Notes under the pieces: generated by a model | Seen by the model: the letters and a program-made list of their open reading frames with translations, nothing else | The model's database searches: none | Told to the model about the DNA's origin: nothing | Source of the DNA: Acidobacteriota bacterium | GTDB taxonomy: Bacteria; Acidobacteriota; Blastocatellia; Pyrinomonadales; Pyrinomonadaceae | Direction: 5' to 3' | NCBI GenBank assembly: GCA_031431415.1 | Contig: JANPDK010000096.1 | Location: 157 to 64,156, forward strand | DNA length: 64,000 bases | Made by a program: the position numbers and the translations under genes | In this document: positions 1-64,000 of the stretch, piece by piece | How positions within the stretch are numbered: position 1 is the stretch's first letter | Layout: each line of letters starts with the position of its first letter

Positions 1-1599
1 CTTGAGATTCGCACGCAGGAAGGCGAAACCGTCGAGGTCGGCACTGTTGTCGCGATCGTCGGCGAAGAAGGCGAGGTCTCAGCGGCAGATGCAGCAGCAC
101 CGGCAGTCGCCGAGGTCGAAATGACCACCGCATCAGAACCAGAACCCGAAGCGATTCCAGTGGAACCGGTCGTAGCAGCACCGGCAGTGGCAGAAACGCC
201 TGTTGGACCGACTGCTCCTCCTGCTACTGCTTCTGCCGCTGCTACTGCTACTGGTTCAGCCGCTGAGGTCGTCATGCCCCAAATGGGCGAATCCATCACC
301 GAAGGCACCGTCTCAAAATGGCTCAAAGCCGTAGGCGACAAGATCGAAAAGGACGAGCCGCTGCTTGAAATATCGACCGACAAAGTTGATGCTGAAGTTC
401 CTTCACCTGCGGCCGGAACGCTGCTCGCGATCAATGTTCAGGAAGGCGAAACGGTCGAGGTCGGTTCGGTTTTGGCATTGGTTGGCGCCGAGGGCACGGT
501 TGGCGGTCCGGCTGTCGCGAAAACCGAGCCGCAGCAAATGGCTGCCGCGGCGGAGTCACCCAATGGAAGTGGAGATGAGAAAGCTATGGCGGCAGCAGTC
601 GCGACTCCGCACTCCGCACTCCGCACTCCGCACTCGTTAGATGAACTTCGCCGAACAAAGTCGAGCCCATTGGTCCGCAACATCGCAAAAGAACATGGCA
701 TCGACATCACACGTATCCCGGGCAGCGGAATAAGTGGACGTGTGACAAAGGACGACATCCTTTCGTTCCTCGAAACTGGTGCAGCTCTTAGGCCGCAAGA
801 TCTGCTGGTAAAAGGTGCTCCAACGATGACTAACGTCTCAGCGTCGGCGACGAAACCCACACCGGTATTCACACCGCCGAAAGGCCCGATCCAGACAGAA
901 GACCGCATCGAGAAAATGTCGGTGATGCGTAAGAAGATCGCTGAGCACATGACTTTCTCCAAACAAACTTCGGCCCATGTGACGAGCGTTTATGAGATCG
1001 ACATGACCAATGTCGCGAAATTCCGCACAGCGAATCAGGCTGTGTTTCAGGCCAAATTTGGCACCAAGCTGACCTTTATGCCGTTCATCTTTCAGGCCGT
1101 AACGGCGGCGATCCGCGAGCATCGCATTGTCAATTCGCAGGTCGATGGTGACAATATCGTTTACAAGGGCGATATCAATCTCGGCATGGCCGTCGCTCTC
1201 GACTGGGGCCTGATCGTACCTGTGATTCGCAATGCCGAGACGCTGTCACTCGCCGAAATTGCGGTCAAGGCAAACGACCTTGCCGATCGTGCCCGTACCA
1301 AGAAACTCAGCCCCGACGAAGTTCAGGGCGGGACATTTACAATCACTAATCCCGGCGTTTTCGGTGGCCTTTACGGCACACCGATCATTAATCAGCCGCA
1401 GGTCGCGATCCTCTGCGTTGGCACGATCGAAAAGCGGGCGAAAGTAATGACCTCAGCCGACGGCGACGATTACATCGCGATCCGTCAGATGGCGTATTTC
1501 GCATTGACATACGATCATCGGGTTGTTGACGGTGCGGATGCCGAAAGGTTTTTGGCTTATCTCAAGACTTATCTTGAACAAGCACCGTTCGCGATCTGA
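1..1599 (+). CDS. 2-oxo acid dehydrogenase E2 component (dihydrolipoamide acyltransferase), 5' end outside window
   Basis: Frame 1 is open from nt 1 (LEIRTQEGETVEVGTVVAIVGEEGE, the tail of a first lipoyl domain). It is followed by a second lipoyl domain (VVMPQMGESITEGTVSKWLK..ISTDKVDAEVPS), an E3-binding domain (SPLVRNIAKEHGIDITRIPGSGISGRVTKDD) and the catalytic motif LTYDHRVVDGADAERF. Confidence 0.9.
   Translation, partial: LEIRTQEGETVEVGTVVAIVGEEGEVSAADAAAPAVAEVEMTTASEPEPEAIPVEPVVAAPAVAETPVGPTAPPATASAAATATGSAAEVVMPQMGESITEGTVSKWLKAVGDKIEKDEPLLEISTDKVDAEVPSPAAGTLLAINVQEGETVEVGSVLALVGAEGTVGGPAVAKTEPQQMAAAAESPNGSGDEKAMAAAVATPHSALRTPHSLDELRRTKSSPLVRNIAKEHGIDITRIPGSGISGRVTKDDILSFLETGAALRPQDLLVKGAPTMTNVSASATKPTPVFTPPKGPIQTEDRIEKMSVMRKKIAEHMTFSKQTSAHVTSVYEIDMTNVAKFRTANQAVFQAKFGTKLTFMPFIFQAVTAAIREHRIVNSQVDGDNIVYKGDINLGMAVALDWGLIVPVIRNAETLSLAEIAVKANDLADRARTKKLSPDEVQGGTFTITNPGVFGGLYGTPIINQPQVAILCVGTIEKRAKVMTSADGDDYIAIRQMAYFALTYDHRVVDGADAERFLAYLKTYLEQAPFAI
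604..636. repeat. 7-bp tandem repeat ACTCCGC x4.7 inside the E2 linker
   Basis: Direct reading: ACTCCGC ACTCCGC ACTCCGC ACTCCGC ACTCG. It translates in frame as TPHSALRTPHS. Confidence 0.95.
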
Positions 1600-1879
1600 G
1601 ACAAGCCTGCTTTTATCGGCTTTTTGCGTAAATAAATGTTGTTGGAAAAGGTTCGGTTTTGCTGTATCCTATAGATATTGAGTTCGTTTGGCCGCTCCCA
1701 TATTAGGCCGTTTCTTCCGTTTGTGGTTGGCGACGTATTGCCGCCATTTGCTTTTTCCGGTGAGGTTCACCAATGACTTCGGCATTGAGGACAACATTCG
1801 GCTACAACCTTCGCGGCATTAGCCGCGTCAAATCTGCCGGAGTCTTTTCGATCCTAAAGCTTTCATACAGGAGTTGATC

Positions 1880-2830
1880 ATGTTCAAAAAAATCTCAATT
1901 TTAGTGTTGTCACTCGCCATCGGTGCGGTTGGCGTTTTTGCCCAGAATGCTCAGCTTCGCTCGGCCGTTGCAGGCCAGAAATACAAGATCAAGGGCGTCG
2001 TCGTTAGCAAAATAGATGACACCACCTACATTATCAATGATTCGGTCGGCGTCGACACCAAGATCGTAGTATCGCCAGGTGCCAGCATTAAGCACAATGG
2101 CTTTTTTGGCGGCGATAAATATCCTGTCTCGGCTCTGGTAAAGGGCTTGACCATGGAGGTCGAAGGTGTTGGTGATAGCTCGGGTAGCGTAATGGTAAAC
2201 AAGGTTCGCTTTGAAAAAGCCAACCTGGTCGCTGCTCAGGCGCTCGACAAACGCGTGGCGCCAGTCGAGGAGCGGGTCACCGCCGCTGAGCAGAACGCCC
2301 AGCGTATTTCTGGCCAGATAGACGAACTGATGGCAATCTCAAACGCTGCAAAGGGCGGTGCGAAAGCTGCTCAGGACACGGCCGATGCCGCTGTAGCCGG
2401 CGTTAACGAGACAAATAAGCGCATCTCAACCATGGATGATTACGTCATTCAATCGACCGCGACGGTAAATTTTAAGGTAAACAGTGCTGTTCTTTCCGCT
2501 GAAGCAAAATCTTCGCTTGATCAGGTAGCCGCCACCGCCAAGACGCTCAAGGGCTATGTGATAGACGTTACCGGTTACGCCTCTGCTGAGGGCGACGCTA
2601 AGAAAAACAAGGCTCTCAGCCAAAGGCGTGCTCTTGCGGTCAAAGAATACCTGATCGAGAATCACGACATCGATCTTCGCAGATTCCCGGAATCGTATGG
2701 CTTTGGTGAAATGAAGGCCGTAGCCGACAACACCACCCGCGAAGGCCGCGAGCAGAACCGCCGCGTCGAGGTCAAATTGCTTATCAACCGAGGTCTCAAC
2801 ACAAACGTTGAGATCAAAACCTCGAACTAA
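1880..2830 (+). CDS. OmpA-family protein with signal peptide
   Basis: AGGAG lies 6 nt before ATG 1880. Signal peptide MFKKISILVLSLAIGAVGVFAQ. C-terminal OmpA-like domain (NSAVLS..ALSQRRALAVKEYL..NRRVEVKLL). Confidence 0.85.
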   Translation: MFKKISILVLSLAIGAVGVFAQNAQLRSAVAGQKYKIKGVVVSKIDDTTYIINDSVGVDTKIVVSPGASIKHNGFFGGDKYPVSALVKGLTMEVEGVGDSSGSVMVNKVRFEKANLVAAQALDKRVAPVEERVTAAEQNAQRISGQIDELMAISNAAKGGAKAAQDTADAAVAGVNETNKRISTMDDYVIQSTATVNFKVNSAVLSAEAKSSLDQVAATAKTLKGYVIDVTGYASAEGDAKKNKALSQRRALAVKEYLIENHDIDLRRFPESYGFGEMKAVADNTTREGREQNRRVEVKLLINRGLNTNVEIKTSN

Positions 2831-2932
2831 CTTGTTCATCCGTGAAACGAGGGCGTAACGCGTGGCTGAGATCTATTTACTCAGCCACGCCAAGCCCTCA
2901 TTCTTTTTGTCGCCAGTTCGTATAATATTGCC

Positions 2933-4042
2933 ATGCCAAGTCAGCCTTTCAGATTCGGAATAGTCGGTGTCGTGATACTTACCTGCATGTCGGCCGCATT
3001 TGGGCAAACTCCTACTCCAAAGCCGACACCCGATGACGAGGTGATCAAGGTCGATTCGCGGCTGATCGTTGTGCCCGTGTCTGTTACAGATGCAAACGGC
3101 CAAGCCGTTACGGGTCTTACAGCTGCTGATTTTCGGATCGCCGAAGAAGGCCGTCAGCAGTCGATCGAGAGCCTAGGCAGTGCAGATATCGTGCCGCTCG
3201 AGATCGCCCTGCTATTCGATGTCTCGGCGAGCACCGACCCGATGTTTCGGTTTGAGCAAGAGACGGCCGCAAAGTTTCTCCGCGAGGTGATGCGTGCCGA
3301 CGATAGAGCGACCATATTTACTATCGGCCAGACACCATCTTTGGTCCAGAGCCGCGAGACGGCCGAAAAGGCGATCGACAGCATCTTCCGGCTAGAGACA
3401 ACCAAGGGAGCTACTGCGTTCTTCGATACCGTTAAGTTTGCAGCCGATCACCTGCGAAAAAACTCGCCCGAAGGCCGCCGGCGTGTCATTGTAATCATCT
3501 CGGACGGTGAAGACAATTTTAGTGTCGGTGTTCAAAAGGCACAGCGTGCGGCAGAAAGCCGTCTGGTCGAAAAGGGGCCGGATCCCGAATTTAAGAAGCT
3601 GGGAAAGATCATCGTTCAGGCTCAGGAGATGGCAAAGACTGAGGAGCGGCAACGAGTATTACGCTCGCTACAGGACGCGGATATTGTTCACTATTCCATA
3701 AACCCTGCGGGTAGTTCTTATCTTCTAAACAAGATCAGCGTGTTTGGCCAGGAAAATATGCAGCGATTTTCCACTGAGACCGGCGGAACCGCGTTTCTGC
3801 CAAAATTCCTGCCCGTAGACACGAAGGATCAATATCAAAATAGCAATAACCGTCGCCAAAACTCGGAGACACTCGAACGTATCTTTCGCCAGCTAGCCAA
3901 CGAGCTACGGTCGCAGTATCTGATCCAGTATTATTCGGAGTCCGGGTTTCCTGCAAACAAATTCGTCAAACTGGATGTCGCCGTACCCGGCCGCGGCAAC
4001 GTGCGTGTGCGTTCGCGACAGGGCTATTACGTCAAGAACTAG
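2933..4042 (+). CDS. VWA domain protein, acidobacterial VWFA-related type
   Basis: Signal peptide, then IKVDSRLIVVPVSVTDANGQAVTGLTAADFRIAEEGRQQ, then a VWA-like core (LLFDVSAST..IISDGEDN). The pattern matches what I know as TIGR03436. Confidence 0.8.
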   Translation: MPSQPFRFGIVGVVILTCMSAAFGQTPTPKPTPDDEVIKVDSRLIVVPVSVTDANGQAVTGLTAADFRIAEEGRQQSIESLGSADIVPLEIALLFDVSASTDPMFRFEQETAAKFLREVMRADDRATIFTIGQTPSLVQSRETAEKAIDSIFRLETTKGATAFFDTVKFAADHLRKNSPEGRRRVIVIISDGEDNFSVGVQKAQRAAESRLVEKGPDPEFKKLGKIIVQAQEMAKTEERQRVLRSLQDADIVHYSINPAGSSYLLNKISVFGQENMQRFSTETGGTAFLPKFLPVDTKDQYQNSNNRRQNSETLERIFRQLANELRSQYLIQYYSESGFPANKFVKLDVAVPGRGNVRVRSRQGYYVKN

Positions 4043-4614
4043 CTGTCACTGCTTTCGCCGGCCATTACTTTCATCTTGCCCATTTCAAAATTTGATGGCT
4101 GGCGTTGCGGTGCGACTTCGCCCTGAACTCCCATGGGTTTGGTATTGCTGTTCGCCTTTGAATTTGTGTTCCTTGGCGTCGGGGCTGCTATCGCTCCCAT
4201 CGTGTGCATCTCAGGCGTCGGGGTGGCAAAGGGGATAGCTACGAGTTTTCCTACGATCGTCTTCTGCTTCGAAAAAGCCGAAACAAACAACACGCCCGTA
4301 AACAAAGCCATCAAAAGCGAGGCCACAGCCGTCGCCCACAGCTTGGTTCGCTGTTTAACCTTGGCCCAACCAACCGGACAATCCGCCGTGATCACGCTGC
4401 CATCGGTACGCTTGTAAAACCGCACGCAAAGCCGCCCCTCGGCGTTCATCACCAACTTCTCAGCCTCATCCCGCGTCATGCCAGAGAGGTTGTAAACGTT
4501 GAGTTTGCAATCGCCGCAAAACCGCTTGCGGTCATCGCCATACATCTCATTCCAATCCGCACTACACGGACTCGCGACCGATAAATTATTCAAAGGACTG
4601 TCGAATCTAGGCAT
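4039..4614 (-). CDS. Cys-rich membrane-anchored hypothetical protein
   Basis: 191-aa ORF with CSADW..FCGDCKLNVYNLSGMTRDEA..LCVRFY..DC and one TM helix (LWATAVASLLMALFTGVLFVSAF). Its stop overlaps the convergent VWA gene stop. Confidence 0.6.
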   Translation of the reverse strand: MPRFDSPLNNLSVASPCSADWNEMYGDDRKRFCGDCKLNVYNLSGMTRDEAEKLVMNAEGRLCVRFYKRTDGSVITADCPVGWAKVKQRTKLWATAVASLLMALFTGVLFVSAFSKQKTIVGKLVAIPFATPTPEMHTMGAIAAPTPRNTNSKANSNTKPMGVQGEVAPQRQPSNFEMGKMKVMAGESSDS

Positions 4615-4702
4615 ATAAGAACTCCGTTCAATAAAATGCAGCGTTTGCTGTTGAGTATTGAACGAGGTCTGAAGGAAAAACTTGCACTATAGTTAAGCTA
4701 AA

Positions 4703-4960
4703 TTACTTTCTAACAGTCTGAGGGGTGTCCGAAATGATCGGGATCAGTCGCCGGAGTGCCTTATTAATAGAGATGGAGTCAGGGAAGTGCTCACGAACGT
4801 CGGGTTCGATCGCGGCAAAGTAGTCATCACTTACCAAACGGTCGCCGTCGAAAATACGTACCGAATGACCTGCCTTGTAAGCCGTGGCGTACCTCCCCTT
4901 AATTGCTGCTTTGTCAGTGAAATCGTACTCAGCCAACATTTCATCGTCTTTGTTCTTCAT
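4703..4960 (-). CDS. putative antitoxin partner of BrnT (BrnA position)
   Basis: 85-aa ORF overlapping the 3' end of the BrnT gene by 20 nt in the toxin-then-antitoxin order typical of BrnTA. It has an EYDFTDKAAIKGRY motif. Confidence 0.55.
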   Translation of the reverse strand: MKNKDDEMLAEYDFTDKAAIKGRYATAYKAGHSVRIFDGDRLVSDDYFAAIEPDVREHFPDSISINKALRRLIPIISDTPQTVRK

Positions 4961-5240
4961 AAACTAATCGCTCTTTAGCCGTTGCCCTTCGACTACTAAT
5001 TATTCTGATGATAATTCTCGAGTCCGCGTCGTCCACTTCGGTATGAACAACCAACAACATTCTATCAATTGATGACTTACCAATGCTGATATATCGCTCT
5101 TCGCGTTCAGAATGGGACTCGTCAGCGTATGTGACAAGTGACTCATCTTCAAAAACGGATTTCGCCTCTTCGAAGCTTACCTTGTGTTTTCGTAGATTCG
5201 ATCTAGCTTTGCTAAGATCCCATTCAAAGATCAATTCCAT
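4941..5240 (-). CDS. brnT: BrnT-family (DUF497) toxin
   Basis: FEWDLSKARSNLRKHKVSFEEAKSVFED..YISIGKS..LLVVHTE..IRIISSRRATAKE matches the DUF497/BrnT pattern. Confidence 0.85.
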   Translation of the reverse strand: MELIFEWDLSKARSNLRKHKVSFEEAKSVFEDESLVTYADESHSEREERYISIGKSSIDRMLLVVHTEVDDADSRIIIRIISSRRATAKERLVYEEQRR

Positions 5241-5258
5241 CGCCCAATATCATACCAC

Positions 5259-6926
5259 TCAAGGTAAAATCCTCCGATATTTATGCGTGATCGGCCTACG
5301 CCTGCCAACCCCGATCGCGTTCTTCGAAATGATCAACGTCGGCGGCAATTGCTGCCTTTTAAACTCATTCGCTGGATGCTCGACTTTGTTCAGGATCCAA
5401 AAAACTCGCTCGGCATCGTGGCCGGCAGCGATTATTTCGGCGGGGGAGGCTTTTTGTTCGAAGTACATTTGCAGGATCGGGTCCATCACTTCGTACGGCG
5501 GCAGGCTGTCCTGGTCGAATTGGTTCGGGGCAAGCTCGGCAGACGGTTTTTTGTCGATAATCTTGTTTGGAACGATCTCGCGTCCGGCTTTTTCGTTCAT
5601 GTGCCGGGCGATCTGCCAGACTTCGGTCTTTAGGACATCGCCAAGCACGGCGAGCCCTCCGTTGGTGTCGCCGTAGAGCGTGCAGTAGCCGACGGCGAGT
5701 TCGCTTTTGTTGCCGGTCGAAAGGAGCAATCTTCCCTCGGCATTTGATATCGCCATGAGGATCACGCCGCGAAGCCGCGATTGCATATTTTCGGCCGCCA
5801 GCGACTCGCCGCCCCTAGTCGGCTTGTGCAATTCCATCTGTTTGAGCAGAACTTCGAACGTATCTGAGATCGGCTCGATGCGGCTTTCGCAGCCGAGGTT
5901 TCGGATCAGCTCTTCGCTGTCCTTGATACTGCCCTGGGATGAGAATGGCGATGGCATCATTACGCATACCAGGTTTTCCGCACCCATCGCTTCACAGGCG
6001 AGTGCGGCCACGAGTGTTGAATCAATACCACCGCTCAAACCGAGAACAGCTTTCTTAAACCCATTCTTAGCCGCATAATCGCGTATCCCGAGCACCAACG
6101 CCTTGTGTATCGAATCGACCTCGCCGCCCGTAATTCCGCGGGCATCGGGCTTTCGCACATCGAGTTCGACCGTCTCGACAAACTCCTCAAACGCCGCCGC
6201 CTGCAAGATGATATCGCCCTGTTCGTCCGCGATCAGACTCGCTCCATCAAAGATAATGCCGTCGTTGCCACCAACCAGATTCACAAAAACGATCGGCCGC
6301 TTTTGTAGCTTGGCACGATGCGCGACCATGTCGCAGCGTAGTCGGATCTTGCCTTTGTTATAGGGCGAAGCATTCACCGAGACGATAATGTCGGCTCCCA
6401 TCGCCAGAACTTCGTCGGTCGGGTCGCTCTCGTACAAACGCTCCTTCCAGAACGTCTTGTCGTTCCAAAAATCCTCACAGACAACCACGCCAAGCTTTAC
6501 ACCATTGACCTCAAACAAACGCCTGTTCCGCCCGTCGCTCGGCTCAAAATATCGCGGATCGTCAAAAACATCGTATTCCGGCAGGAGAGTCTTATCCGCA
6601 AAACCAAGCAATTCTCCATTCGATATCACCGCCGCCGAATTGTATAAACGCCTGCCGTCCGTGTCGTCGTTCCGCCTGATCGTCCCCAAGACCGCCGTTA
6701 TACCAATCGTCGCCGGAATAATTTCCCTGAGCGGATCGCCCACATGCTCAATAATATCGCGGTCCTGAAACCAATCCTGCGAAGTATACCCATGCGTAAC
6801 AACCTCAGGAAAAACAACCAGATCCGAACCATCGCTCTTTGCTTTTTCAATAGCAGCGATGATCTTCGAAACATTCCCGGCAATATCGCCGTTGGTCGTG
6901 TTGATCTGGGCGATAGTGACTCGCAT
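5259..6926 (-). CDS. nadE: glutamine-dependent NAD+ synthetase
   Basis: N-terminal CN-hydrolase domain (RVTIAQINTTNGDIAGN..VVCEDFW) and C-terminal NAD synthetase domain (GLSGGIDSTLVAALA). The ORF-track start at 6971 lies in a repeat arm, so ATG 6926 (MRVTIAQ) is preferred. Confidence 0.9.
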   Translation of the reverse strand: MRVTIAQINTTNGDIAGNVSKIIAAIEKAKSDGSDLVVFPEVVTHGYTSQDWFQDRDIIEHVGDPLREIIPATIGITAVLGTIRRNDDTDGRRLYNSAAVISNGELLGFADKTLLPEYDVFDDPRYFEPSDGRNRRLFEVNGVKLGVVVCEDFWNDKTFWKERLYESDPTDEVLAMGADIIVSVNASPYNKGKIRLRCDMVAHRAKLQKRPIVFVNLVGGNDGIIFDGASLIADEQGDIILQAAAFEEFVETVELDVRKPDARGITGGEVDSIHKALVLGIRDYAAKNGFKKAVLGLSGGIDSTLVAALACEAMGAENLVCVMMPSPFSSQGSIKDSEELIRNLGCESRIEPISDTFEVLLKQMELHKPTRGGESLAAENMQSRLRGVILMAISNAEGRLLLSTGNKSELAVGYCTLYGDTNGGLAVLGDVLKTEVWQIARHMNEKAGREIVPNKIIDKKPSAELAPNQFDQDSLPPYEVMDPILQMYFEQKASPAEIIAAGHDAERVFWILNKVEHPANEFKRQQLPPTLIISKNAIGVGRRRPITHKYRRILP

Positions 6927-6933
6927 AGTAAAG

Positions 6934-7036
6934 TATTTACCGCAGAGACGCAGAGTCGCGGAGGAAAACAAAACCGCTGGAATAGACCAAATAAAATCTC
7001 ATTTGCTCTGCGTCTCGGCGTCTCTGCGGTTTTCAC
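6934..7036. repeat. word-repeat palindromic element (word GCAGAGA / TCTCTGC)
   Basis: TATTTACCGCAGAGACGCAGAGTCGCGGAGG ..loop.. TGCTCTGCGTCTCGGCGTCTCTGCGGTTTTCAC. The arms are reverse complements of each other. Confidence 0.8.
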
Positions 7037-7814
7037 TTCGCTTCACCATCGTCAACCGATTTCCGCGCTCGTTGTATTGAACCTCGTCCATGATGTTGTA
7101 GATGAAGAGAACGCCGCGACCGCTGGTTTTGAAGAGGTTTTCGGGGTCGAGCGGATCAGGAATGTTGTTCACGTCGAAGCCCTCGCCCTCGTCCTCGATG
7201 GTGAACTTGGCCTCAGCCTTTGAGACCTCGGCGATGATGCGAACCAGTTTTTGAGCGTCAAATTTATTGCCGTGTTTCACCGCATTCACAAAGGCTTCGT
7301 CGAGGGCGACAAAGAGGTTTGACTCCTCGGGTTTGATAACGCCGAGCTTTTCGACCCGTTTCATCAGATACTCGAGCACGATATGCATCGTCGAGATCGC
7401 GGACGGCAGCTCAAACTCAATATACTCGTGGAGATCGGCAACAGTCTCGATCGTATCGACAAAGCGTATCTTGTAGTCGAGCACGGTCGCGACAAGATTC
7501 TTGAGCTCTTCTTCGTCAAAATTATCACGGCGATAGTTTGAAGCACACAGCTTAAAAGCCTTTACATGCTCCTTCGCCGAGACCGCAGGAAAATCCGGCA
7601 GGCAAACAGGCTCGTCGATATTTACCGAGGCCTCGTCGCCGTGTCGCACATCGAGGTCGGTGATGACGAGGTCGTAACCTTCCATGTTCTTGATCGACAT
7701 CGCAGCACGGCGGCTATCGACGATATTGACCGTATGCCCGACGTGCATAAAAACCTCTTCGAGCGCCGTTGCGAGGTCGTCGTGGTCGTCAATGATAAGG
7801 ATTTGTCGCTGCAT
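6999..7814 (-). CDS. response-regulator receiver domain fused to RsbW-like GHKL Ser-kinase domain
   Basis: REC domain (ILIIDDHDDLA..YDLVITDLDV) plus a C-terminal HATPase of anti-sigma type (VNAVKHGN..FTIEDEGEGFD..SGRGV). The C-terminal tail SENRRDAETQSK is encoded by the repeat arm. Confidence 0.8.
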   Translation of the reverse strand: MQRQILIIDDHDDLATALEEVFMHVGHTVNIVDSRRAAMSIKNMEGYDLVITDLDVRHGDEASVNIDEPVCLPDFPAVSAKEHVKAFKLCASNYRRDNFDEEELKNLVATVLDYKIRFVDTIETVADLHEYIEFELPSAISTMHIVLEYLMKRVEKLGVIKPEESNLFVALDEAFVNAVKHGNKFDAQKLVRIIAEVSKAEAKFTIEDEGEGFDVNNIPDPLDPENLFKTSGRGVLFIYNIMDEVQYNERGNRLTMVKRSENRRDAETQSK

Positions 7815-7902
7815 AAAGCGAGGGAAAGTGCTACTGACAAGTACGATTGAGCTAATACCGTTGTTGCAAATAATACCCCAAATTGGTAGATATCTTCTAA
7901 CT

Positions 7903-8613
7903 GTGCCAGAACAAAACGATCAAGTTTATAAGTTTGTCTCGCTGTCGAACTACTCATTTAAGAAACGGGTATTGATTCGGGTCATCGATGTTGCATTCTT
8001 TTCATTCATCAAAATTCTCGGACGGCTGTCTCGATTTGAGATACAAGGGCTTGAGCGGTTCGACTCGATCATTTCTGACGGTAAGCTGCCGATCCTCGCC
8101 GTTTGGCACGACCGCATTTTGCTCTCAGGATACTTCTGGCAAAAGCGTGGTATCGGTGTCTTGATCTCGCAAAGCACTGATGGCGAGGCTATCGCACGTT
8201 CGTCTCAAAGACTTGGCTATGGTGTGATCCGCGGCTCATCATCTCGCGGAGGAGCTCAAGCTCTGGCCGACATGGTTCGCGCTATGGAGAACGGATTGCC
8301 AATGTCGATGACCGTCGATGGTCCCCGCGGACCGCGATACGTGGCAAAGATCGGCTCAGTCAGTCTTGCTAAAAAGACCGGAAACCCGATACTGCCGTTT
8401 GTAATCGAACCGAAGAAGATTTGGACATTAAAAAGCTGGGACAGAATGCAGATACCCAAACCGCTTTCGCGTGCTGTCGTCATCATCGGGCAGCCGATCT
8501 ATGTTGCTAAAGACGCATCGAGCGCGGAGGTAGAGGCAAAGCTTGGCGAACTGCAAACATCTCTCGATGATCTTGTGGAGCGCGGCAAAGCGTGGAGCGG
8601 ACGCCTGACCTAA
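7903..8613 (+). CDS. DUF374 / lysophospholipid acyltransferase family protein
   Basis: LPILAVWHDRILLSGYFWQKRGIGVLISQSTDGEAIARSSQRLGYGVIRGSSSRGG matches DUF374. The ORF-track start at 7684 overlaps the opposite-strand gene, so the in-frame GTG 7903 is taken as start (uncertain). Confidence 0.7.
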   Translation: MPEQNDQVYKFVSLSNYSFKKRVLIRVIDVAFFSFIKILGRLSRFEIQGLERFDSIISDGKLPILAVWHDRILLSGYFWQKRGIGVLISQSTDGEAIARSSQRLGYGVIRGSSSRGGAQALADMVRAMENGLPMSMTVDGPRGPRYVAKIGSVSLAKKTGNPILPFVIEPKKIWTLKSWDRMQIPKPLSRAVVIIGQPIYVAKDASSAEVEAKLGELQTSLDDLVERGKAWSGRLT

Positions 8614-9578
8614 CCGATCGCATCCTCGATCGTTTCAACCGGTTCCGCCGACAAAAAATTCGCCGCCAACAGCACATAACTGATCCAAATTGAATCAGCC
8701 AACAACAGATGCCCAAGCTGCATTACTATCGGAGCGAGCATAAAAAGCGTGGCAGAACCAACCGCTAGTTGGGCCAAAACGAGCAGCGACAGTACGTTTG
8801 ACCACCGCACCACGCCCTTTTCTTTGCCGCTCTCCTTAGCGAGCCAGCTGGTCAAGAATATCAAAAACACGCTTGTCAGGATCGCCGTGATCGGATGCAG
8901 CAGGCGTAGCCGGAGCAGAATGTTTGACGTTGGTGAAAAATCCTGTGCGACTCCTGCGGCGATCGTTCCGGCGGGAAAGATCATGTGCGAGAGAGCCGCG
9001 ATCGAACCGCTGATGCCGACAATAAACACTGCGGCCACGCCGATCGCAACCACTGCAATATACTTCTTATCGATATTCCACCTTAGTCTCGCCCCGCCAC
9101 TCGCGTATCGCGCAGTCAGCGTTAGAAACGCCAGCAAAATAAATGTGTTTATCAGATGACCAGCCATCCAAAACGGCCGTTCAGGTGTCAGGTTTTCTGC
9201 CGTGTTTCCTGTCAATACGAGTCCGGCTCCAAGCAGGCCCTCGATAATGACAAAAATAAACGATCCCACAGCCATCCGCAGCGTCAGCCGATCTTGCTCT
9301 CCTTTTTGGCGTCGCCAACGCACAAATGCCCAGATGACTAAAACAACTATCAGGACTCCGGCCATCGAGCTTGTCACCCGATGCGAGAACTCGATCAACG
9401 TTTTTATTTCAGGTGCCGACGGAACAACTTCACCGCCGCATGTCAGCCAATGCTGTCCGCAGCCGTCGCCGCTCTTTGACGCACGGAGGAAAACACCCCA
9501 CAGAATGACGATGACGTTCCACGCCACCACCAGCCACGCGTAGCGTGCAAAATTATTTAGCTTTGTAAAACCACCCAT
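8610..9578 (-). CDS. ctaA: heme A synthase (COX15/CtaA family)
   Basis: Polytopic membrane protein with GDGCGQHWLTCGG and EFSHRVTS motifs. Confidence 0.8.
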   Translation of the reverse strand: MGGFTKLNNFARYAWLVVAWNVIVILWGVFLRASKSGDGCGQHWLTCGGEVVPSAPEIKTLIEFSHRVTSSMAGVLIVVLVIWAFVRWRRQKGEQDRLTLRMAVGSFIFVIIEGLLGAGLVLTGNTAENLTPERPFWMAGHLINTFILLAFLTLTARYASGGARLRWNIDKKYIAVVAIGVAAVFIVGISGSIAALSHMIFPAGTIAAGVAQDFSPTSNILLRLRLLHPITAILTSVFLIFLTSWLAKESGKEKGVVRWSNVLSLLVLAQLAVGSATLFMLAPIVMQLGHLLLADSIWISYVLLAANFLSAEPVETIEDAIG

Positions 9579-9613
9579 TTTGCTTAGAATAGCACTTTCG
9601 TCGCTCCGAAAAA

Positions 9614-10534
9614 ATGAAACCTCTCGCTGTAGTTATCGCTCTTCTCCTTGCACTGTCGATCACGGCTTTGTCCGCGTCGCCGTATGTTCTCGTGCTCGGC
9701 ACGGGCCAGGATGCGGGCGTGCCGCAGATGGGCTGCGAGACGCCGTTTTGCAAGCGTGCGTGGGCTGACGAGACACTTCGCGAAATGGTATCGTCGATTG
9801 CTCTCGTCGATCCGGACAGCGGCGAACGCTGGATCTTCGACGCCACGCCGTATCTGCCCGAACAGTTCGAAATGCTCAAGCGATCGACGGCCGACCGCTC
9901 GAACCGCATCGATGGCATCTTCCTCACTCATGCTCACATCGGCCATTACACCGGCTTGATGTACCTCGGCCGCGAGTCGATGAATACAAGTGGCGTCAAG
10001 GTTTTTGCGATGCCGCGAATGCGGCAGATGCTCGAGCAAAACGCTCCGTGGTCGCAACTCGTCAGCCTCAAAAACATCGCGATCCAGCCGCTTGCTGACA
10101 AAACTGAAGTTCGCCTTAATAGCCGCATCACCGTCAAGCCATTCCTCGTCCCGCACCGTGACGAGTTCTCCGAAACCGTCGGCTACCGTATCAAAACGTC
10201 GTCGAAAACGCTCGTCTTCATCCCCGATATCGACAAGTGGAGCAAGTGGCAAACGCCGCTTGCGGATGTCGTCAAGGCCAATGATTTTCTGCTCATCGAC
10301 GGCACTTTCTACGCTGACGGCGAGATCACGAGGCCGATGAGCGAGGTGCCGCATCCTTTTGTAACCGAGACGATGGATCTGCTCAAAGGGCTCAGTTCTG
10401 GCGATCGACGTAAGGTTCATTTTATTCATTTCAATCACAGCAATCCGCTTGTGCAGCGTAATGCAAAGAAGATCCGCGAGGTGCAGCTCAAGGGCTTTCG
10501 CGTCGCAAAAACCGGCCTAAAACTCGATCTGTAA
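9614..10534 (+). CDS. MBL-fold metallo-hydrolase, PqqB-like, with signal peptide
   Basis: IDGIFLTHAHIGHYTGL motif, LVPHRDEFSE, and an N-terminal signal sequence. Confidence 0.8.
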   Translation: MKPLAVVIALLLALSITALSASPYVLVLGTGQDAGVPQMGCETPFCKRAWADETLREMVSSIALVDPDSGERWIFDATPYLPEQFEMLKRSTADRSNRIDGIFLTHAHIGHYTGLMYLGRESMNTSGVKVFAMPRMRQMLEQNAPWSQLVSLKNIAIQPLADKTEVRLNSRITVKPFLVPHRDEFSETVGYRIKTSSKTLVFIPDIDKWSKWQTPLADVVKANDFLLIDGTFYADGEITRPMSEVPHPFVTETMDLLKGLSSGDRRKVHFIHFNHSNPLVQRNAKKIREVQLKGFRVAKTGLKLDL

Positions 10535-11283
10535 TGGCAAAGGAACGCATCGACAAGTTACTGGTCGAGCAAGGCCTGGCAGATTCCCGCACACGGGCCG
10601 CGGCCATGGTGATGGCCGGAATTGTGCTTGTCGGGGAAAGAAAAGCAGAAAAACCGTCAGATAAATTTGAGACGACCGCAACCATTCGGGTAAAAGGTGC
10701 GTCTATAGACTTGAAATACGTCGGCCGTGGCGGTCTGAAATTAGAAGCAGCGTTGCGGGAATATAATGTCGATGTCGAGGGATCAAATTGCATAGACATC
10801 GGCTCGTCGACAGGCGGCTTTACCGATTGCCTGTTGCAGCACGGAGCCAGCCGCGTGGTCTGCATCGATTCGGGAACGAACCAGCTCGTCTGGTCGCTCC
10901 GCACCGATGAACGCGTCGAGGTTCGTGAGCAGACCAATGCTCGCGATCTGGTGCCGACCGATTTTGAAACTCTATTTGATCTTGCTGTGATGGACGTTTC
11001 ATTCATCTCGGTGACAAAAGTTATACCGGCGATCCTGCCATTGCTGGTGGAAAATGGGCGACTGATCGTTCTGATCAAACCGCAATTTGAGGTCGGCCGT
11101 GGCGAGGTCGGCAAGGGCGGCATCGTGCGTGACAGTGAAAAACATGAGCGTGTCGTAAGTGAGATCAACGGGTTTGCCACCGGACTGGGATTGAAAGTGA
11201 GTGGCCTGATAGATTCGCCAATACTGGGTGCAGAAGGAAACAAGGAGTTTTTGGCTCTATATGCAAAAGGAAACCGCGACTGA
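10534..11283 (+). CDS. tlyA: TlyA-family rRNA (cytidine-2'-O)-methyltransferase
   Basis: S4 domain (RIDKLLVEQGLADSRTRAAAMV) and FtsJ-type SAM site (CIDIGSSTGGFTDCLLQHGA). TAATG overlap with the upstream gene. Confidence 0.9.
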   Translation: MAKERIDKLLVEQGLADSRTRAAAMVMAGIVLVGERKAEKPSDKFETTATIRVKGASIDLKYVGRGGLKLEAALREYNVDVEGSNCIDIGSSTGGFTDCLLQHGASRVVCIDSGTNQLVWSLRTDERVEVREQTNARDLVPTDFETLFDLAVMDVSFISVTKVIPAILPLLVENGRLIVLIKPQFEVGRGEVGKGGIVRDSEKHERVVSEINGFATGLGLKVSGLIDSPILGAEGNKEFLALYAKGNRD

Positions 11284-11440
11284 AACCGAAAAAGACCAGA
11301 CCTTTGTCGAAGGGCTCGATTTCTATTTTGACGAAGGCCTGATGGTACTCACACGCAAATACCTGCTCGATCGTGGCACCTGCTGCGATACAGGCTGTCG
11401 CCATTGCCCGTACTCGATCGCATCTGCGGCAAGTTCATAG
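11261..11440 (+). CDS. DUF5522-like small Cys-rich protein
   Basis: FYFDEGLMVLTRKYLLDRGTCCDTGCRHCPY. The second ATG is chosen to limit overlap with tlyA. Confidence 0.55.
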   Translation: MQKETATETEKDQTFVEGLDFYFDEGLMVLTRKYLLDRGTCCDTGCRHCPYSIASAASS

Positions 11441-11902
11441 CATAAAGACCTCGAGGTCGCCATCATTCGTCCGGTCGCCTCCATTATCATTCCCATTATT
11501 CGTACTACTACCAGACTCCGTATCATCTATATATGCGTCTTCATATATATGAGCGGTTGGCTCATCAATAAAGTCAGTGTCCGCCAAGTAGACATCAATA
11601 CCGTCCATCCTCATCACAGCTATCGACGAGATCAGACTCTCCAATATTCGTCGCTGAGCCGCATCGCGTGGATATCTGATGCCGTAGTAGACCCATTTGC
11701 CATCGCGACTTGTCGTCACCATTCCTGCATTGCGTAGATAGGCCAGATGTCTAGACACTTTTGGCTGACTCTCTTTTAATCGGTCTGCCAAAAATCCTAC
11801 GGCAACGGGACCGTCGGCCATAAGTGCCAAAAGCCGAAGCCTGGTCTTATCTCCGAGAGCGAGAAACATTGTTTCCAGTTGTGCAAATGTCGTTTCGTGC
11901 AT
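11435..11902 (-). CDS. ArsR/SmtB-family transcriptional regulator
   Basis: LGDKTRLRLLALMADGPVAVGFLADRLKESQPKVSRHLAYLRNAGMV winged-helix signature. Confidence 0.85.
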   Translation of the reverse strand: MHETTFAQLETMFLALGDKTRLRLLALMADGPVAVGFLADRLKESQPKVSRHLAYLRNAGMVTTSRDGKWVYYGIRYPRDAAQRRILESLISSIAVMRMDGIDVYLADTDFIDEPTAHIYEDAYIDDTESGSSTNNGNDNGGDRTNDGDLEVFML

Positions 11903-12039
11903 CTGACCTCCTGTGTCGGCATCTTTATATTACTGTATCCATATATATTAAGCAACAGGGAATTTCACTCACACTTTCCTCTCCGAATTGATTTGCCCGC
12001 AACTCTCGTTTACGATTAACGCTATTAGCTAACAACACC

Positions 12040-13218
12040 ATGAGCGAACGATCTCTCTTCACCAAATCAGTCCATGCGGGCGACGACCATTCTAGCCATT
12101 TTGGAGCACTGTCGGTTCCGATCTACTGCGCGTCGGTCTTTGCCTTTCCGGATGCTGACGAAGGTGCGGCTATTCATAACGAAGAGAAGGACGGCTATTA
12201 TTACGGTCGCCTCGGCAACCCGACGCAGGGTGCCCTCGAAACGGCGGTCGCCGAACTTGAGAATGGCGAGCAGGCACTCGCACTCGCATCGGGAATGGCC
12301 GCGATCTCTGCCGCCGTATTTACATTGGTAAAAGCGGGCGAACACGTCGTCGCACCGCAGTCTATGTACGCCACGGCGATCAATTTCTTTCACCACATTC
12401 AGGAGCGATTCGGAATCGAGACCACATTTGTCGACGCGACCGATGCCGAGAATTACCGTACGGCTGTCCAGCCTAATACTCGCCTCTTTTGGATCGAGAC
12501 GCCGACGAATCCGCTTGTCTTGATCACCGATATCGATGCCGTTGTGCGAATCGCCCGCGAGCATTCGATCAAGACCGTTGCGGACAACACCTTCGCGACG
12601 CCATTCAATCAACGGCCGCTCGAGCTTGGCGTAGATGCTGTCATCCATAGTGCGACCAAGTATCTCGGTGGCCACGGCGACCTTACTGCGGGTGTTCTGG
12701 TTGGTAGTAGCGAGGTAGTCGATGGCGCGCGTCAAGGTGCCAATAAATTCTACGGCGGCAACATCGCTCCGCAAGTTGCCTGGCTCGTGATACGCGGTAT
12801 CAAGACATTGGCACTGAGAATGGAGCGTCATAATGCAAACGCATTCGCTATAGCGAATATGTTGGGCGATCATCCGAAGGTCGAGGCTGTTTTTTATCCT
12901 GGCCTTGAGTCTCATCAGAACCACGAGATCGCCAAGCGGCAGATGCCCGGGGGGTTTGGCGGTATGATCGGCTTTGATCTTGGTACGGTTGAGCGCGGAA
13001 AGGCATTTGCCAACGCTGTCAGGCTCTGTACGCTCGCAACGTCGCTCGGTGGCGTCGAAACTATCCTGCAGCACTCGGCGTCGATGACTCATGCGACGCT
13101 CCCACGAGAAGATCGGCTTAAAGCAGGCGTCACAGACGGCCTCATCCGCCTTTCGGTCGGCATCGAAGACGTCGACGACCTGATCGAGGATATCACCCAA
13201 GCTCTCGACGCAATCTAA
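12040..13218 (+). CDS. PLP-dependent Cys/Met-metabolism enzyme (methionine gamma-lyase / cystathionine gamma-synthase family)
   Basis: Family-wide similarity including the PLP lysine context [19 protein letters not shown]. Confidence 0.9.
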
Positions 13219-13237
13219 CATATCCGTGTATCGTAAT

Positions 13238-14713
13238 ATGTCGTACATACTCGCACTCGACCAGGGCACAACCAGCAGCCGCTCGATCATCTTTGACCAC
13301 TCCGGCAACGTTGTCTCGGTCGGCCAGCAGGAACATCGGCAGATATACCCTGCGTCCGGATGGGTCGAGCATGATCCTGGAGAGATCTGGGAAACGCAAA
13401 TGGCTACGGTTACCGAGGCCCTTGGCAAAGCCAATCTTTCGGCATCGGACATTGTTGCGCTCGGCATCACCAACCAGCGCGAAACCACCATCATTTGGGA
13501 TCGTGAAACAGGCGAGCCCATCCACAACGCCATTGTCTGGCAAGACCGTCGTACGGCCGCGATGTGTGATTCTATCCGTGAAACGCATGGCAAAATGATA
13601 CGCTTCAAAACGGGCCTTGAGGTCGATGCGTATTTTTCGGCTAGCAAGATCAATTGGCTGCTTGACAATGTTCCCGATGCACGCCGTCGTGCGGACGATG
13701 GTGAGCTCGCATTTGGAACGGTCGATACATGGCTTGTTTGGAAGCTGACGAATGGCAGCTCGCACATTACGGATGCCTCCAATGCGTCGAGAACGATGCT
13801 TTTCGACATCAATACTCTCGCGTGGGATGAGGAGCTGTTAGATATATGTGCTATACCACATGTGTTACTACCTGCGGTTCGGTCTTCGACTGAGATCTAT
13901 TGCGAAGTGGAGACCAGCGAGCTTAAGGGCACTCGTATCGCGGGCATTGCTGGCGATCAGCAGGCTGCATTGTTCGGGCAGGCTTGCTTCGAGGCTGGTT
14001 CAACTAAGAACACATACGGCACCGGCTGCTTTATGCTGCAGAATGTTGGAGACAAGCCAGTTGCGTCGAGCAATCGTTTGCTGTCGACAGTCGCCTGGCA
14101 GATCAACGGGCGAACTGAATATGCGCTTGAGGGTAGCGTGTTCATTGGCGGTGCGGTCATACAGTGGTTGAGAGATTCGCTGGGTATAATTGAGACGTCT
14201 AAGGACGTTGAGGCGTTGGCGGCGACAGATAATGGCGGCGTTTATTTTGTGCCCGCTTTTGCCGGTCTGGGAACGCCGCATTGGGATCAGAATGCTCGCG
14301 GCGTCATTGTCGGATTGACGCGCGGTACAGGTAAAGAACATATTGCACGGGCCGCAGTCGAGTCAATAGCTTTTCAAACGGCTGACCTATTGACCGCGAT
14401 GAATGCCGATTCGCGTGTCGATCTTTCTGAACTGCGGGTTGATGGCGGAGCGTCACGGAATGATTCGCTGTTGCAGTTCCAGGCTGATATTTTGCAGATA
14501 CCTGTCATTAGATCAAAGACTGCTGAGACGACTGCTCTCGGTGCGGCGTATCTTGCCGGGCTAGCAGTTGGCTTTTGGAAGGACAAAGCTGAGATCGCTG
14601 AGCATTGGCAAGTGGATACAAGGTTCGAGCCGCAGATGCCGGCGTCCACGGCGAGTCGTCTGATGGAGCGTTGGCACGAGGCTGTCAGGCGGTCGCTGAA
14701 GTGGGAGAGCTAA
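13238..14713 (+). CDS. glpK: glycerol kinase
   Basis: [25 protein letters not shown] and the FGGY C-terminal domain. ATG 13238 is preferred over GTG 13226. Confidence 0.95.
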
Positions 14714-14762
14714 CTTCAATGTTCGTTGCAGTTTGCAGCCGAGGGTGACTGCGCTCCCGGCA

Positions 14763-15971
14763 TTAGCTTTCCCGTGGATCTTCGCCTTTGGATTTGCTCA
14801 TCACCGGTGCCGCCGAAGCGGTTGGCAATGGCAGGCCGATGCCGTCTGCACTTACCAGAGGCGTGTCATCGTCCTCTCGGTCATCGAGCGTATCAGCGAC
14901 TATCATCTTGCCCGACTGCTTGGTAAAGGTAAGCATCTCGTTCTCAAAATCGACTATGACATAGTCGCCGGTCTCGACCTGTTCGGTGGCGACGAGATTT
15001 GACAGCGGATAGACGAGGAAGCGTTCGATCGCACGCTTTAGGTGGCGGGCTCCGTATTTGAGATCGATACCCTCGCCGAGCAAATATTCCTTGGCGTCGG
15101 TCGTGCATTCGAAAACAAATTTAGTCCCGGCCGACTCAGTGATGCGATTCTGAACGCTGCGAAGCTCGATATCGAGTATCAGGCGCAGATGATGTTCCTT
15201 GAGACTTCTGAACACCACCACCTTGTCGATGCGGTTCATAAATTCCGGTGAGAATTTACGTTTCGCGGCTTCGAGTGCGGTGCGGTAAATTTTGGTGTCG
15301 ATCTCGTTGTCGGCCTTGACCTGATCGGTCTTGGTCGGGGCAAATCCGATGCCTCCTGAGATCATGTCTGACATTTCGCGTGCTCCGAGATTGGAGGTCA
15401 TGATGACAACGGTTCGCGAAAAATCTACACGCCGATTGTCGCCCAGCGTCAACGTTGCCTTGTCCAAAATTCCCAGCAGAAGCTGCCAGAGCGAGTCCGA
15501 CGCTTTCTCGATCTCGTCGAACAGCACAAACGTCAGCTTGTTATCGTCAGTGTGGGCCTTGTCGAGATTCTCCTGCGTGAGCATCGGAGCCGTCTCACGA
15601 TGACCGAGATATCCCGGAGGCGAGCCGATCAGCTTGGCGATCTCGTGCGAATGTTGAAACTCAGCACAGTCGATCTTGACCACCGCGAACGGATCGATGA
15701 ACAGCACTTCGCTGGCCGCCTCGACAACGCGCGTTTTGCCCGAGCCGGTTGGCCCGAGGAAAAGCATCGTGCCGATCGGCCGCGACGGGTTATTCATCCC
15801 GGCGAGATATATCTGGAACAGCCCGCTCATGCGGCGAACGGCGCGTTCCTGGCCGACGATCTGGGCTGTGAGCTTATCCTCAAACTCAGCCGCACGCGGG
15901 CTCTTGCGATCGGGGTCGAGCAAGATTCCTTTATCCGTGTTCTCTTTCTTCTTTGCCGATTCCTGTTTCAT
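14763..15971 (-). CDS. stand-alone Clp/Hsp100 D2-type AAA+ ATPase
   Basis: Walker A LFLGPTGSGKT, Walker B LFDEIEKA, sensor VIMTSNLG and a ClpB_D2-small-like C-terminus. There is no D1 or N-domain. Confidence 0.85.
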   Translation of the reverse strand: MKQESAKKKENTDKGILLDPDRKSPRAAEFEDKLTAQIVGQERAVRRMSGLFQIYLAGMNNPSRPIGTMLFLGPTGSGKTRVVEAASEVLFIDPFAVVKIDCAEFQHSHEIAKLIGSPPGYLGHRETAPMLTQENLDKAHTDDNKLTFVLFDEIEKASDSLWQLLLGILDKATLTLGDNRRVDFSRTVVIMTSNLGAREMSDMISGGIGFAPTKTDQVKADNEIDTKIYRTALEAAKRKFSPEFMNRIDKVVVFRSLKEHHLRLILDIELRSVQNRITESAGTKFVFECTTDAKEYLLGEGIDLKYGARHLKRAIERFLVYPLSNLVATEQVETGDYVIVDFENEMLTFTKQSGKMIVADTLDDREDDDTPLVSADGIGLPLPTASAAPVMSKSKGEDPRES

Positions 15972-16253
15972 CTCTTTACCCTCGTCTGAGAGCGTTTGGC
16001 TCTCAACTCTTAGAACGTAAATTTTACCTCAAACTTGCCAGCAATCGCAGGATGCGCGTCGCCGACAGTAATGATGATTTCAAAAGATGTATCGTTGGCT
16101 GGACTTTAGCAGCGTGGGACTCACGCCCAGATGGCGGCCGCGGGTATGAAAGCCCACGCCAAGATAAGAATTAACATATATATAAACATTGACGCAATAG
16201 GTAAGGCGGAATATTTTTTGCGGGTTTTGTGGAAGAAACGAACGATCTCGACT

Positions 16254-16565
16254 TTAAGATTCGATTTCGATAAACATATTCGGTTGTATCTCGCCCAATG
16301 CGGAGTCTATCTTTGGGAGCAAAGATCTCACGACAGGCACCTGATTGCTGGGCAACAAAACGATCGAGAGATCGAGGGCCGATAGATTTTGTTGGTAGCG
16401 GAGATTCTTGTCGGAGGTGATAAATACGTCGAATTCCGCTGCCACCCTTTTCAGCAGTTCGCCGTTCTTGATACCGGCCCAACCCATGTCTTGCACGGAA
16501 ACAATATCGCGATCCGGTATTCGCTTGACGATGTTGGGCACACATTCATCGATGATAATTCTCAT
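16254..16565 (-). CDS. DUF5615 PIN-like putative toxin
   Basis: MRIIIDECVP..VFITSDKNLRYQQNL. 4-nt overlap with the upstream DUF433 gene. Confidence 0.75.
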   Translation of the reverse strand: MRIIIDECVPNIVKRIPDRDIVSVQDMGWAGIKNGELLKRVAAEFDVFITSDKNLRYQQNLSALDLSIVLLPSNQVPVVRSLLPKIDSALGEIQPNMFIEIES

Positions 16566-16789
16566 GCGGCCAGACTGAGGTCGTTAAGCTCAGCGCGAAA
16601 ATAAGCGAGAACACTTATCGCGTCCTGTCGGCGAACCGTTGGGAAGTTCTCCAGAAACTCATCGAGAGAGACGCCTGCTTCCAGATTTTCCAACAGAGCG
16701 GAGACGGGAACTCTCGTGCCAATAAAAACCGGCACGCCGCTCATTATTTCTGGGTCGATGGTAATCGGAATATTTTCGGTTATAGTCAT
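16562..16789 (-). CDS. DUF433 putative antitoxin
   Basis: IDPEIMSGVPVFIGTRVPVSALLENLEAGVSLDEFLENFP matches DUF433. Confidence 0.8.
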   Translation of the reverse strand: MTITENIPITIDPEIMSGVPVFIGTRVPVSALLENLEAGVSLDEFLENFPTVRRQDAISVLAYFRAELNDLSLAA

Positions 16790-16824
16790 AATTTCGCAAT
16801 TTTACCACAGGGCGATGTCCTCAC

Positions 16825-19800
16825 CTATGGTCTTGCAACTACGAAAGGGCGTGGCTCGGTCTCGCGGCGGTAGAAGACTCGCGGTCGCTGGATGTTGTCG
16901 TTTCCGGCGGGATCGCCCGTCTTTTTCTTTTCTTGAGTCAACTGTGTCAACTGTCTCTTCGCAAGATCGTCCTGCTGCATCTGCGGGACGCGTTCGGTGG
17001 CGAAGTTGAGCCATTCACGCAACAGAACTTGCCCGTCTTTTGGTTCCCGATCTGCGGCCGGCGTTTTTAACCCTTCTTCGACAAGTGCATAGGTGAGAAA
17101 ACCGTGTCCGAGTTTAGCAGTCTCTTTTGCGGCCTGATAGCTCTGAGCCGCAGTCAGAATGTACATTCCTTTTTCGTAAGCAAGCTGCGCAAGGCCCTTG
17201 CTATTCATCGGCCCGCGACGTTTTTCGTCAGCCTCAAGTGCCTGCCCTGAGTTACAAGCGTCGATCACAAGCAACATTTGTCCCGCATCGATGCCCTCGA
17301 CCGCAGCTTCCAACTCCTCGTCAGAAATGCTGTGAGCAAGAATACTCTTCAGCCCAGCCGCATCCAGTTGTGTGCGACTGCCCGCGTAACCAAGATCATG
17401 CGGAATCAGGTAAAAACGATTTTGCTGGGCTGTACCGTGTCCGGCGAAGAATATCGTCAAACTGTCTTCGGGTTGAACCTTTGCCGATAAGTCGTTTAGT
17501 GCCTTTAGAATATTGCCTTTAGTTGCATCCTCGTCATTTAACGCTATGACTTCGACGCGTGCGTAATTGCCGAGCTTCTCTTGTTCCCGCTTAAATTCAC
17601 CCGCAAAATCTTTCGCGTCAGCGACGGCATAGGCCAAATTGTATTGCGTGTTTGAATACTCATTCACACCAACCGCGAGAACATAAGCCGTGCCCTTTCG
17701 CTTGAGACTATCGGCTCCGGTAACAATTAGCGTAGCATCGCTACTTTTCACGTTATCACGGTTAAAAGCGTATGCCGTCAAATTGTTCTCTCCGGCAACT
17801 ATCGGAATAGTAGCATCGAGCGTGACCCTCTGCTGTCCTTTCAAAACATCCCCATGCCAGACCTTTACCAGAGAACCGTTGCGAAAAACTCGGACATCCT
17901 GCGCCCCACTAGGCCTTTTCACATCAGCCTGTCGAGCCCTGTCCTGATTATTGGTTATCTCGACGGTAATATTGACGATTCGACTCGCTGTCGGAATTTC
18001 GTTTGGAGAAGTAGCTGGTTTTCCATCGATTGCCGTGATCTCAACACTTGGCTGTCGAATATCAACTTGCGACAAGTTCGTTAACGGCTGCTGCGGTGTA
18101 CGTCCCGCAAAGATTTCCTGTAGCAGTCCTGGAAAATAAAACTCTTTGAAAAAAGCTTCGACGGGTGCGTTTCTAAAAGTATTATTATCAAATCTCCAAT
18201 TTAGTTGCTTCAAAGCGTCCGGAGTTCCGTCAAATAAACCTTCCGGTGAAATTACTAACCAATCGTGACGCCCAAAGGTAATTAACCTCGCCATTTTCTT
18301 ACCAGTTCGAACGTCCCAGAGACCATTACTCGTAACCAGCAACTTCCCGTTTGGGCTAAACGACATTGAACGAAGCAACATCGAGGATCCGGCAAACTCC
18401 CGCAGTTTCACCCCTCGGCCGAGATCCCACAATTCCACCGCATCATTGGTTTCGCTTGATATCGCTACCAGTCTATTGTCTGGGCTAAACTCAACATTTG
18501 TTGAGAATACGTCTAATTTCCTCCGTATGCGGCCGTTACCGACATCGAACAAAAATATCGCGCCGCCGGTTTTACCTAGTTGGCCTTCGCTCTCTTTCGC
18601 TGCACTGTTAACCATTGTACTGATAACTAGAGATTTACCGTCACGACTAAATGCAACCCCAAGCGGCATGAAGGGATTGATTGGAATCGACAAGTCCCCA
18701 ATTGTACGAACTAGTTCTCCATTGGCAATATTCCAAAGCTTGACTTGAGAGAAGCCCGGCATTGGCAACCCACTTTGGCCCATAAGGCCACAATACCTGC
18801 TGTCTGGACTAAAGATCGCGGTTCCACTTCCAATTGCAAAACCCTCTTCTGACAAAGTCTTGACTTTTGCTCCTGTTGTCACATTCCAAATTTCAACCTT
18901 TGTATTTGTAAAAAAAGTCGCAGGAATACCTCCTGGCTGCATTCCCATTTGCATCAATGCCTGATTCCCCGGTGAACCTATTGTCGCCAAGAATTTGCCA
19001 TTGGGACTGAAAATTATTTGAGAGGTTGTTTGTTGGTCAAGTTGGAGGGTATGAACCGTCGCACCGGACTCAACATCCAATATGCTAACCGTTTTATCGT
19101 TGTTTGATTGTGCCGCAAGTTTGCCGTCGAAACTGACTGTGATAGCGTCCGCGTTTTTACTTATTGAAACCGTTCGTGGCTCCCTGTTATCTAATAGATC
19201 CCATGTTTTAATCGATTTGCCCTCGATAACGCTTCCTCTAATATCGTTCACGCCACTAATCACGGTTACCAAACTCTTGCCATCTGAAGTAAACATTCTC
19301 GATTCTACTCCAGATTCCAGCCCTTTAAGTGAATGGAGAATCTTGCCAGTAACACTGTTCCATATATGAACCTCTCCGCCACGGCTCCCACTCGCAATAA
19401 GCCGACCGTTTGGACTAAAGGTAACCGAAAGACTACCGGTCCGAGGGTCTTCAAGCCGCCGGACTTCAGTGCCCGTTTTTGCACCAACTATTCTAGTCAG
19501 ATTAGTCATATCTGATTCCGCATCGCTTCCGATGGCAATACTCTTGCTGTCTGGGCTAAAGGCAATTGATCCGAAAGTAAAAGCCTTGGCTTTAAATGTG
19601 GCAACTTCCTCTCCATTATCAATTGCCCAGACGTGTAAGGTGCCATCGGGATCAGCGCTTACCAGTTCATTCCCATCAGAACTGATCGCGACTGGCTGAA
19701 CCATCCCCAGGCCTTCCGACGCCTTTCCATAAGTCCGAAGTTCAATACCCGAGGCGACGTCCCAAAACTTGACCGTATTACCATGTGCCCCCGAAACGAG

Positions 19801-20367
19801 CGACTTTCCATCTGGGGTAAACGCAACATAGGCGCCTGCTGCTCCAGGGTTGATGATCTCAAGGACTTTGGTCCCCGTTACGACATCGTGCAAAGTAATA
19901 TGGGTCTTAGACGAGCCTTTTTCGTCCTGTGTCGACGCTCGAATCGCTATTAGCTTTCCGTCCGGGCTAAAAGCAACCGAAAAAACAAAAGATTCCTTTG
20001 CAAAATTACTAAGCCTTTGCCCAGAGGCAACATCCCATAAATAAACTCCGCCTGGCCCACCGCAAGCCAGAATATTACCGTCGGGGCTAAAGGCGACCGA
20101 AAGGACCATCGTTTTTTCAAAGTGGAAAACTCTCAGTTCTGTACCCTCATTGACATCCCAGAGTCTGACAGTACCGTCCCAACTCCCGCTCGCCAGCATC
20201 CTGCCGTCTGGACTGAATGCAACTGCATTAACCACGATCCTGTGCCCCTGGCGAACAATGAGTTCCGGTGTCTGACCAACCGCAATGAGCGTCGTCAGAC
20301 ACAGCAGACCTATCAGCGGTAACGCGGTTTTGAGTTTTTGAATAGATGCGAATGTGTGCATATTCAC
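16825..20367 (-). CDS. secreted WD40-repeat protein with C-terminal caspase (peptidase C14) domain
   Basis: Signal peptide (LPLIGLLCLTTLIAVGQ), about 14 WD40 units (SPDG..LASGS.DGTV.LWDV), then a caspase His/Cys dyad context (IFFAGHGT ... LLVIDACNSGQAL). Confidence 0.9.
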   Translation of the reverse strand: MNMHTFASIQKLKTALPLIGLLCLTTLIAVGQTPELIVRQGHRIVVNAVAFSPDGRMLASGSWDGTVRLWDVNEGTELRVFHFEKTMVLSVAFSPDGNILACGGPGGVYLWDVASGQRLSNFAKESFVFSVAFSPDGKLIAIRASTQDEKGSSKTHITLHDVVTGTKVLEIINPGAAGAYVAFTPDGKSLVSGAHGNTVKFWDVASGIELRTYGKASEGLGMVQPVAISSDGNELVSADPDGTLHVWAIDNGEEVATFKAKAFTFGSIAFSPDSKSIAIGSDAESDMTNLTRIVGAKTGTEVRRLEDPRTGSLSVTFSPNGRLIASGSRGGEVHIWNSVTGKILHSLKGLESGVESRMFTSDGKSLVTVISGVNDIRGSVIEGKSIKTWDLLDNREPRTVSISKNADAITVSFDGKLAAQSNNDKTVSILDVESGATVHTLQLDQQTTSQIIFSPNGKFLATIGSPGNQALMQMGMQPGGIPATFFTNTKVEIWNVTTGAKVKTLSEEGFAIGSGTAIFSPDSRYCGLMGQSGLPMPGFSQVKLWNIANGELVRTIGDLSIPINPFMPLGVAFSRDGKSLVISTMVNSAAKESEGQLGKTGGAIFLFDVGNGRIRRKLDVFSTNVEFSPDNRLVAISSETNDAVELWDLGRGVKLREFAGSSMLLRSMSFSPNGKLLVTSNGLWDVRTGKKMARLITFGRHDWLVISPEGLFDGTPDALKQLNWRFDNNTFRNAPVEAFFKEFYFPGLLQEIFAGRTPQQPLTNLSQVDIRQPSVEITAIDGKPATSPNEIPTASRIVNITVEITNNQDRARQADVKRPSGAQDVRVFRNGSLVKVWHGDVLKGQQRVTLDATIPIVAGENNLTAYAFNRDNVKSSDATLIVTGADSLKRKGTAYVLAVGVNEYSNTQYNLAYAVADAKDFAGEFKREQEKLGNYARVEVIALNDEDATKGNILKALNDLSAKVQPEDSLTIFFAGHGTAQQNRFYLIPHDLGYAGSRTQLDAAGLKSILAHSISDEELEAAVEGIDAGQMLLVIDACNSGQALEADEKRRGPMNSKGLAQLAYEKGMYILTAAQSYQAAKETAKLGHGFLTYALVEEGLKTPAADREPKDGQVLLREWLNFATERVPQMQQDDLAKRQLTQLTQEKKKTGDPAGNDNIQRPRVFYRRETEPRPFVVARP

Positions 20368-20520
20368 AAAGAAGCCTTTGGGGGCTGAGTGAAACAGTAT
20401 TCGGGGGATTGTCAGTTTCAGATGAGAATTCTATCAGAAAAAGGGGTTGGGGGCATTTCCGTGAATCCTCGTCGCTGAAGGAGACAAAGTGTTGGTTCTT
20501 GCGGCTCGCCGCTCTTTTTG

Positions 20521-20738
20521 CGGAAAAGCTGTGCTTTTCCGTCGCATCCGCAACCACTTCCCGCGGCTATGCCGCCGCTCTTACGCGTCGATGAAGGGCG
20601 GCGTAGCCGCTAGGAAATTTCTAGGCGTCTTCGGTGAAGCAGAGCTTCACCGCAAATAGACGGGCAAGCCCGGAAGGACACGGTTTGCCGAAACCTGCAA
20701 CCGTTCCGCACATCGACGGGCAAAGCCCGAAGGTCCGA
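20521..20738. repeat. cluster of consecutive strong hairpins in an intergenic region
   Basis: CGGAAAAGC tgt GCTTTTCCG (20521-41). GCGGCTATGCCGCC..GGCGGCGTAGCCGC (20563-20610). CGGTGAAGC aga GCTTCACCG (20632-52). GACGGGCAAGCCCGGAAGG and GACGGGCAAAGCCCGAAGG are direct repeats. Confidence 0.7.
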
Positions 20739-22055
20739 CTAGTCGTAATACTCCAACCCCAAATGTGTGATCAGCTCTTCGCCTTTTAGGTGTCTTAGGG
20801 TGTTTTTTAGCTTCATTAGTTGGATGAAGATGTCGTGTTCAGGATAGAGGCTCGGGGCGGTTTGGGGGGCTTTGAAGTAGAATGACAGCCATTCCTGGAC
20901 GCCTTTCATGTTGGCTCGCTGGGCGAGGTCCATGAAGAGTGCGAGATCTAACGCCAGCGGGGCGGCGAGGATCGAGTCGCGGCAGAGGAAGTTGACCTTG
21001 ATCTGCATTTTGTAGCCGAGCCCTCCGAAGATGTCGATGTTGTCCCAGCCTTCTTTGTTGTCGCCGCGGGGCGGATAGTAATTGATCTTGACGACGTGGC
21101 TGAAGTCTCCGTAGAGGTCAGGATAAACCTCGGGCTGGAAGATGTGTTCGAGAACTGAGAGTTTCGAAACTTCTTTCGATTTGAAATTCTCAGGGTCGTC
21201 AAGCACTTCGCCGTCGCGGTTGCCCAGGATGTTGGTCGAGTACCAACCGTCGAGTCCGAGCATTCTCGATTTCAAACCGGGAGCGAGGATGGTCTTCATC
21301 AGCGTCTGTCCGGTCTTAAAATCTTTACCGCAGATCGGCATCTTGGTCTCGTCGGCAAGCTCGACGAGAGCCGGGATATCGACTGTCAGATTTGGGGCAC
21401 CGTTGGCGAATGGGACGCCCGATTTGAGAGCGGCGTAGGCATAGATCATCGACGGAGCGACGAGCGGATCGCTGTCGTACATCGCTTTTTCGAGCGACGC
21501 GACCGACTGGTGTATCTCGGTTTCCTCGATGTATATCTCGGTCGAAGCGCACCAGACCATGACCAGACGTGAGCAGTTGTTGTCCGTCTTAAACTTAGCG
21601 ATATCAGCAATTAGCTGCTCCGCCAGGTCCATCTTGTTTTTGCCGGTTTTGACGTTCTCGCCGGTGATTCGCTTGACGTAATTCTGTTCGAAAACGGCGC
21701 TCATCGGCTTGAGGCTTGAGAGCGGTTCGGAGAGCTGATTGAGCAGATCTTTGTCGAGCACACCGGCGTTCATCGCGGCGTCGTAGGCACCGTCGTTAAA
21801 GATGTCCCACGCGCCAAAGACGATGTCGTCGAGGCTCGCGAGCGGCACAAAATCCTTAATAAGCGGCGAACGGTTATCCGTGCGCTTGCCCAGACGGATC
21901 GAGCCGAGCTGCGTAAGGCTTCCGACCGGCTGCGATATTCCACGCTTGACCGCCTCGACACCAGCTACCAACGTCGTGCTGACGGCCCCAAGACCAACCA
22001 GCAAAACACCCAATTTTCCTTCCGCAGGTGCAACACCCGCGCCCTTCTCAATCAT
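20739..22055 (-). CDS. ino1: inositol-3-phosphate synthase
   Basis: GAPNLTVDIPALVELADE..CGKDFKTGQTLMKT..STNILGNRDG is typical of bacterial/archaeal MIPS. Confidence 0.9.
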   Translation of the reverse strand: MIEKGAGVAPAEGKLGVLLVGLGAVSTTLVAGVEAVKRGISQPVGSLTQLGSIRLGKRTDNRSPLIKDFVPLASLDDIVFGAWDIFNDGAYDAAMNAGVLDKDLLNQLSEPLSSLKPMSAVFEQNYVKRITGENVKTGKNKMDLAEQLIADIAKFKTDNNCSRLVMVWCASTEIYIEETEIHQSVASLEKAMYDSDPLVAPSMIYAYAALKSGVPFANGAPNLTVDIPALVELADETKMPICGKDFKTGQTLMKTILAPGLKSRMLGLDGWYSTNILGNRDGEVLDDPENFKSKEVSKLSVLEHIFQPEVYPDLYGDFSHVVKINYYPPRGDNKEGWDNIDIFGGLGYKMQIKVNFLCRDSILAAPLALDLALFMDLAQRANMKGVQEWLSFYFKAPQTAPSLYPEHDIFIQLMKLKNTLRHLKGEELITHLGLEYYD

Positions 22056-22158
22056 CGATTTCCTCCGAAAGATACAAAACTATAAGAATAGCGGTAAGCG
22101 TGGTTCAGCGCAAATGCAGCAGGAGTCTCGGTAGCTTGGTAGTGTCTCAAAGTCGGTG

Positions 22159-22452
22159 TTAAGGAAATATCAAAATTAGAACACCAAAGATAATGAAATT
22201 ATATAAGACAACCACGAGCGCATAGGCCTGCCAAGTCCACGGCCTTTTATCTTTAGTCCATTTGTTTTCACGACCTCGTATATACACTGGGTACAAAATT
22301 ACCGATAAGAGCAGGAGAGAGATTGGAATGGCGAATTTAACGGCGATTACTAATTTTATGATTAGCGTTAGGACAACAGCGCATGTTACAAACAACAGCC
22401 CCATCGCACGCTTAAGTTGTGGATTAGGTTTTCTTGCTCTGCTGATTTCCAT
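22159..22452 (-). CDS. small membrane protein, hypothetical
   Basis: 97-aa ORF with three predicted TM helices in a low-GC stretch. Confidence 0.45.
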   Translation of the reverse strand: MEISRARKPNPQLKRAMGLLFVTCAVVLTLIIKLVIAVKFAIPISLLLLSVILYPVYIRGRENKWTKDKRPWTWQAYALVVVLYNFIIFGVLILIFP

Positions 22453-22468
22453 AACTTTTCAGGAGATT

Positions 22469-22753
22469 CTACGGTGTTAAAGTCTGTTCCGTCTGAATGA
22501 CGTTAACAATCGCAAGTCGGCCGCTAATAAGCGCCGTTTTGCACCACACATTTGTGATCCCATTTATCGGTGTAATCTCGTTTGTTTTCATCTGCTCGAT
22601 GAGTGACGCCTTTCCCTTGTTCCCTAACCCAGTAACTTCTACCACTTGCAAACCCTTAGCACCTTTTACAAGTGCACTGACTGGCGAACCGGAATATATT
22701 TGCGACAGATAGGTTCCGCCTTTGTATTCCAGAATGAAGGTGTAGAGTGGCAT
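22469..22753 (-). CDS. conserved hypothetical protein
   Basis: 94-aa ORF (MPLYTFILEYKGGTYLSQI...) resembling a small protein family of unknown function. Low-GC stretch. Confidence 0.5.
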   Translation of the reverse strand: MPLYTFILEYKGGTYLSQIYSGSPVSALVKGAKGLQVVEVTGLGNKGKASLIEQMKTNEITPINGITNVWCKTALISGRLAIVNVIQTEQTLTP

Positions 22754-22831
22754 ATTAGTACGCGAAATAGATCGCCAGCATATAGTCTAGTTTATCCCAC
22801 TTTTTTCGAAAGTCGTTCGTAAGTCTCGGAA

Positions 22832-24973
22832 TCAAAAGCTGCCGACGAATTCCTTTCGCTCGGATAAACCCTGCACCGCCAGCGAGATCGCGTCGATCTG
22901 GTCGTCGTGGGTACCGGTTGGGAAGGCGGCGGCTTCTTCGACGAGGTCGTGGTTCCAATGGCCGCGGATGAGGAAGACGCGTCCGGCCTCGGCGGCGGCC
23001 ATCCAGCCGATGGCCCGGGAGTGTTTGTCGCCACGCGGTTTTATCCCGCGAAGTGCACGTCCCAGAGTTTGCTTTTCGCGTCCGAGGTCCGCGAGAACGG
23101 CGTGGCCGTTGGCTGACAGCTCGACGATGTGCGATGCGCCGGGCTCGGCGGCGATACGTCCCAGGATATAACGCCGCTGCTCGGGATACTCGATCTTTCG
23201 CCGAAAACCGCCATCGATGTAAATATTCTGCTCCTTATCGACCGCCACACGAAAGCTTGCGGTGTAATCCGAAGTCGCCCCCGCCGAACAAGCCAGATCA
23301 TACGCCCGCACCCACTTCAACCCCGGCGGCGGCGCATTGATCACCTGCCTGAACCAGTCGCGTTTAAATATCCCACCCTCGGCCGGCGAAGGCCGTTGCT
23401 GATAGAGCGAAGCGAATGACCACGTGCCGATCTGTTCGCGGGTGCGTTCGAGTTCGGCAACCGGAAACCGTTCAGGCCAAAGAGCATCGCCGAAACGTCG
23501 GCCGAGTACATCAATCCCGCTCTTTGTCGCTGAAGGCGACAGAGATAATAGCCTGGGGTGAAGCCGTTTCGGCGGAACCCCAGGAACATCAGGTTCAGAG
23601 ACCTCCGCTCCCTGAAGGGGAGCAACTCGCCCCGCGCCTAGTGCGACCCCTTCAGGGTCGGGATCATCTTGGGCGGCAGACCCAGGGTTGCGGCCGTCGG
23701 CCTTACCCTGGGCGATTATCTTTGTCCCCTTCAGGGACATTTCTCCATTCTCGACTCTAAGATCGTTACCGTCTTCCCTTTCCTTCATTCTCAATTCTCC
23801 ATTCTCAATTCTCAATTGGTTCGCCGCTTCGGCGAGCGCCGGCAGATCAACCACTTCCCACTGCTCGCCGCCTTCGTCCATTTGCCGCAGCAATCTCCCG
23901 GCGAGGTCGTCTTCGTGCCAGCGGGTTTGGATGAGGACGACCTGGCCGCCGGGTTCGAGACGCGTGTAGAGGTCGTTGTTCCACCAATTCCAAACCTTGT
24001 CGCGATAGGTGAGCGAATTGGCCTGTTCGCGGTTTTTGACCGGGTCGTCAATGACGATCAGATTCGCACCGAATCCGGTAATGCCCGCTCCGACGCCAAC
24101 AGCCTTGAGCCCGCCGCCCATTGTGGTTTCCCATTCGGACTCGGTGTTCTTAAATCGAGGACGTGCGAATGGGAACGGCGAGCCGGACTCACCAGCAATT
24201 GCCGGAAGAGAAGAATTTTTGCCGCAGATGGGCGCAGATGACGCAGATCTAAGAGGTTTCTGATCTGCGCTTTCTGCGTTTATCTGCGGCAAAATCTCTT
24301 CTGCCGCCTCACGCTCCCGCGATAACATTGCGTCGTCGATCAGTACGCTCTTGATGCCGCGTGAGAATGTGTTCGCCAGCTTCTGGCCGTAGCTCGCGAT
24401 GATCGTGCGCATCGCCGGATCCTTTTTCAAACGCCACGCGGCATAGCGGACGGTGACGAGTTCGGATTTGCCGTGACGCGGCGGCATGAAGATCATCAGC
24501 CGCTTCAGATCGCCCTCGGTCATACGTCGCAAACGCTTGTAAAGATAAAGCTGATGCTTCGCCGTCCATGTCATATTCGGCGAAACAGATATGAGCCATT
24601 GTTTGAACTCGTCGTACTCTTCTTTCGCCGGATCTGGCGGAAGACAGGGAGTAGGGGAGACGGGGAGTTGGGGAGCAGGAACTGCGAACTCGGGTTGCAC
24701 AGCTTCCCCATCTCCCACACTCTCGTTCTCCCCTTCTCCCCCACTCCCCTTCTCCCCCTCTTCTTTGAGCAGCCCGTCCCAGCCGTAGCGTTCGATCCAG
24801 CCGGAGGCGGCTCGGCCGTTCTCGTAGCGTCGGTAGAGCATTCGGCGGTGAAAATCGTCGTAGCCGGCGGAGCGCATTTCGCGTTCGATCTGCTCGTGTT
24901 TTTTACCTCTGTATTTTATATAAAGCTCGCGACAAGCCTCGATACGCTCGAGGTTGCGTTCATGATCGGTCAT
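22832..24973 (-). CDS. phage terminase large-subunit-like protein, orphan, carrying in-frame repeat insertions
   Basis: Walker A IFMPPRHGKSELVT, Walker B NLIVIDDPVKN, VLIQTRWHEDDLAGRL, and C-terminal nuclease motif GTHDDQIDAISLA. The single 713-aa ORF spans three repeat elements. Confidence 0.8.
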   Translation of the reverse strand: MTDHERNLERIEACRELYIKYRGKKHEQIEREMRSAGYDDFHRRMLYRRYENGRAASGWIERYGWDGLLKEEGEKGSGGEGENESVGDGEAVQPEFAVPAPQLPVSPTPCLPPDPAKEEYDEFKQWLISVSPNMTWTAKHQLYLYKRLRRMTEGDLKRLMIFMPPRHGKSELVTVRYAAWRLKKDPAMRTIIASYGQKLANTFSRGIKSVLIDDAMLSREREAAEEILPQINAESADQKPLRSASSAPICGKNSSLPAIAGESGSPFPFARPRFKNTESEWETTMGGGLKAVGVGAGITGFGANLIVIDDPVKNREQANSLTYRDKVWNWWNNDLYTRLEPGGQVVLIQTRWHEDDLAGRLLRQMDEGGEQWEVVDLPALAEAANQLRIENGELRMKEREDGNDLRVENGEMSLKGTKIIAQGKADGRNPGSAAQDDPDPEGVALGAGRVAPLQGAEVSEPDVPGVPPKRLHPRLLSLSPSATKSGIDVLGRRFGDALWPERFPVAELERTREQIGTWSFASLYQQRPSPAEGGIFKRDWFRQVINAPPPGLKWVRAYDLACSAGATSDYTASFRVAVDKEQNIYIDGGFRRKIEYPEQRRYILGRIAAEPGASHIVELSANGHAVLADLGREKQTLGRALRGIKPRGDKHSRAIGWMAAAEAGRVFLIRGHWNHDLVEEAAAFPTGTHDDQIDAISLAVQGLSERKEFVGSF
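23521..23738. repeat. multi-hairpin palindrome, constant TGAAG/CTTCA pentaloops
   Basis: GTCGC tgaag GCGAC (23526-40). GCTCCC tgaag GGGAGC (23607-23). GACCC cttca GGGTC (23645-59). GTCCC cttca GGGAC (23724-38). Also long-range stems CCTGGGG/CCCCAGG and CCCAGGGT/ACCCTGGG. The left and right halves are reverse complements. Confidence 0.85.
23740..23814. repeat. 7-bp direct repeats ATTCTCM (x2, spacer, x4 tandem)
   Basis: Tandem ATTCTCA ATTCTCC ATTCTCA ATTCTCA at 23787-23814, and two more units at 23740-23753. In frame in the terminase-like ORF (RIENGELRM). Confidence 0.85.
24207..24300. repeat. word-repeat palindromic element (word CGCAGAT) inside the terminase-like ORF
   Basis: AAGAGAAGAATTTTTGCCGCAGATGGGCGCAGATGACGCAGATCTAAG..CTGATCTGCGCTTTCTGCGTTTATCTGCGGCAAAATCTCTT. 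Confidence 0.9.
24641..24765. repeat. word-repeat palindromic element (word GGGGAGA) inside the terminase-like ORF
   Basis: GGGAGTAGGGGAGACGGGGAGTTGGGGAGC ..loop.. CTTCCCCATCTCCCACAC..TCTCCCCTTCTCCCCCACTCCCCTTCTCCCCC. Confidence 0.8.
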
Positions 24974-24981
24974 AGGCGGGA

Positions 24982-25108
24982 GAAAAACTGATAACTAATA
25001 ACTAAACAATTGGTAACTGTTAGAAAAAAATGTGCCGTTTAGGATGAAGGTGAAGAGTTTCGTTCAATTCAGTTAATAGTTATTAGTGGGTAGTTGATAG
25101 TGGAAGAA
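24982..25108. repeat. word-repeat palindromic element (word TAACTAA)
   Basis: TGATAACTAATAACTAAACAATTGGTAACTGTTA ..loop.. TCAGTTAATAGTTATTAGTGGGTAGTTGATAGTG. Confidence 0.7.
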
Positions 25109-25156
25109 ACTGGCACGGGATCAACGTAACTGATTTTCTCTCGAATTGAAATACCT

Positions 25157-25217
25157 ATCCGCCGCTAATTCCGATAACGTCGCTATTTGCCGATAATGTA
25201 GCAATCCGCCGATAAAG
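25157..25217. repeat. orphan arm of phased direct words CCGATAA
   Basis: CCGCTAA (25162), CCGATAA (25171), CGCTATT (25181), CCGATAA (25190) and CCGATAA (25209), spaced about 9-10 bp apart. No inverted partner was seen. Confidence 0.7.
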
Positions 25218-25224
25218 AGTTTTT

Positions 25225-25324
25225 AAGAGTTTTGCCCGCGAATAACGCGAATAAAGACGAATAAAGAACTGGCAGAAGTTTTCTTTATTCGTTCTATTCG
25301 CGTTATTCGCGGGCAAAAACTCTT
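25225..25324. repeat. word-repeat palindromic element (word CGCGAAT)
   Basis: AAGAGTTTTGCCCGCGAATAACGCGAATAAAGACGAATAAAG..CTTTATTCGTTCTATTCGCGTTATTCGCGGGCAAAAACTCTT. Confidence 0.95.
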
Positions 25325-25367
25325 CTCCTTTCCCGGCACACCTTCTTAGGTTAAAATCGCCGTGTCT

Positions 25368-25859
25368 ATGAAAACTCTGCTCATCCTACGCCATGCAAAG
25401 TCTAGTTGGGACGATGCCAGCCTTTCCGATTTCGAACGTCCGTTGAATGCGCGTGGTTTGAAAGCCGCTCTGTTTGTGGGCGGGCTGATGCGGCGGCGTG
25501 AGTTGATCCCCGAAACGATCTTGTCGTCGCCGGCTATGCGTGCCCGAACGACGGCGGAATTGGTTCAGCAAGCTGGTGCTTTCGACGCCGAGATCAAATT
25601 TGACCACGACATCTACGAAGCCAGTCCCGGCAATCTCCGTCAGGCTGTTGCTGCGATCGACGACGAATTTACCACTGCCCTCCTCGTCGGCCACAACCCG
25701 GGCATCGAAGGGTTTATCAGATATCTCACCGGGAAATTAGAGCCGATGCCGACTGCGGCTTTGGCAGTGATCGAGCTTGAGGTCGATCGTTGGACGGAGG
25801 TTGATGATGGGTGCGGCGAGTTGAAAGACTTGATAAGACCAAGAGATGAAATGCAGTGA
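25368..25859 (+). CDS. sixA: phosphohistidine phosphatase SixA
   Basis: LLILRHAKSSWDD and LVGHNPG histidine-phosphatase motifs, in a size of about 165 aa. Confidence 0.85.
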   Translation: MKTLLILRHAKSSWDDASLSDFERPLNARGLKAALFVGGLMRRRELIPETILSSPAMRARTTAELVQQAGAFDAEIKFDHDIYEASPGNLRQAVAAIDDEFTTALLVGHNPGIEGFIRYLTGKLEPMPTAALAVIELEVDRWTEVDDGCGELKDLIRPRDEMQ

Positions 25860-25864
25860 AAGAT

Positions 25865-26059
25865 ATGAAGAAACCACCTAAAGAATTACCGATCTTCAAA
25901 ACCGAGGACGAGGAACGCGAGTTTTGGTGGCGACATGATTCGTCCGATTATGTGGATTGGGATAACGCCGTGTCCGTAGCATTCCCAAACCTTAAAAGGA
26001 CGAAACTAAGTGACTCCGACCAGAAACCACAAACTCCTAAAGATTTAACTTCTTTGTAA
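25865..26059 (+). CDS. CopG-type antitoxin-like small protein (no adjacent toxin)
   Basis: FKTEDEEREFWWRHDSSDYVDWDNAVSVAFPNLK resembles the CopG_antitoxin family pattern. Confidence 0.55.
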   Translation: MKKPPKELPIFKTEDEEREFWWRHDSSDYVDWDNAVSVAFPNLKRTKLSDSDQKPQTPKDLTSL

Positions 26060-26142
26060 CACCCTGTTAATACGTCGTTAAGCCTTGGCGGTCAGACTTA
26101 TCGCAATCGGAGCCGAATTTACATACAATTCAGATAAATGCC

Positions 26143-26829
26143 ATGCAGCAAACCATTCTGATCGTCGAGGATGACGCGGACATTGCGGAGAGTCTGCAAT
26201 ACAACCTCAAACGCGAGAGTTTTCGGCCCGTGATCGCTGAGTCGGGCGAGAAGGGCTTGCGGCTGGCGCTTGATGAGAAGACTACGCCTTCGCTGATAAT
26301 TCTCGATCTGATGCTGCCGGGCATGAGCGGTTTGGAGCTGTGCAGGCGTTTGCGGCGAGAGACCTTGACCGAGAAAACACCGATCATCATGCTCACCGCC
26401 AAGGCGGCAGAGGGCGATAAGATTCTGGGCCTCGAGACCGGTGCGGACGATTATGTCGTCAAGCCGTTCTCGATAAAAGAGGTGATCGCACGCGTGCGGG
26501 CTGTGTTGCGGCGGGTCGAGACAGATTCGACGCCGAAGTATAAGGACGAGCAGCTAAAGGTCGACTTTGCGGACATGCGCGTGACCTGTACTGACCGAGA
26601 TGTTCGGCTGACGCGTAAGGAATTTGCACTGCTCGAACACCTCATCAAAAACACCGGCCGCGTCGCCTCGCGCCAGCAGCTGCTCGACAACGTCTGGGGC
26701 TACAGCTACTTCGGCGACACGCGAACGCTCGACGTACACATTCGCCGCCTCCGCCAAAAACTAGACGAATGCGGCTCCTGCATTGAAACCGTCGTCGGCG
26801 TGGGCTATCGTTTTATCGGGTGCAAGTAG
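26143..26829 (+). CDS. OmpR/PhoB-family response regulator
   Basis: REC domain (ILIVEDDADIAESL..LDLMLPGMSG) plus a winged-helix output domain (LTRKEFALLEHL..VGVGYRF). Confidence 0.95.
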   Translation: MQQTILIVEDDADIAESLQYNLKRESFRPVIAESGEKGLRLALDEKTTPSLIILDLMLPGMSGLELCRRLRRETLTEKTPIIMLTAKAAEGDKILGLETGADDYVVKPFSIKEVIARVRAVLRRVETDSTPKYKDEQLKVDFADMRVTCTDRDVRLTRKEFALLEHLIKNTGRVASRQQLLDNVWGYSYFGDTRTLDVHIRRLRQKLDECGSCIETVVGVGYRFIGCK

Positions 26830-26832
26830 TTT

Positions 26833-27000
26833 AAGAAAATTCACCGCAGATAGACGCAGATGGACACAGATAAGAAATTTTTCTGTTGTGGGCGATTAAC
26901 ATTTTCTTTAGTAAAATTCATAGACGGCGCTAGAAGCTGCTTGAAAATAGTCACTTCTTATCTGTGTTTATCTGCGTCCATCTGCGGCTAATTTCCTCTT
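26833..27000. repeat. word-repeat palindromic element (word CGCAGAT), long loop
   Basis: AAGAAAATTCACCGCAGATAGACGCAGATGGACACAGATAAG ..about 75-nt loop.. CTTATCTGTGTTTATCTGCGTCCATCTGCGGCTAATTTCCTCTT. Confidence 0.9.
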
Positions 27001-27007
27001 AATCCTT

Positions 27008-28063
27008 ATGAATTCCACAGCCACAGAGCCAGCGACCACTATGTCGAATCAGATCTTGCAGAAGATACTCGACACGACGCGGGAGTGTGTTTTGGTGGTT
27101 GATCGCGATATGCGTATCGCCTATTGCAACGTGCCGGCGGCGGTGGCGTTTGGGCGGGATGGGTTGGATATTGAGAGTAAACGGCTTAGCGAGATGCTTC
27201 GCGATCTCGATCTGCACGATGCGTACCGCGTGGCAATCGAGACGCAAACTTCGTCGGATGTTCGGCTCGAACTAAATCGCGCTGAGAAACGGCAGTTTGA
27301 CGTTCACGTTGCACCGATCGAACTCGACGGAGCCGCATTCGCGATCGGATTTTTTTACGAGACGACGCAGATCGACCGGCTCGAACTGGTTCGTCAGGAA
27401 TTCCTCTCAAACATCTCGCACGAACTCCGCACGCCGCTCACTTCGATCCTCGCATTCGTCGAAACTCTCGAAAACGGCGCTCTTGAGGACGAGGAAAATA
27501 ACATGCGTTTCCTCGGCGTCATCCGCCGCAACGCCGAGCGGATGAGCAGCCTCATCGCCGATATTCTCGAACTGTCTTTGATCGAGTCGGGCCAGGTCTC
27601 GGTCGATATTCGCGAGGTCAAGCTCCACCTCGCCTTGACGGACGTGATGGCTGCACTCTCGTCAAAGGCCGAGGGCCGCGAGGTAACCTTGCATAACAAT
27701 GTCGCCGAGAACGCGTCGATCTGGTGCGACAGCGTTCGGCTCGAACAGATGCTGACGAACCTCATCGACAACGCCATCAAATTTAACCGCCAGAGCGGCA
27801 GCGTCACGGTCTCGCTCGAACACGCCGCAGGGACCGATAATATCTACGTCGCCGACACCGGCGAAGGAATTTTGCCCGAGCACTCTGGCCGCATCTTCGA
27901 ACGCTTTTACCGCACCGACCGCGCACGTTCGCGTGACCTCGGCGGCACCGGTCTCGGCCTCGCCATCGTCAAACACCTCGCCAAACTCCATGGCGGCGAG
28001 GTCACGCTCGTCTCGGAATTGGGGATCGGAACGACATTCAAGATCGAATTGCCCACAAGATAA
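27008..28063 (+). CDS. PAS-domain sensor histidine kinase (PhoR-like, no TM segment seen)
   Basis: H box FLSNISHELRTPLTSI, N box DNAIKFN, G1 DTGEGI, G2 GGTGLGLAIVKH. Confidence 0.9.
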   Translation: MNSTATEPATTMSNQILQKILDTTRECVLVVDRDMRIAYCNVPAAVAFGRDGLDIESKRLSEMLRDLDLHDAYRVAIETQTSSDVRLELNRAEKRQFDVHVAPIELDGAAFAIGFFYETTQIDRLELVRQEFLSNISHELRTPLTSILAFVETLENGALEDEENNMRFLGVIRRNAERMSSLIADILELSLIESGQVSVDIREVKLHLALTDVMAALSSKAEGREVTLHNNVAENASIWCDSVRLEQMLTNLIDNAIKFNRQSGSVTVSLEHAAGTDNIYVADTGEGILPEHSGRIFERFYRTDRARSRDLGGTGLGLAIVKHLAKLHGGEVTLVSELGIGTTFKIELPTR

Positions 28064-28153
28064 GAAATTTTGGCCGCGGATATGCGCCGATGGAGCGGAT
28101 AAGAAAAGATTCTTGATCTGCGCCATCTGCGCTCATCTGCGGCCAAATCTCTT
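28062..28153. repeat. word-repeat palindromic element (words CGCGGAT/CGCCGAT vs ATCTGCG)
   Basis: AAGAAATTTTGGCCGCGGATATGCGCCGATGGAGCGGATAAG..CTTGATCTGCGCCATCTGCGCTCATCTGCGGCCAAATCTCTT. It starts on the kinase stop codon. Confidence 0.9.
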
Positions 28154-28303
28154 CCGTCCCCGACAAGCCCGAAAATTTAACTACCGCGCAAAACGCTCAT
28201 CGTGCTATACTCGTATTAAATCTGCCCCTGAAGTTTTGTCCGGAAGACGTTGTTTGAACTTCCCGACCTGTCCGTTTCCCAGTTTTTTGGTAGGAGTGCG
28301 GTT

Positions 28304-28840
28304 ATGCATCTCACTATTGGCCAAAAGGTCGCGTATCCTAATCAGGGCGTTTGTCTCGTTGAGGGGCGCCGCGAGCGGACCGTGGGCGAGACTTCGCTCA
28401 ACGGTTACAATCTGCGTGTGCTCGGTGATAATTCGACCATTTTTGTGCCTGAGGACAATACGGACAGCGTGGGCCTGAGGCCGCTGATATCGCGTTCCGA
28501 GTGCCGCAAGCTGGTCGATGAGCTGTCAATGGATTTCGAACCGTGTGCCGACGACTGGAAGACGCGTTCGAAAGAATTCTTTGAAAAGCTGCACTCGGGC
28601 GATGTCTTCGCCGCCGCCGATGTGCTCAAAAAGCTGACCTATCTCAGCTTTGACAAAAAACTCTCATTCCGCGAGCAAACCATGCTCGAAAAGGCCAGAT
28701 TTCTGGTCGTCTCAGAAATCCGCAACGCCGGCCGCCAAAAAAACGACACAACCGAAGCTGAGGTCGTCGATATGGTCCAATCCGCCTGCCTAAATCACCG
28801 CCGGATCGAGCTAAAAGTGTTGTCCGCGTCTGTGCATTGA
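28304..28840 (+). CDS. carD: CarD/CdnL-family RNA-polymerase-binding regulator
   Basis: IGQKVAYPNQGVCLVEG..YNLRVL matches the CarD_CdnL_TRCF N-domain. ATG 28304 is preferred. Confidence 0.9.
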   Translation: MHLTIGQKVAYPNQGVCLVEGRRERTVGETSLNGYNLRVLGDNSTIFVPEDNTDSVGLRPLISRSECRKLVDELSMDFEPCADDWKTRSKEFFEKLHSGDVFAAADVLKKLTYLSFDKKLSFREQTMLEKARFLVVSEIRNAGRQKNDTTEAEVVDMVQSACLNHRRIELKVLSASVH

Positions 28841-28997
28841 TCGTGGCTTATCGGCTGTTCGCATTGCTTGCCGCAGCCGGGCAACGATGTCCGATAGAGG
28901 CCGAACACAACGGTCATCTGTAATTTGAAGTAATACATAGAAAATTGAACGACTTTCATACAAATACCTCGTCGCTGCCAAACTCTGACAAAAAAAC

Positions 28998-29034
28998 GGA
29001 AGGACGACTTTATTTCCAGATAAGCCGTCCTTCC
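28998..29034 (-). terminator. intrinsic-terminator-like hairpin on the minus strand with no annotated gene upstream
   Basis: GGAAGGACG (28998-29006) pairs with CGTCCTTCC (29026-29034). On the minus strand the hairpin is followed by GTTTTTT. Confidence 0.45.
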
Positions 29035-29585
29035 AACATAGCGTTCGCTATCAGTATAAAAAGACGAGTGTCAAAACCGCCTTCGTCAAGGGAATTGGTT
29101 AACACGGGTTGCGTTAATATGAATGCGAGTTTGGTGTGGCACTCAATTTTTGTTCAATTGACCAAGGCTTGAAACCATTTAATCAAATTAAAAGGGCATC
29201 GTCTGTGCGATACCTTACATATAGAATTTAATGAGATCTTATCTTCCGACAGATCAGACCGATCGCCGCGTGCAAGGGGTTAACTGGGCATTGTGCTAAG
29301 GTTTGTTAACGGAAAACATCCGCTAGCCTCAGATCGCGCTAGTCTGAGAATTAAGTAGTATTTTTTTTCGGCCTACGTGCGGTAACACACTTTCACCATT
29401 GTTTTTTTGATTCATATTTAATTTGTGGTTATTTGTGGCCTGTCAGTGTGCCAAATGTAGGGCGATTTACTGAATCGGGCAACTCACCAACAAATCTTCC
29501 ATGCGGCATCGGGAAAGGCCTGGCAAACTACTACCTGTGGCGTCGTTTTGCTTTTTAACACACGACCGAAACTGAGGATACTCCG

Positions 29586-30290
29586 ATGCCAGAAAACGTT
29601 AGATCGATAAATCACATACTCGCGGCCTTGCCCGATCGAGCCTATAAGAACCTGTTCCCGAAGTTCGAACGCATCGCGTTAGTGTATGGCACCACCATTT
29701 ATGAGACGGGAGCTGTTATTAGTGATGTCTATTTTCCCGAAAGCGGCATCGTTTCTCTCCTCTCAACCGTTGACGGCCACTCGACACTCGAGGTGGGCAT
29801 TGTCGGCAGCGAAGGAATGATCGGGATTCCCGTATTTTTAGGTGTAAAAACCTCAAATAATTTTGTTCTCGTGCAAGGCGAAGGTTTTGCGCTGAAAATG
29901 AAAACAGAGGCTTTTCTTGACGAATGTGCATCCGGCGATGAATTGACGCGAATTCTGAAACGCTTTACTCACTCGTTGATGGCACAGACCGCTCAGTCAG
30001 CGGCCTGCAATCGTTATCATCCTATCGAAGCCCGGATGGCGCGATGGCTATTAATGACTCACGACCGGATGAAGAGCGGCAAATTTCAGATCACACAGGA
30101 ATTCTTGTCGAATATGGTCGGGGTCCGCCGCGAAGCGGTAAATAAAACAGCCAAGGGTTTCCAGGACCGCGGCCTGATCAGCTATAACCGGGGAAAACTC
30201 CAGATCCTCGATCTGAAAGGCTTGAAAGCCATTACTTGCGACTGCTATAAGGTAATTTCAAAATATCATCCGGACTACGCAAAAAATTGA
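29586..30290 (+). CDS. Crp/Fnr-family transcriptional regulator (paralog 1)
   Basis: cNMP-binding-like N-domain (VYFPESGIVSLLSTVDG..EVGIVGSEGMIG) and C-terminal HTH (FLSNMVGVRREAVNKTAKGF). GAGGA RBS. Confidence 0.9.
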   Translation: MPENVRSINHILAALPDRAYKNLFPKFERIALVYGTTIYETGAVISDVYFPESGIVSLLSTVDGHSTLEVGIVGSEGMIGIPVFLGVKTSNNFVLVQGEGFALKMKTEAFLDECASGDELTRILKRFTHSLMAQTAQSAACNRYHPIEARMARWLLMTHDRMKSGKFQITQEFLSNMVGVRREAVNKTAKGFQDRGLISYNRGKLQILDLKGLKAITCDCYKVISKYHPDYAKN

Positions 30291-30340
30291 TCTGAAACTT
30301 TAGCCCGCCCTTGTCACCCGTCGCTTGTCACGCGATCTGG

Positions 30341-31063
30341 TTAGACCGGGACCGGATAAGTATTTTCTTCGTTGCGTATGAGTGTGTAGCATTTACAGGC
30401 GGATGCCCGCAGGTTCGGGCGGTCGATGATCTCAAAGCGGTCGTTGCTAAAGCGGATCAGCTCTCTTTGCTTGAGGATCTCAACGGCGTCGGTCGCCTCT
30501 TTAGGGCTCAGGCCGAGGATGTGCGAGAGAAAAGTGTTCGTCACCGGGATATCGCTGTTTTGCAGCCGGTCGCTCGTCATCAGTATCCAGCGGACTAGTC
30601 GTTTCTCGACGTCGTGAAAGCGATGGCACGCCGACGCCAGCGAGGTCTGCACCATTCTAAGCTGTCCAAACCGCAGCATCATATGCCGCAGCGTCTCATC
30701 ACGCTCGCATTCAAATGCAAAGTCCGCCGCCGACATCCGCATCGCCTTGCCGCTGCCCTGTACGATCACCCGAAAGACCGAGATACTGTCGTCCATAAAC
30801 ACCGGAAACCCGACCATACCCTCGCGGCCGACTATACCCATCTCAAGCGTTAATTCGTTCGGCCCGACCGCCAGCAGCGAAAAGATACTGCCGGTCGGAA
30901 AGTAAACATATTCGATCGTTCCGCCGCGTTCGTAGATCTTTTCGCCGAACTTTAGTTCGACCTCTTCGAGCTTCGGCAAAATGCGTTCAAGTTCGTCCGG
31001 CGGCAAAGCGGCCAGAAAGCGGTTTTCTATCGGTGCGTTCGGATCGTACTTGGGATAAGGCAT
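30341..31063 (-). CDS. Crp/Fnr-family transcriptional regulator (paralog 2)
   Basis: Same domain pattern (VYFPTGSIFSLL..EMGIVGREGMVG..HRFHDVEKRLVRWIL). The start could be 31063 or 31072. Confidence 0.85.
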   Translation of the reverse strand: MPYPKYDPNAPIENRFLAALPPDELERILPKLEEVELKFGEKIYERGGTIEYVYFPTGSIFSLLAVGPNELTLEMGIVGREGMVGFPVFMDDSISVFRVIVQGSGKAMRMSAADFAFECERDETLRHMMLRFGQLRMVQTSLASACHRFHDVEKRLVRWILMTSDRLQNSDIPVTNTFLSHILGLSPKEATDAVEILKQRELIRFSNDRFEIIDRPNLRASACKCYTLIRNEENTYPVPV

Positions 31064-31404
31064 AATGCACATTTGCTCAGTCGTGCGGAAAGAAACGTTT
31101 TAACTATAGAACCCGGGGGAAACGACCTTCTGTACGGTAACACACAATTAGATACATAAACCGAAATGCCGGAAGATCATCACTTATGACTGCAATAGGG
31201 TCATTTCAAAAACATCGTCCGGACTGCCCAAAAAGACCAATGAAACCCATCTCCTGATTCAGATCGGATGATTATTTACGTTGGAAATACGCGTTTCCGG
31301 CTCACTGTATGCGTTGGCGCATATATAGGCCGCTTTTTATGGTATGATTAGGTTCACTCAGTTATTCGTAACTAAGTTTTGGGAAAGATCAGACCGGGGG
31401 AAGT

Positions 31405-32142
31405 GTGTCTACTGCGGCCGATCAACAAGATGCGAAAAAGAATTATTTGCTAGGCTCGCTGGCCACGGCTGAGTTCGAGCGCGTTTTGACCAAGCTACAG
31501 CCATTGTCGTTTGCCCTCGGCGATGTTATGCACGAGTCCGGCGATAAAATGGACTACGTCTACTTTCCGACGACCGCGATCATTTCACTGCTCTATATCA
31601 TGGAAAACGGTTCGACCGCCGAGATCGGCGTTGTCGGCAATGACGGGATACTCGGGATCGAGCTTTTTATGGGCGGCGAGACGACGACGAACCGGGCGAT
31701 AGTCCAGAGTGCCGGTCTCGGTTTCAAGATGAAAGCCCGCGACATGAAAGATGAATTTACACTCGGCGGTGCGTTTCAAAAGCTGCTGCTCCGCTATACG
31801 CAGGCGTTGATAGCACAAATTTCACAGACCGCCGTTTGCAACCGGCTCCACAGCGTCGAACAGCAGCTTTGCCGCTGGCTGCTGCTCAGCCATGACCGTC
31901 TCGACTCAGACAAGCTGGTGATGACCCACGACCTGATCTCAAATATGCTTGGTGTTCGCCGCGAGGGCGTGACGCTGGCCGCACAAAAACTGGTAGCACA
32001 AAAACTGATCACAAGTGTCCGTGGAACGATGACCATAATCGACCGCCAGAGCCTGGAAAACGCCGTCTGCGAGTGTTACGAGGTCGTCAATACGGAATAC
32101 AATCGCCTGCTCGGCAGGGGCGTCGCCCGGACATTTGCGTGA
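31405..32142 (+). CDS. Crp/Fnr-family transcriptional regulator (paralog 3)
   Basis: VYFPTTAIISLL..EIGVVGNDGILG..CNRLHSVEQQLCRWLL..MLGVRREGVT. GTG start. Confidence 0.85.
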   Translation: MSTAADQQDAKKNYLLGSLATAEFERVLTKLQPLSFALGDVMHESGDKMDYVYFPTTAIISLLYIMENGSTAEIGVVGNDGILGIELFMGGETTTNRAIVQSAGLGFKMKARDMKDEFTLGGAFQKLLLRYTQALIAQISQTAVCNRLHSVEQQLCRWLLLSHDRLDSDKLVMTHDLISNMLGVRREGVTLAAQKLVAQKLITSVRGTMTIIDRQSLENAVCECYEVVNTEYNRLLGRGVARTFA

Positions 32143-32270
32143 TCGAATTGCTACGGTAAATGAGCAATCAGGGCTTTGTGTTGCTTGTTGGGATGGTTTT
32201 AGAGGAAACTGTCCGCTCTGAACTTCGATAATTTTGCAAGAACCTGTATATTTGACGCTAAAAAAGAAGC

Positions 32271-32693
32271 GTGAAATTCAAATATCGCAGATATAGTCGG
32301 CCATCGCGGCCCGGAACAGAATACGGTGAGTTACCGCTGGTCGAAGTGCGTGTGAAGTGCGGACGGAAACACATTGACCTTTACTGCCTAGTAGATTCGG
32401 GAGCGGATGAATGCATATTCGGCACCGATGTCGCCGCGATCCTCGGCATCGACCTAAGCAAAGCTGAGAAACGTGAGTATTTTGCGTTGGGCGATACGCC
32501 GATCCAAGGCTTTCGCCACAGGGTGTTGATGCGGGTCAAAGGCTTTGACGATTGGATAAGCGCAACTGTGGGATTTGTCGGAGAGAACGATCTTTCGCTT
32601 GTTGGCCAGAAGGGATTTTTTGAGAATTTCGAAGTGACGTTCCGAACCTATCAGAAACGTCTTGAGATCAAGTCGAAACCCGGGAAAGGCTAG
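32271..32693 (+). CDS. retropepsin-like aspartic protease family protein
   Basis: LVDSGADECIFG active-site motif in a 140-aa protein. GTG start. Confidence 0.7.
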   Translation: MKFKYRRYSRPSRPGTEYGELPLVEVRVKCGRKHIDLYCLVDSGADECIFGTDVAAILGIDLSKAEKREYFALGDTPIQGFRHRVLMRVKGFDDWISATVGFVGENDLSLVGQKGFFENFEVTFRTYQKRLEIKSKPGKG

Positions 32694-32908
32694 AGAATAT
32701 ATACCTTGTCGAATGCAGGGACTTTCATAAACGAAACGTCCTTGAACCCTTTCTCGTCCGCTTCGCGTTTCGCGTCAGTGATTCGCTCTCCTGAAGCAAC
32801 GACCTTTTCATTCGAACCCTTTCGAAAGATCGCCACCCAGCGGTTTTCATATCCGCCAAGTTCCTTGGCAAATTCTAATTCCCGCTTCGTGTAGCTCGAC
32901 CGTTTCAT
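32690..32908 (-). CDS. DUF5678-like small protein
   Basis: YENRWVAIFRKGSNEKVVASGERITDAKREA pattern. Convergent with the protease gene, with a 4-nt overlap. Confidence 0.6.
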   Translation of the reverse strand: MKRSSYTKRELEFAKELGGYENRWVAIFRKGSNEKVVASGERITDAKREADEKGFKDVSFMKVPAFDKVYIL

Positions 32909-32941
32909 TGACTTGATAATAACAAATCCACCCTACGTTTT

Positions 32942-33346
32942 CTATACAATATTTGCCTTTTCATAGTTTGCACGCACTACGGTTTTGATGTTGCCGCGCA
33001 CGTTGTAGTCGCCTTCGATCTCGACTTTTATCGGGTCACACGCCTGGACGAAGTCGTCGAGGATGAGATTGACGACGTGTTCGTGGAATATTTTGACGTC
33101 GCGGAACGAATTGATGTAGAGCTTGAGGCTCTTGAGCTCGACGCAGAGTTTGTTGGGTACATATTTCAGCCGGATCACGCCGAAATCGGGAAAATCTGAG
33201 AACGGACAGATCGCCGTGAATTCCGGTATCTCAAATTCCACCCAGATCTCTTTGCCCGGAAACTCGTAAGCAAAAGCGTCGAGCGGATAAAGATCCATCT
33301 CTTCACGCGGCGTCGGGAGGAAGTTTGTTGAGTCTATTGAGTTCAT
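32942..33346 (-). CDS. queF: NADPH-dependent 7-cyano-7-deazaguanine reductase
   Basis: [37 protein letters not shown]. The first 8 codons (MNSIDSTN) lie in a repeat arm, and an alternative start is Met17 (33298). Confidence 0.85.
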
Positions 33347-33770
33347 TGAGTTTATTGAGGTTCAGAATTTCGGAGATGCTGGGCCAGCGTCATGGACATA
33401 CGCGAGATCTCATCAAACAAGCCGTAAATTTCATCAAAGTCTTTCTGGTCAAGATAATCGAGATCGAGAGCAATATACAAGTGAGATTGAACTTCTGCGG
33501 CAGAGCCGTGCGCTTGAACTAGAAAGCTTGCAAAGTCATTATTGGTCCGTCGCCCATTTCCTTCGGCAATATTGGCCATTACCGAGACTGCCGCTCGGCG
33601 AATCTGATTGCAGAGCCCGAAATCCTTCGCGAACGCGGCATTTTTAGACACCTGATAAACGCGAACCGTTCCCACCCTCGCCTTTTGCCACGCCTTTATT
33701 TCCTCAAATCGTTTGAATCCCATATCTCAACAAACTCAATGAACTCAAAACTCAATAAACTCAACAAACT
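33323..33770. mobile_element. candidate cargo-bearing palindromic element: TTGAGTT-word arms bracketing a four-helix-bundle gene
   Basis: The left arm GTTTGTTGAGTCTATTGAGTTCATTGAGTTTATTGAGG (33323-33360) is the inverted complement of the right arm TCAACAAACTCAATGAACTCAAAACTCAATAAACTCAACAAACT (33727-33770). Confidence 0.5.
33352..33723 (-). CDS. four-helix-bundle protein (23S rRNA intervening-sequence protein family)
   Basis: [45 protein letters not shown] matches the TIGR02436-type pattern. Confidence 0.85.
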
Positions 33771-34590
33771 ATCTCACGTACCGATGTTTCCGGTTGCTCA
33801 TCTTCTTCACTCCGGCGAGGTTTTTGACTCCGCCTTCATGCAGCCGTGACAGTAGGTTGATAAATATATGCGCCGTCGCGTGCGCATCCGCGCTCGCCCG
33901 GTGGTGGTTGGTCAGGTCGAGCTTATAAAATTCCGCCATCGTTTTCAGCTTGTGATTGACCGTCTCGGGCACGAGTTTTCGCGACAATTGGACCGTACAC
34001 AGACACGGATTTGCGAGGCGATATTCTGGAAAAACGCGGCTGATCTCGTGGTTCAAAAACCGCATATCAAACCCCGAATTATGCGCCACCAGCACCGAAT
34101 CGCCTATAAATTCAAGAAAATCGACCGCGATCTCTACAAATTTCGGGGCCTCGGCCACCATTTCGTCGGTGATCCCGGTGAGCTGCGTGATGAATATCGG
34201 GATCGGTATCTCGGGGTTGACGAGCGTCTGAAACTCGTCCAACACCTCGCCGTTCTTCACCCTCCAAGCACCGATCTCGGTCACACGGCATGGTGGCGCC
34301 TTTGCTCCCGTAGTCTCGAGATCGAATACGACGAATCCCGTGTCCGACAGATCCTGATCGCCGTAACCTTTTTCAGTAAGCTCAACCGTATCACCATTTA
34401 ACGTCAGCCGAGGATCACGGTCGATAAGGTCCGAAACCAGCAAGGTCGCGAGCAACGGCTGTGGCTTTCTGATCTTCATCACAAAATCCACAACACTCAC
34501 AGCGGACGCCTTGCCGCCAAAAGACCGCAGCAGCGTCACCGTTTCGTTTATTAGCAATGACTCGGAAATTAGGTTAGGATACGGTGTCAC
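33769..34590 (-). CDS. DnaQ-like 3'-5' exonuclease with an N-terminal extension of about 90 aa
   Basis: Exo I FVVFDLETTGA, Exo II VAHNSGFDMRFL, Exo III HRASADAHATAHIF. Confidence 0.85.
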   Translation of the reverse strand: MTPYPNLISESLLINETVTLLRSFGGKASAVSVVDFVMKIRKPQPLLATLLVSDLIDRDPRLTLNGDTVELTEKGYGDQDLSDTGFVVFDLETTGAKAPPCRVTEIGAWRVKNGEVLDEFQTLVNPEIPIPIFITQLTGITDEMVAEAPKFVEIAVDFLEFIGDSVLVAHNSGFDMRFLNHEISRVFPEYRLANPCLCTVQLSRKLVPETVNHKLKTMAEFYKLDLTNHHRASADAHATAHIFINLLSRLHEGGVKNLAGVKKMSNRKHRYVR

Positions 34591-34606
34591 AAGAGAAGTT
34601 TAGCAG

Positions 34607-34637
34607 AGTTTTTTGAGTTTATTGAGTTGGTGAGTCG
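34607..34637. repeat. orphan TTGAGTT-word arm
   Basis: GAGTTTTTTGAGTTTATTGAGTTGGTGAGTC, in the same orientation as the 33323 arm. Confidence 0.7.
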
Positions 34638-34660
34638 CTTTTGACCGACCGGAATTTCAG

Positions 34661-35293
34661 ATGGACATCTTAGAGAAATTTAGAGAGACGAACGCGTTGC
34701 TCGAGGGGCATTTTATCTTGTCGAGCGGGCTGCACAGTCCGAAGTATTTGCAGTGTGCACTCGCGTTGCAGCGGCCCGAGGATGCTTTGTTGTTTGGGCG
34801 AATGATCGCGGAACGTCTTGTCGCAGCGGGGAACGATAGTGACCGGGGCTCGTCTCTAGAAAACGCACAAAGCCCCCTCGCTACCGCGTCGGGTACTGAC
34901 GCTGTTGCTTCGCCGGCGATCGGTGGGCTGGTGATCGGATTTGCCGTTGCGCAGGCATTAGGCGTTAGATTTCTCTGGACCGAGCGGCAGAATGGCGCGA
35001 TGACGTTTCGGCGGGGATTTACGCTGCGTGAAGGCGAGCGCATCTTGGTCGTCGAGGACGTGATAACAACCGGCGGCTCGACGCGCGAATGCATCGCCGC
35101 CCTCGAATCAAACGGCGGAAAGGTAGTCGCTGCAGCGTCAATCATCGACCGCTCGAATGGAACAGCCGATGTAGGAGTGCCGCGAATTTCGCTGGTCGAA
35201 ATGGACGTTCCAAGCTACTCGCCGGCCGATTGTCCAATGTGTGCCGCAGGCATCGTAGCTGTAAAACCGGGCAGTCGAGCTGCTGGTAAATAA
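34661..35293 (+). CDS. pyrE: orotate phosphoribosyltransferase
   Basis: ALLEGHFILSSGLHSPKYLQ and PRPP motif ILVVEDVITTGGS. It contains an extra low-complexity segment (NDSDRGSSLENAQSPLATASGTDAV). Confidence 0.9.
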   Translation: MDILEKFRETNALLEGHFILSSGLHSPKYLQCALALQRPEDALLFGRMIAERLVAAGNDSDRGSSLENAQSPLATASGTDAVASPAIGGLVIGFAVAQALGVRFLWTERQNGAMTFRRGFTLREGERILVVEDVITTGGSTRECIAALESNGGKVVAAASIIDRSNGTADVGVPRISLVEMDVPSYSPADCPMCAAGIVAVKPGSRAAGK

Positions 35294-35392
35294 GAAGTTT
35301 GCCCGCGAATAACGCGAATCTACACGAATAGAAGAAAAGATCTGAGATTCTTTATTCGTCTTCATTCGCGTTATTCGCGGGCAAAAATTCTT
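35292..35392. repeat. word-repeat palindromic element (word CGCGAAT)
   Basis: AAGAAGTTTGCCCGCGAATAACGCGAATCTACACGAATAGAAG..CTTTATTCGTCTTCATTCGCGTTATTCGCGGGCAAAAATTCTT. Confidence 0.95.
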
Positions 35393-35402
35393 GATCTTAA
35401 AT

Positions 35403-36251
35403 ATGAGACCTGTTTGTTTTCTCTCAATGGACGATTTGGGTTGGTATGTAGCCGACGACGATCTGGCGATGCCGCCGCTGAGTGATCTTGGGATTGCGGT
35501 CGAGACGGTTTCGTGGCGGCAAACGGAGCGTGCTTGGAGCGATTTTGAGATTGTGGTGATTCGCACGCCTTGGGATTATCAGTCGTCGCCGACAGAGTTT
35601 CTTGCTGTTCTCGAAACGATCGAGTCTCAGATACGCCTCGAGAATCCGATTGATATTGTTCGCTGGAATCTCGACAAACGCTACCTCCGCGAGATGGAAA
35701 CACGCGGAACGCGGATTGTGCCGACGATCTGGAATGCGAAGTACAACGCGCCGGAATTCGATCGTTGGCTTGGCGAATTTGGCGCCGATGAGATCATCAT
35801 CAAACCGACCGTCAGTGCGACTGCGGAACACACTTATCGACTAAAAACCTACGACGCATCGCTCGAAGACGTTTTCACCATACGCGAATTCCTCGTCCAG
35901 CCCTTCATGCCGAACATCATCGCCGAAGGTGAATATTCGCTCTTCTATTTCAACGGCGAATACAGTCACGCGATCAACAAGTCGCCTAAAATCAACGACT
36001 TCCGCGTCCAGGAAGAACACGGCGGCATCATCACTGAGATTCAGCCGGATAAACATCTGTTAGACGCCGGACGCGAAACCACCGCGACCATCGGCCGCGA
36101 TCTCCTCTACGCACGAGTCGATTTTGTCCGCGACGATGCGGATAATTTTTGCCTGATGGAGCTCGAACTGATCGAGCCCGCATTGTATCTGCGGATGAAC
36201 GACGGTGCACCGCAACGATTTGCTGAGGCGATCATTGCGAGAATTGGCTAA
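35403..36251 (+). CDS. ATP-grasp domain protein
   Basis: VIRTPWDY..NLDKRYL..IIKPTVSATA..FLVQPFMP..GEYSLFYFNGEYSHAI..ARVDFV..LMELELIEP pattern. ATG 35403. Confidence 0.8.
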   Translation: MRPVCFLSMDDLGWYVADDDLAMPPLSDLGIAVETVSWRQTERAWSDFEIVVIRTPWDYQSSPTEFLAVLETIESQIRLENPIDIVRWNLDKRYLREMETRGTRIVPTIWNAKYNAPEFDRWLGEFGADEIIIKPTVSATAEHTYRLKTYDASLEDVFTIREFLVQPFMPNIIAEGEYSLFYFNGEYSHAINKSPKINDFRVQEEHGGIITEIQPDKHLLDAGRETTATIGRDLLYARVDFVRDDADNFCLMELELIEPALYLRMNDGAPQRFAEAIIARIG

Positions 36252-36257
36252 TAAAAC

Positions 36258-36348
36258 CTTTCTTCCTTTGCGTTTCTTTGCGAGCTTTGCGTGAGACACT
36301 CTTTTTTCACGCAAAGCTCGCGAAGGACGCAAAGAAGACGCGAAGAAG
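36258..36348. repeat. word-repeat palindromic element (word CTTTGCG / CGCAAAG)
   Basis: TTTCTTCCTTTGCGTTTCTTTGCGAGCTTTGCGTG..CACGCAAAGCTCGCGAAGGACGCAAAGAAGACGCGAAGAAG. Confidence 0.9.
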
Positions 36349-36351
36349 AAT

Positions 36352-36819
36352 ATGAATTCGGAAGCTATTGAGAAATTTTGGGCGGATTTTTGTCGGACGA
36401 GCGGTGTGGGTGCCGGTACGCCTTACCAGTCCTGGTATTTTGGGAACTCACGCGAGATGGCTCTTGAGTTGGTGCAGTTAGTGATCGCCGGAACGAAGAC
36501 GGCGACAGCGAGTTTGGTCAAGACCAATGAACTCATTCCTGAGAATGCTCCGATCGACAACGGCTACAGCGTAGTGACCGACCTCGATGGCGAACCGATG
36601 TGCGTTATCCGAACCGCCGAGATCCGCCACATTCCTTTTCGCGACGTCGATGCCAAATTCGCCGCTGACGAAGGCGAAGGCGACCTGTCGCTGGAATATT
36701 GGCGCAGAATGCATCGCGATTATTTCGAAAAGGAATCGGCGGAGTTGGGATTTGAATTTGATGAAGACTCGATCGTCTGCTGTGAAAGATTCGAACTCCT
36801 GTCAGAACCGCCTGCGTGA
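36352..36819 (+). CDS. ASCH domain protein
   Basis: 155-aa protein with an ASCH-like pattern (YQSWYFGNSREMALELVQLVIAGTKTATASL). Confidence 0.75.
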   Translation: MNSEAIEKFWADFCRTSGVGAGTPYQSWYFGNSREMALELVQLVIAGTKTATASLVKTNELIPENAPIDNGYSVVTDLDGEPMCVIRTAEIRHIPFRDVDAKFAADEGEGDLSLEYWRRMHRDYFEKESAELGFEFDEDSIVCCERFELLSEPPA

Positions 36820-36833
36820 GCGGGCGGCAGAAT

Positions 36834-36944
36834 GTTTTGCCCGCGAAATACGCGAAAAGAGCGAAAAAGGATTGTCTATATGGCGAATCTGCGGTGACTA
36901 GTCGATTTATATTCGCATTTTTCGTGTATTTCGCGGGCAAACAA
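36834..36944. repeat. word-repeat palindromic element (word CGCGAAA)
   Basis: GTTTTGCCCGCGAAATACGCGAAAAGAGCGAAAAAGG..TATATTCGCATTTTTCGTGTATTTCGCGGGCAAAC. Confidence 0.9.
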
Positions 36945-36990
36945 ATCGACAAATTTTCCAAATATCGCCAAAATTGAAACCGAACACTTA

Positions 36991-37047
36991 GTTCGCTGCT
37001 CTAAACGCTCTTATTTTTCGTAATTTTCGCGTATTTCGCGGGCAAAA
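36991..37047. repeat. orphan right arm (CGCGAAA family) abutting the truA start codon
   Basis: GTTCGCTGCTCTAAACGCTCTTATTTTTCGTAATTTTCGCGTATTTCGCGGGCAAAA, followed directly by ATG 37048. Confidence 0.8.
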
Positions 37048-37803
37048 ATGAATTTCCGACTTCTTATACAATACGACGGCACCGATTTTCATGGGTGGCA
37101 GGTGCAGGAGAATGACCGCTCTATTCAGGGCGAACTCGAGCGTGTGATAGGGATGCTGGTCGATGCTAAGGTGACCCTTCACGGCTCGGGGCGCACCGAT
37201 GCGGGCGTACACGCCGAAGGGCAGGTCGCGAATGTGCATCTGCCTGAGGGAAAGTTCACCGCGGCTAAACTCAAAAATGCGATCAACGGCAATCTGTGGC
37301 GCGACATACGCATAATGAAATGCGAGGTCGCTCCTGACGAATTTCATTCGCGGTTCTCGGCGAAGCGAAAAACTTACATCTATCGCGTCGTGAATGCACC
37401 CGTGATGTCGCCATTCTGGCGGAGGTTCGCGCACTGGGAACACCGTCCGCTCGATGTCGGGCGGATGAATGACGTCGCGAGGCTTTTCCTCGGCGAACAC
37501 GACTGGACGGCATTTGCCTCGGCAAAGGCCGACGGCGAGACGCGTGTGCGAAACGTACTCGATTTTACAGTGGAATCGCACTGGGATGACCGTGCACAGG
37601 CGACTCTTATTGAGTTTCGCATCACGGCAAACGGCTTTTTGCGCTACATGGTCCGCTCGATCGTCGGCACTATGCTCGAGGTGGGTCGAGGCGAAAAGGA
37701 AAGTGATACAATTCAGACGGCAATTATCACAGGCGACCGCAGCCTAGCGGGCAAAACGGCGACGGCGCAGGGATTGACGTTGTATAAGGTCGAATACGAC
37801 TAA
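37048..37803 (+). CDS. truA: tRNA pseudouridine(38-40) synthase
   Basis: LLIQYDGTDFHGWQVQ and the catalytic GSGRTDAGVHAEGQV. Confidence 0.95.
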   Translation: MNFRLLIQYDGTDFHGWQVQENDRSIQGELERVIGMLVDAKVTLHGSGRTDAGVHAEGQVANVHLPEGKFTAAKLKNAINGNLWRDIRIMKCEVAPDEFHSRFSAKRKTYIYRVVNAPVMSPFWRRFAHWEHRPLDVGRMNDVARLFLGEHDWTAFASAKADGETRVRNVLDFTVESHWDDRAQATLIEFRITANGFLRYMVRSIVGTMLEVGRGEKESDTIQTAIITGDRSLAGKTATAQGLTLYKVEYD

Positions 37804-38326
37804 GATTTTTTTTTGCCCGCGAAATACGCGAAAAGGACGAAAAATATTGCGTGATGTCGGAGTTGATCTGTAAGACGAGAGTTACAAGATTATTGGGGCT
37901 TGTTTTGAAGTGTACAAGCTGAAAGGGATCGGCTACACGGAACCGGTTTATCAGGAGTGTTTGAAGTATGAATTTGAGTTGCAGGGAATTCCGTTTGTTT
38001 CTCAGCCGACTTTAGAACTTGAATACAAAGGCAGGATCCTGGAACAGACGTTCAAACCGGATTTTATATGCTACGGAAAGATCGTCATCGAACTAAAAGC
38101 TCTCGAAAAATTAATAGATCCGCATCGTGCACAGGTGCTCAACTACCTGAATACGACCGGATTTGAACTGGGACTTTTAGTAAATTTCGGACATTTTCCA
38201 AGAATAGAATACGAGCGAATAGTTAACACCAAACGCCGTTCCTAAATAAGCGACAAAGAAACCGAAAGTCGCGAAAATTGAGTTTCTTCATTTAGCCCAT
38301 TTCGCGTATTTAGCGGGCAAAAAATA
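37802..38326. mobile_element. candidate cargo-bearing palindromic element: CGCGAAA-word arms bracketing a GxxExxY gene
   Basis: The left arm TTTTTTGCCCGCGAAATACGCGAAAAGGACGAAAAAT (37806-37846) closely matches the reverse complement of the right arm CATTTAGCCCATTTCGCGTATTTAGCGGGCAAAAAA (38287-38326). Confidence 0.55.
37910..38245 (+). CDS. GxxExxY protein (PD-(D/E)XK-like), N-terminus possibly disrupted
   Basis: GYTEPVY motif and KPDFICYGKIVIELKA..AQVLNYLNTTGFELGLLVNFG. The family-typical N-terminal helix (SYKIIGACFEV) is in frame upstream of GTG 37910 but is preceded by a TAA. An ATG at 37854 is in another frame. Confidence 0.7.
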   Translation: MYKLKGIGYTEPVYQECLKYEFELQGIPFVSQPTLELEYKGRILEQTFKPDFICYGKIVIELKALEKLIDPHRAQVLNYLNTTGFELGLLVNFGHFPRIEYERIVNTKRRS

Positions 38327-38328
38327 AA

Positions 38329-38643
38329 ATGCTTATCTACCACATAGTTTTACCCGAAGTGTGGGCGGCTTTTGACACCGGCCTTTACCAGCATGCGAGC
38401 CTCGATAGCGAAGGGTTTATTCATTGCAGTTTTGCCGATCAGCTTGACGGCGTGATCGAGCGTTATTATTCGAAAGAAAGCGAGGTCGTCGTGCTCGAGA
38501 TCGAAAGTGACAGGCTGATGTCGCGAATGATCAGAGAACCATCGACGAACAGCGAGATCTATCCGCACGTGTACGGGCCGATAAATCGCGATGCGATCGT
38601 TTCGGCGACCAAGAAGGATTTGCCCGCGAAACACGCGAAATAG
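38329..38643 (+). CDS. DUF952 domain protein
   Basis: IYHIV..VW..EGFIHCSFADQL pattern. The last 10 or so codons and the stop (KKDLPAKHAK*) are encoded by the next repeat arm. Confidence 0.8.
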   Translation: MLIYHIVLPEVWAAFDTGLYQHASLDSEGFIHCSFADQLDGVIERYYSKESEVVVLEIESDRLMSRMIREPSTNSEIYPHVYGPINRDAIVSATKKDLPAKHAK

Positions 38644-38720
38644 GCGAAATTTATAAAGAGGGTTGGGGAGTCTCGAATTCCTTATTTAGCTTTTTTCGCG
38701 TATTTCGCGGGCAAAAAATC
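38611..38720. repeat. word-repeat palindromic element (word CGCGAAA)
   Basis: AAGAAGGATTTGCCCGCGAAACACGCGAAATAGGCGAAATTT..TTATTTAGCTTTTTTCGCGTATTTCGCGGGCAAAAAATC, followed by ATG 38721. Confidence 0.9.
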
Positions 38721-39476
38721 ATGCTTAAGGGTTTTGAAGGCATTATCAAACCAAATACCGCCGAGGCGAAGCTGCTCGCATCTATCGATGTCGAGCGCAT
38801 GCCGAGGCATGTTGCGGTGATCATGGACGGCAACGGGCGTTGGGCTAAAGCGAAGGGGCAGCCGCGAATTTTTGGGCATCGTGCGGGTGCCGAGTCGGTC
38901 AGATCGATCATTGATACTTGTGCGCGGCTTGAGATACAGGCGGTGACGCTGTTCGCATTTTCGACGGAGAACTGGAAACGCCCGCGTGCCGAGATCCGTG
39001 CGTTAATGTCGATGCTGAAGCGGTATATTCGCACGGATCTTAAAGAAGTTCATAAGAATAATATTCGCTTTCAAGCGATCGGCCATATCGAGGGGCTTTT
39101 CGAAGACGTGCAAAAAGAGATCGCTCGCGCGACCGAGATGACCGCCGAAAACACCGGGATGGTCATGAGCGTCGCCCTCAACTACGGTGGCCGTGCCGAG
39201 ATAGTCGAGGCCGCCCGCAAAGCCGCCGCCGAGGTCGGCACCGACATCACCGAGGCCGACATCGAGCGAAACCTGTACACGCACGGTTTGCCCGACGTAG
39301 ATCTGATGATCCGCACAAGCGGCGAATTTCGTATCTCAAATTTCCTGCTGTGGCAGCTCGCCTACAGCGAGATTTACGTCACGCCAACGCTCTTCCCCGA
39401 CTTTCGCCGACCCGACATTTTCGAGGCGATACTGGATTATCAGAAGCGGGATCGGAGATTTGGAGGCGTGAAGTAA
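38721..39476 (+). CDS. uppS: isoprenyl transferase (undecaprenyl diphosphate synthase family)
   Basis: HVAVIMDGNGRWA, FAFSTENWKRP, and the C-terminal RRFGG. Confidence 0.95.
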   Translation: MLKGFEGIIKPNTAEAKLLASIDVERMPRHVAVIMDGNGRWAKAKGQPRIFGHRAGAESVRSIIDTCARLEIQAVTLFAFSTENWKRPRAEIRALMSMLKRYIRTDLKEVHKNNIRFQAIGHIEGLFEDVQKEIARATEMTAENTGMVMSVALNYGGRAEIVEAARKAAAEVGTDITEADIERNLYTHGLPDVDLMIRTSGEFRISNFLLWQLAYSEIYVTPTLFPDFRRPDIFEAILDYQKRDRRFGGVK

Positions 39477-39587
39477 GAGAAGAACTTTGGCCGCAGATCG
39501 ACGCAGATAAACGCAGATATGAAAAAGACCTAAACATCAGTTCTGATCTGTTTTTATCTGCGTTCATCTGCGGCTAAAATCTCCTTT
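39475..39587. repeat. word-repeat palindromic element (word CGCAGAT, exact 10-bp phasing)
   Basis: CGCAGAT at 39492, 39502 and 39512. ATCTG(CG) at 39546, 39556 and 39566. Flanks are AAGAGAAGAACTTTGGC and GCTAAAATCTCCTT. Confidence 0.95.
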
Positions 39588-39603
39588 CTGAAGGTCATAG
39601 ATT

Positions 39604-40443
39604 ATGAAAACCAGAATTCTCACCGCCCTGATCGCCTTGCCGATCCTGATCGCCGCGATCATTTTGCCGCTTTGGTGGCGTGAGGCGGTTTGGGTTTTTG
39701 TGGCGATCGCGGGGTTTGCGCTTGGGGCCGGGCTGTTTGAATTTTATTCGCTGACCAAGAAGCTTGAGCTAAAGGCGGATGCGGGCATCGGTTATCTCGG
39801 TGCGGCGGTGCTGTTTACGGCGTTTGCACTTGATGCACCGGCAAAGGCTCCTGATCTTGTTTTAATGGCGATCGCCGTGTTTCTGATCGTGCTGCTGATC
39901 ACTCAGACTTTTAGGTTCACAAAAGACTTTTCCAAGATGCTCGCAGGCGTCGGCGTGACGGCACTTGGGGTGATGTATGTCGCTTTCCTCGGCGGCTTTC
40001 TTGTCGCGACTCGTGTCGGGTTTGAGAATACGCCGGGACGGTCAACGCACTTGCTCGCGTACTTTTTCTTGGTGATCTTCGCCTCGGATATCGGCGCATA
40101 TTTCGCCGGACGTACCTTAGGCAACCACAAGCTCGCCCCAATGATCTCTCCCGGCAAAACCGTCGAAGGCCTCATCGGCGGCCTTATAGCTGCCGCCGCA
40201 GCGGCCGCTGTCGCAACCTTCTGGTTCTTCCCGACGCTCCCGTACCAATTCTCGATCCCATTGGCGATCGTTCTGGCCGCCGTCGGCGTCCTCGGCGACC
40301 TCTGCGAAAGCGCCATGAAACGCGGCTCTGGCTCAAAAGACGCCGCCAGCATCCTGCCGGGCCACGGCGGTTTTTTAGATCGACTCGATAGTTTGCTTTT
40401 CGGAGCACCGATACTTTATTACTTTGCACGGTTTTATTTTTAG
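39604..40443 (+). CDS. cdsA: phosphatidate cytidylyltransferase
   Basis: Polytopic membrane protein with SPGKTVEG and GHGGFLDRLDS motifs. Confidence 0.9.
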   Translation: MKTRILTALIALPILIAAIILPLWWREAVWVFVAIAGFALGAGLFEFYSLTKKLELKADAGIGYLGAAVLFTAFALDAPAKAPDLVLMAIAVFLIVLLITQTFRFTKDFSKMLAGVGVTALGVMYVAFLGGFLVATRVGFENTPGRSTHLLAYFFLVIFASDIGAYFAGRTLGNHKLAPMISPGKTVEGLIGGLIAAAAAAAVATFWFFPTLPYQFSIPLAIVLAAVGVLGDLCESAMKRGSGSKDAASILPGHGGFLDRLDSLLFGAPILYYFARFYF

Positions 40444-40461
40444 ATCTCAAACAAAAGGAGA

Positions 40462-41199
40462 ATGCGTATGAGCGAAGAATCTGAGAGACAGGCGTTGGTT
40501 GATAAATTTGAGTTTTTTGCGGCTATTTTGCTTGGTGCGGCGGCGATATGTACGGCGTTGTCGAGTTTTCAGGCGGGGCTGTGGGATGGTATTCAGGCCG
40601 ATAATTATGGCAAGGCCAATACCGAGGCAACGCAGGCGGCAAGCGAACAGGCAAAGGCTGTCGTGCTGATGTCGAAGGACGCGCAGGTCGATATCACCGC
40701 GTGGCGTTTGATCTACGAGGGCAATGACGCGACGAATCCCGTGGATAAAGAGCGTTCGTTCGAGATCGCGACGTATCTGTACACCAAGCAGATGAGCGAT
40801 GCTGGATATAAAGCTCTCGGATTGCCAGAGGATGCGAGGAAGGAGGTCGTCGATGATCCCGACACTCCGGCAGAAGAAAAACAGGAAGCCTTGAAGGAAG
40901 AGATCCTCGAAAAAGCGCTTGAGACCGAACTCGCCGACAGCGAAGAATATCGAAAGGAAATGCTCGCCGCCTCGACCGCGCTTTCCGATCAATCGTCAAA
41001 AACCTTCAAGGCGGGCCAGGACGCGAACGACACGGGCGACAAATTCGAACTCACCAACGTCATCTTCGCCGTCAGTTTGTTCTTCATGGGTATCGCGCTC
41101 GTCTTCAAGACCCAGATCAAATGGTACGTCCTCTACGCCGGCGGATTTCTGACCATTGCCGGCCTGATCTACATGCTAACGCTCTCGTGGACGTTTTGA
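40462..41199 (+). CDS. hypothetical membrane-anchored protein
   Basis: 245-aa ORF with an N-terminal TM, an acidic helical middle, and two C-terminal TM helices (VIFAVSLFFMGIALVF, YVLYAGGFLTIAGLIYML). Confidence 0.6.
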   Translation: MRMSEESERQALVDKFEFFAAILLGAAAICTALSSFQAGLWDGIQADNYGKANTEATQAASEQAKAVVLMSKDAQVDITAWRLIYEGNDATNPVDKERSFEIATYLYTKQMSDAGYKALGLPEDARKEVVDDPDTPAEEKQEALKEEILEKALETELADSEEYRKEMLAASTALSDQSSKTFKAGQDANDTGDKFELTNVIFAVSLFFMGIALVFKTQIKWYVLYAGGFLTIAGLIYMLTLSWTF

Positions 41200-41203
41200 A
41201 CTT

Positions 41204-41304
41204 AGTGGTCTTTGTGTCCTCCCTTCGTGTCCTTTGTGATAAATGGTTTTGAAAAGCCTTTGTTCACAAAGTCCACAAAGGGAAGACACGGAGAGCACAA
41301 AGGA
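41204..41304. repeat. word-repeat palindromic element (word CTTTGTG / CACAAAG)
   Basis: GTGGTCTTTGTGTCCTCCCTTCGTGTCCTTTGTGA..TCACAAAGTCCACAAAGGGAAGACACGGAGAGCACAAAGG. Confidence 0.85.
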
Positions 41305-41417
41305 TTTGCTTTTAGAGTTCGTCTGTTAGTATGATTGCAATTCAAGACGGTTATGAACGCAGTTCGGTTTGACGACAATAATAATACGTAGGCGAGAGTG
41401 TTAATTATCTGACGCTC

Positions 41418-41459
41418 CGCCTTTCGTTTTGTCACAAACCGGAAGGCGTTTTTATTTTT
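41418..41459 (+). terminator. intrinsic-terminator-like hairpin plus T-tract
   Basis: CGCCTTTC (41418-25) pairs with GGAAGGCG (41441-48), including one G-U, and is followed by TTTTTATTTTT. Confidence 0.55.
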
Positions 41460-41466
41460 GTAAGGC

Positions 41467-41565
41467 AATTTAGCCGCAGATTTCCGCAGATGACGCGGAT
41501 CAGAATGAATTCTTGTTTAGATTCTTAATCTGCGCGATCCGCGTTAATCTGCGGCAAAAATTCTT
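41467..41565. repeat. word-repeat palindromic element (word CGCAGAT) abutting the aspS start
   Basis: TTAGCCGCAGATTTCCGCAGATGACGCGGATCAG..CTTAATCTGCGCGATCCGCGTTAATCTGCGGCAAAAATTCTT, followed by ATG 41566. Confidence 0.9.
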
Positions 41566-43410
41566 ATGCTAGATGTATTGGGAACTTTAGAGAGGACGCA
41601 CGGTTGTGGGGAGCTTCGTGAGAGCGAGGTTGGCTCGCAGGTTGTGCTGATGGGTTGGGTGGCGAAGAAGCGTGATTTTGGCGTTTTTACGTTTATCGAT
41701 CTGCGTGACCGCGACGGTGTGACGCAGGTTGTGGTGAGCGAAGAGACCGCTGTCGACGCTCATGCCAAGGCGAAAAATCTGCGCGGCGAATTCGTGATCG
41801 GGGTCAAAGGCGAGGTTGTTCGGCGTGGCGAAGGTGCGAAGAACGTTAAGCTGCCGACGGGCGAGATCGAGGTCAAGGTCAGTGAGATATTGGTTTTGAA
41901 CGACGCCAATGTGCTGCCATTTCAACTTGAAGTTGCAGGTAGTGAAAATCTCGCCGCCGAAGATACACGTTTGAAATACCGCTATCTCGACCTGCGTCGC
42001 CCCGCGTTGCAACACAATATTCGCACCCGTGCCAAGGCTGTCGCGGCGATACGCGAGTATTTTGACACGCGTGGGTTTATCGAGATCGAGACGCCGATCT
42101 TGCTGAAATCGACGCCTGAGGGAGCACGCGATTTTGTTGTGCCTTCGCGGATTCACACGGGCAAATTCTTTGCGTTGCCGCAGTCACCGCAGATATTAAA
42201 GCAGCTCACGATGATCTCGGGCTTTGACAAGTACTATCAGATCGCCCGTTGTTTTCGCGACGAAGACCTCCGCGCCGACCGCCAGCCGGAGTTTACGCAG
42301 CTCGATATGGAGATGTCGTTTGCCCACCAGGAAATGGCGTATCGCGAGATGCAGGGGATGTTCAATCACGTCTTCGCCAAGGTCGGCGGCATTGAATTGC
42401 CCGCCGCGTGGCCGCGGATGACTCATGCGGAAGCAATGCGTCGCTACGGTTCGGACAAGCCAGATCTGCGGTTTGAGATGGAGTTGGTCGATCTGAGCGG
42501 CGAGCTTGCAGGAACCGATTTTGGCCCGTTCGCCTCGGTTCTCGAATCCGGCGGTGAGATCAAATGTATTGTTGCTAAGGGCAAGGCCGATTATTCGCGC
42601 AAACAGCTCGACGAACTGCAGGATTTTGTAAAACGCTATGGAGCGGGAGCCTTGGCATGGATCAAGGTCGGCGAACCCGAGGTCAGTACCGAGAGCGGTA
42701 GCGACCGGGGCACTACATCGTCGCTGATGAAAGTGCTCGGCGAAGAGAAGATCGGACAGCTTGTAGCTACGTCGGGAGCGGAGAAAGGCGATCTCGTTCT
42801 CATCGTCGCCAGCCGTAAGTCTGTCGTTGCCGCATCGCTCGGAGCTTTGCGTATCGAGGTTGCGAAACGCGAAGACCTGATCGACCGCACGGCCTACAAA
42901 CCGCTGATCGTGACCGAGTTTCCGATGTTCGAGCATGACGAAGAGACCGACCGCTACACGGCGGCGCATCATCCGTTTACGTCGCCGATGGATGAGGACC
43001 TGGAGAAATTCACGACCGCGGTGAATGACGAATCTCAACATCATTTGCTCGGCGAGGTCCGCGCCAAGGCATACGACGCCGTCATCAACGGCTACGAATG
43101 CGCCGGCGGCTCGATACGTATTCATCAGAAGGATGTGCAGGCTCTGAACTTCAAAGCTCTCGGCATGTCGCTGGAATCGGCTCGGACGCAGTTCGGGTTT
43201 TTCCTCGACGCATTGGAATTTGGCACGCCGCCGCACGGCGGTTTCGCCGCTGGCATCGAACGCACATGCATGATCCTCTGCGGCACGGAAAACATCCGCG
43301 ACGTCATGGCCTTCCCCAAAACCGCCTCAGCCCAGGACCTGATGATGGACTCGCCGGGCGAGGTGGATGGCTCGCAGTTGAAAGAGCTAGGCATCGAGGT
43401 AACGGAGTAA
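41566..43410 (+). CDS. aspS: aspartate--tRNA ligase
   Basis: OB-fold N-domain, motif 2 FRDEDLRADRQPEFTQLD, GGSIRIH, and motif 3 GFAAGIERTCM. Confidence 0.95.
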   Translation: MLDVLGTLERTHGCGELRESEVGSQVVLMGWVAKKRDFGVFTFIDLRDRDGVTQVVVSEETAVDAHAKAKNLRGEFVIGVKGEVVRRGEGAKNVKLPTGEIEVKVSEILVLNDANVLPFQLEVAGSENLAAEDTRLKYRYLDLRRPALQHNIRTRAKAVAAIREYFDTRGFIEIETPILLKSTPEGARDFVVPSRIHTGKFFALPQSPQILKQLTMISGFDKYYQIARCFRDEDLRADRQPEFTQLDMEMSFAHQEMAYREMQGMFNHVFAKVGGIELPAAWPRMTHAEAMRRYGSDKPDLRFEMELVDLSGELAGTDFGPFASVLESGGEIKCIVAKGKADYSRKQLDELQDFVKRYGAGALAWIKVGEPEVSTESGSDRGTTSSLMKVLGEEKIGQLVATSGAEKGDLVLIVASRKSVVAASLGALRIEVAKREDLIDRTAYKPLIVTEFPMFEHDEETDRYTAAHHPFTSPMDEDLEKFTTAVNDESQHHLLGEVRAKAYDAVINGYECAGGSIRIHQKDVQALNFKALGMSLESARTQFGFFLDALEFGTPPHGGFAAGIERTCMILCGTENIRDVMAFPKTASAQDLMMDSPGEVDGSQLKELGIEVTE

Positions 43411-43420
43411 AAACCCAAGA

Positions 43421-43669
43421 ATGAGGATATCCACAAGAGTATTTCTGCTCGCAATTCTCACATTTGGGGTTTCTCTTGTATTTTATTTGATTGCTAGAAG
43501 TATTTGGATGGTAGACATTGAAAGGTTACAAACATCTCCGTTTTGGAATAGCACCTTGGAGATTGGTCCATACCTTAATTGGGCTCACTACACTAGCTTG
43601 GTTGTTTTTGCAGTAGGCCTGGCCATTTGCATCGCCGGAATCTGGCTACGTCGATCCGAAGACAAATAG
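43421..43669 (+). CDS. small membrane protein, hypothetical
   Basis: 82-aa ORF with two TM helices and lower GC than its neighbours. Confidence 0.45.
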   Translation: MRISTRVFLLAILTFGVSLVFYLIARSIWMVDIERLQTSPFWNSTLEIGPYLNWAHYTSLVVFAVGLAICIAGIWLRRSEDK

Positions 43670-43683
43670 TTGCAAACGGCGAC

Positions 43684-43724
43684 TTTTCTTTTCGCGTCCT
43701 TCCGCGTATTTCGCGGGCAAAATC
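43684..43724. repeat. orphan right arm (CGCGAAA family)
   Basis: TTTTCTTTTCGCGTCCTTCCGCGTATTTCGCGGGCAAAATC. Confidence 0.8.
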
Positions 43725-43774
43725 ATTTCCTCGAACAAACGACCGTAAAATATCGTAAAATCCTAATAGATAGG

Positions 43775-44407
43775 ATGGCGACTAAATACGATACAAATCC
43801 GTTGGATCCGGATTTTCCGGAGAAGTTAAGACGCGAGGCTGAGGCCCAGGCGGCGACGCAGGTTTTGCCGCAAGGGATCGGCAAGACGCAGAGGTTTGCG
43901 CCGGAGACTGAGGAGCAGACGCGACGGTTTGCGGCGGCTGATCAGGCGGCATTTCAGCAGCCATTTAATGGGCAGTTTGTTCCGGCTGTCGCTCAGAACG
44001 TTAACGTAAGCACGACTGACGCGTCGATCTATCGTAAGATCGAGAAGTTGGGCCTGCCTGAGAATATACTTATCGCGGTGCCTTATATTCCGTGGTTTCT
44101 GGGAATGGTCGCAGGCATTTTGCTTTTGCTGCTCGTACCGAAGAGCGAGGCGAAGGTTCGCTTTCACGCGGCGCAGGGTTTGGCTGCTCATATCGGCATT
44201 TTGATCGTTACCACAATTCTCGGCATCGTTAATAACGTCTCGGATATCGCCGATATCGGCGCATTTATCTTTACGCTGGTCACGTCTATAATGCTCGTGA
44301 TCTTTGCTCTAAAAGCATGGCAAGGCAAGCCGGTTCACATCGAGTCGATCGAGGATCTGACTAACTGGCTTGAAGACAAGATCGAACCGAAACTTGCTAA
44401 AAAATAG
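43775..44407 (+). CDS. DUF4870-like membrane protein
   Basis: VPYIPWFLGMVAGILLLLLVPKSEAKVRFHAAQGL pattern. The ORF-track start at 43670 reads through the repeat arm, so ATG 43775 is preferred. Confidence 0.7.
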   Translation: MATKYDTNPLDPDFPEKLRREAEAQAATQVLPQGIGKTQRFAPETEEQTRRFAAADQAAFQQPFNGQFVPAVAQNVNVSTTDASIYRKIEKLGLPENILIAVPYIPWFLGMVAGILLLLLVPKSEAKVRFHAAQGLAAHIGILIVTTILGIVNNVSDIADIGAFIFTLVTSIMLVIFALKAWQGKPVHIESIEDLTNWLEDKIEPKLAKK

Positions 44408-44410
44408 CCT

Positions 44411-44875
44411 ATGTTCTGCCCAAACTGCGCCACGACCGTAAACAAAAAGCTCAAATACTGCAATAGTTGTGGCGAGCGTCTGTCTAAATCGGCCGAGATC
44501 GATAAGGACGGAATGCCGGGCAAAATGCTCGATAATATTCTGACGACGGTGTTTCTCGTGGTGATGTTTGGGCTGGGGATTTTGGTTGGGCTGGTCGCGG
44601 TGCTGTTGGGCAGCGGAATGCCGCAAGGCCCGGTCGTCGTGATCATCGTTGCGTATCTCGCCGCCGTTTTTGGCATCTGCTACACGCTACTCACACAGGT
44701 TCCAAAGCTGATCGATGCCCGTCTCAAGACGAACGAATACGAAGAAGAATCACGCCAAGCCGCACGGCTCACACCGCTAACCACCGCCCAACTCGAAGAA
44801 TATCGCGAACCCGTAATGAGCGTTACCGACCGCACGACAAAGACGCTCGATCGGGTGCCGATCGAACGCAGCTAA
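44411..44875 (+). CDS. zinc-ribbon membrane protein, hypothetical
   Basis: MFCPNCATTVNKKLKYCNSCGERL zinc ribbon followed by two TM helices. Confidence 0.6.
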   Translation: MFCPNCATTVNKKLKYCNSCGERLSKSAEIDKDGMPGKMLDNILTTVFLVVMFGLGILVGLVAVLLGSGMPQGPVVVIIVAYLAAVFGICYTLLTQVPKLIDARLKTNEYEEESRQAARLTPLTTAQLEEYREPVMSVTDRTTKTLDRVPIERS

Positions 44876-45195
44876 CGCGCCGTTGGCGTCTGCGAAGCCG
44901 TATTTTTCAACCGGTTTTGGTTCTCACTGACAGCGTTTCCCTTCCGCATCATCTTTGATAACAACAAAGCCGAGATCGTTGTCAATATCAACATTCCGAC
45001 AATTGCTGTGATAATGAGCGGCACCTTGCTGCGCTTTGTCGGTTTAGCCGCTGGCATCAAAAGCGTCGGCTCGGCCGCTCCGCCACCGATCGCTACGGTC
45101 GGCATAGTGTCGCCATCGACAAGGGCGGTTCCGTCGATCAGGCAAAAACCTGCCTCGTCGCCATAGTCTCGATCGCATTTTGGACAAACCTTCAT
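44872..45195 (-). CDS. zinc-ribbon membrane protein, hypothetical
   Basis: MKVCPKCDRDYGDEAGFCLIDGTAL followed by one TM helix. Confidence 0.6.
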   Translation of the reverse strand: MKVCPKCDRDYGDEAGFCLIDGTALVDGDTMPTVAIGGGAAEPTLLMPAAKPTKRSKVPLIITAIVGMLILTTISALLLSKMMRKGNAVSENQNRLKNTASQTPTAR

Positions 45196-45554
45196 TTACC
45201 GCACTTTGCCTCCGGGTTCATCGTCGCCGCGCATTTCTTGGCACACGTTTCGGTCACGTAGTCGAGCAGATCTTTGTCTTTGAAGATCGACTCCTGCTTC
45301 GACGGCGAACCTGCGGCCTTCCCTTTCGGTGAATCGAGCCAGATACGGTACCTCGCATCGAATTCGGGATCAGCATCCCGGCAGTAATTGTTACAAGCAT
45401 TCAGCTTAGCCTGCTCCGCCGTCTTATCCTTGCCCTCAAACGTCTTGCCCTGATACTGAACCGTGCCGACACATTCCGCGCCGGAACCGCCGCAGCCGAG
45501 CACCGTCACAACGATCAACGCGACCGTGGCGACAAGTGAAGATCTATTTTTCAT
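45192..45554 (-). CDS. putative lipoprotein, Cys-rich
   Basis: Lipobox VTVLGC after a signal peptide. 4-nt overlap with the downstream gene. Confidence 0.6.
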   Translation of the reverse strand: MKNRSSLVATVALIVVTVLGCGGSGAECVGTVQYQGKTFEGKDKTAEQAKLNACNNYCRDADPEFDARYRIWLDSPKGKAAGSPSKQESIFKDKDLLDYVTETCAKKCAATMNPEAKCGK

Positions 45555-45572
45555 CGCGCTTAACCTCTAGTT

Positions 45573-46538
45573 TTATCTACCGCTCGAAAGGAACCATTCG
45601 ACAAATTTCGGTATCCCGTCAGCGATCTTTGTCGTGGGATCGTAGCCGAGCATCTCTTTGGATTTTGAGATATCGGCGAATGTCACCGGCACGTCGCCGG
45701 GTTGTGTGGGCTGTTGGTCGATGATGGCGTGGGTGTCGAGACTGCGTTCTAACAGCGAGATAAGATCTTTTAATTCAGTGGTTTGCGATTCGCCGAGATT
45801 GAAGATCTCGTACATCGAACGGTCGTATTCGATTGCCGCTCTCACGCCCTGGATGATGTCATCGACGTAAGTGTAATCCCGTCGCGCCGAGCCGTCGCCA
45901 AACATCTGGATCGGTTTGCCTTCGGTAATTAGCTTGCTAAATTTGTGTATCGCAAGATCGGGCCGCTGACGGGCTCCATAGACTGTAAAAAACCGTAGAC
46001 ACACGCAGCGAATGTCGTAGAGATGCGAGTATGTGTGGCAGATCAATTCGCCAGCCGCCTTTGTCGCCGCATACGGCGAGATCGGTTGGTGGATGCGGTC
46101 TGCCTCGGCGAACGGGACTTTCGCATTGATGCCGTAAACGCTTGAGGATGAACCAAATACGAACTGCTTGACGCCGTGCTCGCGAGCCAGTTCGAGTAAG
46201 TTTACGGTGCCGTTGATGTTGGTCTCGGTATAAAGCTTCGGCTCGGCAAGGCTCGGCCGCACACCGGCACGGGCCGCGAGGTGTACGATCACGTCAAACT
46301 TTGTCGCCGCAAAAACCTCCGCCATCGCCGAAGCGTCGCGAATATCCGCCTCAACAAGACCGTAATTCGTCGCCTTCAAGTGCTCAGCCACATTCGCCCG
46401 CTTGATCTCGGGCGAGTAAAAATCGTTGAAATTATCGACGACCGTGACGCACCACCCGCCTTCGCCGAGCAATTTATCGACAAGATGCGAACCAATAAAT
46501 CCGGCACCGCCGGTGACGAGAATTTGTTTAGCTGGCAT
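45573..46538 (-). CDS. NAD-dependent nucleotide-sugar epimerase/dehydratase
   Basis: ILVTGGAGFIGSHL Rossmann motif and the catalytic YAATKAAGE. Confidence 0.9.
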   Translation of the reverse strand: MPAKQILVTGGAGFIGSHLVDKLLGEGGWCVTVVDNFNDFYSPEIKRANVAEHLKATNYGLVEADIRDASAMAEVFAATKFDVIVHLAARAGVRPSLAEPKLYTETNINGTVNLLELAREHGVKQFVFGSSSSVYGINAKVPFAEADRIHQPISPYAATKAAGELICHTYSHLYDIRCVCLRFFTVYGARQRPDLAIHKFSKLITEGKPIQMFGDGSARRDYTYVDDIIQGVRAAIEYDRSMYEIFNLGESQTTELKDLISLLERSLDTHAIIDQQPTQPGDVPVTFADISKSKEMLGYDPTTKIADGIPKFVEWFLSSGR

Positions 46539-46681
46539 TGACGTAACCACGGTTCTCCGAACCAATTAGGGACGATAGCATATTTGCATTTTAGCCGCAA
46601 AAAATACTATTTTTAGGAAAGTTTTTCATTCGCCCTATATCATTTAGGCATCAAATCCCATTTTAATGTTCAATAGCTAAA

Positions 46682-48004
46682 ATGTTTTTATCAAAACTCT
46701 CAAAACTAGTCTCACCATTTTTGTTGTTAGTCGGTTTCTTCACATTTGTCCAAATTGTTCACCCCCAAGGTCAAGGATTCGACCGAATTGAGAAAGCTCG
46801 AATGCAGGACATGCTGGGCATCGTAAAAGCCGATCTTAAGAAGAATTATTACGATCCGGCTTTTCGTGGTATTGACATCGAGGCAAGGTTTAAGAAAGCC
46901 CAAGACCGGCTCGAACAGGTGACGTCAACCTCTCAAGCGTTGGCCGTCATCGCACAGGTTTTATTAGATTTCAACGATTCGCATCTGTTTTTTATTCCGC
47001 CATCGACGAACCTTGCCGTCGAATACGGATGGAGAATGCAGTCCGTAGGCGACAAATGTTATATCACATCGGTAAAACCCGGTAGCGACGCCGAGGTAAA
47101 GGGACTCAAACCGGGAGATCAGGTTCTTTCGCTTGGCGGATTTCGGCCTGTGCGAAAAGAGCTTTGGAAAATGCTCTATTTCTATGGCGCAATTAGCAAA
47201 CGGGATAGATTGACACTTAGTGTTTTGAGTCCGGGCGAAGAAAAACCACGCGATCTGGAAATCATGTCGCAGATGAAAAAGCTTCCCCAAGCTGTCACGT
47301 TCAAGACTTTTTTCAGACTTTACGATGACTTTTATGAGGAAGAGAACGACAAACATCGCCTACCTAAAGTAGGTGGCATAACCGTTTGGAAAATGCCTTC
47401 GTTTGGGTATGATCCGGCGCAGGTTGATGAGCTGATGGGCCGCGTTAAAGGTGGCGGCTCACTAATATTGGATCTACGAGGAAACGGTGGTGGCTACGTT
47501 GAAACATTGGAGCGACTGACAGGTTTCTTTTTCGATAAAGATCTGCAGATCGCAGAACTAAAGGGACGCAAGCCCAAAAAGCCAATGGTTGCCAAAACGC
47601 GTGGCAACGAAATGTATAACGGTAGATTGATCGTACTTATCGACAGCCGGTCTGGTTCGGCATCTGAGATATTTGCGCGAGTAATCCAACTTCAACAGCG
47701 AGGCAAGGTGCTTGGAGATGTGTCGGCCGGTGCGGTAATGCAGTCACAGGCTTTCACGGAACGTATGGGCGTAGACAGCGTCGTCTTCTTCGCGGTGAGC
47801 GTTACCGATGCGGATGTAATAATGTCAGACGGCAAAAGCCTGGAAAACGTGGGTGTGATACCTGATGAAGTAATATTGCCAACCGGAGAGGACCTCGCTA
47901 CAGGACGCGACCCAGTCTTGGCAAGGGCTGTCGAACTTCTTGGTGGAAAGATATCGCCTGAAGAGGCCGGAAAATTATTTCGCTATTACTGGAAAAAGGA
48001 TTAG
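46682..48004 (+). CDS. S41-family peptidase with PDZ domain
   Basis: Signal peptide, PDZ (VKPGSDAEVKGLKPGDQVLSLGG), LILDLRGNGGGY, and the catalytic Ser context SGSASEIFA. Confidence 0.85.
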   Translation: MFLSKLSKLVSPFLLLVGFFTFVQIVHPQGQGFDRIEKARMQDMLGIVKADLKKNYYDPAFRGIDIEARFKKAQDRLEQVTSTSQALAVIAQVLLDFNDSHLFFIPPSTNLAVEYGWRMQSVGDKCYITSVKPGSDAEVKGLKPGDQVLSLGGFRPVRKELWKMLYFYGAISKRDRLTLSVLSPGEEKPRDLEIMSQMKKLPQAVTFKTFFRLYDDFYEEENDKHRLPKVGGITVWKMPSFGYDPAQVDELMGRVKGGGSLILDLRGNGGGYVETLERLTGFFFDKDLQIAELKGRKPKKPMVAKTRGNEMYNGRLIVLIDSRSGSASEIFARVIQLQQRGKVLGDVSAGAVMQSQAFTERMGVDSVVFFAVSVTDADVIMSDGKSLENVGVIPDEVILPTGEDLATGRDPVLARAVELLGGKISPEEAGKLFRYYWKKD

Positions 48005-48012
48005 CTCCTCGT

Positions 48013-48864
48013 TCAGTTGAGAAATCTTTGCTTAGTGTGAAATCGGTGTAGGATCTCTTCGAGAAAGCCCTCGTAGGTAAAGCCTTCGACCGAATACGAC
48101 GGTTTTAGTTTGTACATCAGCGGCAGGGCGATGCGCCAGGCCATCCATAGGCGTTGGCGTTCGGTGAGGTCCCATCGGCGGCGAAGGAAGCTCTCGACGA
48201 CCTCGACCTCACGTTCGTTGAGCATCGCGACATTTGCACCGACCTCGACCTTTGCCTGGACACGCGTGAATGCCGAGTCGCGTATCGCATTTGAAAATGT
48301 CTCGGCAAATGTCGGGGCTTCATCCGTGCGTTCGCGAATGACGACGGTGCCGGCAAAGATGTCACCGATCCGCTGATCGCGGTCACTCAGAAAAATTACG
48401 ATCAGCCCGATCGAGTAGACGGGCAAGACAAATCCGGGGGCGGCGTCGGCGATGCGGAGTAGATTGCGGGCGATCGCTTCCCACAGAGTTAGCGGACGTC
48501 CGTCGTCGCGGATGACGCGTAGTTTTAGCAAACGCTTTCCCGGCGTCTGGCCGTTCCAGAGCCATTCGAACAGGATAAAATAGCCCGCAAAGATCAGAAA
48601 AACGATCACGATCAAAATCGCGATCGTCCATTTCGGAGCCTGTGCCAGCAACGCCTCAGGTGCATCAACCACATCCGACGAAGAGTAGCCCGCTATCGAC
48701 AAAAACACCCACGCGATCAGAAACATCGACAAAAACTGAAAAAAATGATCGATCGCCACGGCGAGGAAACGGTTCCCGATCGACGCCAATGCAAACTCGA
48801 GCGGCACGCGCTCCGGCGTCTCGATGATCAACGTTTCTTCGGTTTGGATGATGTGGCGTGACAT
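48013..48864 (-). CDS. RDD-family membrane protein
   Basis: RFLAVAIDHF..GQTPGKRLLKLRVIRDDG RDD-domain pattern. Confidence 0.75.
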   Translation of the reverse strand: MSRHIIQTEETLIIETPERVPLEFALASIGNRFLAVAIDHFFQFLSMFLIAWVFLSIAGYSSSDVVDAPEALLAQAPKWTIAILIVIVFLIFAGYFILFEWLWNGQTPGKRLLKLRVIRDDGRPLTLWEAIARNLLRIADAAPGFVLPVYSIGLIVIFLSDRDQRIGDIFAGTVVIRERTDEAPTFAETFSNAIRDSAFTRVQAKVEVGANVAMLNEREVEVVESFLRRRWDLTERQRLWMAWRIALPLMYKLKPSYSVEGFTYEGFLEEILHRFHTKQRFLN

Positions 48865-48912
48865 TTAGCATTGACAGAACCGCGTTTATTGGATCGCTTT
48901 CATACTCCGTTC

Positions 48913-49335
48913 TCAGACGGCGAAAATGGTTAACTTTGGGAACGCAGCTCTGTAGATTCCCGCGTCGAGTGTCAATAGGCTGTAACCATTTTCAACGGCG
49001 TGTGCGCCGATGTAAAAGTCAGTTAGAATGCGTCGCGGGTCGCCTGCCTTCTGACGGCGGCGGCGAACGGCATATTGCTGGAAAGCTGAACCGGCAGTTC
49101 TCCAAATGGCCTGAGTGCTCGACCAGTCAACTAAAATGTTTGCGTCTAACAGAAATTTATCAACAAATTCCACAGTCCGGCCCGGGCAGGCGAGCAACTC
49201 TCCAAATACCGCCCCGCAGATGACCACGCCGCCGCGAGAGGCGGCACCGTCCAGCATTTTGAGGGCGGCCAAATATGACGGTTCGTCGGCATCCCACAGA
49301 GCGACGATGACATTAGTGTCGATAGCCGATATCAT
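48913..49335 (-). CDS. vapC: PIN-domain toxin VapC
   Basis: ISAIDTNVIVAL N-terminal acidic motif. 4-nt overlap with the upstream antitoxin gene. Confidence 0.8.
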   Translation of the reverse strand: MISAIDTNVIVALWDADEPSYLAALKMLDGAASRGGVVICGAVFGELLACPGRTVEFVDKFLLDANILVDWSSTQAIWRTAGSAFQQYAVRRRRQKAGDPRRILTDFYIGAHAVENGYSLLTLDAGIYRAAFPKLTIFAV

Positions 49336-49574
49336 TCCGGATCACGTAAATTGCGCACAAAACGAATGACTGCTTCGCGGCCCTTGCCAATACCCGGATT
49401 TCCGATACCCGCGTATTTTGCAAAACGACTCTCCCGCTTTTGGGGCCTAACGACCATCTCATCTCCGTTTTGTTCGAATACCAATTTGTCACCTTCCTTG
49501 ACGCCAAGTGCCGTCCTTACTTTGAGCGGTACCGTGATCTGCCCTTTGCTGGTTATTTTTGCGCTTGTTTGCAT
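49332..49574 (-). CDS. vapB: AbrB/MazE/SpoVT-type antitoxin VapB
   Basis: KITSKGQITVPLKVRTALGVKEGDKLVFE swapped-hairpin motif. Confidence 0.8.
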   Translation of the reverse strand: MQTSAKITSKGQITVPLKVRTALGVKEGDKLVFEQNGDEMVVRPQKRESRFAKYAGIGNPGIGKGREAVIRFVRNLRDPE

Positions 49575-49702
49575 GTTACCTCCACGTTCCTTACTTTAGC
49601 ACACTTCGCCTTACTTTTGCATCATCGAGTCAAAAAAATCTTAGTCCTTGCCCATACTGCAAAGCGTTCTCTATACTTGATACAGATGGCAGGTGTCGGG
49701 AA

Positions 49703-50206
49703 TTGAAAACTGAACTACAGCGCAGCGAGGTATCAGCGGCGGACTTTCGGTTTGCGATCGTCGTGAGCCGTTGGAATAGCGAGTACACGTCGCGGCTTGA
49801 GAGCGGTGCTCGTCTTGCTCTGACAGAGAGCGGAGCGGGCGAAGATGCGGTCGTGACGTTTTATGTCCCCGGCGCATTTGAGCTGCCCCTCGCGTGTCGC
49901 GAGGCCGCGAGCCATCGCGAATTTGACGCGATCATCGCTCTTGGCGTCGTTATTCGCGGCGACACACCGCATTTCGATTATGTCGCGGGCGAGGCCTCAC
50001 GCGGTATAATGCAGGCGTCGATGGAGACGGGCGTGCCTGTTATGTTTGGCGTGATAACGGCCGACAATATTGAGCAGACTGAGGCCCGTTGTGGCGAAGG
50101 TGTTGATAACAAGGGGTTTGAGGTCGCCGTCTCGGCGATCGAGATGGCAAACCTGATGCGGGAGATGAAAACTCGCCGAGATGACATCATAGGTATTCCG
50201 TTTTAG
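49703..50206 (+). CDS. ribH: 6,7-dimethyl-8-ribityllumazine synthase
   Basis: FRFAIVVSRWNSEYT and GVVIRGDTPHFDYV. There is no in-frame ATG near the domain start, so TTG 49703 preceded by AGGTG is taken as start (uncertain). Confidence 0.85.
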   Translation: MKTELQRSEVSAADFRFAIVVSRWNSEYTSRLESGARLALTESGAGEDAVVTFYVPGAFELPLACREAASHREFDAIIALGVVIRGDTPHFDYVAGEASRGIMQASMETGVPVMFGVITADNIEQTEARCGEGVDNKGFEVAVSAIEMANLMREMKTRRDDIIGIPF

Positions 50207-50209
50207 GCA

Positions 50210-50686
50210 ATGGCAATTGACAAAGCAGAGAAGAGTTCCGGGACGAGGCATAAGGCACGCGAGTGCGCACTGCAGATGCTGTTTTCGGCGGACATGGCCG
50301 GTTCGGTGGGAGAAACGCTCACGCGCGACTATTGGAACGAACTTGGCGACGCAGCGATCGACGATAAGACCCGTGACTTCGCCAACGAACTCGCCATCGG
50401 CACGCTCGAAAACGTCGCCGCTATCGACGACCGCATCCGCACACGTGCCGAACACTGGCGCATCGAGCGCATGGCGATCGTCGACCGCAATGTTCTACGA
50501 TTAGCTGTTTACGAATTTCTCTATCGCGACACGCCCGACACAGTTGTCATAAATGAAGGCCTCGAGACGGCCCGGCGTTTTTCGACTTACGAGGCGACGC
50601 AGTTTATCAACGGCATTCTCGACGCGATCAAGCAAGATCTAAAGAAGGCCGATGGTGACAAGCACGCAGAAGCCACATCCACGTGA
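50210..50686 (+). CDS. nusB: transcription antitermination factor NusB
   Basis: RHKARECALQMLF..DRNVLRLAVYEF pattern. Canonical ribH-nusB order. Confidence 0.9.
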   Translation: MAIDKAEKSSGTRHKARECALQMLFSADMAGSVGETLTRDYWNELGDAAIDDKTRDFANELAIGTLENVAAIDDRIRTRAEHWRIERMAIVDRNVLRLAVYEFLYRDTPDTVVINEGLETARRFSTYEATQFINGILDAIKQDLKKADGDKHAEATST

Positions 50687-50710
50687 TGAAAGTGAGTCTG
50701 GTTTGAATTT

Positions 50711-50922
50711 TGACCCGCCGCAGGCGGGCATATAGCCCCGTCCTTTAGGGCGGGGTTAGGATCGAACTGGGAATTCAAGGGCGTTTTAACGCCCTTACTG
50801 TCGCACCGATCACGGCAATGCTAAAGCGGCAAGAAGCTAAGCCCGTTAAAACGGGCTGGGAACCAGTGGTCGGCTTCTCCCCGCCCTAAAGGGACGGGGC
50901 TATGTGCCGCGTATGGCGGTCG
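50711..50922. repeat. multi-hairpin palindrome, constant TTTA/TAAA tetraloops
   Basis: CCCCGTCC ttta GGGCGGGG (50736-55). AAGGGCGT ttta ACGCCCTT (50777-96). AGCCCGT taaa ACGGGCT (50840-57). CCCCGCCC taaa GGGACGGGG (50879-99). The two halves are reverse complements. Confidence 0.85.
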
Positions 50923-50949
50923 GAAGACCGAGTGACGCGCTTCGACCTG

Positions 50950-51512
50950 ATGATAAGGCTCACCGTCTTTGCTTTTTTGCTTCTCGCTCTCGCGAGCCTT
51001 ACCTACGCGCAAAAACTTCCCGATAAGATCCGTGGTTACAAGGTCGAGATGTCCCGCTCAAAGTCAGTCACGCGATCCCCGAGGGTAACAAATTCTCCGA
51101 CGATTTCGACCTCTACATCCAACTCAGCAAACCAAAGATCGCGATGCGCGGCCTGCTCTCCGCCTCGATCGATGTCTCGGCCGATTTGGTCTCGACCAAG
51201 CAATCGGGCGAGATCGCGTTTGTCTCATTTCACGATGTCCGCGTAAACGGCATCGCTATCGAGATCGAAGAATACGGCGGCCCGCTCGCATTTAAGAAAG
51301 GCGTCAGATCGTCGTTACCAAGACCGGTCACCGCGAAATTGAACTTCGTTGGTGCCGCTAAAGGTGCATTCAAGGAACTCACCGACTCCCGCGATCAATG
51401 GCGAATTACGGGCACCGCGTTCGTCTTCGGCAAATTCAAGAAAATGGGATTTAGCTTCAAACGCGTCGTTCCGATCAAGATCGATATGTTGGTCAAGAAT
51501 CAGCTGAAATAG
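50950..51512 (+). pseudogene. secreted hypothetical protein, apparent -1 frameshift near 51027-51048
   Basis: Signal peptide MIRLTVFAFLLLALASLTYAQKLPDKIRGYKV is in frame 1, which then becomes R/S-rich junk. A protein-like continuation (DVPLKVSHAIPEGNKFSDDFDLYIQLSKPKIA..) is open in frame 0 from 51027 to stop 51512. Confidence 0.55.
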
Positions 51513-51616
51513 CTAAGCGGATGATCTCCTCTCCCGACTGCGGTATCGCCGTGAAAGCCACCAAGAAATGATGAATACCGTAGACGCAACGCTCATGATC
51601 GTTACTAATGAGAAAA

Positions 51617-53266
51617 CTACTTCTTACAAATGCTACCGGTTGTGTTCAGCGAACAGATCATTTTTTTGAGTTCGTTCAACTCGAGCCGAAGCTCGCTATT
51701 GGTTTCGGCCACCTTCCCCAGCTCTTGCGTTTGCATCTCGGCTAATTTTTGCAATCTTTCGATGTGTGTTTGTTGATCCTTGACGGCATTGATTAGAACT
51801 ACGGTGAGTTTGTCGTATTTGACACCCTCGACTTCGCCTGTTGGATTATAAGTAACAAGCAACGCGTCGATCGCGGCCACCTCTTCAGCAATAAGGCCAA
51901 GATCGTGTGCCTTGCTCTCTCTCCAGTCGAACGTAATGGGCTGCAAGCGTTTTACGATATCCAATCCGCCGCCGAACGAAATAATGTTTTCTTTGTAACG
52001 CCGACTTGAACCGCACAGTGCAAGAGCGCTCGCTAGCGAACAAACGGTTGCCGACCCTCCCGAGGAGAAAAGCCCAACACGGACGACGTCCATTCCGCTC
52101 CGTCCCAGCTGGATCGTATTGCTGGTGGACCCGATAGCCCCAGCGCCAATTACTGTTGAATAACTCAGGCTGTCCAAGCCGTAGACTATACCCCAACCCA
52201 AGGCAGTGTTCTGGCCACCGCTGCCAATTCCGAGACCCGTATTTTGGCCAACAAAGGTGTTTTGATTTCCGGTGCTGAACCTGCCCGCATAGTGACCAAA
52301 GAAGGAGTTGAAGCTTCCTATCGTATTTGATTGGCCGGCGAACATACCAAAAAAGGAATTGTAATCACCACTGGTATTTGCCTGCCCCGCATGGTAGCCG
52401 ACAAACGAATTGTAATCGCCATCATTATTGCTGATGCCCGCTCCCTTACCAAAGAAGGCATTACCGTTAACGCCTCCGAATTGGGTCGCCGCTCCGGCAT
52501 CGACACCAAAGTAGGAATTGTCAGAACCGTTTACGAGTCCCCTGCCCGCTCGATAACCGAAAACAGAATTGTTCTCGCCGCCGAAGCCCACAGCCGTACT
52601 CAGTCCCACGACAGTGTTTTGAATGCCCGGTGCCGCCAAAATGCGTTCTCCATTCAACTGGAATTGCATGCGGGCATTTAGGAGACTCGCTGAACCGGTT
52701 CCGCTGACGTTGAAATTACTTGTCGCTTGCTGCGTAGTCGCGTTCTGAATGTAGCTACCGCTTCCTGCCGGAACCCCACTAACTGGAATAGTTCCCGTCA
52801 CGGCACTGCCGTTCACACTACCGACTTGAGTAGCCGTTACACACCCGACACACGAAGGCGAAAGAGCGTCCGCCGCCGATGCATTGAGGCTCCTAACTGC
52901 GTATGGTGTAGACTGGATCTGCTGTCGCGGAGCAAGTTGGGAGTAAGCTCCTCCACCTACCTCACGAACAGAAATGTCCAGAAACCTGTTAGCACCGGAA
53001 AAGACGCTAGGCCCAAAGTCAAGCGACACTGAGAATACACCGTTTGCGACCGCCACCTTCGGCCTCTGAACGGTCGTGCCTTGCTGGGTTCCACCACTCA
53101 GAGCATCAAACAGTCGGAACTCAAAGTCATAGTTCCCCGAAGCAGGAATTGCGGACGATGTCATAGCCCCTTGATAACTAAAGGCGGTTGTCTGGGCTTG
53201 ACAGGTAGCTGCCAAGACTATTACTAAACAAATGACGTGTAACAAGCTCTCTAATCTATTTCTCAT
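51617..53266 (-). CDS. tail-fibre-like secreted protein with C-terminal S74 intramolecular-chaperone domain
   Basis: Signal peptide, Gly/Asn-rich repeats (NSFFG..AG..NT.G), then SSRRYKENI..PITFDW..DLGLIAEEV and a terminal coiled coil. Confidence 0.8.
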   Translation of the reverse strand: MRNRLESLLHVICLVIVLAATCQAQTTAFSYQGAMTSSAIPASGNYDFEFRLFDALSGGTQQGTTVQRPKVAVANGVFSVSLDFGPSVFSGANRFLDISVREVGGGAYSQLAPRQQIQSTPYAVRSLNASAADALSPSCVGCVTATQVGSVNGSAVTGTIPVSGVPAGSGSYIQNATTQQATSNFNVSGTGSASLLNARMQFQLNGERILAAPGIQNTVVGLSTAVGFGGENNSVFGYRAGRGLVNGSDNSYFGVDAGAATQFGGVNGNAFFGKGAGISNNDGDYNSFVGYHAGQANTSGDYNSFFGMFAGQSNTIGSFNSFFGHYAGRFSTGNQNTFVGQNTGLGIGSGGQNTALGWGIVYGLDSLSYSTVIGAGAIGSTSNTIQLGRSGMDVVRVGLFSSGGSATVCSLASALALCGSSRRYKENIISFGGGLDIVKRLQPITFDWRESKAHDLGLIAEEVAAIDALLVTYNPTGEVEGVKYDKLTVVLINAVKDQQTHIERLQKLAEMQTQELGKVAETNSELRLELNELKKMICSLNTTGSICKK

Positions 53267-53527
53267 TATTGCTCTCCCTGATCAAGATTCTCAGCCTATT
53301 TTAAGGTTACCAAATCTGTGACAACTATAGACCTGATTTGCTAGATATATTGGCGAAATGTCACATTAGCGGGGAATTGTTGTTCCAATCGCGTTTCGTA
53401 TTTGCAGTATGCCCAAGAGTGGTGCATACGATTAGAGGTATTCGAACCTTAAGAAATGACCTGTAAAAATTCGAAATTTAGGCACAATGAATTAAACTAT
53501 TGATTTGCGAGGTCAAAGATAATCACG

Positions 53528-56500
53528 GTGAGCGAAAAAGTGGCAAATCTATCCGAGTTTATTAAAGAAGCATTTGGGTCGAATTCGACTTATGTCGAGG
53601 GCCTTCTGGAGCGATATCGCAACGATCCGAACTTGGTCGATGAGTCGTGGCAGACTTATTTTGCGGATCTTTTGAACGGCACAACGCCGACGCCGAACGG
53701 CCAGACGGCTACTCCGGCTCCCGCCGCGTCAACGCCCGCACCTGCGAAAACGCCCGTGCCTGTCGCATTGACCGCCGACACCGAGGTAAAGCCGTTGACC
53801 GGTGTCGCCAAAAAGATCGTCGAGAACATGGAGCTGAGCCTAACCGTGCCTGTTGCGACCAGTTTTCGCAACATACCGGTCAAGCTACTTGAAGAAAATC
53901 GTCGCATCATCAATGAGCATCTCGCTGCACAGGGCCGCGGCAAGGCGTCGTTCACGCACATTATCGCGTGGGCGATCGTGCAGTCGGCAAAGGCTTATCC
54001 GCATCTTAATCATGGTTTTGGCGTCGTCAATGGCGCACCTTCGCGGCTTGAGCACGAAGATGTGAATCTCGGCATCGCGATCGACATCGAGAAGAAAGAC
54101 GGCTCGCGAAATCTGCTTGTGCCGAACATTAAAGGCGGAAATCGGATGAATTTGGCCGAGTTCTTCGCCGCCTATAACGAACAGGTCAAGAAGGCTCGCG
54201 ACGGCAAGCTTGAGATCGCCGATTTTCAGGGCACGACGATTTCGCTGACCAATCCGGGCACCATCGGAACTGCCGCCTCGAACCCACGTTTGATGTCCGG
54301 CCAGAGTGCGATCATCGCCACGGGAGCTATCGAATATCCGGCCGAGTATCAGGCAATGACCGCCGGAACGCTCTCGCAACTTGGTATAAGTAAAACAGTT
54401 ACGGTCACGAGTACGTATGACCATCGCGTGATTCAGGGTGCGGAGAGCGGACTGTTTCTGGCACGTATTCACGAATATTTGACGGGACAGCACGGTTTTT
54501 ACGAGGCTATTTTTGCCGATCTCGGTATTCAGCTTTCGCCGCTTCGCTGGGCGCAGGATTACAATCCGGGACTGCTCGGCGGCGACCGCTCGAACGAGCA
54601 GGCTGAGAAACAGGCCAACGTTCTACAGCTCATCAATGCCTACCGCATCCGCGGCCATCTGCTCGCCGATATCGACCCGCTCAAGATGACGTCGCAGCAT
54701 GCGTCCGAGCTTGATCTCGAAAATTTCGGCCTGACCATCTGGGATCTCGACCGCGAATTTATCACCGGCGGTTTACATGGCGAAAAGACGGCGACGTTGC
54801 GACGCATTCTCGAGATCTTGCGCAAAGCATATTGCGGTAAGGTCGGCATCGAATATCGCCATATCCAGAGCAAGGACGAAAAGGAATGGATACGACGACA
54901 GGTCCGCGAGCAGTTCGTCGATACCCAGCCGCTTGCGGCGGATATCAAAAAGGAATTGCTGCAAAAGCTGATCGAGGCGGAGCAGTTCGAGCAGTTTCTG
55001 CACAAGAAATACCTCGGCCAGAAGCGTTTCTCGCTCGAAGGTTGCGAGACCGTCATCCCGATGCTCGACCAGCTTGTTGAGGGGGCGTCGGCACGCGGCG
55101 TCGATGAGATCTACATGGGCATGGCCCATCGTGGACGGCTCAATGTGCTTTCAAATATTATCGGCGACGCCGAAACGGGCGACATGGCCGAGCGTATCTT
55201 CACGGTTTTCGAGGGAACTTCGCACCCCGACTTCCCCGCCGACGAAGGCGACGTTAAATATCACCAAGGCGCCGAAGGCAAGAAAATCACAAAGGCTGGT
55301 AAGGAGATTTCGATCAATCTATCGTGTAACCCAAGCCATCTCGAGACCGTAAATCCGGTTGTCGAGGGCATGGTTCGTGCACGTCAGGACGAATTGCGTA
55401 ACGGTGAACAGCGGACACGCGAAGAAGTCTACGCACAGATAATGCCCGTGTTGCTTCACGGAGATGCGGCGTTTGCTGGGCAAGGCGTTGTGATGGAGAC
55501 GTTGCAGCTCGCGAGTCTGCCCGGCTATCGCACGGGCGGCACGATCCATATTGTTATTAATAACCAGATCGGATTCACGACCGGCGTTGAGAACGCCCGC
55601 AGCTCGATCTACTCGACCGACGCGGCTCAGATCACGCAGACGCCGATCTTTCATATCAACGGCGACGACCCCGAGGCCGCGTTTCGCGTGGTGCAGATCG
55701 CGATGGATTACCGTCGCGAGTTTATGAAGGACGTCGTGCTAGACCTCGTCGGTTTTCGACGACTCGGCCATAACGAGGGCGACGAACCGAGCTACACACA
55801 GCCCGTGATGTATGCCCGCGTTAAGGCGCATCCCGGCTCGCGTCATCTATACGCCCGGCAACTCATCCGCGAAGGCGTCATCACCGAAGACGACCTCGCC
55901 GCGATGACCGATAAGACGGTCGAGAAATACGAGCGAATTCTCGCCAGTGCAAAGCAGATCGCGACCGTCAAACCGGCCCGCGCCGAGCTCGCACCGGCGA
56001 TCACGGACGAAGACGGCTCGGCCGTTCTGCCGACCGGAGCTTCGGCCGATGTCCTAAAGACAGTCGCCGACAAGATCTCGCTCGTTCCCGACGCCTTTCA
56101 CATCAATCCAAAAATGGTTGGCCAGCTCGCTCGCCGTGCCAAGATGGGCGACGGCGAAGTGCCGATGGACTGGGGCTTTGCCGAAGCGATGTCGTTTGGC
56201 TCGATGGTTTTAGAGGGCCATCCGGTTCGTGTCAGCGGCCAGGACTCGGGCCGCGGAACGTTCTCGCAGCGTCATGCGTCGATGTATGACACCATGACCG
56301 GCGAACGCTGGACGCCGTTGTCGGAATTGAGAAACGAAGCTATTCCTTCCTCGAGGTTTTACGTTTTTGACAGTAATCTGAGCGAATACGCCGTGCTCGG
56401 TTTCGAATACGGTTATTCGGTCGTAAATCACACCGAATTTGTCGCGTGGGAAGCTCAATTCGGCGATTTTTCGAACGGCGCACAGATCGTCATCGACCAG

Positions 56501-57223
56501 TATATCTCTTCGAGCGAAGACAAATGGCAGCAGCGGTGCCGCCTCGTAATGCTGTTGCCCCACGGTTTTGAGGGCCAGGGCCCGGAGCACTCGTCGGCCC
56601 GACTTGAGCGATATTTGACGCTTTGTGCCGAGAATAATCTTCAGGTTTGCTACCCGACAACTCCCGCTCAGTATTTCCATCTGCTCCGCCGTCAGGTAAA
56701 GCAAGAAGCTATCCGGCCGCTGATCGTGATGACGCCAAAAAGTCTGCTGCGTCTTCCGGCGGCTAGCTCGACGATGGCGGAACTTGAGACTGGCGGCTTC
56801 CAACCAGTCATCGACGACGCCCGTATCGAAGATCGCAGCGATGTAAAACGCGTCGTCCTGTGCAGCGGAAAAGTCTATTACGATCTCGACGCCGCTAGAG
56901 AGACCGTCGCTGATGTCGCCGTCGTCCGGGTCGAACAATTCTATCCGTTCCCCGGTGAAGCGATAAAACAGATCTTTGCCTCGTACCCAAACGCCACTGA
57001 GGTCGTCTGGACGCAGGAAGAGCCGCAAAACATGGGCGGCTGGGCATTTGTCGAACCGCGTCTGCGAGCAATTTTGCCAACAGACACCACGCTCCAATAC
57101 ATCGGCCGCACCGCGTCGGCATCGCCCGCAACCGGCTCGTATGCGATCCATAATCTGGAGCAAGGCCAGCTTGTAAATGATTCGCTGAACATAACGGCGA
57201 CAGGAACGACGGCGGCGGGTTAG
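53528..57223 (+). CDS. sucA: 2-oxoglutarate dehydrogenase E1, long Kgd/OdhA type with N-terminal E2-like acyltransferase domain
   Basis: 1231 aa. N-terminal 2-oxoglutarate-dehydrogenase motif (STYVEGLLERYRNDPNLVDESW), embedded acyltransferase domain (TSTYDHRVIQGAESG), and TPP/transketolase-like E1 core. GTG start. Confidence 0.9.
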   Translation: MSEKVANLSEFIKEAFGSNSTYVEGLLERYRNDPNLVDESWQTYFADLLNGTTPTPNGQTATPAPAASTPAPAKTPVPVALTADTEVKPLTGVAKKIVENMELSLTVPVATSFRNIPVKLLEENRRIINEHLAAQGRGKASFTHIIAWAIVQSAKAYPHLNHGFGVVNGAPSRLEHEDVNLGIAIDIEKKDGSRNLLVPNIKGGNRMNLAEFFAAYNEQVKKARDGKLEIADFQGTTISLTNPGTIGTAASNPRLMSGQSAIIATGAIEYPAEYQAMTAGTLSQLGISKTVTVTSTYDHRVIQGAESGLFLARIHEYLTGQHGFYEAIFADLGIQLSPLRWAQDYNPGLLGGDRSNEQAEKQANVLQLINAYRIRGHLLADIDPLKMTSQHASELDLENFGLTIWDLDREFITGGLHGEKTATLRRILEILRKAYCGKVGIEYRHIQSKDEKEWIRRQVREQFVDTQPLAADIKKELLQKLIEAEQFEQFLHKKYLGQKRFSLEGCETVIPMLDQLVEGASARGVDEIYMGMAHRGRLNVLSNIIGDAETGDMAERIFTVFEGTSHPDFPADEGDVKYHQGAEGKKITKAGKEISINLSCNPSHLETVNPVVEGMVRARQDELRNGEQRTREEVYAQIMPVLLHGDAAFAGQGVVMETLQLASLPGYRTGGTIHIVINNQIGFTTGVENARSSIYSTDAAQITQTPIFHINGDDPEAAFRVVQIAMDYRREFMKDVVLDLVGFRRLGHNEGDEPSYTQPVMYARVKAHPGSRHLYARQLIREGVITEDDLAAMTDKTVEKYERILASAKQIATVKPARAELAPAITDEDGSAVLPTGASADVLKTVADKISLVPDAFHINPKMVGQLARRAKMGDGEVPMDWGFAEAMSFGSMVLEGHPVRVSGQDSGRGTFSQRHASMYDTMTGERWTPLSELRNEAIPSSRFYVFDSNLSEYAVLGFEYGYSVVNHTEFVAWEAQFGDFSNGAQIVIDQYISSSEDKWQQRCRLVMLLPHGFEGQGPEHSSARLERYLTLCAENNLQVCYPTTPAQYFHLLRRQVKQEAIRPLIVMTPKSLLRLPAASSTMAELETGGFQPVIDDARIEDRSDVKRVVLCSGKVYYDLDAARETVADVAVVRVEQFYPFPGEAIKQIFASYPNATEVVWTQEEPQNMGGWAFVEPRLRAILPTDTTLQYIGRTASASPATGSYAIHNLEQGQLVNDSLNITATGTTAAG

Positions 57224-57247
57224 TATCTGACTTTGAGAGGAACGTTC

Positions 57248-58360
57248 ATGAAATACCTACGACTTTTGACGATCACTATCGCGTTCTCACTTTTGATCTC
57301 GCTAGTTCTGGCGTGTCAATCGAAGATGGTCAGTAGCGAAGAATCCAATACTCCGCAACCGGCCGCGACGCCGCGTAATAATGATCCGATCACGATCGTT
57401 GGCGTCGGCGACATCATGATGGCGTCGCCGTTCCCGAATGACAGCCGTATGCCGCCGAATGACGGGGCTGATCTGCTCAAGGATTTCACGCCGATCTTGT
57501 CGGCGGCGGATATCGCGTTTGGCAATCTCGAGGGGCCGATCATCGATAGCGGCATGTCGGCCAAATGCCGTCCTGGTTCGACGCAGTGTTTCGCATTTCG
57601 AACGCCGACGCGTTACGGCAAGTATCTGAAAGCTGCGGGATTTGACGTGATGAGCGTTGCCAATAATCACGCCGGAGATTTTGGACTCGCGGGACGCGTC
57701 AGCACTCAGAAAGTTCTCGACGAACAAGGCATCAAATACGCTGGCAGCCTTGAGCCTATGGTGACGACGACTTATCTTGAGGCCAAGGGCAAAAAAGTCG
57801 CCTTCATCGGCTTCGGCCACAACAACGGAATGCCAAACGTTAACGATCTGGAAGGCGCGCGTCAGCTTGTGACCGAGGCCGCAAAGAAAGCGGATCTCGT
57901 TGTTGTATCGTTTCACGGCGGAGCCGAGGGCACCAATGCCCAACATGTGCCAAACCGCTCCGAGATCTTCCTTGGCGAAAATCGCGGCAATCTTCCCGCT
58001 TTCACTCACACCGTCATCGACGCTGGTGCGGATCTCGTCCTCGGCCACGGCCCGCACGTCATGCGCGGTATGGAGCTATACAAAGATCGCCTCGTTATGT
58101 ACAGCCTCGGCAATTTCTGCACCTACGGCTGGTTCCAGCTCGCGGGCGAAACTGCTCTGACAATGGCCCTCGAGGTCAAGGTCGCAGCCGATGGTAAGTT
58201 CCTCAGCGGCAAAATTCACTCCGGCCGCCAAGAAGGCCGCGGCATCCCCGTCCTCGACAAATCAAACGAAGGCCTCCGCGTCGTCCGAAATCTCTCGGAA
58301 ATGGACTTCGCGACGAATGCACCAAAGATCGCAGATGACGGGATGATCACAGTGAAATAA
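57248..58360 (+). CDS. CapA-family (PGA_cap) metallophosphatase-like lipoprotein
   Basis: Lipobox LVLAC, plus VGVGDIMM and NNHAGDFG motifs. Confidence 0.8.
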   Translation: MKYLRLLTITIAFSLLISLVLACQSKMVSSEESNTPQPAATPRNNDPITIVGVGDIMMASPFPNDSRMPPNDGADLLKDFTPILSAADIAFGNLEGPIIDSGMSAKCRPGSTQCFAFRTPTRYGKYLKAAGFDVMSVANNHAGDFGLAGRVSTQKVLDEQGIKYAGSLEPMVTTTYLEAKGKKVAFIGFGHNNGMPNVNDLEGARQLVTEAAKKADLVVVSFHGGAEGTNAQHVPNRSEIFLGENRGNLPAFTHTVIDAGADLVLGHGPHVMRGMELYKDRLVMYSLGNFCTYGWFQLAGETALTMALEVKVAADGKFLSGKIHSGRQEGRGIPVLDKSNEGLRVVRNLSEMDFATNAPKIADDGMITVK

Positions 58361-58375
58361 CACATTTCTAACGGA

Positions 58376-60277
58376 TCAGTCGAGATTTGCGCGTTGGAGA
58401 ACGTCCTTAAATTGCGGGGCACCGTGAAGATTGCGAAAGAGGGCGTCGCTCTTGAGCGAAACTATCAGGAAATCGCGTTCGTCGAGAGCTTGGTTGAGGT
58501 ATTTGATCGCAGCCGATGTTTCGCCGAGACCGTTATGTATGATCGCAAAATTGTATGGCGACACGTAACCACTGAGAGCCGGTTTTTTGAGGTCCGCCAA
58601 TATTTGCCGCGCCTCGGCTTTTCTGCCGACTCGCACAAGAACGTAAGCCAGATTCGATCGCATGTAAATACTCTGATTGGACGCGCCGACCGCCTTTTGC
58701 GCACAATCGAGGGCGTTTTGCAGGTCCCCTCTTAGCAAAAATCCACGTGACCTATAGTGCAATGCCCACGGAAAACCGGGGTCCATTTTCAAAACCTTCT
58801 CCGTTACGGCCAATCCCCTCTCAATTTCGCCTGCACGCAACAACGGTAACGCCATAGCATTGTTTGCGGAAAGCGATGTCGGATCCAGTTCGCTGGCTTT
58901 TTGCATTTGAACAATGCTCTCGTCGGTGCGCAGCATCAGGGCGAGAAATTCGCCATACCATTGCCGAACGACCGCGTTATTTCCATCCAGATCGATAGCT
59001 CTGAGGTATTCACTCTCAGTGCCAGCCCAGTCAAAGTCGTACTGCAATTTCACCTGTGCGAGCGCCGCGTGGGCGTCTGCGAGATCGGCGTCGAGCTGCA
59101 AAGCCCGGTTCGCCGAGACCTTTGCCATCGGAAAGGCTGTGGGGTCGTGGGTCGTGCCAAAGAGGTTAAGTAACACGAATGTTTGAGCCAGCCCCGAATG
59201 AGCCAATGCAAAATCAGGGTCAAGTTCGATCGACTTATTAAAGTGTTCTATGGCCCGCTGAAAACCTTCGGCGGTACGCTTATTCCAGAAATAGCGACCC
59301 TGTAGATATCGCTGGTATGCTTCGGTATTAGAAGTAGTGCGTCGGTTGAATTTCGCCGCTTCGAAATCGTCCATCTGCAGGGCGAGCGACCTAACTACCT
59401 TTTGACTGATCGAATCCTGAACCGTAAAGAAATTTGTAAAGTCATCGTCAAAATTTTCTGTCCAGATCGTAACATTATCGGACGTCCGGATCAGTTGAAC
59501 GCTGACGCGTATTCGTTTATCGATACGCTGTATCCGTCCGTCGAGGACAGCGTCGACCCGTAGTTCGCTTCCGATCTTGCCTGCTTCCTCGTTGCTGTCG
59601 GCATATTTCAGAACCGTTCGGGTCGGACGTACGGTTATCTGCTTTAACGAACCGAATTTATTTGCCAATGCATCGGCAAAACTGATGCCCAGGTATTTCT
59701 CGGTTTGATCCGCGCTCAGATCATCGAACGGCAATATGGCGATGGAGCGTATCTCGCCTAACGAAGCCGGTTTTGACGATGGAAAAAACCAGTAAAAGCC
59801 CGCCGCAAGAGTCAATCCGGCTGCTACGGCAAGTGCGAGAAGTTTGACCTTTGATCTTCGATCTTTGAGCGGTGGATTTTCATAACTAACGGGGAGCGGG
59901 TCGGACAGGAAGGTTTCGTCCAATATTCCGTCTTCGGAATTTGGTTCCGCTACGTCGCAGATGAACTGATACCCGCGGCCCGGAACCGTCAAAATAAATC
60001 GCGGTTCTCTGGTGTCATCGCCGAGTGCCTTGCGCAGCACAAAAACGGTCTGAGTTAGATTGGCCTGCTCGACGATCGAACCGGCCCACACGGTATCAAG
60101 CAATTCATCCTTGGTCAACAACCGGCCTTTGGCAACCACCAGCGCGGTCAAAAACTCGACTACCTTGTTTGCAAGCGGAATAAACTCGCCGTTGTCACGG
60201 CGGTAGAGCCGATGGCGTTTCGCATCAAGGCGAAACTCATCAAACTCAAATATCCGTGATTCGTTGAGCCTCTGCAT
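58376..60277 (-). CDS. CadC/ToxR-like membrane-spanning winged-helix regulator with periplasmic TPR domain
   Basis: N-terminal OmpR/CadC-type DNA-binding domain (FEFDEFRLDAKRHRLYRRDNGEFIPL..TVPGRGYQF), one TM helix (LLALAVAAGLTLAAGFYWFF), and C-terminal TPR repeats. Confidence 0.85.
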   Translation of the reverse strand: MQRLNESRIFEFDEFRLDAKRHRLYRRDNGEFIPLANKVVEFLTALVVAKGRLLTKDELLDTVWAGSIVEQANLTQTVFVLRKALGDDTREPRFILTVPGRGYQFICDVAEPNSEDGILDETFLSDPLPVSYENPPLKDRRSKVKLLALAVAAGLTLAAGFYWFFPSSKPASLGEIRSIAILPFDDLSADQTEKYLGISFADALANKFGSLKQITVRPTRTVLKYADSNEEAGKIGSELRVDAVLDGRIQRIDKRIRVSVQLIRTSDNVTIWTENFDDDFTNFFTVQDSISQKVVRSLALQMDDFEAAKFNRRTTSNTEAYQRYLQGRYFWNKRTAEGFQRAIEHFNKSIELDPDFALAHSGLAQTFVLLNLFGTTHDPTAFPMAKVSANRALQLDADLADAHAALAQVKLQYDFDWAGTESEYLRAIDLDGNNAVVRQWYGEFLALMLRTDESIVQMQKASELDPTSLSANNAMALPLLRAGEIERGLAVTEKVLKMDPGFPWALHYRSRGFLLRGDLQNALDCAQKAVGASNQSIYMRSNLAYVLVRVGRKAEARQILADLKKPALSGYVSPYNFAIIHNGLGETSAAIKYLNQALDERDFLIVSLKSDALFRNLHGAPQFKDVLQRANLD

Positions 60278-60291
60278 AGCTTTGCTGAGAA

Positions 60292-60328
60292 TTGAGAACT
60301 ATTGAGACTAGTCTTGAGGATTTTTGAG
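60292..60328 (+). promoter_or_regulatory. four phased TTGAG direct repeats in a divergent promoter region
   Basis: TTGAG at 60292, 60302, 60314 and 60324 (spacing 10, 12, 10 bp), between the CadC-like regulator start (60277) and the Kelch-like gene start (60416). Confidence 0.4.
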
Positions 60329-60415
60329 GTCAGGTCAAGCAATACTGGACACTGAGAGAAATAAAGTTCAAATCGTGCTAGTACCGCGATTATGCCGGAG
60401 GCTGAGATAAATAAA

Positions 60416-63400
60416 ATGCAACAAATTTTTTCGAGAACGCGACGGACTTTTTCTCCAATATTCTTGTTAAAATGTTTGATAATTGTTTCTCTGGTCGTGC
60501 CCACAACGGGCTGTGTAAATATTCCCTATCTTATTTGTATTATCTTTGGCGCACCCGGAGAGAAGTGCAAAGAACTATCACCTCAACTAAACCAGAATCC
60601 TCCGGAATCTCAAGTATGCGGAGGCTTTGATCGCCGATTTTACGGATCGGGGGTTCGCGACAATTCTTTTTACCATTCTCCGTCAATCGCGGCAATGGCG
60701 GTGGACGAAAGCGGTAATATTTTCGTCGGAGGTAGATTTACCTCCATTGACAATGTCGTCACGTATAACATCGCTCGTTACGACATCGCCACTGACAGCT
60801 GGTCGGCACTTGCGGGTAACGGATTGAGGGAGTTTGGCGGCCCATATGTTACTGTCGAGGCGATGGCGATCAAGGGCAACGACTTGTTCGTCGGCGGGCG
60901 TTTTTCGGAAACCTTCGATGGCTCGACCACAAATCTGACCAACATTGCCCGCTATGACCTTGCCGCAAAAGCATGGCACCCGCTCACTGGCGGCGGCATC
61001 CACTACGCCTTGAACAACGGCAATGTCAATGCGCTGGCAATCTCAGGCAACGATCTGTATGTCGGCGGCCTGTTCAAGAGAACCGCTGATGACGTAACGT
61101 TGAATCTGAACAACATCGCCCGCTACAATTTTCCTGCCAATCCGGCCAATCCGGGCACCTGGACGGCTCTCACGGGCAATGGCCTGGGCCAGGGCTTTTC
61201 CGGCTCTGTCAGCGCGTTGGCAATTTCCGGTAACGGCACCGATCTCTTCGTTGGCGGGGAATTTACACAGAGCCATAATGGCACGACAACAAATCTGAAT
61301 AACATCGCCCGTTACGCCCTTACAGGCGTGAACGCAAACACTTGGTCGGCACTCGCGGGTAACGGGCTTAGTGACGGCTCTGGAGGCTTTGTCAGCGCGC
61401 TCGCAATTTCGGGCAACGATCTGTTTGTCGGCGGTAGCTTTACGCGAACGCACAACGGCGCGACGCTGAATTTGAATAATATCGCGCGCTTCGATATTGG
61501 GGCCAATGGCTGGTTTCGTCTCGCTGGCAACGGCCTGTCAAACACGGGTTTCGGTGGCTATGTCTTTTCGCTCGCAATCCATGGCAGCGTTTTATATGTC
61601 GGCGGCATTTTTTCACAAACCGCCGATGGCACCACCCTAACAAACATCAACCGCATCGCCCGCTACGCGTTTCCCGCCAACCCGGCCACACTCGGTTCAT
61701 GGTCATCACTACAAGGCACCGGTTTGGACAGTACTGTTAGCTCGATCGCGATCGTAGGCAATCAATTGTTTGTTGGAGGGCTTTTTAAGCAAACAGCCAA
61801 CGGTGTTACGAAAAATCTCAATAGTGTTGCACGTTATCAGATTTCGTTTAACAGTTGGTCGGCCTTAGGCCCGAACAACGGTATCGCGCTTGATGACGCC
61901 GTTAATGCGGTCGCGGTTCACGAAAACGGCAACATTTACGTAGGCGGCAGCTTTACGAAAACACTGGACGGAGCGATCACGAATCTAAATCACATCGCCC
62001 GCTTCAATGTTGCAACCAACGCATGGGAACCGCTTGCGGCGAGCGGGCTGAACGGCAATGTCCATGCCCTCGAATTTATCGGCGACAACCTATATGTCGG
62101 AGGCGATTTTACAATGACCGTCGACGGCGTACCTATTAGTCTGAACCGCATAGCCCGCTACAACACCGTGTCTAATACCTGGTTTCCCCTCACGGGCAGT
62201 GTGCCGAACGGCAACGGGTTAAACAACTCGGTCTTTGCGCTGGAAAAATCCGGTGACAACTTGTACATCGGCGGCACCTTTATGCAAACTATCGGCGACA
62301 CGCCGACGACTCTGAACCGTATTGGCCACTATAACAACGCTACCAACACCTGGTCGCCACTCACGGGCAGCGCGATGAACGGCAACGGATTAAACAATTC
62401 TGTTCATGCTCTCGCCGTCTCCGGTAACAATTTGTTCGTCGGCGGCATGTTCAGTCAGACATTCAATGGCGAACCACCCGATTTGAACCACATCGCCCGC
62501 TACGATATAGCCAACAACACTTGGGCGGCAACGACACATAACGGACTGGACGGTCCAGTTTATGCGTTGTACGCCAACGGCAGCAATCTGTTAGCCCGCG
62601 GCGATTTTACCCAAACCTTTGACGGAGAGAAAAGTCTCGACAAGCTCGCCCATTACGACATTTCGAACAGTCTCTGGACGGCTTTGCCTGACCAGAAGGA
62701 CGAAGTTTATCAGGCGGCAACTTTGGCGAGCGCGATGCAGCCTTCCGGCACGGATTTGGCGATCGGCGGTACCTTTGAACAGTTGAGCTGCGGACCGGCG
62801 AAGTCATTCACCCGCATCTATTTTCAGCAATCAACCGTCGGCGCGGTAGCATCTTCCACAAATCTCATCCCGGATTGGCACAACGGCGCAAATTGGACGA
62901 TGGGAACTGTGCCCGCCGCAAATTCAAACGCCGTCATCGGCGCGGGCGCGGGCAACGTCGGCATCACGTCCGCCGATGTCACGATGAATGATTTTATGCT
63001 CAACGGCGGAACGCTGACCATCGGCGCCGGCAGGACGCTGACGATCAACGGCATCCTTGGTTTGAACGGCGGCACGATCAACGGCCCCGGTACGGTTGTG
63101 ATAACAAACTGCAAACAAGACGGAATTATGGGCGGCGACGCGGCGAGTTATATCCAAACCTCACTCGTCCGTTGTGTAAACAACACGGGAACCTTTAATT
63201 TCCCCGTTGGTACGGCAAATGGTTATTCTCCGGTTACGGTCAGAGACATCACCGGGACCGGGAACATTTTGGTAAAAGCGAATCAAGGCGCGTACACTGC
63301 GACGGCAAACGGCCTGCCCGTAAATCGGCTGGGGCGCTGGTGGCAGGTTGAGAATACCGGCGGCGGGGTGACAAGTGCCGATCTTGTATTTAATTATCTA

Positions 63401-64000
63401 GATGCGGACGTATCGGGCCCGGAAAACAGTCTTGCTGCGTATCGGATATCGGGTGGAACAGCAACATCAGTCACGGGCACGGTCAACACCTTTTCAAACC
63501 GCGTGTTTGCGGAAAACGTAAACGGATTCTCTGACTGGACGCTCGCGTCCAATACCGGCGGCACACCGACTCCTACTGCCACACCGACCGCAACGCCGAC
63601 TCCGACGCCATCAGGATTCGAAGGCGACGTTGCTCCTCGAACTGCTGGCGACGGAGCGATCACTTCGACCGATGTTGTGCAGCTAAGGCGATTTGTCGCG
63701 GGTCTCGACGTTCCAAATGCGGCTACCAACGAAGCACAACGCGCCGATTGCGCACCTTTCTCAACACGCGGCGACGGAGTGCTCACCTCGACCGATGTGA
63801 TCCAGGGCCGACGATATGCCTCCGGTCTCGATCCGCTAACGGCGTCGGGCGGGCCGCTGCCGGCATCGATCGGAGCGAATTCCGTCACCGCTCTGTTCAA
63901 CCTGATAAAAGGCCTTTTTAATGCCCGTATAATCAGTACCGCCTCATCGACGGCTCAGGCAGGGACAACCGTTTCAATTCCGGTCGAGATCGTGTCTGCG
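60416..64000 (+). CDS. very large secreted Kelch-like beta-propeller repeat protein with dockerin-like and cohesin-like C-terminal modules, 3' end outside window
   Basis: My own translation shows the frame (codon phase of nt 60416) open from the stop at 60362-64 to nt 64000. Signal peptide MQQIFSRTRRTFSPIFLLKCLIIVSLVVPTTGC. Twelve units of about 57 aa (A..GN.L[FY]VGG.F......T.LN.IARYD...N.W..L). PT-rich linker. Two GDG..TS.DV.Q.RR...GL dockerin-like repeats. The ORF track omits it because it has no stop. Confidence 0.85.
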   Translation, partial: MQQIFSRTRRTFSPIFLLKCLIIVSLVVPTTGCVNIPYLICIIFGAPGEKCKELSPQLNQNPPESQVCGGFDRRFYGSGVRDNSFYHSPSIAAMAVDESGNIFVGGRFTSIDNVVTYNIARYDIATDSWSALAGNGLREFGGPYVTVEAMAIKGNDLFVGGRFSETFDGSTTNLTNIARYDLAAKAWHPLTGGGIHYALNNGNVNALAISGNDLYVGGLFKRTADDVTLNLNNIARYNFPANPANPGTWTALTGNGLGQGFSGSVSALAISGNGTDLFVGGEFTQSHNGTTTNLNNIARYALTGVNANTWSALAGNGLSDGSGGFVSALAISGNDLFVGGSFTRTHNGATLNLNNIARFDIGANGWFRLAGNGLSNTGFGGYVFSLAIHGSVLYVGGIFSQTADGTTLTNINRIARYAFPANPATLGSWSSLQGTGLDSTVSSIAIVGNQLFVGGLFKQTANGVTKNLNSVARYQISFNSWSALGPNNGIALDDAVNAVAVHENGNIYVGGSFTKTLDGAITNLNHIARFNVATNAWEPLAASGLNGNVHALEFIGDNLYVGGDFTMTVDGVPISLNRIARYNTVSNTWFPLTGSVPNGNGLNNSVFALEKSGDNLYIGGTFMQTIGDTPTTLNRIGHYNNATNTWSPLTGSAMNGNGLNNSVHALAVSGNNLFVGGMFSQTFNGEPPDLNHIARYDIANNTWAATTHNGLDGPVYALYANGSNLLARGDFTQTFDGEKSLDKLAHYDISNSLWTALPDQKDEVYQAATLASAMQPSGTDLAIGGTFEQLSCGPAKSFTRIYFQQSTVGAVASSTNLIPDWHNGANWTMGTVPAANSNAVIGAGAGNVGITSADVTMNDFMLNGGTLTIGAGRTLTINGILGLNGGTINGPGTVVITNCKQDGIMGGDAASYIQTSLVRCVNNTGTFNFPVGTANGYSPVTVRDITGTGNILVKANQGAYTATANGLPVNRLGRWWQVENTGGGVTSADLVFNYLDADVSGPENSLAAYRISGGTATSVTGTVNTFSNRVFAENVNGFSDWTLASNTGGTPTPTATPTATPTPTPSGFEGDVAPRTAGDGAITSTDVVQLRRFVAGLDVPNAATNEAQRADCAPFSTRGDGVLTSTDVIQGRRYASGLDPLTASGGPLPASIGANSVTALFNLIKGLFNARIISTASSTAQAGTTVSIPVEIVSA

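Follow-up and report, generated by a model that had tools for sequence, protein, structure and literature searches.

Intervening sequences and heptamer repeats

Among the closest described systems to the elements reported here are the intervening sequences (IVS) of 23S rRNA, known from Leptospira, Coxiella and the Xanthomonas-type S23p, which have an inverted-repeat stem of about 28 bp or more with a PF05635 ORF in the loop, lie inside the host transcript, exist in ORF-less and ORF-bearing forms and are sporadically distributed, consistent with horizontal transfer (PMC4990558). In the Coxiella IVS the terminal stem around the S23p ORF is 28 bp and is cut by RNase III (PMC4990558). The palindromes of the window, by which is meant the whole 64,000-nt stretch of DNA that was analysed, appear similar in stem, loop gene, forms and distribution, but they lie between protein-coding genes rather than in 23S rRNA helices and have a second cargo family, a GxxExxY nuclease. 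The present arms are visibly made of tandem words.

The STRR sequences of cyanobacteria reportedly include CCCCAGT, TTGGTCA and CAACAGT, as given by Mazel et al. in 1990. STRR (short tandemly repeated repetitive) elements consist of roughly 7-nt units repeated in tandem between genes and capable of forming hairpins, and for those between hupS and hupL stabilisation of the transcript or coupling of translation has been proposed (PMC2670836). CAACAGT repeats (locus L141) and CCCCAGT (L196) recur in arms linked to IVP genes, as the Avd-like PF05635 genes are called here, whilst the main family of the window differs in its period of 9-10 nt and its CRCNRAW words.

The GGGAATC heptamers of Xanthomonas and the GGGGA(C/T)T heptamers of Nostoc have been interpreted as G4 elements, with enclosed genes unmentioned (PMC4692102). 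The units preferably number about four and are overrepresented between aligned ORFs, with the G-rich copy after a stop codon and the C-rich copy ahead of the next ORF; most Xanthomonas copies are transcribed, and each genome contains 70-75 pairs in convergent, inverted orientation (PMC4692102). The GGGGAGN words at 24641-24760 of the window resemble the Nostoc heptamer and a Xanthomonas GGGAATC pair was found here to enclose an IVP gene between accB and accC, but most window words (CGCGAAW, CGCAGAT) cannot form G4. The TAACTGA repeats of Beggiatoaceae, Cyanobacteria and Bacteroidetes are intergenic arrays of 2-6 heptamers ending a few nt from start codons, with a cross-phylum distribution suggesting horizontal transfer (PMC4679880). 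The TAACTAA/TAACTG words at 24985-25112 are near to these, although the published sets are direct in 169 cases and inverted in only one, and were described without a hairpin or an associated gene (PMC4679880).

REP/BIME with RAYT and MITEs such as Correia and ERIC are also multi-copy intergenic palindromes within operons, but the window elements have no GTAG or CGTC tag, are 90-165 nt rather than 20-40 nt, have no RAYT or IS transposase partner and no target-site duplication, and share words rather than whole-length identity. An earlier note on this DNA, made from the letters alone, had read the palindromes as not CRISPR and could not place them in REP/BIME, ERIC, RPE, Correia or HIP1, which is supported as regards CRISPR and REP, but it overlooked the STRR, GGGAATC/GGGGAYT and TAACTGA heptamer repeats (PMC2670836, PMC4692102, PMC4679880). 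By this comparison of design the window palindromes resemble both rRNA intervening sequences and the heptamer repeats of cyanobacteria and Xanthomonas. Repeats of the heptamer kind are known but unexplained, and what is added here is the tie between such hairpins and the IVP or GxxExxY genes they enclose; a literature search found no published link between these genes and such repeats, STRR included.

The palindromes of the window

The palindromes are a real multi-copy family with matching words in both arms, filling the gaps between housekeeping genes. Two of them are gene-bearing cassettes, compared to about 13 gene-less palindromes and 3 single arms. The features are as follows, a strand being assigned to the gene-bearing cassettes only and folding given as kcal/mol with z.

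6934..7035, gene-less palindrome, CGCAGAG three times per arm, arms 29 nt and 86% complementary; -47.1, z -7.5
24205..24305, gene-less palindrome, CGCAGAT three times, outer flank AGAAGAATTTTTGCC; -60.9, z -9.0
24641..24760, gene-less inverted pair, GGGGAGN words against C-rich words, generic hairpin matches at 24646-24757; the words include GGGGAGT, so a GAGT core is present
24985..25112, weaker gene-less palindrome, TAACTAA / AGTTAnn, period about 7; -28.6, z -3.3
25222..25326, gene-less palindrome, CGCGAAT, arms 24 nt and 100% complementary; -62.4, z -14.4
26833..26997, gene-less palindrome, CGCAGAT, loop 78 nt, between response-regulator and histidine-kinase genes
28062..28156, gene-less palindrome, CGCGGAT/CGCCGAT against CGCAGAT, beginning on the kinase stop codon; -53.4, z -8.2
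33322..33771, minus strand, gene-bearing IVP cassette, 5' arm 33771-33726 (four to five GAGTT words), gene 33723-33352, 3' arm 33362-33322
34605..34637, orphan single arm, GAGTT words, read from the sequence
35292..35394, gene-less palindrome, CGCGAAT, ortholog in relative L043; -51.2, z -9.7
36258..36350, gene-less palindrome of opposite polarity, CTTTGCG ... CGCAAAG, from 7 nt past a stop codon to 1 nt short of an ATG; -52.7, z -8.5
36834..37047, CGCGAAA palindrome (36834-36941) with a second, orphan right arm (37014-37047) ending at the truA ATG
37802..38322, plus strand, gene-bearing PDDEXK_3 cassette, left arm about 37812-37845 (CGCGAAA), gene 37854-38245, right arm about 38285-38322
38611..38720, gene-less palindrome, CGCGAAA, left arm containing the DUF952 stop codon and right arm ending 5 nt from the uppS ATG; -47, z -6.8
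39475..39590, gene-less palindrome, CGCAGAT, between uppS and cdsA; -52.6, z -9.1
41204..41300, gene-less palindrome of opposite polarity, CTTTGTG ... CACAAAG, from sequence reading and generic hairpin matches
41464..41565, gene-less palindrome, CGCAGAT, between the aspS leader terminator and the aspS ATG (41566); -40.8, z -5.4
43688..43722, orphan single right arm, TTTCGCG words and then GGGCAAAA

When an arm was defined as three 7-mers with at most 1 mismatch at a period of 9-12, 20 tandem-word arms were detected in the window, whereas 30 dinucleotide-preserving shuffles gave 0.1 on average and never more than 1. An inverted-repeat search recovered arms of 24-43 nt, 78-100% complementary, at 6939, 24209, 25230, 26834, 28069, 35298, 36276, 36836, 38619, 39486 and 41469. 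Reading of the sequence added the pairs at 24641-24760 (G-rich/C-rich), 24985-25112 (AGTTA words) and 41204-41300, the gene-flanking pairs 33322-33362/33726-33771 and 37812-37845/38285-38322, and lone arms at about 34605, 37014 and 43688. Of the orphan arms listed in the earlier note, that at 25157 does not convince.

Ten elements folded as RNA gave -28.6 to -62.4 kcal/mol (z -3.3 to -14.4), with every shuffle folding less well, and Rfam gave nothing at gathering thresholds, an E-value search returning only sub-threshold generic miRNA-hairpin matches. In 75 elements aligned in the CRCNRAW register 167 cells are changed on both sides yet still pair, against 107 that are broken and 42 that are G-T, and the 149 non-complementary cells increase to 359 on average (never fewer than 315 in 200 permutations) when right arms are permuted among elements. 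The co-variation of arms noticed earlier is thus confirmed.

Words and spacers

The earlier note had described a single design with a variable word, repeated about every 10 bp, perhaps in phase with the helix. The arm-loop-arm layout does recur, but at least two classes are mixed, CRCNRAW words with a AAGAnnTTTGCC outer flank and GAGTY/AGTT words, and polarity, which is nearly fixed with the purine/G-rich arm first, is reversed in the window at 36258 and 41204. The words do differ between copies, but in the CRCNRAW (class B) word C1, C3 and A6 are almost invariant whilst positions 2, 4, 5 and 7 co-vary. The spacing is near to that claimed but has no fixed value of 10, being 9-10 nt in the CRCNRAW elements of the window, and helical phasing is not supported, as this period holds in one class only, the 68 IVP-linked arms having a period of 7 (30 arms), 8 (14), 9 (22) or 10 (2).

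Identity among words is 88.5% between the two arms and 93% inside a single arm, whilst the spacers between them are 55% identical between arms, with the inner spacer at 42% against a within-arm baseline of 44%; the spacers are not complementary and are unequal in length in 22% of cases. The 21-mer TTTGCCCGCGAAWWACGCGAA is common to Acidobacteriota, Verrucomicrobiota, Planctomycetota and Lentisphaerota. With words conserved, spacers drifted and this 21-mer identical across phyla the primary sequence is constrained, contrary to the proposal that pairing was selected rather than primary sequence. Nor does the hint of plus-strand RNA function from G-U pairs hold, as neither count of G-U versus A-C mismatches on the sense strand is significant (30 vs 18, p=0.11; 76 vs 68, p=0.56), and transversions are as frequent as transitions among arm mismatches.

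Copies within one genome have words in common but not loops or spacers, and as they share words alone there is no sign of recent bursts. Recurrent 7-mers are common to 80% of pairs at 80% protein identity or above and to 10% at 50-65%, so that words diverge about as fast as the protein, as common descent alone would produce.

Genes enclosed by the arms

Arms around whole genes had been noted before and two such pairs stand, but the genes had been left unidentified and they are the main clue. The first is an IVP gene (PF05635 23S_rRNA_IVP, E=8.4e-36; TIGR02436; PDB 2gsc, E=1e-12). Of 80 IVP genes fetched from metagenomes 64 had enough flank to be surveyed, and 59 of these (92%) lie between inverted arms of GAGTY words with a period of 7-9 nt. 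The best upstream/downstream inverted repeat of the 64 has a median score of 19.5, whilst decoy positions have a median of 8.5 and never score above 12, and 92% of the genes score above the 95th decoy percentile. These arms have Y at 97% and a median of 4 AGT-core words each. The left arm begins a median of 5 nt after the end of the upstream ORF, and the upstream neighbour is co-directional in 42 of 51 cases and the downstream neighbour in 28 of 51. Xanthomonas and Stenotrophomonas relatives of the IVP-family protein XCC0516 (PDB 2gsc) are encoded between accB and accC, enclosed by GGGAATC / GATTCCC arms extending as far as the accC ATG. No flanking 23S rRNA signatures were found at the IVP loci fetched.

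The second gene, at 37854-38245, belongs to PDDEXK_3 (PF13366, GxxExxY; E=9.4e-33), the window copy being frameshifted by a 1-nt deletion after codon 6. All relatives examined (48-90% identity), including two IMG/VR contigs, have arms of [CT][GA]CGAAA words with a period of 9-10 nt, and in Bythopirellula (L013), where the protein is 51% identical, the 21-mer is better conserved than the protein. The catalytic residues D70, E80 and K82 do not vary in an 8-sequence alignment; in an alignment of 36 sequences E80 is again invariant, whilst D70/K82 show at least 90% conservation. In fold the protein comes nearest to Cas4, lambda exonuclease, RecE and Hjc.

A palindrome of Verrucomicrobia (L059) retains the first 13 or so PDDEXK_3 codons. 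Coding remnants in 45 gene-less loops are no commoner than in shuffles (17 vs 13 matches), thus most gene-less copies are not demonstrably recent deletions. The CGCAGAT family was never found enclosing an IVP or PDDEXK_3 gene among 170 left arms in 120 IMG/VR stretches, about 1 Mb in all.

Placement and turnover in orthologous spacers

An element typically spans the interval between the stop codon upstream and the start codon that follows. Measured in 69 gene-less elements flanked by co-directional ORFs, the stop codon lies a median of 15 nt from the first word, and the last word a median of 22 nt (mode 11-14) from the first in-frame start codon, distances that match the 13-nt paired outer flank. 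Canonical hairpin-plus-T-run terminators are used in the same genomes as well, for example in the aspS leader.

Comparison with relatives reveals that presence varies. The truA-DUF952 spacer has a gene-bearing cassette in the window and L067, a gene-less palindrome in L043, L042 and L089, and nothing in L038, and two further orthologous spacers have palindromes with different words among relatives. The uppS-cdsA palindromes are built of CGCAGAT, ACAGGAT or CGCGAAT words, even though the UppS proteins of the window and L043 share 96% identity. Upstream of aspS relatives have a PDDEXK_3 cassette and the window a gene-less palindrome (41464..41565). Orthologous copies have kept their words where the loops can no longer be aligned and the DNA of the flanking genes is about 81% identical, and in the 35292 palindrome and its L043 ortholog the words are kept whilst the loop is wholly diverged. 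Cassettes occupy different spacers in relatives, nested and orphan arms occur, and L038 and L042 have spacers without any element.

Origin and role of the palindromes

The best explanation, to which we give an about even chance of being correct, is that the palindromes are IVS-type cassettes and their gene-less forms, tolerated as the RNA stem would loop out the insert. The design would be that of the ORF-bearing IVS of 23S rRNA, here placed in spacers between protein-coding genes. A full cassette would comprise one arm with 3-5 words in tandem, a very small gene for either an Avd-like four-helix-bundle protein (PF05635) or a GxxExxY PD-(D/E)XK nuclease (PF13366), and the reverse-complement arm, the majority of window copies consisting of arm, short loop and arm without a gene. 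The cassette may be transcribed within the host operon, its arms pairing as a stem of 30-45 bp, in which 7-bp helices alternate with small internal loops and which would loop out the insert and bring the upstream stop codon and the downstream start codon together. Operon expression could then be kept via translational coupling and/or RNase III processing, as the 23S rRNA helix survives an IVS. With tandem words a stem could most easily grow longer, through slippage in both arms, and the word cores of each class would travel with the gene, GAGTY with IVP and CRCNRAW/CGAAA with PDDEXK_3. Being gained, lost or replaced at the same spacers over short evolutionary distances and found across phyla, the cassettes behave as selfish or semi-domesticated mobile DNA. 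This reading is supported by the PF05635 and PF13366 genes in the two gene-enclosing pairs, the arms of both gene classes, the accB-accC loci, the variable orthologous spacers, the stop-to-start placement, the strong stems, the PDDEXK_3 codons retained in L059 and the published findings on the Coxiella IVS, the hupS-hupL STRR and the Xanthomonas repeats (PMC4990558, PMC2670836, PMC4692102). Counting against it are the loop remnants at shuffle level, the gene-less CGCAGAT family, the lack of 23S rRNA signatures at IVP loci and the near-fixed polarity, which stem stability alone does not explain.

Further points that count against the cassettes being RNA stems, namely G-U pairs not in excess, spacers non-complementary and 22% unequal in length, and a near-invariant C1, C3 and A6 with a 21-mer in at least four phyla that pairing alone does not predict, suit an unlikely but serious alternative in which the arms are recognition arrays in DNA. 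Each word would be bound by a sequence-specific protein (the GxxExxY nuclease or IVP pentamer of the cassette itself, or else a transposase), the arms would be multi-site terminal inverted repeats like the ends of Tn7 or Mu or the tandem operators of omega/MetJ type, the gene-less copies non-autonomous (MITE-like) elements or homing targets, and the word variants co-evolving specificities. Conserved words beside unconserved spacers, co-varying positions 2, 4, 5 and 7, a word core specific to gene class, a 21-mer that outlasts its protein in Bythopirellula, the conserved catalytic residues and the fold of the nuclease, and the different spacers occupied with nested or orphan arms all favour it. 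However, it needs two unrelated small proteins as readers, one of them a non-enzymatic helical bundle, the 7-10 nt period is not tied to the helical repeat, and neither target-site duplication nor recent bursts are seen. Word divergence tracks protein divergence as expected from descent alone, no cognate gene of the CGCAGAT family turned up in about 1 Mb of IMG/VR loci, and the window nuclease is frameshifted.

It is rather improbable that the repeats serve the host, comparable to REP/BIME, as mRNA stabilisers, translational couplers, or G-quadruplex or nucleoid sites, with IVP and PDDEXK_3 genes as secondary insertions preferring hairpin loops. Gene-less copies do far outnumber gene-bearing ones, the CGCAGAT family of the IMG/VR stretches is always gene-less, elements within essential operons abut start codons, orthologous words outlive their loops (35292), the Xanthomonas repeats reportedly form G4 and are transcribed (PMC4692102), and a part in translation has been proposed for TAACTGA repeats (PMC4679880). 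Yet class-specific arms at 92% of IVP and all PDDEXK_3 genes examined fit co-inheritance better than opportunistic insertion, different word families replace one another at one site, and the element-free spacers of the close relatives L038 and L042 make the hairpin dispensable.

Less probable still is a neutral by-product, in which slippage and template switching at hairpins make and homogenise functionless tandem-word palindromes. It would account for the tandem structure, the variable unit number, the orphan and nested arms and the absent G-U bias, but not for words 93% identical within arms beside spacers at the 44% baseline, words kept in orthologs with unalignable loops, precise stop-to-start placement, fixed polarity or the same words recurring across phyla; the data already point to word substitution below that of synonymous sites and spacers. 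Terminators or attenuators lacking a U-tract are hardly credible, for although strong hairpins lie directly 3' of stop codons, no T-run follows on either strand and a consensus terminator scan calls none of the elements, in agreement with the earlier note, whilst the same genomes have the canonical type (as in the aspS leader) and elements lie inside operons needing co-transcription (accB-accC, response regulator-kinase).

Some of the spacers compared here hold, in L067, a true RAYT gene with a REP array.

Gene-bearing palindromes and their proteins

The chief clue to the palindromes comes from their surroundings, as two arm pairs enclose whole genes and the genes are not arbitrary ones:

33352-33723, minus strand: IVP gene (PF05635, E=8.4e-36; TIGR02436; PDB 2gsc, E=1e-12)
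37854-38245, plus strand: GxxExxY nuclease gene (PF13366 PDDEXK_3; TIGR04256)

The IVP protein is related to XCC0516, which has been solved as a pentamer (PDB 2gsc), and, by PMC10053308, to the DGR protein Avd. Residues D70, E80 and K82 of the nuclease are invariant in an eight-sequence alignment (A2), with an AlphaFold model (pLDDT 92) having Cas4, lambda exonuclease, RecE and Hjc as its nearest folds. Neither cargo gene is a known transposase, and protein searches return well over 5,000 relatives for each, under the family names "four helix bundle" and "GxxExxY". Relative to the syntenic locus L067, the nuclease gene of the window lacks 1 nt after codon 6 (37854-37925), which leads to a stop after 22 codons, this copy being either a pseudogene, an assembly error or the source of a truncated product from GTG 37910.

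Folding and co-variation of the arms

A repeat search of the window listed 11 strong short-range inverted repeats, with arms of 24-43 nt that are 78-100% complementary, and further elements were recognised by reading the sequence. A detector of arms (three 7-mers, at most one mismatch, period 9-12) found 20 in the window, 18 of them within 24-44 kb, whereas 30 dinucleotide-preserving shuffles gave 0.1 on average and never more than 1. When 10 elements were folded as RNA the predicted stems were 30-45 bp, with energies of -28.6 to -62.4 kcal/mol and z-scores of -3.3 to -14.4. By search, detector and folding alike the palindrome family proposed in the earlier note is real, and its arms do co-vary as was claimed: in an alignment of 75 elements on the CRCNRAW register (CGCAGAT, CGCGAAW and similar words) 167 cells are changed on both sides and still paired, 107 are broken and 42 are G-T, and the count of non-complementary cells, 149 in the real set, becomes about 359 when the right arms are permuted among elements. 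Other parts of that description need revision. The loci listed as sharing one design are a mixture of classes, the orphan arm at 25157 is unconvincing, the word spacing in the window is 9-10 nt and not a fixed 10, and the supposedly variable word is nearly invariant at C1, C3 and A6.

Arms around the same genes in other genomes

Arms of this kind are not limited to the window. IVP genes that are 48-85% identical were taken from metagenome contigs (80 genes), and for the 64 with enough flank the 220 nt on one side were compared with the 220 nt on the other and the best inverted repeat was scored. The median score was 19.5. Decoys at other positions within the same loci had a median of 8.5 and scored no higher than 12, and 92% of the 64 genes exceeded the decoy 95th percentile. 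The arms are series of tandem words that share a conserved core, G-A-G-T-Y (Y at 97%), with a median of 4 AGT-core words per arm, and have a period of 7 (30 arms), 8 (14), 9 (22) or 10 (2), the main class of the window having a period of 9-10 and variable spacers. As the period spans 7 to 10, the phasing of words with the helix that had been suggested is no general feature. Around the nuclease the picture is similar, all PDDEXK_3 relatives examined (48-90% identity, including two IMG/VR contigs) lie between arms of [CT][GA]CGAAA words with a period of 9-10 nt; a scan of viral contigs for PDDEXK_3 gave 2 loci only. Long-range arm pairs number 64, of which 32 enclose IVP genes and 14 PDDEXK_3 genes; further cargo families were rejected, the remaining 18 being mostly neighbouring half-elements that flank host genes.

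The XCC0516 sequence, taken from the PDB alignment, led to relatives in Xanthomonas and Stenotrophomonas (L328-L332), 82-86% identical in Xanthomonas, which sit between accB and accC in an essential operon. Upstream of this IVP gene is the arm GGGAATCGGGAGTGGAGAATCGGGAATCGG and downstream the arm CCCATTCCCCATTCCCGACTCCCTATTCCC, which ends exactly at the accC ATG. Both arms belong to the GGGAATC repeats which Rehm et al. presented as G-quadruplex elements; by their account each genome has 70-75 inverted pairs in convergent orientation (PMC4692102).

Turnover of the sites

The elements of the window adjoin housekeeping genes (truA, uppS, cdsA, aspS, a response regulator with its kinase), and the closest syntenic loci are from Pyrinomonadaceae MAGs, the window itself being Pyrinomonadaceae-like acidobacterial DNA.

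Occupancy of three spacers in the window and in syntenic loci (L-numbers)
truA-DUF952: window and L067, nuclease cassette; L043, L042 and L089, gene-less CGCGAAW palindrome; L038, nothing
uppS-cdsA: window, CGCAGAT; L043, ACAGGAT (UppS 96% identical); L038, CGCGAAT; L067 (2760-3660), putative RAYT ORF with a REP hairpin array of CCACCCGCTGACGCAGGTGG units
queF-RNase T: window, IVP cassette; L043, GAATTAC x4 palindrome; L042, nothing

Gene-less and gene-bearing forms share sites, and the sites turn over. Just upstream of aspS, where a gene-less CGCAGAT palindrome sits in the window, at least 8 other genomes have a nuclease cassette. In the uppS-cdsA spacer of L067 the occupant is a palindromic element of another class, and an exact-match look-up of CdsA returned no match. 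The 35292 palindrome and its ortholog in L043 have kept their words, with loops and spacers that cannot be aligned. Coding remnants in the loops are no commoner than in shuffled loops and the cases are anecdotal, namely a borderline match at window 36842-37047 and a CGCGAAA palindrome in a Verrucomicrobia MAG (L059, 3922-4100, minus strand). The loop of the latter begins ATGGGCAATATAATATACAAAGAAGAATCATTTAAGATT (MGNIIYKEESFKI), the first ~13 codons of a GxxExxY protein N-terminus, after which comes a deletion.

At least 119 stretches, of acidobacterial, verrucomicrobial, planctomycete and lentisphaeral origin (Acidobacteriota, Verrucomicrobiota, Planctomycetota, Lentisphaerota), contain the 21-mer TTTGCCCGCGAAWWACGCGAA, and at least 120 IMG/VR stretches (L208-L327) the CGCAGAT triplet, nearly always as gene-less hairpins; no cognate or cargo gene for the CGCAGAT family was found in these 120 stretches. 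On contigs classed as viral there are several CGCAGAT palindromes per contig, with an outer flank that often reads ATC directly before CGCAGAT.

Placement between genes and the level of action

Of 51 IVP genes, 42 have a co-directional upstream neighbour, with the left arm starting a median of 5 nt past the end of that neighbour, and only 28 have a co-directional downstream neighbour. Where gene-less elements lie between co-directional ORFs, the median distance from the stop codon to the first word is 15 nt, and from the last word to the first in-frame start codon it is 22 nt (mode 11-14). These distances match the paired 13-nt outer flank, thus the base of the stem sets the stop codon beside the start codon.

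Whether the elements act as RNA or as DNA has mixed evidence. An RNA role is favoured by the co-orientation with the upstream gene, the stop-to-start placement and the location inside operons that must be co-transcribed, with the cutting of 23S rRNA intervening sequences (IVS) by RNase III counted as a precedent (PMC4990558). Hairpins of the short tandemly repeated repetitive heptamers (STRR) had also been proposed to stabilise transcripts or couple translation (PMC2670836). Against a purely RNA-pairing role are five observations. There is no significant excess of G-U over A-C mismatches on the sense strand in either of two sets (76 vs 68, p=0.56; 30 vs 18, p=0.11), and the G-U hint of RNA-level function in the earlier note is not supported. 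The spacers between words are non-complementary, the inner spacer being 42% identical between arms against a baseline of 44% and 22% of spacers differing in length; word identity is 88.5% between arms and 93% within arms. C1, C3 and A6 are nearly invariant, the elements have a polarity, with the purine/G-rich arm almost always first, and the period varies from 7 to 10.

Comparison with known elements

The described relatives are 23S rRNA IVS, the short tandemly repeated repetitive heptamers (STRR) of cyanobacteria, the GGGAATC/GGGGAYT repeats and the TAACTGA repeats. As in IVS, the element is closed off by a long stem of terminal inverted repeats, and as in the large forms of IVS the loop may carry a PF05635 (S23p) ORF, here 33352-33723 on the minus strand. 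IVS, however, are inserted in helix 9, 25 or 45 of 23S rRNA, whereas these elements lie between protein-coding genes; there are no rRNA, tRNA or tmRNA genes in the window, and no convincing 23S signature in L001-L199, where two long conserved 23S motifs found no match and the few matches to 15-16-nt 23S motifs, with up to 2 mismatches allowed, look fortuitous. STRR share the many intergenic copies, often beside start or stop codons, and the capacity to form hairpins. Their units are head-to-tail and 7 nt long, and the IVP-linked arms have periods of 7, 8, 9 or 10. The convergent arrays of Xanthomonas, with about 4 GGGAATC units between aligned ORFs, have the same architecture and a word that is absent from the window.

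A REP/RAYT identity was rejected on length, flanks and RAYT association, as REP/BIME are palindromes of 20-40 nt with a GTAG or CGTC tag and the present elements are 90-165 nt with flanks AAGAnnTTTGCC. No RAYT (IS200-like Y1) gene was found among the Pfam-scanned ORFs, covering about 23-44 kb of the window, and the L067 ORF read as RAYT from its sequence is flanked by a different repeat, CCACCCGCTGACGCAGGTGG. Integron attC sites were rejected because the neighbours are housekeeping genes and the GTTRRRY core is absent. The Rfam check that had been asked for returned no family at gathering thresholds, an E-value search giving sub-threshold miRNA-precursor models only.

Possible origins

The explanation favoured, with about an even chance of being correct, is that these are IVS-type cassettes together with gene-less forms. 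Cassettes would be carried inside host transcripts, where the stem would loop out the insert and rejoin stop and start, allowing the cassette to be tolerated, and a founder word, duplicated in tandem on both sides, would have given rise to the full arms.

The main rival, which is possible though clearly less probable, holds that the cassette proteins, or an unknown transposase, recognise the words as their sites, in which case the elements would be TIR/MITE-like or homing elements. As protein distance grows, fewer pairs share words, from 80% of pairs at 80% identity or above to 10% at 50-65%. This fits either view, as common descent predicts such a fall and the test therefore cannot separate binding from descent. 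MITE-like inverted repeats are present, and no direct duplication of flanks was seen at sites that lack a cleanly alignable empty counterpart. MITE copies are near-identical over their whole length and derive from an IS encoding a transposase, whereas the copies here share words and outer flank only and their cargo genes are no known transposases.

The other readings fit less well than these two. Repeats that serve the host are unlikely, and neutral products of slippage, for all the tandem build of the arms, are improbable. Terminators are the least credible: intrinsic terminators were rejected in agreement with the earlier note, as the U-tract is absent and the 3' flank reads GGCAAAAAnnTCTT, and in a scan of the window terminator-like and promoter-like matches were at shuffle-level numbers and did not coincide with elements.

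Short tandem repeats such as STRR have been a puzzle since 1990. Three literatures, on 23S IVS with an S23p ORF, on STRR and heptamer repeats, and on the four helix bundle and GxxExxY families, were unconnected in the papers searched, which gave no link from such repeats to PF05635 or PF13366 genes; older literature was thinly covered and this absence is no proof. The present data join them, in that the genes routinely lie between inverted arrays of short tandem words, and such arrays also survive as hairpins without a gene, filling the spacers of operons from stop to start, even within accB-accC. What is new is the word family, the host phyla and the tie to cargo genes. A more speculative reading, possible but less probable than not, is that STRR, the GGGAATC-type repeats of Xanthomonas and Nostoc, TAACTGA and acidobacterial/PVC CRCNRAW repeats are all arms or remains of a single widespread class of mobile mini-cassette. 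Its cargo, an Avd-like pentamer or a GxxExxY nuclease, would then recognise the words by sequence and promote their spread, through homing or transposition, both to intergenic spacers and to rRNA, in which such cassettes go by the name of IVS.

Annotation and other observations

The repeats also bear on annotation and on operon and UTR models, as gene callers extend ORFs into the arms. GxxExxY gene calls of 140-150 aa are an example, many such database proteins being called 10-20 residues too long by running into arms. Similar overlaps occur in the window:

22832-24973, minus strand: 713-aa ORF with T4-type terminase large-subunit domains at residues 281-700
38619-38643: left arm of the 38611 element, within which the DUF952 stop codon falls
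43670-43722: start of the ORF 43670-44407, upstream of an orphan arm

The N-terminal 280 codons of the terminase-like ORF are free of domains and cross the palindromes at 24205-24305 and 24641-24760, thus its true start is probably near 24150; the ORF may be a remnant of a prophage or GTA.

Upstream of aspS (41566), about 105 nt on the plus strand (41353-41458) are 89-90% identical in L067 and L038, exceeding the adjacent coding DNA, and 81% identical in L003. The stretch holds a 12-codon ORF, MNAVRFDDNNNT*, in which Asp and Asn codons form a run, then a GC-rich hairpin and T-run, and resembles a leader-peptide attenuator of the kind expected for aspartyl-tRNA synthetase. Between the terminator of this leader and the aspS ATG lies the palindrome, or in relatives the nuclease cassette. 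A further GC-rich inverted repeat at 50727-50908 (GGCATATAGCCCCGTCCTTTAGGGCGGGG / CCCGCCCTAAAGGGACGGGGCTATGTGCC) resembles REP and has no relation to the tandem-word family.

Follow-up and report, generated by a model that had tools for sequence, protein, structure and literature searches.

Selfish palindromes that persist in frame within coding sequences are, to our knowledge, textbook material for Rickettsia only. REP and REPIN elements are extragenic by definition, and the selfish inserts that are common in the genes of terminase large subunits (TerL) are inteins and homing endonucleases. Rickettsia palindromic elements (RPEs) form hairpins, reside in frame in functional genes and are translated as extra peptides compatible with the fold of the host protein, with one element being found in several unrelated proteins (Ogata et al. 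2000, reviewed in PMC10969869). Almost all canonical REPs and REPINs lie outside genes, with 14 of 1,067 overlapping genes in SBW25, and they cluster through insertion beside existing elements (PMC3116915).

Here we describe a locus of an Acidobacteriota bacterium from the Pyrinomonadaceae at which these themes meet. The stretch of DNA analysed, from now on referred to as the window, comprises 64,000 nucleotides of contig JANPDK010000096.1. It encodes an intact, lone TerL-like gene, and we consider it probable that three disordered sites, present throughout the gene family, have been filled by selfish palindromic repeats in a manner resembling RPEs. The features of the locus are compiled in Table 1.

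Table 1 Features of the TerL-like gene, its repeat elements and their relatives in the window. Positions are those of the window; residue numbers (aa) are those of the TerL-like protein.
Feature	Position	Strand	Description
Intact TerL-like ORF, 713 aa	22832-24973	-	ATG start; N-terminal domain, ASCE ATPase, RNase H-like nuclease
Family-specific N-terminal domain, aa 1-76	24746-24973	-	helix-helix-helix, beta-hairpin, two helices
Walker A PPRHGKS, aa 164-170	24464-24484	-	invariant (95-sequence alignment)
Walker B LIVIDDP, aa 305-311	24041-24061	-	D309 and D310 invariant
ATPase motif QTRWHEDD, aa 349-356	23906-23929	-	invariant
Nuclease motif THDDQIDA, aa 688-695	22889-22912	-	D690, D691, Q692 and D694 invariant
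Expansion site 1, aa 70-120	24614-24766	-	linker after N-terminal domain; low pLDDT at residues 79-113
Expansion site 2, aa 215-265	24179-24331	-	loop of ATPase domain; low pLDDT at residues 235-257
Expansion site 3, aa 383-487	23513-23827	-	ATPase-nuclease linker; pLDDT <50 at residues 401-481
GGGGAGA-word hairpin, site 1	24639-24765	-	polypurine/polypyrimidine
CGCAGAT-word hairpin, site 2	24209-24302	-	termini TTTGCC...GGCAAA
GAGAAT(G/T)-word direct repeats, site 3	23740-23817	-	translated LRIENGELRMKERE...VENGE
213-nt multi-hairpin module, site 3	23525-23739	-	six short hairpins plus closing stem; REPIN/MITE-like
Inverted repeat, TTAGTTA/TAACTAA words	24987-25087	.	just 5' of start codon
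Intergenic CGCAGAT word-hairpin copy	26834-26997	.	
Further intergenic CGCAGAT-family copies	28069-28147, 39486-39578, 41469-41559		
Intergenic REPIN-like cousin of module	50727-50908	.	same grammar: hairpin-ATAGCC-hairpin ... hairpin-GGCTAT-hairpin
Word-repeat remnant ATPHSALRTPHS	600-637	+	in frame in flexible linker of E2 acyltransferase (ORF 121-1599)

A first-pass annotation of the window had claimed that the 713-residue ORF contains the sequences PPRHGKS, LIVIDDP, QTRWHEDD and THDDQIDA in this order, and all four are indeed present in its translation, as are the repeat peptides quoted there. The protein matches the Pfam families Terminase_6N (PF03237) and Terminase_6C (PF17289) as well as TIGR01630 and phrog_38 (9e-93). 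Foldseek searches with the model of the ORF returned the large terminases of T7-like phages, T4, HK97, Sf6 and D6E, while the nuclease domain matched those of RB49, G20c and P74-26. Both enzymatic components of a large terminase can be recognized, namely an ASCE ATPase with its Walker A, Walker B and coupling motifs and an RNase H-like nuclease with its conserved acidic residues, D559, E618, D690, D691 and D694 being invariant in the homologue alignment. Fold and all catalytic motifs are thus shared with phage large terminases (Terminase_6; PhiV-1, 8dgc; T4 gp17, 3cpe; HK97, 6z6d), and packaging of DNA into procapsids can be regarded as a putative function only. Unlike its phage counterparts, the protein contains an extra N-terminal domain of 76 residues and three large expansions, and it is encoded by a lone chromosomal gene that has no packaging module, is syntenic across species and often occurs in multiple copies. 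Matches to phage proteins begin at about residue 123 and the N-terminal domain is not present in phage relatives; it is modelled with a pLDDT above 90 in the full model and of 83 when modelled alone. The order of its secondary structure elements can be read as a putative winged-helix or TerS-like fold, but a fold search with the domain alone against the PDB returned nothing significant (best E = 4.8).

No phage gene could be found within about 10 kb of the ORF. The neighbours encode a SixA-like protein, a response regulator, a histidine kinase, CarD, inositol-phosphate synthase, a WD40/caspase protein, AAA_2 and an FGGY kinase, which agrees with the earlier statement that portal, capsid, integrase and small terminase genes are not nearby. 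Likewise, no phage or prophage packaging module surrounds the gene at the syntenic locus of the closest relative (L081, precomputed Pfam annotation) or at other loci. The gene order TerL, inositol-phosphate synthase, AAA_2 is conserved in about 12 Pyrinomonadaceae species and is kept across species at identities of 44-78%. The lone TerL-like family is chromosomal, multi-copy in many genomes and largely restricted to Pyrinomonadaceae/Blastocatellia (Acidobacteriota); IMG/VR phage terminases are 37-43% identical to the protein of the window. Most family members are preceded by arrays of 9-nt direct words, whose counterpart in the window is the inverted repeat upstream of the start codon. PADLOC returned no defence-system match, and our literature search found no paper on Acidobacteria that deals with lone terminase genes or with palindromes in coding sequences. 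In the Avs2/Upx paper, Pyrinomonadaceae are mentioned solely as the group from which a sensor protein came.

A terminase-like gene isolated from phage genes could be the remnant of a decaying prophage whose frame is open by accident, and 8 of 60 complete family copies are in fact broken, 5 of these at a variable site. Such an origin is nevertheless very improbable and effectively refuted. The core of the gene shows dN/dS values of 0.105-0.109 at dS 0.46-0.59 when compared with its orthologues, the catalytic residues are invariant in 95 homologues, and synteny has outlasted divergence to 44% identity. Further, 52 of the 60 complete copies (87%) are intact single ORFs, and a random insertion would leave the frame open with a probability of no more than about 0.12 per event, whereas the gene of the window carries at least four elements. 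The sequence comparisons clearly indicate a core under strong purifying selection and hence a functional gene that is selectively maintained; the earlier view that this is not a decaying pseudogene is well supported by the low dN/dS (about 0.11), the invariant motifs and the conserved gene order.

The AlphaFold model has just three long segments of low pLDDT (residues 79-113, 235-257 and 401-481), and these match the three expansion sites; the insertions are predicted to occupy loop positions that are compatible with the fold. Across the chromosomal family, lengths range from 12 to 149 residues at site 1, from 4 to 275 at site 2 and from 25 to 256 at site 3, with sites 1 and 2 being nearly empty in some members (12 and 4 residues, respectively). 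In phage terminases, site 2 has a median length of 4 residues and site 3 of 2 residues, and 1-4 residues are found at these positions in phage homologues. Comparison with L081, which encodes a 78%-identical orthologue, is particularly informative about the contents of the sites. Between the same anchor codons, sites 1 and 2 of L081 are filled by other elements, site 2 by a hairpin of CGGAATG words instead of CGCAGAT words, and the short direct-word repeat of site 3 is built of another word. The second component of site 3, the 213-nt module, is common to both orthologues and recurs in distant homologues and other genes. From these alignments it is evident that the elements filling the sites are exchanged among close relatives. 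The proposal that the segments are lineage-specific insertions holds insofar as they are missing from phage homologues and form the only long disordered stretches of the predicted structure; however, they do not represent three one-off events, the sites being family-wide hot spots with contents that turn over fast.

The first-pass annotation had also described three palindromic blocks within the ORF that are translated without stop or frameshift, and such blocks are clearly present, with arms of 41-42 nt that are 78-81% complementary. The first block, located in site 1, has arms of 41 nt (24640-24680 and 24723-24763, 78% complementary) with 4 matching GGGGAGA word pairs against 0.00 expected, and it is found in no second copy within the window. 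A strict regular expression for polypurine word hairpins yielded 0 matches and filtering by arm composition was used instead, which placed 5 of 6 polypurine-arm hairpins inside TerL-like genes. The second block, in site 2, also has arms of 41 nt (24209-24249 and 24262-24302, 80% complementary), with 12 matching CGCAGAT word pairs against 0.04 expected. Its words and its TTTGCC...GGCAAA termini recur in four copies located between genes of the window. Only one of the six frames of the site-2 hairpin is open, namely the one used, while 0, 3, 0 and 0 frames are open in the intergenic relatives. Dispersed copies are thus seen for the site-2 family and for the 213-nt module; hairpins of the site-1 polypurine class were found almost only in TerL-like genes and could arise in situ.

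The third block had been taken as a single unit of about 300 nt. Its palindrome and repeats are real, but they belong to two different elements, a short word repeat and the 213-nt multi-hairpin module. In the word repeat, direct words of the GAGAAT type span 23740-23812; three frames are open and the one used is the hydrophilic one among them. The module has arms of 42 nt (23525-23566 and 23698-23739, 81% complementary) and as single-stranded DNA is predicted to fold with -61 kcal/mol (z = -6.9). Its hairpins H1-H3 are mirrored by H4-H6 plus a closing stem, and compensatory changes are found in 22 of 46 pairs. A Y1 transposase gene (Y1_Tnp, PF01797) of L081 is flanked on its two sides by the two halves of the module, and the joined flanks are 72% identical to a gene-less copy over 195 nt. 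Judged by this correspondence in sequence, the module is demonstrably derived from a Y1 (IS200/RAYT-type) transposase element, whose two ends it joins without the gene between them. The window itself encodes no Y1 transposase; across the family, the TerL-like gene has a Y1 gene within 0.5 kb in 5 loci, and 8 of 82 loci have one within 4 kb.

The module resembles the non-autonomous elements of REPIN-RAYT and IS200/IS605 systems in being an inverted doublet of hairpin clusters, and its clusters are found on both sides of a Y1 (HUH) transposase gene, although in the closest relative and not in the window. That gene represents either a single-copy RAYT or an IS200-type transposase. Differences exist as well, since each half of the module consists of three hairpins instead of one REP and many copies are genic and predicted to be translated, so that the predominantly extragenic location of REPINs is not seen. 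Within TerL loci, 20 of 22 copies lie inside the TerL-like ORF or at most 50 nt after it, all in sense orientation, with 16 of the 22 inside ORFs. In an unbiased metagenome scan, four of five full-length modules were found in TerL-like ORFs. The same scan led us to reject the idea that the module is TerL-specific, as it revealed a wider hairpin family with most matches being half units outside TerL genes. Module positions include three different sites, regions after stop codons, other genes and intergenic DNA. A word-indexed census of proteins containing the module peptide returned 9 short fragments and missed the host of the query itself, while a scan of 50% representatives returned 22 fragments, mostly short.

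These data bear on the possibility that the linkers grew in situ, through slippage of short words and template switching that creates palindromes, with no mobile element involved. Tandem words of 7-10 nt make up the hairpin arms, the GGGGAGA hairpin is single in the window with polypurine-arm hairpins being nearly confined to TerL-like genes, and TRF detects 26 arrays of period 8-12 inside these genes, all of which would be consistent with such growth. As a general explanation it is quite unlikely, given that four intergenic copies share both words and termini with the site-2 hairpin, that the module derives from the ends of a Y1 element and is found at three sites, after stops and elsewhere, and that close relatives exchange whole elements between fixed anchor codons.

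From sequence statistics, the repeats are predicted to be translated in the one frame that is both stop-free and hydrophilic. The bias is strong, with only 22% of alternative frames being open and the used frame being the more hydrophilic one in 80 of 100 comparisons (p = 1e-9). Other genes serve as hosts as well. A P-type ATPase (just after DKTGT), an AAA_25 ATPase and an Mrr-like protein (Mrr_cat) all carry the 213-nt module in the same frame, and the E2 acyltransferase is a second gene of the window with a translated hairpin word. The likeness to RPEs noted from the sequence at the outset therefore extends to palindromes carried in frame by a functional TerL-like gene and by unrelated proteins. 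It concerns the mode of persistence and not membership: RPE hosts are obligate intracellular Alphaproteobacteria whereas the organism studied here belongs to the free-living Acidobacteriota, and RPEs are scattered over many metabolic genes while here several unrelated repeat families occupy three fixed hot spots of one gene family and are rapidly replaced.

Since terminase genes are classic hosts of both introns and inteins, removal of the segments before the protein functions, either from the RNA or from the protein, has to be considered, and the compact, conserved, multi-branched structure of the module and its sense orientation would fit such removal. We regard this as hardly credible. Rfam searches of the whole window at the gathering threshold and of 22700-25400 at E<=1 returned no family, introns and ribozymes included, the only matches being sub-threshold ones to miRNA precursors, which are explained by generic hairpins; no Pfam Hint/intein domain was found either. 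With 30-105 residues, the segments are too short for inteins, and they are located in non-conserved loops away from the catalytic motifs. In addition, splicing-out would make the strong selection for a stop-free, hydrophilic frame pointless. The elements thus resemble inteins and homing endonuclease insertions in being selfish and in occupying a terminase gene whose product remains functional, but differ from them in being short, in lacking their domains, in residing in variable loops and in apparently being kept in the protein.

Hairpin density amounts to 0.98 per kb in TerL-like genes compared with 0.14 per kb in other ORFs (about 7-fold) and 0.67 per kb in non-ORF DNA, and individual arm motifs are 8-80 times denser in these genes than in 1 Mb of flanks. 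This load is beyond what passive tolerance alone explains. Clustering of whole hairpins across species failed, as the variants differ from genome to genome and 397 of 425 clusters were singletons.

Given this load, the hairpins may be working parts or products of a terminase-like system instead of passengers. Three forms of such a coupling are conceivable. The hairpins could be sites that the RNase H/RuvC-like nuclease recognizes or cleaves by their structure, comparable to the pac sites that phages carry within their terminase genes; folding in the mRNA, they could keep the expression of a dangerous nuclease low; or the protein could act in cis on its own gene and thereby cause insertions, possibly together with neighbouring Y1 transposases. 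A hairpin density above even that of intergenic DNA, the arm enrichment, the concentration of sense-oriented modules in and near TerL-like ORFs, the nearby Y1 genes, the compensatory changes that keep module stems and the 9-nt arrays conserved 5' of most copies are all in favour of coupling. Nevertheless, we consider it rather unlikely. Many unrelated repeat families are found at the same sites and are freely swapped between close relatives, and passengers therefore fit better than a specific functional site. Moreover, sites are near-empty in some members, the same elements are also carried by intergenic DNA and, in frame, by genes of unrelated proteins, and the N-terminal domain has no recognizable DNA-binding fold match. 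The idea that the upstream arrays and the in-gene repeats are built of the same words was also rejected (1.6 shared 9-mers compared with 1.1 in controls).

In a more far-reaching and unlikely version, TerL-like genes would constitute a new domesticated or selfish DNA-translocating nuclease system tied to hairpin elements of the REPIN/Y1 type. The N-terminal domain and the upstream 9-nt array would recognize the system's own locus, the protein would act on hairpin or cruciform DNA, and the repeats would use the gene as a favoured landing site, vehicle or substrate, which would make it more than a passive host. If this were true, the system might serve as a pac-like device for self-packaging and lateral transfer or as an anti-phage decoy.

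We return to selfish repeats filling disordered sites as the preferred explanation. Neither target-site duplications nor recent insertions were observed, and the mechanism of insertion is therefore inferred. We hypothesize that the hairpin elements arrive via hairpin or single-stranded DNA transposition and that the 213-nt module was moved by a Y1 transposase. Elements may land preferentially in or next to existing hairpins, which would turn the sites into self-reinforcing hot spots. Selection should then leave as survivors only those insertions that are located in loops, preserve the frame and are hydrophilic.

These observations suggest that translation of REPIN-like and word-hairpin repeats takes place in a phylum of free-living soil bacteria. 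A selective filter acting on frame, stop codons, hydropathy and loop location is evident, as is a rapid, cassette-like turnover at fixed codons. The uncharacterized gene family concerned, a phage terminase without its phage, stands out clearly as the principal coding sink for hairpin repeats. Repeats inside the TerL-like gene break assemblies, and repeat-derived peptides such as PPAVAGG, RNAECG..PHSALR and IAQGKAEGRNPG inflate the space of hypothetical proteins. Finally, the members of this family represent natural experiments on how well a molecular motor tolerates insertions at its domain hinges.

Translation confirmed that the TerL-like gene is a single ORF of 713 aa carrying, in order, the four terminase motifs named in the first-pass annotation. 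The ORF contains Terminase_6N and Terminase_6C (Pfam) and matches phrog_38, terminase large subunit, at 9e-93 (PHROGs). Using 95 homologues as input, AlphaFold2 generated a model with a mean pLDDT of 79 and 413 residues above 90, whose top Foldseek match was a PhiV-1/T7-like large terminase (2e-19); further matches included T4 gp17, HK97, Sf6 and D6E as well as isolated nuclease domains. By fold and motifs, the protein is a terminase large subunit. Residues 1-76 form an additional, confidently modelled domain that is absent from phage relatives, because IMG/VR phage matches only begin at about residue 123. Folded alone (pLDDT 83), this domain gave no significant match in a fold search.

As previously noted, no phage structural gene is found nearby. 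The window neighbours are all ordinary genes, encoding a SixA-like phosphatase, a response regulator, a PAS histidine kinase, CarD, Crp-type regulators, an inositol-phosphate synthase, a WD40/caspase protein, a ClpB-like AAA_2 ATPase and an FGGY kinase. The WD40/caspase protein (1180 aa) is encoded two genes from the TerL-like gene and has several WD40 beta-propellers followed by a caspase (Peptidase_C14) domain at the C terminus; its position is taken by a Y1 transposase gene in the closest relative (L081). Scanning one genome per GTDB species identified 540 TerL relatives, of which the 80 best loci come almost entirely from Pyrinomonadaceae/Blastocatellia MAGs. Flanking-ORF clustering showed that about 12 species, whose proteins share only 44-78% identity, keep the order TerL-like gene, inositol-phosphate synthase, AAA_2, and we therefore consider the window copy orthologous and vertically kept. 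No portal, capsid or integrase gene adjoined any copy inspected; a terminase by fold and motifs, the protein is not encoded in the context of a phage packaging module. Many genomes encode 2-6 TerL-like paralogues in unrelated contexts. Six copies in one MAG (L025, L044, L068-L071) share 88-90% DNA identity, with similarity ending at the stop codon and unrelated flanks, so the duplicated unit is the gene alone; pairs of loci occur in at least 15 further genomes. Many contigs stop at one of the first two sites, a sign that the in-gene repeats probably break assemblies.

Alignments of 22 and 95 TerL-like homologues vary in sequence and length at three places only, namely the linker after the N-terminal domain (site 1), the loop after the long helix following Walker A (site 2) and the ATPase-nuclease hinge (site 3). 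These sites are the only long low-confidence stretches of the model (residues 79-113, 235-257 and 401-481), consistent with the proposed mapping of insertions to loops. All three palindromic blocks reported between the motifs were recovered as inverted-repeat arms. The word patterns exceed chance by a wide margin, with 12 matches for CGCAGAT pairs (0.04 expected) and four for GGGGAGA pairs (0 expected). The palindrome and word repeats of the third block are real, but they belong to separate elements: the words form a short repeat, the palindrome a 213-nt multi-hairpin module. Site lengths were measured between HMM anchors; with the same anchors, 78 IMG/VR phage terminases have medians of 4 aa at site 2 and 2 aa at site 3, supporting the segments as insertions. 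The sites are expanded family-wide, and much of their content differs even in a 78% identical orthologue.

That orthologue, from the fully syntenic L081 locus, has a different element at site 1 (PPASAGG...ANAGGSD) between unchanged anchor codons, a CGGAATG-word hairpin (RNAECEVRNEE...PHSTLRTPHS) instead of the CGCAGAT hairpin at site 2, and the retained module next to a differing word repeat at site 3. At site 3, the module is missing from the orthologues L001 and L036. Nesting of one hairpin within the loop of another is common in the family.

The earlier view that the gene is not a decaying pseudogene is borne out by a core dN/dS of 0.105 against L036 (dS 0.59) and 0.109 against L001 (dS 0.46), the three sites being saturated or unalignable, and by single intact ORFs in 52 of 60 complete copies; five of the eight broken copies break at a variable site. 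The anticipated in-frame, stop-free bias was also found. In 176 site segments, stop-free frames make up just 22% of the alternatives (five per segment), and the used frame is the more hydrophilic in 80 of 100 open-alternative cases (p = 1e-9), with 17% hydrophobic-plus-Cys residues compared with 29% in open alternatives. The site-2 hairpin of the window has one open frame out of six, the one used, against 0, 3, 0 and 0 in its four intergenic relatives. Hence the probability that the ORF stays open after a random insertion is at most ~0.12. The intact state appears to reflect selection on a translated product. Inteins and introns were excluded, given no such Pfam or Rfam match and the selected translated frame.

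The site-2 hairpin has TTTGCC...GGCAAA termini and arms of three ~10-nt CGCAGAT words. Its family has intergenic copies in the window, and a sister CGCGAA family adds at least four. A second dispersed family and a CGCAGAG-type hairpin occupy tight intergenic gaps, often directly behind a stop codon, and could also serve as terminators. The site-1 polypurine hairpin has no second copy in the window, and as its class occurs in five TerL-like genes and only once elsewhere, it is a candidate mobile element only. Separately, a second window gene, encoding a 2-oxoacid dehydrogenase E2 acyltransferase, bears a translated hairpin-word remnant: the flexible linker that joins its lipoyl and E3-binding domains contains ACTCCGC words repeated in frame, which read ATPHSALRTPHS in translation.

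The 213-nt module at site 3 comprises a closing stem and, within it, six short hairpins, with compensatory double changes in 22 of 46 pairs (18 aligned copies). The window copy and that of the closest relative are ~85% identical as DNA but differ by ~31% as protein, so the module is conserved as nucleic acid rather than as a protein domain. Its origin is clear from sequence comparison: the Y1_Tnp (HUH) gene of L081 carries H1-H2'-H3 on its left and the mirror image on its right, and the joined flanks match a gene-less copy at 72% identity over 195 nt, which makes the module a REPIN/MITE-like derivative of a Y1 element, joined end to end. Y1 genes (HUH, IS200/RAYT-type) occur unusually close to the TerL-like gene: eight of 82 loci have one within 4 kb, five of them within 0.5 kb, and each of the eight has inverted hairpin clusters of module grammar on its flanks. 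The 64-kb window contains no Y1 gene. An intergenic palindrome in the window has the same grammar (hairpin-ATAGCC-hairpin ... hairpin-GGCTAT-hairpin) with different stem sequences and is probably a sister REPIN-like family.

An unbiased metagenome scan with the most conserved module hairpin matched 37 loci, the majority intergenic half units of 91-106 nt. Five tandem half modules on one 1.7-kb contig indicate that the half module can also amplify as an array. Four of five full-length modules lie inside TerL-like ORFs, and three other hosts carry the element in the same frame (SPxGT.IAQGKAEGR.PG...), the only open one on the sense strand; the antisense frames, all three of them free of stops yet hydrophobic, are never used in genes. 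In the P-type ATPase the insertion directly follows the DKTGT phosphorylation motif (…DKTGTLTEGKPVVTKIFLSPTGTQIIAQGKAEGRNPGSDGEQGSLPEGEQ…), a striking place for a tolerated insertion.

Coordinates and lengths of features (window positions unless a locus or residues are named)
Feature	Position	Remark
TerL-like ORF	22832-24973 (-)	
PPRHGKS	aa 164-170	TerL-like ORF (-)
LIVIDDP	aa 305-311	TerL-like ORF (-)
QTRWHEDD	aa 349-356	TerL-like ORF (-)
THDDQIDA	aa 688-695	TerL-like ORF (-)
Palindromic block 1	24640-24680 / 24723-24763	arms
Palindromic block 2	24209-24249 / 24262-24302	arms
Palindromic block 3	23525-23566 / 23698-23739	arms; then GAGAAT-type direct words 23740-23812
Site 1		12-149 aa, median 48 (family)
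Site 2		4-275 aa, median 55 (family)
Site 3		25-256 aa, median 74 (family)
CGCAGAT word-hairpins	26834-26997, 28069-28147, 39486-39578, 41469-41559	intergenic
Second word-hairpin family and CGCAGAG-type hairpin	25230-25318, 35298-35385, 36835-37047, 38619-38715; also 6939-7030	second family: TTTGCCCGCGAA[AT]AACGCGAA... / ...GCGGGCAAA
TTAGTTA inverted repeat	24987-25087	
REPIN-like palindrome	50727-50908	intergenic
E2 acyltransferase ORF	121-1599	word repeat 600-637
WD40/caspase gene	16825-20367 (-)	
Y1 genes	L011, L013, L023, L034, L063	<=0.5 kb from TerL-like gene
Y1 gene	L031	1.2 kb
Y1 gene	L081 14260-14709	2.1 kb
Y1 gene	L018	4 kb
Tandem half modules	L164 354-1478 (Ga0207712_10158385)	five, ~91 nt
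Host: heavy-metal P-type ATPase	L178 112-2616, L180, L191	~91-nt half module, in frame
Host: AAA_25 ATPase		PPASAGG repeat also present
Host: Mrr_cat protein		same reading frame

Long hairpins have a density of 0.98/kb in TerL-like genes; in the same loci, other ORFs of at least 150 aa have 0.14/kb and non-ORF DNA 0.67/kb (p = 8e-55). Inside the genes, the density of shared arm motifs is 8-80 times that in 1.04 Mb of flanking DNA, ratios somewhat inflated by a consensus trained on in-gene copies, and one frame predominates (PPAxAGG in 39 of 43). In TerL loci, 20 of 22 module copies lie within the ORF or up to 50 nt past its stop codon. The excess may owe something to the three long linkers that tolerate insertion, to the number of paralogues and to insertion beside existing hairpins that reinforces itself; a functional link of the enzyme to hairpin DNA is less likely. 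Direct word arrays of 4-14 repeats with a steady 9-nt period precede nearly every family member, ~40-140 nt before the start codon (L002-L075; for example TATCGTTCC x8-14 and CGTAAATCT x5.7). TRF found them in 14 of 52 loci, an enrichment of ~15-fold relative to the remainder of the loci. Words vary by lineage but the architecture is conserved; in the window clade, TTAGTTA words arranged as an inverted repeat take the place of the direct array.

The likeness to Rickettsia palindromic elements that had been proposed extends to the mode of persistence (PMC10969869), and the first-pass interpretation is overall supported, with corrections. The module matches REPIN-RAYT and IS200-IS605 systems in architecture; however, canonical REPINs are extragenic (PMC3116915), whereas the module also resides within genes. 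A literature search found no publication on lone terminase-like genes or coding palindromes in Acidobacteria. In-frame selfish palindromes are a known phenomenon; new here are the phylum and the involvement of REPIN-like elements, as well as their concentration in an uncharacterised family of lone terminase-like genes, which is the dominant sink for these repeats.

Follow-up and report, generated by a model that had tools for sequence, protein, structure and literature searches.

A four-helix-bundle gene between complementary tandem-word arrays at a dnaQ-queF junction resembles the ORF-bearing intervening sequences of 23S rRNA

Intervening sequences (IVSs) that carry an open reading frame (ORF) have been known from 23S rRNA genes since the early 1990s and are inserted at helix 9, 25 or 45. 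To our knowledge, neither the origin of these IVSs nor the role of the ORF they carry has been explained, and we know of no function for the hundreds of thousands of annotated free-standing four-helix-bundle (4HB) genes. Gene spacers also hold known short tandem or palindromic repeats, including the STRR, REP/BIME, Correia and RPE elements, and Correia elements are RNase III substrates. In the ORF-bearing IVSs (Coxiella, Leptospira, Brucella, Azospirillum), the PF05635 “S23p” gene lies in sense orientation between terminal inverted repeats, which pair into a long stem. The Coxiella stem is built of GACAGAT heptamer repeats and is cut by RNase III, for which excision has been demonstrated (PMC4990558). 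The same protein family includes the free-standing TIGR02436 genes and the DGR accessory protein Avd, with the pentameric relatives 2GSC and 2RLD. We found no prior description of inverted word arrays around free-standing 4HB genes in the searchable literature.

Here we describe a 4HB gene within a 64,000-nt stretch of Acidobacteriota DNA, referred to below as the window. Our reading, to which we assign a probability of roughly 0.55, is that positions 33314–33778 (minus strand) are an IVS-type gene cassette, in which a PF05635 ORF, preceded by a G-rich (T)TGAGTT array and followed by an AACTCA array, is sense-oriented at the dnaQ/queF junction, and in which the two arrays would pair in RNA. 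The features of the region are as follows.

32942–33346, minus strand: host gene queF (preQ1 synthase), TIGR03139
33314–33321, minus strand: putative stem extension past the 3′ array, queF codons 9–11, pairing with 33771–33778 (inverted pair of 30 nt, 87% complementarity, and MFE structure)
33322–33360, minus strand: 3′ arm of the proposed cassette, sense strand CCTCAATAAACTCAATGAACTCAATAGACTCAACAAACT, four AACTCA-type words
33352–33723, minus strand: gene for a four-helix-bundle protein of 123 aa, Avd/XCC0516-like, the proposed cargo; PF05635 (E 8e-36), TIGR02436 (E 1e-32)
33726–33770, minus strand: 5′ arm of the proposed cassette, sense strand AGTTTGTTGAGTTTATTGAGTTTTGAGTTCATTGAGTTTGTTGAG, five TTGAGTT-type words
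33771–33778, minus strand: putative stem extension past the 5′ array, last dnaQ codons (CGTGAGAT), from the inverted pair and the MFE structure
33769–34590, minus strand: host gene for a DnaQ-like DEDD/RNase_T exonuclease (profile matches), between the cassette sites pyrE-dnaQ and dnaQ-queF
34607–34637, minus strand: array upstream of dnaQ (“third arm”), solo here; dnaQ sense ACTCACCAACTCAATAAACTCAAAAAACT; beyond these coordinates come CTGCTAAACT, 6 nt and the GTG start

A preliminary description of this DNA had proposed that inverted arms of about 40 nt enclose exactly the 4HB gene and supply both its C-terminus and stop and the start of queF, and the layout agrees with this on each point. 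The left array (33322–33360) reads AGTTTGTTGAGTCTATTGAGTTCATTGAGTTTATTGAGG on the plus strand, in 9-nt phased TTGAGTT/AACTCA words, and the right array (33726–33770) is its reverse complement, while the array at 34607–34637 is oriented like the left one. TRF assigns period 9 to all three arrays, and an inverted-repeat search recovers arm pairs of 22–30 nt with 87–96% complementarity (33314–33343/33749–33778, 33337–33359/33726–33748 and 33749–33770/34607–34628). At its start the 5′ arm overlaps part of the dnaQ stop codon TAG, and 2 nt separate its end from the ATG of the 4HB gene. The 3′ arm provides the last two 4HB codons (PQ) and the stop codon (33352–33354), and also holds the queF start codon (33344–33346) and queF codons 1–8. 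The pairing of the 8-nt extensions beyond the arrays may be due to chance.

An inverted alignment of the two flanks, with 130 nt taken per side, gives a best local score of 27.5 (z = 16.9 against shuffles), while the same geometry shifted by 1–1.5 kb scores only 7–9. The window holds 22 copies of TTGAGTT, compared to 8.0 ± 3.2 in shuffled sequence, and 8 of the 22 fall in the three array clusters. Tandem arrays are common across the window.

The cargo protein belongs to the 4HB family by the curated cut-offs of both profiles, passed over the full domain: it scores 122.9 bits against PF05635 (cut-off 33.8; residues 7–109) and 112.7 bits against TIGR02436 (cut-off 24). Its relatives in the PDB, 2GSC (XCC0516; E 1e-12) and 2RLD (E 2e-4), have solved pentameric four-helix-bundle structures. 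The RxxxSxxxNxxE motif described for the family (PMC3936711) is invariant in the 4HB protein alignment. Since dN is 0.06–0.13 with dS saturated, the substitution pattern indicates that the protein is under purifying selection. Neither of the DGR features, an adjacent reverse transcriptase and a template/variable repeat pair, was seen among the genes adjoining the cassette (dnaQ, queF, pyrE and a DUF5678 gene).

Compared to the ORF-bearing IVSs, the locus shares the sense-oriented PF05635 cargo, the terminal inverted repeats (here arms of ∼39–45 nt) and the construction of the arms from short tandem words. It differs in lying in an mRNA operon (dnaQ/queF) rather than an rRNA gene; neither rRNA nor any other Rfam family was detected in the window, and the element adjoins protein genes, which places it outside 23S rRNA. 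The 3′ arm is also translated here, into the 4HB tail and the queF N-terminus.

The dnaQ-queF junction can be compared with its empty counterpart, as had been suggested beforehand, and empty-site alleles were indeed found. When the N-termini and junctions of 20 loci are compared, the ancestral junction in relatives is an overlapping stop/start, tATGttagaTGA, kept in at least nine orthologous loci that have no cassette. The queF N-terminus of these relatives is MLDERMPEGVNKQQLDIRPTPREEM, compared to MNSI(D/N)STN(F/L)(L/S)PTPR..EM in the window and in the related loci L006 and L088, so the proposal that the element provides the queF start codon is supported. The insertion removed ∼40 nt of queF, and the ancestral first ∼18 codons are replaced by ∼10 cassette-derived codons, ∼8 of them encoded by the array. 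The 5′ arm of the window cassette is found again in L006 and L088a. The 3′ arm is identical to that of L006 at 48 of 52 nt (counted from the sequences), even though synonymous positions within the ORF have reached saturation. The window's closest relatives, L001, L013 and L027 (89–92%), have no cassette at this site, and the dnaQ genes of L006 and L007 are 91% identical, yet L007 has none. Judged by these alignments, the cassette at dnaQ-queF is a patchy, derived insertion.

The third array, which had been taken to bracket dnaQ as a second flanked unit, is a different matter. About 14 orthologous loci that carry no 4HB gene at that position keep an array upstream of dnaQ, so that for this arm, and for this arm only, the result speaks against the preliminary description on its own terms. 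In L016, L085, L086 and L088b a 4HB cassette directed toward pyrE uses this array as its 5′ arm, and in L088 the pyrE-dnaQ and dnaQ-queF sites are both occupied by cassettes. The cassette of L016 deleted part of the pyrE 5′ end. No inverted repeat was detected at seed 6 within the pyrE insertion. On the evidence of these orthologous loci, the array at 34607–34637 belongs to the dnaQ upstream region and marks a second cassette site; it is not an end of the window cassette. We also considered dnaQ as a second cargo and rejected it, because dnaQ belongs to the core genes, its pyrE/dnaQ/queF synteny is conserved, and its upstream array occurs without any cassette.

The preliminary description had also asked whether each 4HB gene is flanked by inverted word arms. 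This is borne out as a rule in Pyrinomonadaceae-type genomes, for which we assembled 82 4HB genes (79 from 80 genome loci, together with those of the window, L006 and L016; two more lay at contig ends). Taking a flank-to-flank inverted score of at least 13 as the threshold, 71 of the 82 have inverted word arms, while displaced controls score 5–12. Neighbouring ORFs used as a second control (n = 369) have a median of 8 and a 95th percentile of 11.5, and 15 of them (∼4%) reach 13; of those checked, five proved to be additional cassette genes, and another four host genes situated between two elements. The words vary from cassette to cassette (TTGAGTT, GGAGTCT, GAGAGTC, GCAGAGTT, ATTACGA and others), yet the two arms of each cassette match, with a median arm-pair score of 21 for own arms compared to 8 for the arms of other cassettes. 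The 3′ arm is not recognisable in ∼13% of the clade members. The upstream gene has the same orientation as the cassette in 69 of 79 cases, and the downstream gene in 60 of 77.

Outside this clade, tandem-word inverted arms surround 9 of 12 4HB genes on cyanobacterial, Bacteroidota and Azospirillum replicons, the cases coming from Nostoc, Anabaena, Calothrix, Geminocystis, Stanieria, Riemerella and Azospirillum. The cyanobacterial arms are heptamer arrays, such as GGTGACA, GGGAACA and GGGAAAA, and in one cyanobacterial case (L167) the arrays are direct, not inverted. The Azospirillum case (L169) is a complete 23S rRNA gene with a 4HB ORF inserted at helix 45 between arms of GAGGACGGATGACAGAGGACGGAGGACAGA and its reverse complement, with the words GGACAGA/GGACGGA. 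Together with the GACAGAT stem of Coxiella (PMC4990558), this gene upholds the link to 23S IVSs drawn in the preliminary description. Across the loci compared, the same architecture is general in the clade, extends to other phyla and is present in a genuine 23S rRNA IVS.

Short hairpins of the same words without a gene, which the preliminary description took as possible derivatives of such units, do exist: L086 has one at a distance of 430 nt from its 4HB cassette, and another occupies the L001 site orthologous to a GxxExxY cassette. They may have arisen by loss of the cargo, or the cargo may have entered a hairpin. In the sister GxxExxY element, the stem base has undergone compensatory changes (GCC..GGC compared to AAC..GTT). 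Fitting arms were found for GxxExxY genes in two Acidobacteriota cases (the window and L103), and clear inverted word arms in only one or two of six plasmid examples, which makes these genes a candidate second cargo at most. Searches of Rfam returned no family for the arms or the short hairpins at gathering and E-value thresholds, with only sub-threshold likeness to miRNA precursor hairpins.

We propose that the arrays would pair on the operon transcript to give a ∼40-bp stem that loops out the 4HB ORF, as in the ORF-bearing 23S rRNA IVSs. By analogy with these, the arm stem is probably an RNase III substrate. In the 491-nt transcript, the arms pair in both the MFE and the centroid fold, and from this fold and the rRNA precedent we infer that the stem may form and be cleaved in the window cassette. 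Among all cassettes, the median number of long-range MFE pairs is 46, compared to 12 for displaced controls, and 75 of 82 cassettes have at least 20 pairs; this measure discriminates poorly because 48 of 154 controls (31%) also reach 20. The stem would also place the stop codon of dnaQ beside the start of queF. Within the 3′ arm, only a few nucleotides separate the 4HB stop from the start of the next gene, and in L006, L016, L086 and L088 the two overlap as ATGA. Translation of the downstream gene may for this reason remain coupled to that of the upstream one, which would allow a tight operon to tolerate the insertion. Between 33200 and 34750, two terminator-like matches were found, both in coding sequence and at chance level, with none plausible between genes. 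If RNase III cut between these two host genes, dnaQ and queF, the operon mRNA would be broken, and the benefit of this is not obvious.

The arms may instead act on the DNA level, as terminal inverted repeats of a non-autonomous (MITE- or foldback-like) element that are kept alike by a trans-acting recombinase or by replication template switching, with the RNA stem as a by-product. We consider this rather unlikely as the explanation, and it is compatible with the RNA reading. MITEs and other transposons with terminal inverted repeats also have inverted ends, short cargo-less copies and a patchy presence at orthologous sites, and here the presence or absence of the cassette does not track the relatedness of the flanking genes, cargo-less copies exist, and one word class recurs at a pair of neighbouring sites as well as at several unrelated ones. 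The 4HB protein of L088b is only 60% identical to that of the window, yet its gene is flanked by the TTGAGTT arms that also surround the 85% type; this points to exchange by way of the arms. Arm mismatches in 78 cassettes lack a significant strand bias, with 121 G:U in the sense RNA compared to 98 A:C (p = 0.14), a margin that fits constraint on either RNA or DNA. Other hairpin elements inserted at dnaQ-queF are bounded on both sides by TATGTTAGA, in the manner of a target duplication, but comparison with empty orthologous sites at dnaQ-queF and pyrE-dnaQ gave no target-site duplication for the 4HB cassette, which instead deleted host sequence at queF and, in L016, at pyrE. No transposase or recombinase gene was found in association with the cassette, and the cargo is not a transposase. 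The arms, which are internally repetitive, differ between cassettes, so there is no single recombinase recognition sequence. The strong co-orientation with host transcription is unexpected for a purely DNA-level element, and the same architecture in 23S rRNA is processed as RNA (PMC4990558).

Another explanation treats the AACTCA arrays as AC-rich leader or promoter modules for the host gene that follows (dnaQ, queF, or pyrE in L016), and the TTGAGTT array as a second, opposite module, the palindrome having no function. The position of the arrays is in keeping with this: in the ∼14 loci without a 4HB gene the AACTCA array stands directly before the dnaQ start and ends in a conserved CTGCTAAACT 6–8 nt upstream, and in the window, L006, L016, L086 and L088 the 3′ arm precedes or contains the queF or pyrE start. 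It leaves unexplained the complementary array on the other side of 71 of the 82 4HB genes, with words that co-vary, and the same design occurs in a 23S rRNA gene, where no downstream sequence is translated. A consensus scan of 33200–34750 also found no sigma-70-like promoter. We regard this explanation as improbable. That low-complexity tandem repeats in neighbouring spacers form the palindrome by chance has almost no probability: such arrays are common in the window and any two arrays of complementary words score as an inverted repeat, but the z-score of the window, the frequency among clade genes relative to control ORFs and the recurrence across phyla refute it.

The IVS-type reading connects elements that are usually treated apart, namely the IVSs, the “S23p”/Avd-like orphan genes and the short intergenic word repeats, since IVSs and free-standing 4HB genes have a common architecture, in which complementary tandem-word arrays close off a sense ORF. 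Like the cyanobacterial STRR heptamer arrays, the arms consist of short tandem words in gene spacers, and the cyanobacterial 4HB arms are exactly of this kind; like REP/BIME, Correia and RPE repeats, the hairpins fill intergenic spacers. Unlike all of these, a complementary array pair here encloses a specific gene family, with words that vary per copy, and the copies (words TTGAGTT, GGAGTCT, ATTACGA, CGCGAAA and CGCAGAT) have no REP-like GTAG head motif in common. A broader and tentative proposal, which we hold to be possible but less than even, is that an unrecognised, bacteria-wide class of elements, “IVS cassettes”, carries PF05635 genes and perhaps also GxxExxY genes as cargo. Such cassettes would be small ORFs closed by word arrays in rRNA helices and operon junctions, which would move or exchange via their arms, loop out of the transcript and donate a downstream start codon, so that the host operon still functions, and decay into the cargo-less hairpins of Acidobacteriota and the STRR-type heptamer arrays of cyanobacteria, with an Avd-like protein that recognises or maintains the arms.

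Questions about IVSs would thus become testable outside rRNA, including RNase III excision, translational coupling, binding of the 4HB protein to the arms, and spread. For annotation, the architecture explains odd N- and C-terminal extensions of flanking genes and contig breaks beside 4HB genes. Free-standing 4HB genes have also been reported wedged between cas genes (PMC3936711), and among the genes examined here, 4HB genes lie between cas6 and cas4 in Anabaena and Pseudanabaena.

The 4HB gene of the window (PF05635/TIGR02436, the family first found in 23S rRNA intervening sequences, IVSs) lies between the host genes dnaQ and queF and is enclosed by two complementary arrays of short phased words, the 5′ and 3′ arms of what we call a cassette.

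34590..33769, minus strand: dnaQ-like DEDD exonuclease gene (PF00929, E 3e-39)
33723..33352, minus strand: 4HB gene (PF05635, 122.9 bits; TIGR02436, 112.7 bits)
33346..32942, minus strand: queF (TIGR03139)
34661: start of pyrE, divergent from dnaQ
33726-33770: 5′ array, 9-nt phased (T)TGAGTT words in the sense direction
33322-33360: 3′ array, 9-nt phased AACTCA words in the sense direction
34607-34637: third array, 9-nt phased words, upstream of dnaQ

The 5′ array begins within the dnaQ stop codon and finishes 2 nt ahead of the 4HB ATG, and the 3′ array contains both the 4HB stop codon and the queF ATG. The two are 87-96% complementary over stretches of 22-30 nt. An inverted alignment of the two flanks scores 27.5 (z = 16.9), and shifting this layout by 1-1.5 kb within the window gives 7-9; the inverted arrays that the preliminary description saw around the gene are therefore real and not a product of chance. 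A consensus scan between the genes of the locus gave no promoter-like site, and terminator-like sites did not exceed the chance level. Purifying selection acts on the 4HB protein, with dN of 0.06-0.13, saturated dS, and dN/dS of at most 0.06 where computable. Between the window and L006, one of the compared loci (designated by L numbers), 48 of 52 positions of the 3′ arm and junction are identical by hand count, and synonymous sites of the ORF are saturated.

Scanning species-representative genomes with the 4HB alignment recovered at least 80 loci, nearly all from Pyrinomonadaceae or Blastocatellia MAGs and most of them MAG fragments. The inverted flank score is at least 13 in 71 of 82 testable 4HB genes (median 21), and all displaced controls score 5-12. 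For a stricter control, 369 real ORFs of these loci were scored, giving a median of 8 and a 95th percentile of 11.5. Of these ORFs, 15 reach 13; those checked include four host genes between two elements and five further small cassette genes, two of which are confirmed as divergent PF05635 paralogues with ATTACGA-word arms. In the clade, every cassette arm is an array of tandem words repeating at 7-10 nt, where the 5′ words have a common (A/G)AGT core, the 3′ words carry its complement, and G exceeds C threefold in the 5′ arms (831 vs 285). The remainder of the word differs by cassette (TTGAGTT, GGAGTCT, GAGAGTC, GCAGAGTT, GGAAGTCT, ATTACGA). A 3′ arm scores a median of 21 against its own 5′ arm and 8 against the arms of other cassettes, and the own partner is among the top three ranks for 47 of 82 cassettes, in alignments whose tandem-word register is ambiguous; arm pairs therefore stay complementary as their words change. 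In 4HB homologues, the C-terminal tails (PQ, TQ, GTQGTQRTQ) are translated array words. Cassettes share the orientation of the gene upstream in 69 of 79 cases; for the gene downstream the figure is 60 of 77, neighbours being called by a crude ORF heuristic.

The design extends to other phyla. A tblastn search of plasmids and chromids returned 24 records, and 9 of the 12 inspected have clear inverted tandem-word arms; of the others, L168 is doubtful, L167 has direct arrays on both sides, and the 5′ side of L172 is cut by an ISL3 transposase gene. The arm words of individual 4HB genes are as follows.

Nostoc: GGGAAAA, GGGAACA, CAGGAGT
Anabaena: GGTGACA, gene between cas6 and cas4
Calothrix: GGGTGTA
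Geminocystis: GGGAAAA
Stanieria: GGCAGAA
Riemerella: AAGGTTY
Azospirillum (L169): GAGGACGGATGACAGAGGACGGAGGACAGA and its complement

The 23S rRNA gene of L169 is complete (Rfam LSU model 1-2925), with the 4HB ORF inserted after the ..TACCGAAGCTGCGG segment, which we take, from the E. coli sequence, to be helix 45. The arms of this ORF are tandem words, which gives a bona fide IVS the word-array design seen in the cassettes. The Coxiella IVS agrees with this design, having a terminal stem of 28 bp in which RACE maps RNase III cleavage at the first repeat (PMC4990558). The kinship with 23S IVSs proposed at the outset is borne out by these shared arms, although location in an rRNA gene is one defining feature of a 23S IVS and the window element lies outside any rRNA gene. 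We therefore class it as a variant of the 23S IVS, namely a 4HB cassette of IVS type that resides in mRNA operons and belongs to a widespread family, with a probability of about 0.9 for the cassette architecture together with the kinship. 23S_rRNA_IVP genes wedged between cas genes have been reported without mention of flanking arrays (PMC3936711), and a full-text literature search found the architecture around free-standing 4HB genes described nowhere.

We compared the dnaQ|queF junction in 31 orthologous loci (L001-L031) drawn from metagenomes and assemblies, plus the fragment L034, and mapped pyrE, dnaQ, queF and 4HB genes on them. Relatives of the dnaQ protein carry the name Pyrinomonadaceae, phylum Acidobacteriota, and synteny is conserved, with pyrE and dnaQ divergent and queF following. 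Relatives do carry empty-site alleles: in at least nine loci (L005, L007, L008, L009, L016, L017, L019, L021, L022) the cassette is absent from the junction, the dnaQ stop overlaps the queF start (..tATGttagaTGA..) and the queF N-terminus is MLDERMPEGVNKQQLDIRPTPREEM. We take this overlap to be the ancestral state. The window, L006 and L088 are the only loci with a 4HB gene at this junction, and they have in common the TTGAGTT arms, an identical right-hand junction (..ACTCAACAAAC|TT(C/A)(C/T)C(T/C)CCGACGCC) and the queF N-terminus MNSI(D/N)STN(F/L)(L/S)PTPR..EM. The array replaces the first queF codons, and the element does supply the queF start codon, as had been claimed. The closest relatives of the window by dnaQ identity (L001, 91.6%; L027, 89%; L013, 88.6%) have a different hairpin element in place of the cassette, while L007, 91% identical to L006, retains the ancestral overlap; cassette distribution at this junction does not follow the relatedness of the loci. 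Because insertion deleted ∼40 nt of queF, reversion to the overlap is impossible, and the patchy pattern therefore requires that the cassette was acquired repeatedly at one and the same nucleotide, or that the allele was replaced laterally.

This junction is a hot spot for insertion. In different genomes, no fewer than five distinct and mutually unrelated hairpin elements have entered at the overlapping dnaQ stop and queF start (loci with other hairpin elements here are L010, L011, L013, L015, L018, L020, L023 and L027), each flanked on both sides by a ∼9-12-nt TATGTTAGA(TGA) segment that looks like a target duplication, and in L004 a 17-nt remnant alone remains. Several assemblies of close relatives (L001, end at 5766-5878; ends of L002 and L003) break less than ∼100 nt past the dnaQ stop, which is consistent with repeat elements at the junction fragmenting short-read assemblies.

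The preliminary description, largely right about IVS kinship, cargo-less relatives and the donated queF start, erred in reading dnaQ as a second enclosed unit that ends at the third array. In ∼14 orthologous loci without a 4HB gene there, 9-nt phased AACTC(A/T) words fill the ∼69-nt pyrE-dnaQ spacer and end in a conserved CTGCTAAACT, 6-8 nt ahead of the dnaQ start. The 34607-34637 arm, the only one found conserved where the gene is missing, is by this comparison an array upstream of dnaQ and not a cassette end. In L016, L085, L086 and L088b (the second 4HB cassette of L088), a 4HB gene pointing toward pyrE occupies the spacer, with the dnaQ-proximal array as its 5′ arm and an inverted copy adjoining pyrE as its 3′ arm, translated as a new pyrE N-terminus, MNSTNSTNS-ILEKF. 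Thus dnaQ is a host gene that looks bracketed only because it sits between two cassette sites; the neighbour-ORF control likewise flags it in the window, L006 and L088. Several cassettes can be stacked around the pyrE-dnaQ-queF block in one genome. In L088 (1224-2860) dnaQ has a 4HB gene on either side; the two 4HB proteins are only ∼60% alike, and the two genes share the same arms.

Nearly all orthologues also have a conserved (C/T)TG(C/A)TAAA(C/A)T motif (window 34591-34606) 6-12 nt upstream of the dnaQ start, with no Shine-Dalgarno sequence in between; the motif may be an extended −10 element (TGnTAAACT) for a leaderless dnaQ mRNA. Within pyrE itself (window 34820-34890) there is a 21-aa in-frame insertion, AAGNDSDRGSSLENAQSPLAT, which L004 and L006 do not have and in whose place L001 has a different 13-aa insertion. 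Its DNA contains GGGAACGATAGTGAC, the arm motif of the L023 dnaQ|queF hairpin element, which points to a decayed palindromic element that entered in frame, much as Rickettsia palindromic elements do; a search at seed 6 gave no inverted repeat.

On the operon transcript the arms would pair into a ∼40-bp stem, long enough for RNase III. When the 491-nt sense transcript is folded (−155.6 kcal/mol, z = −2.6), MFE and centroid structures alike pair them across the ORF, and we give a functional RNA stem about even odds. By homology of design with 23S IVSs, RNase III may also cleave it, a tentative step for the cassette stem specifically and held less firmly than the stem itself. Pairing would place the dnaQ stop codon beside the queF start codon. 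Downstream translation may stay coupled across the insert, since the 4HB stop and downstream start overlap as ATGA in L006, L016, L086 and L088 and are 8 nt apart in the window. A serious and non-exclusive alternative is that the arms act at the DNA level, in exchange or mobility. The patchy distribution of cassettes favors it, as does L088b, where a 60%-identical 4HB gene has the arms of the 85% type. Two results speak against a purely RNA-level view: arm mismatches that are G:U in the sense RNA do not significantly exceed A:C (121 vs 98, p = 0.14), and long-range MFE pairing is frequent in control sequences too.

Whichever role the arms of the IVS-type cassette have, they also occur without cargo. 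L086 (685-2860) combines a TTGAGTT cassette at pyrE|dnaQ with a short cargo-less ATTACGA hairpin at dnaQ|queF and, 430 nt away after queF, a 4HB paralogue with ATTACGA arms. In L128, L162, L116 and L141 the cassette has, immediately beside it, a short hairpin built from its words. A third case involves a GxxExxY gene of the window, whose two arms recur in the orthologous truA|DUF952 spacer of L001 (2210-2335) around a 28-nt loop, with compensatory changes at the stem base (GCC..GGC against AAC..GTT). All three support the proposal that the short elements are cargo-less relatives of cassettes.

37874-38245, plus strand: GxxExxY gene (TIGR04256/PF13366), apparent frameshift near the N-terminus
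37806-37842 and 38291-38327: inverted CGCGAAA-word arms of the GxxExxY element (37806-38327, plus strand)
6939-7030, 24209-24302, 25230-25318, 26834-26997, 28069-28147: short hairpins
35298-35385, 36836-36941, 38619-38715, 39486-39578, 41469-41559: short hairpins
37014-37047: solo arm of the same hairpin class

These further short hairpins of the same design, at least ten in the window, are spread along a long co-directional run of plus-strand genes. Most have a TTT(G/A)GCC head, three phased words (CGCGAAT/A, CGCAGAT, CGCAGAG, CGCGGAT), a loop of 12-80 nt and then the complement, and most lie 3-25 nt past a stop codon, just ahead of the next start codon. Unlike in an intrinsic terminator, the T-run precedes the stem and the A-run follows it; none has an Rfam match. 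In Acidobacteriota, another GxxExxY gene (L103) is flanked by arms of CACAAAG words. Plasmid GxxExxY genes from other phyla also lie within operons (e.g., fabD|fabG in Sphingomonas), with clear arms in only one or two of six. Elsewhere in the window, inverted G-rich and C-rich word arrays at 24642-24761 (GGGGAGT/AGACGGGG vs TCCCC/CTCCCC), within the long minus-strand ORF 22832-24994, represent low-complexity coding sequence or else a further in-frame element.
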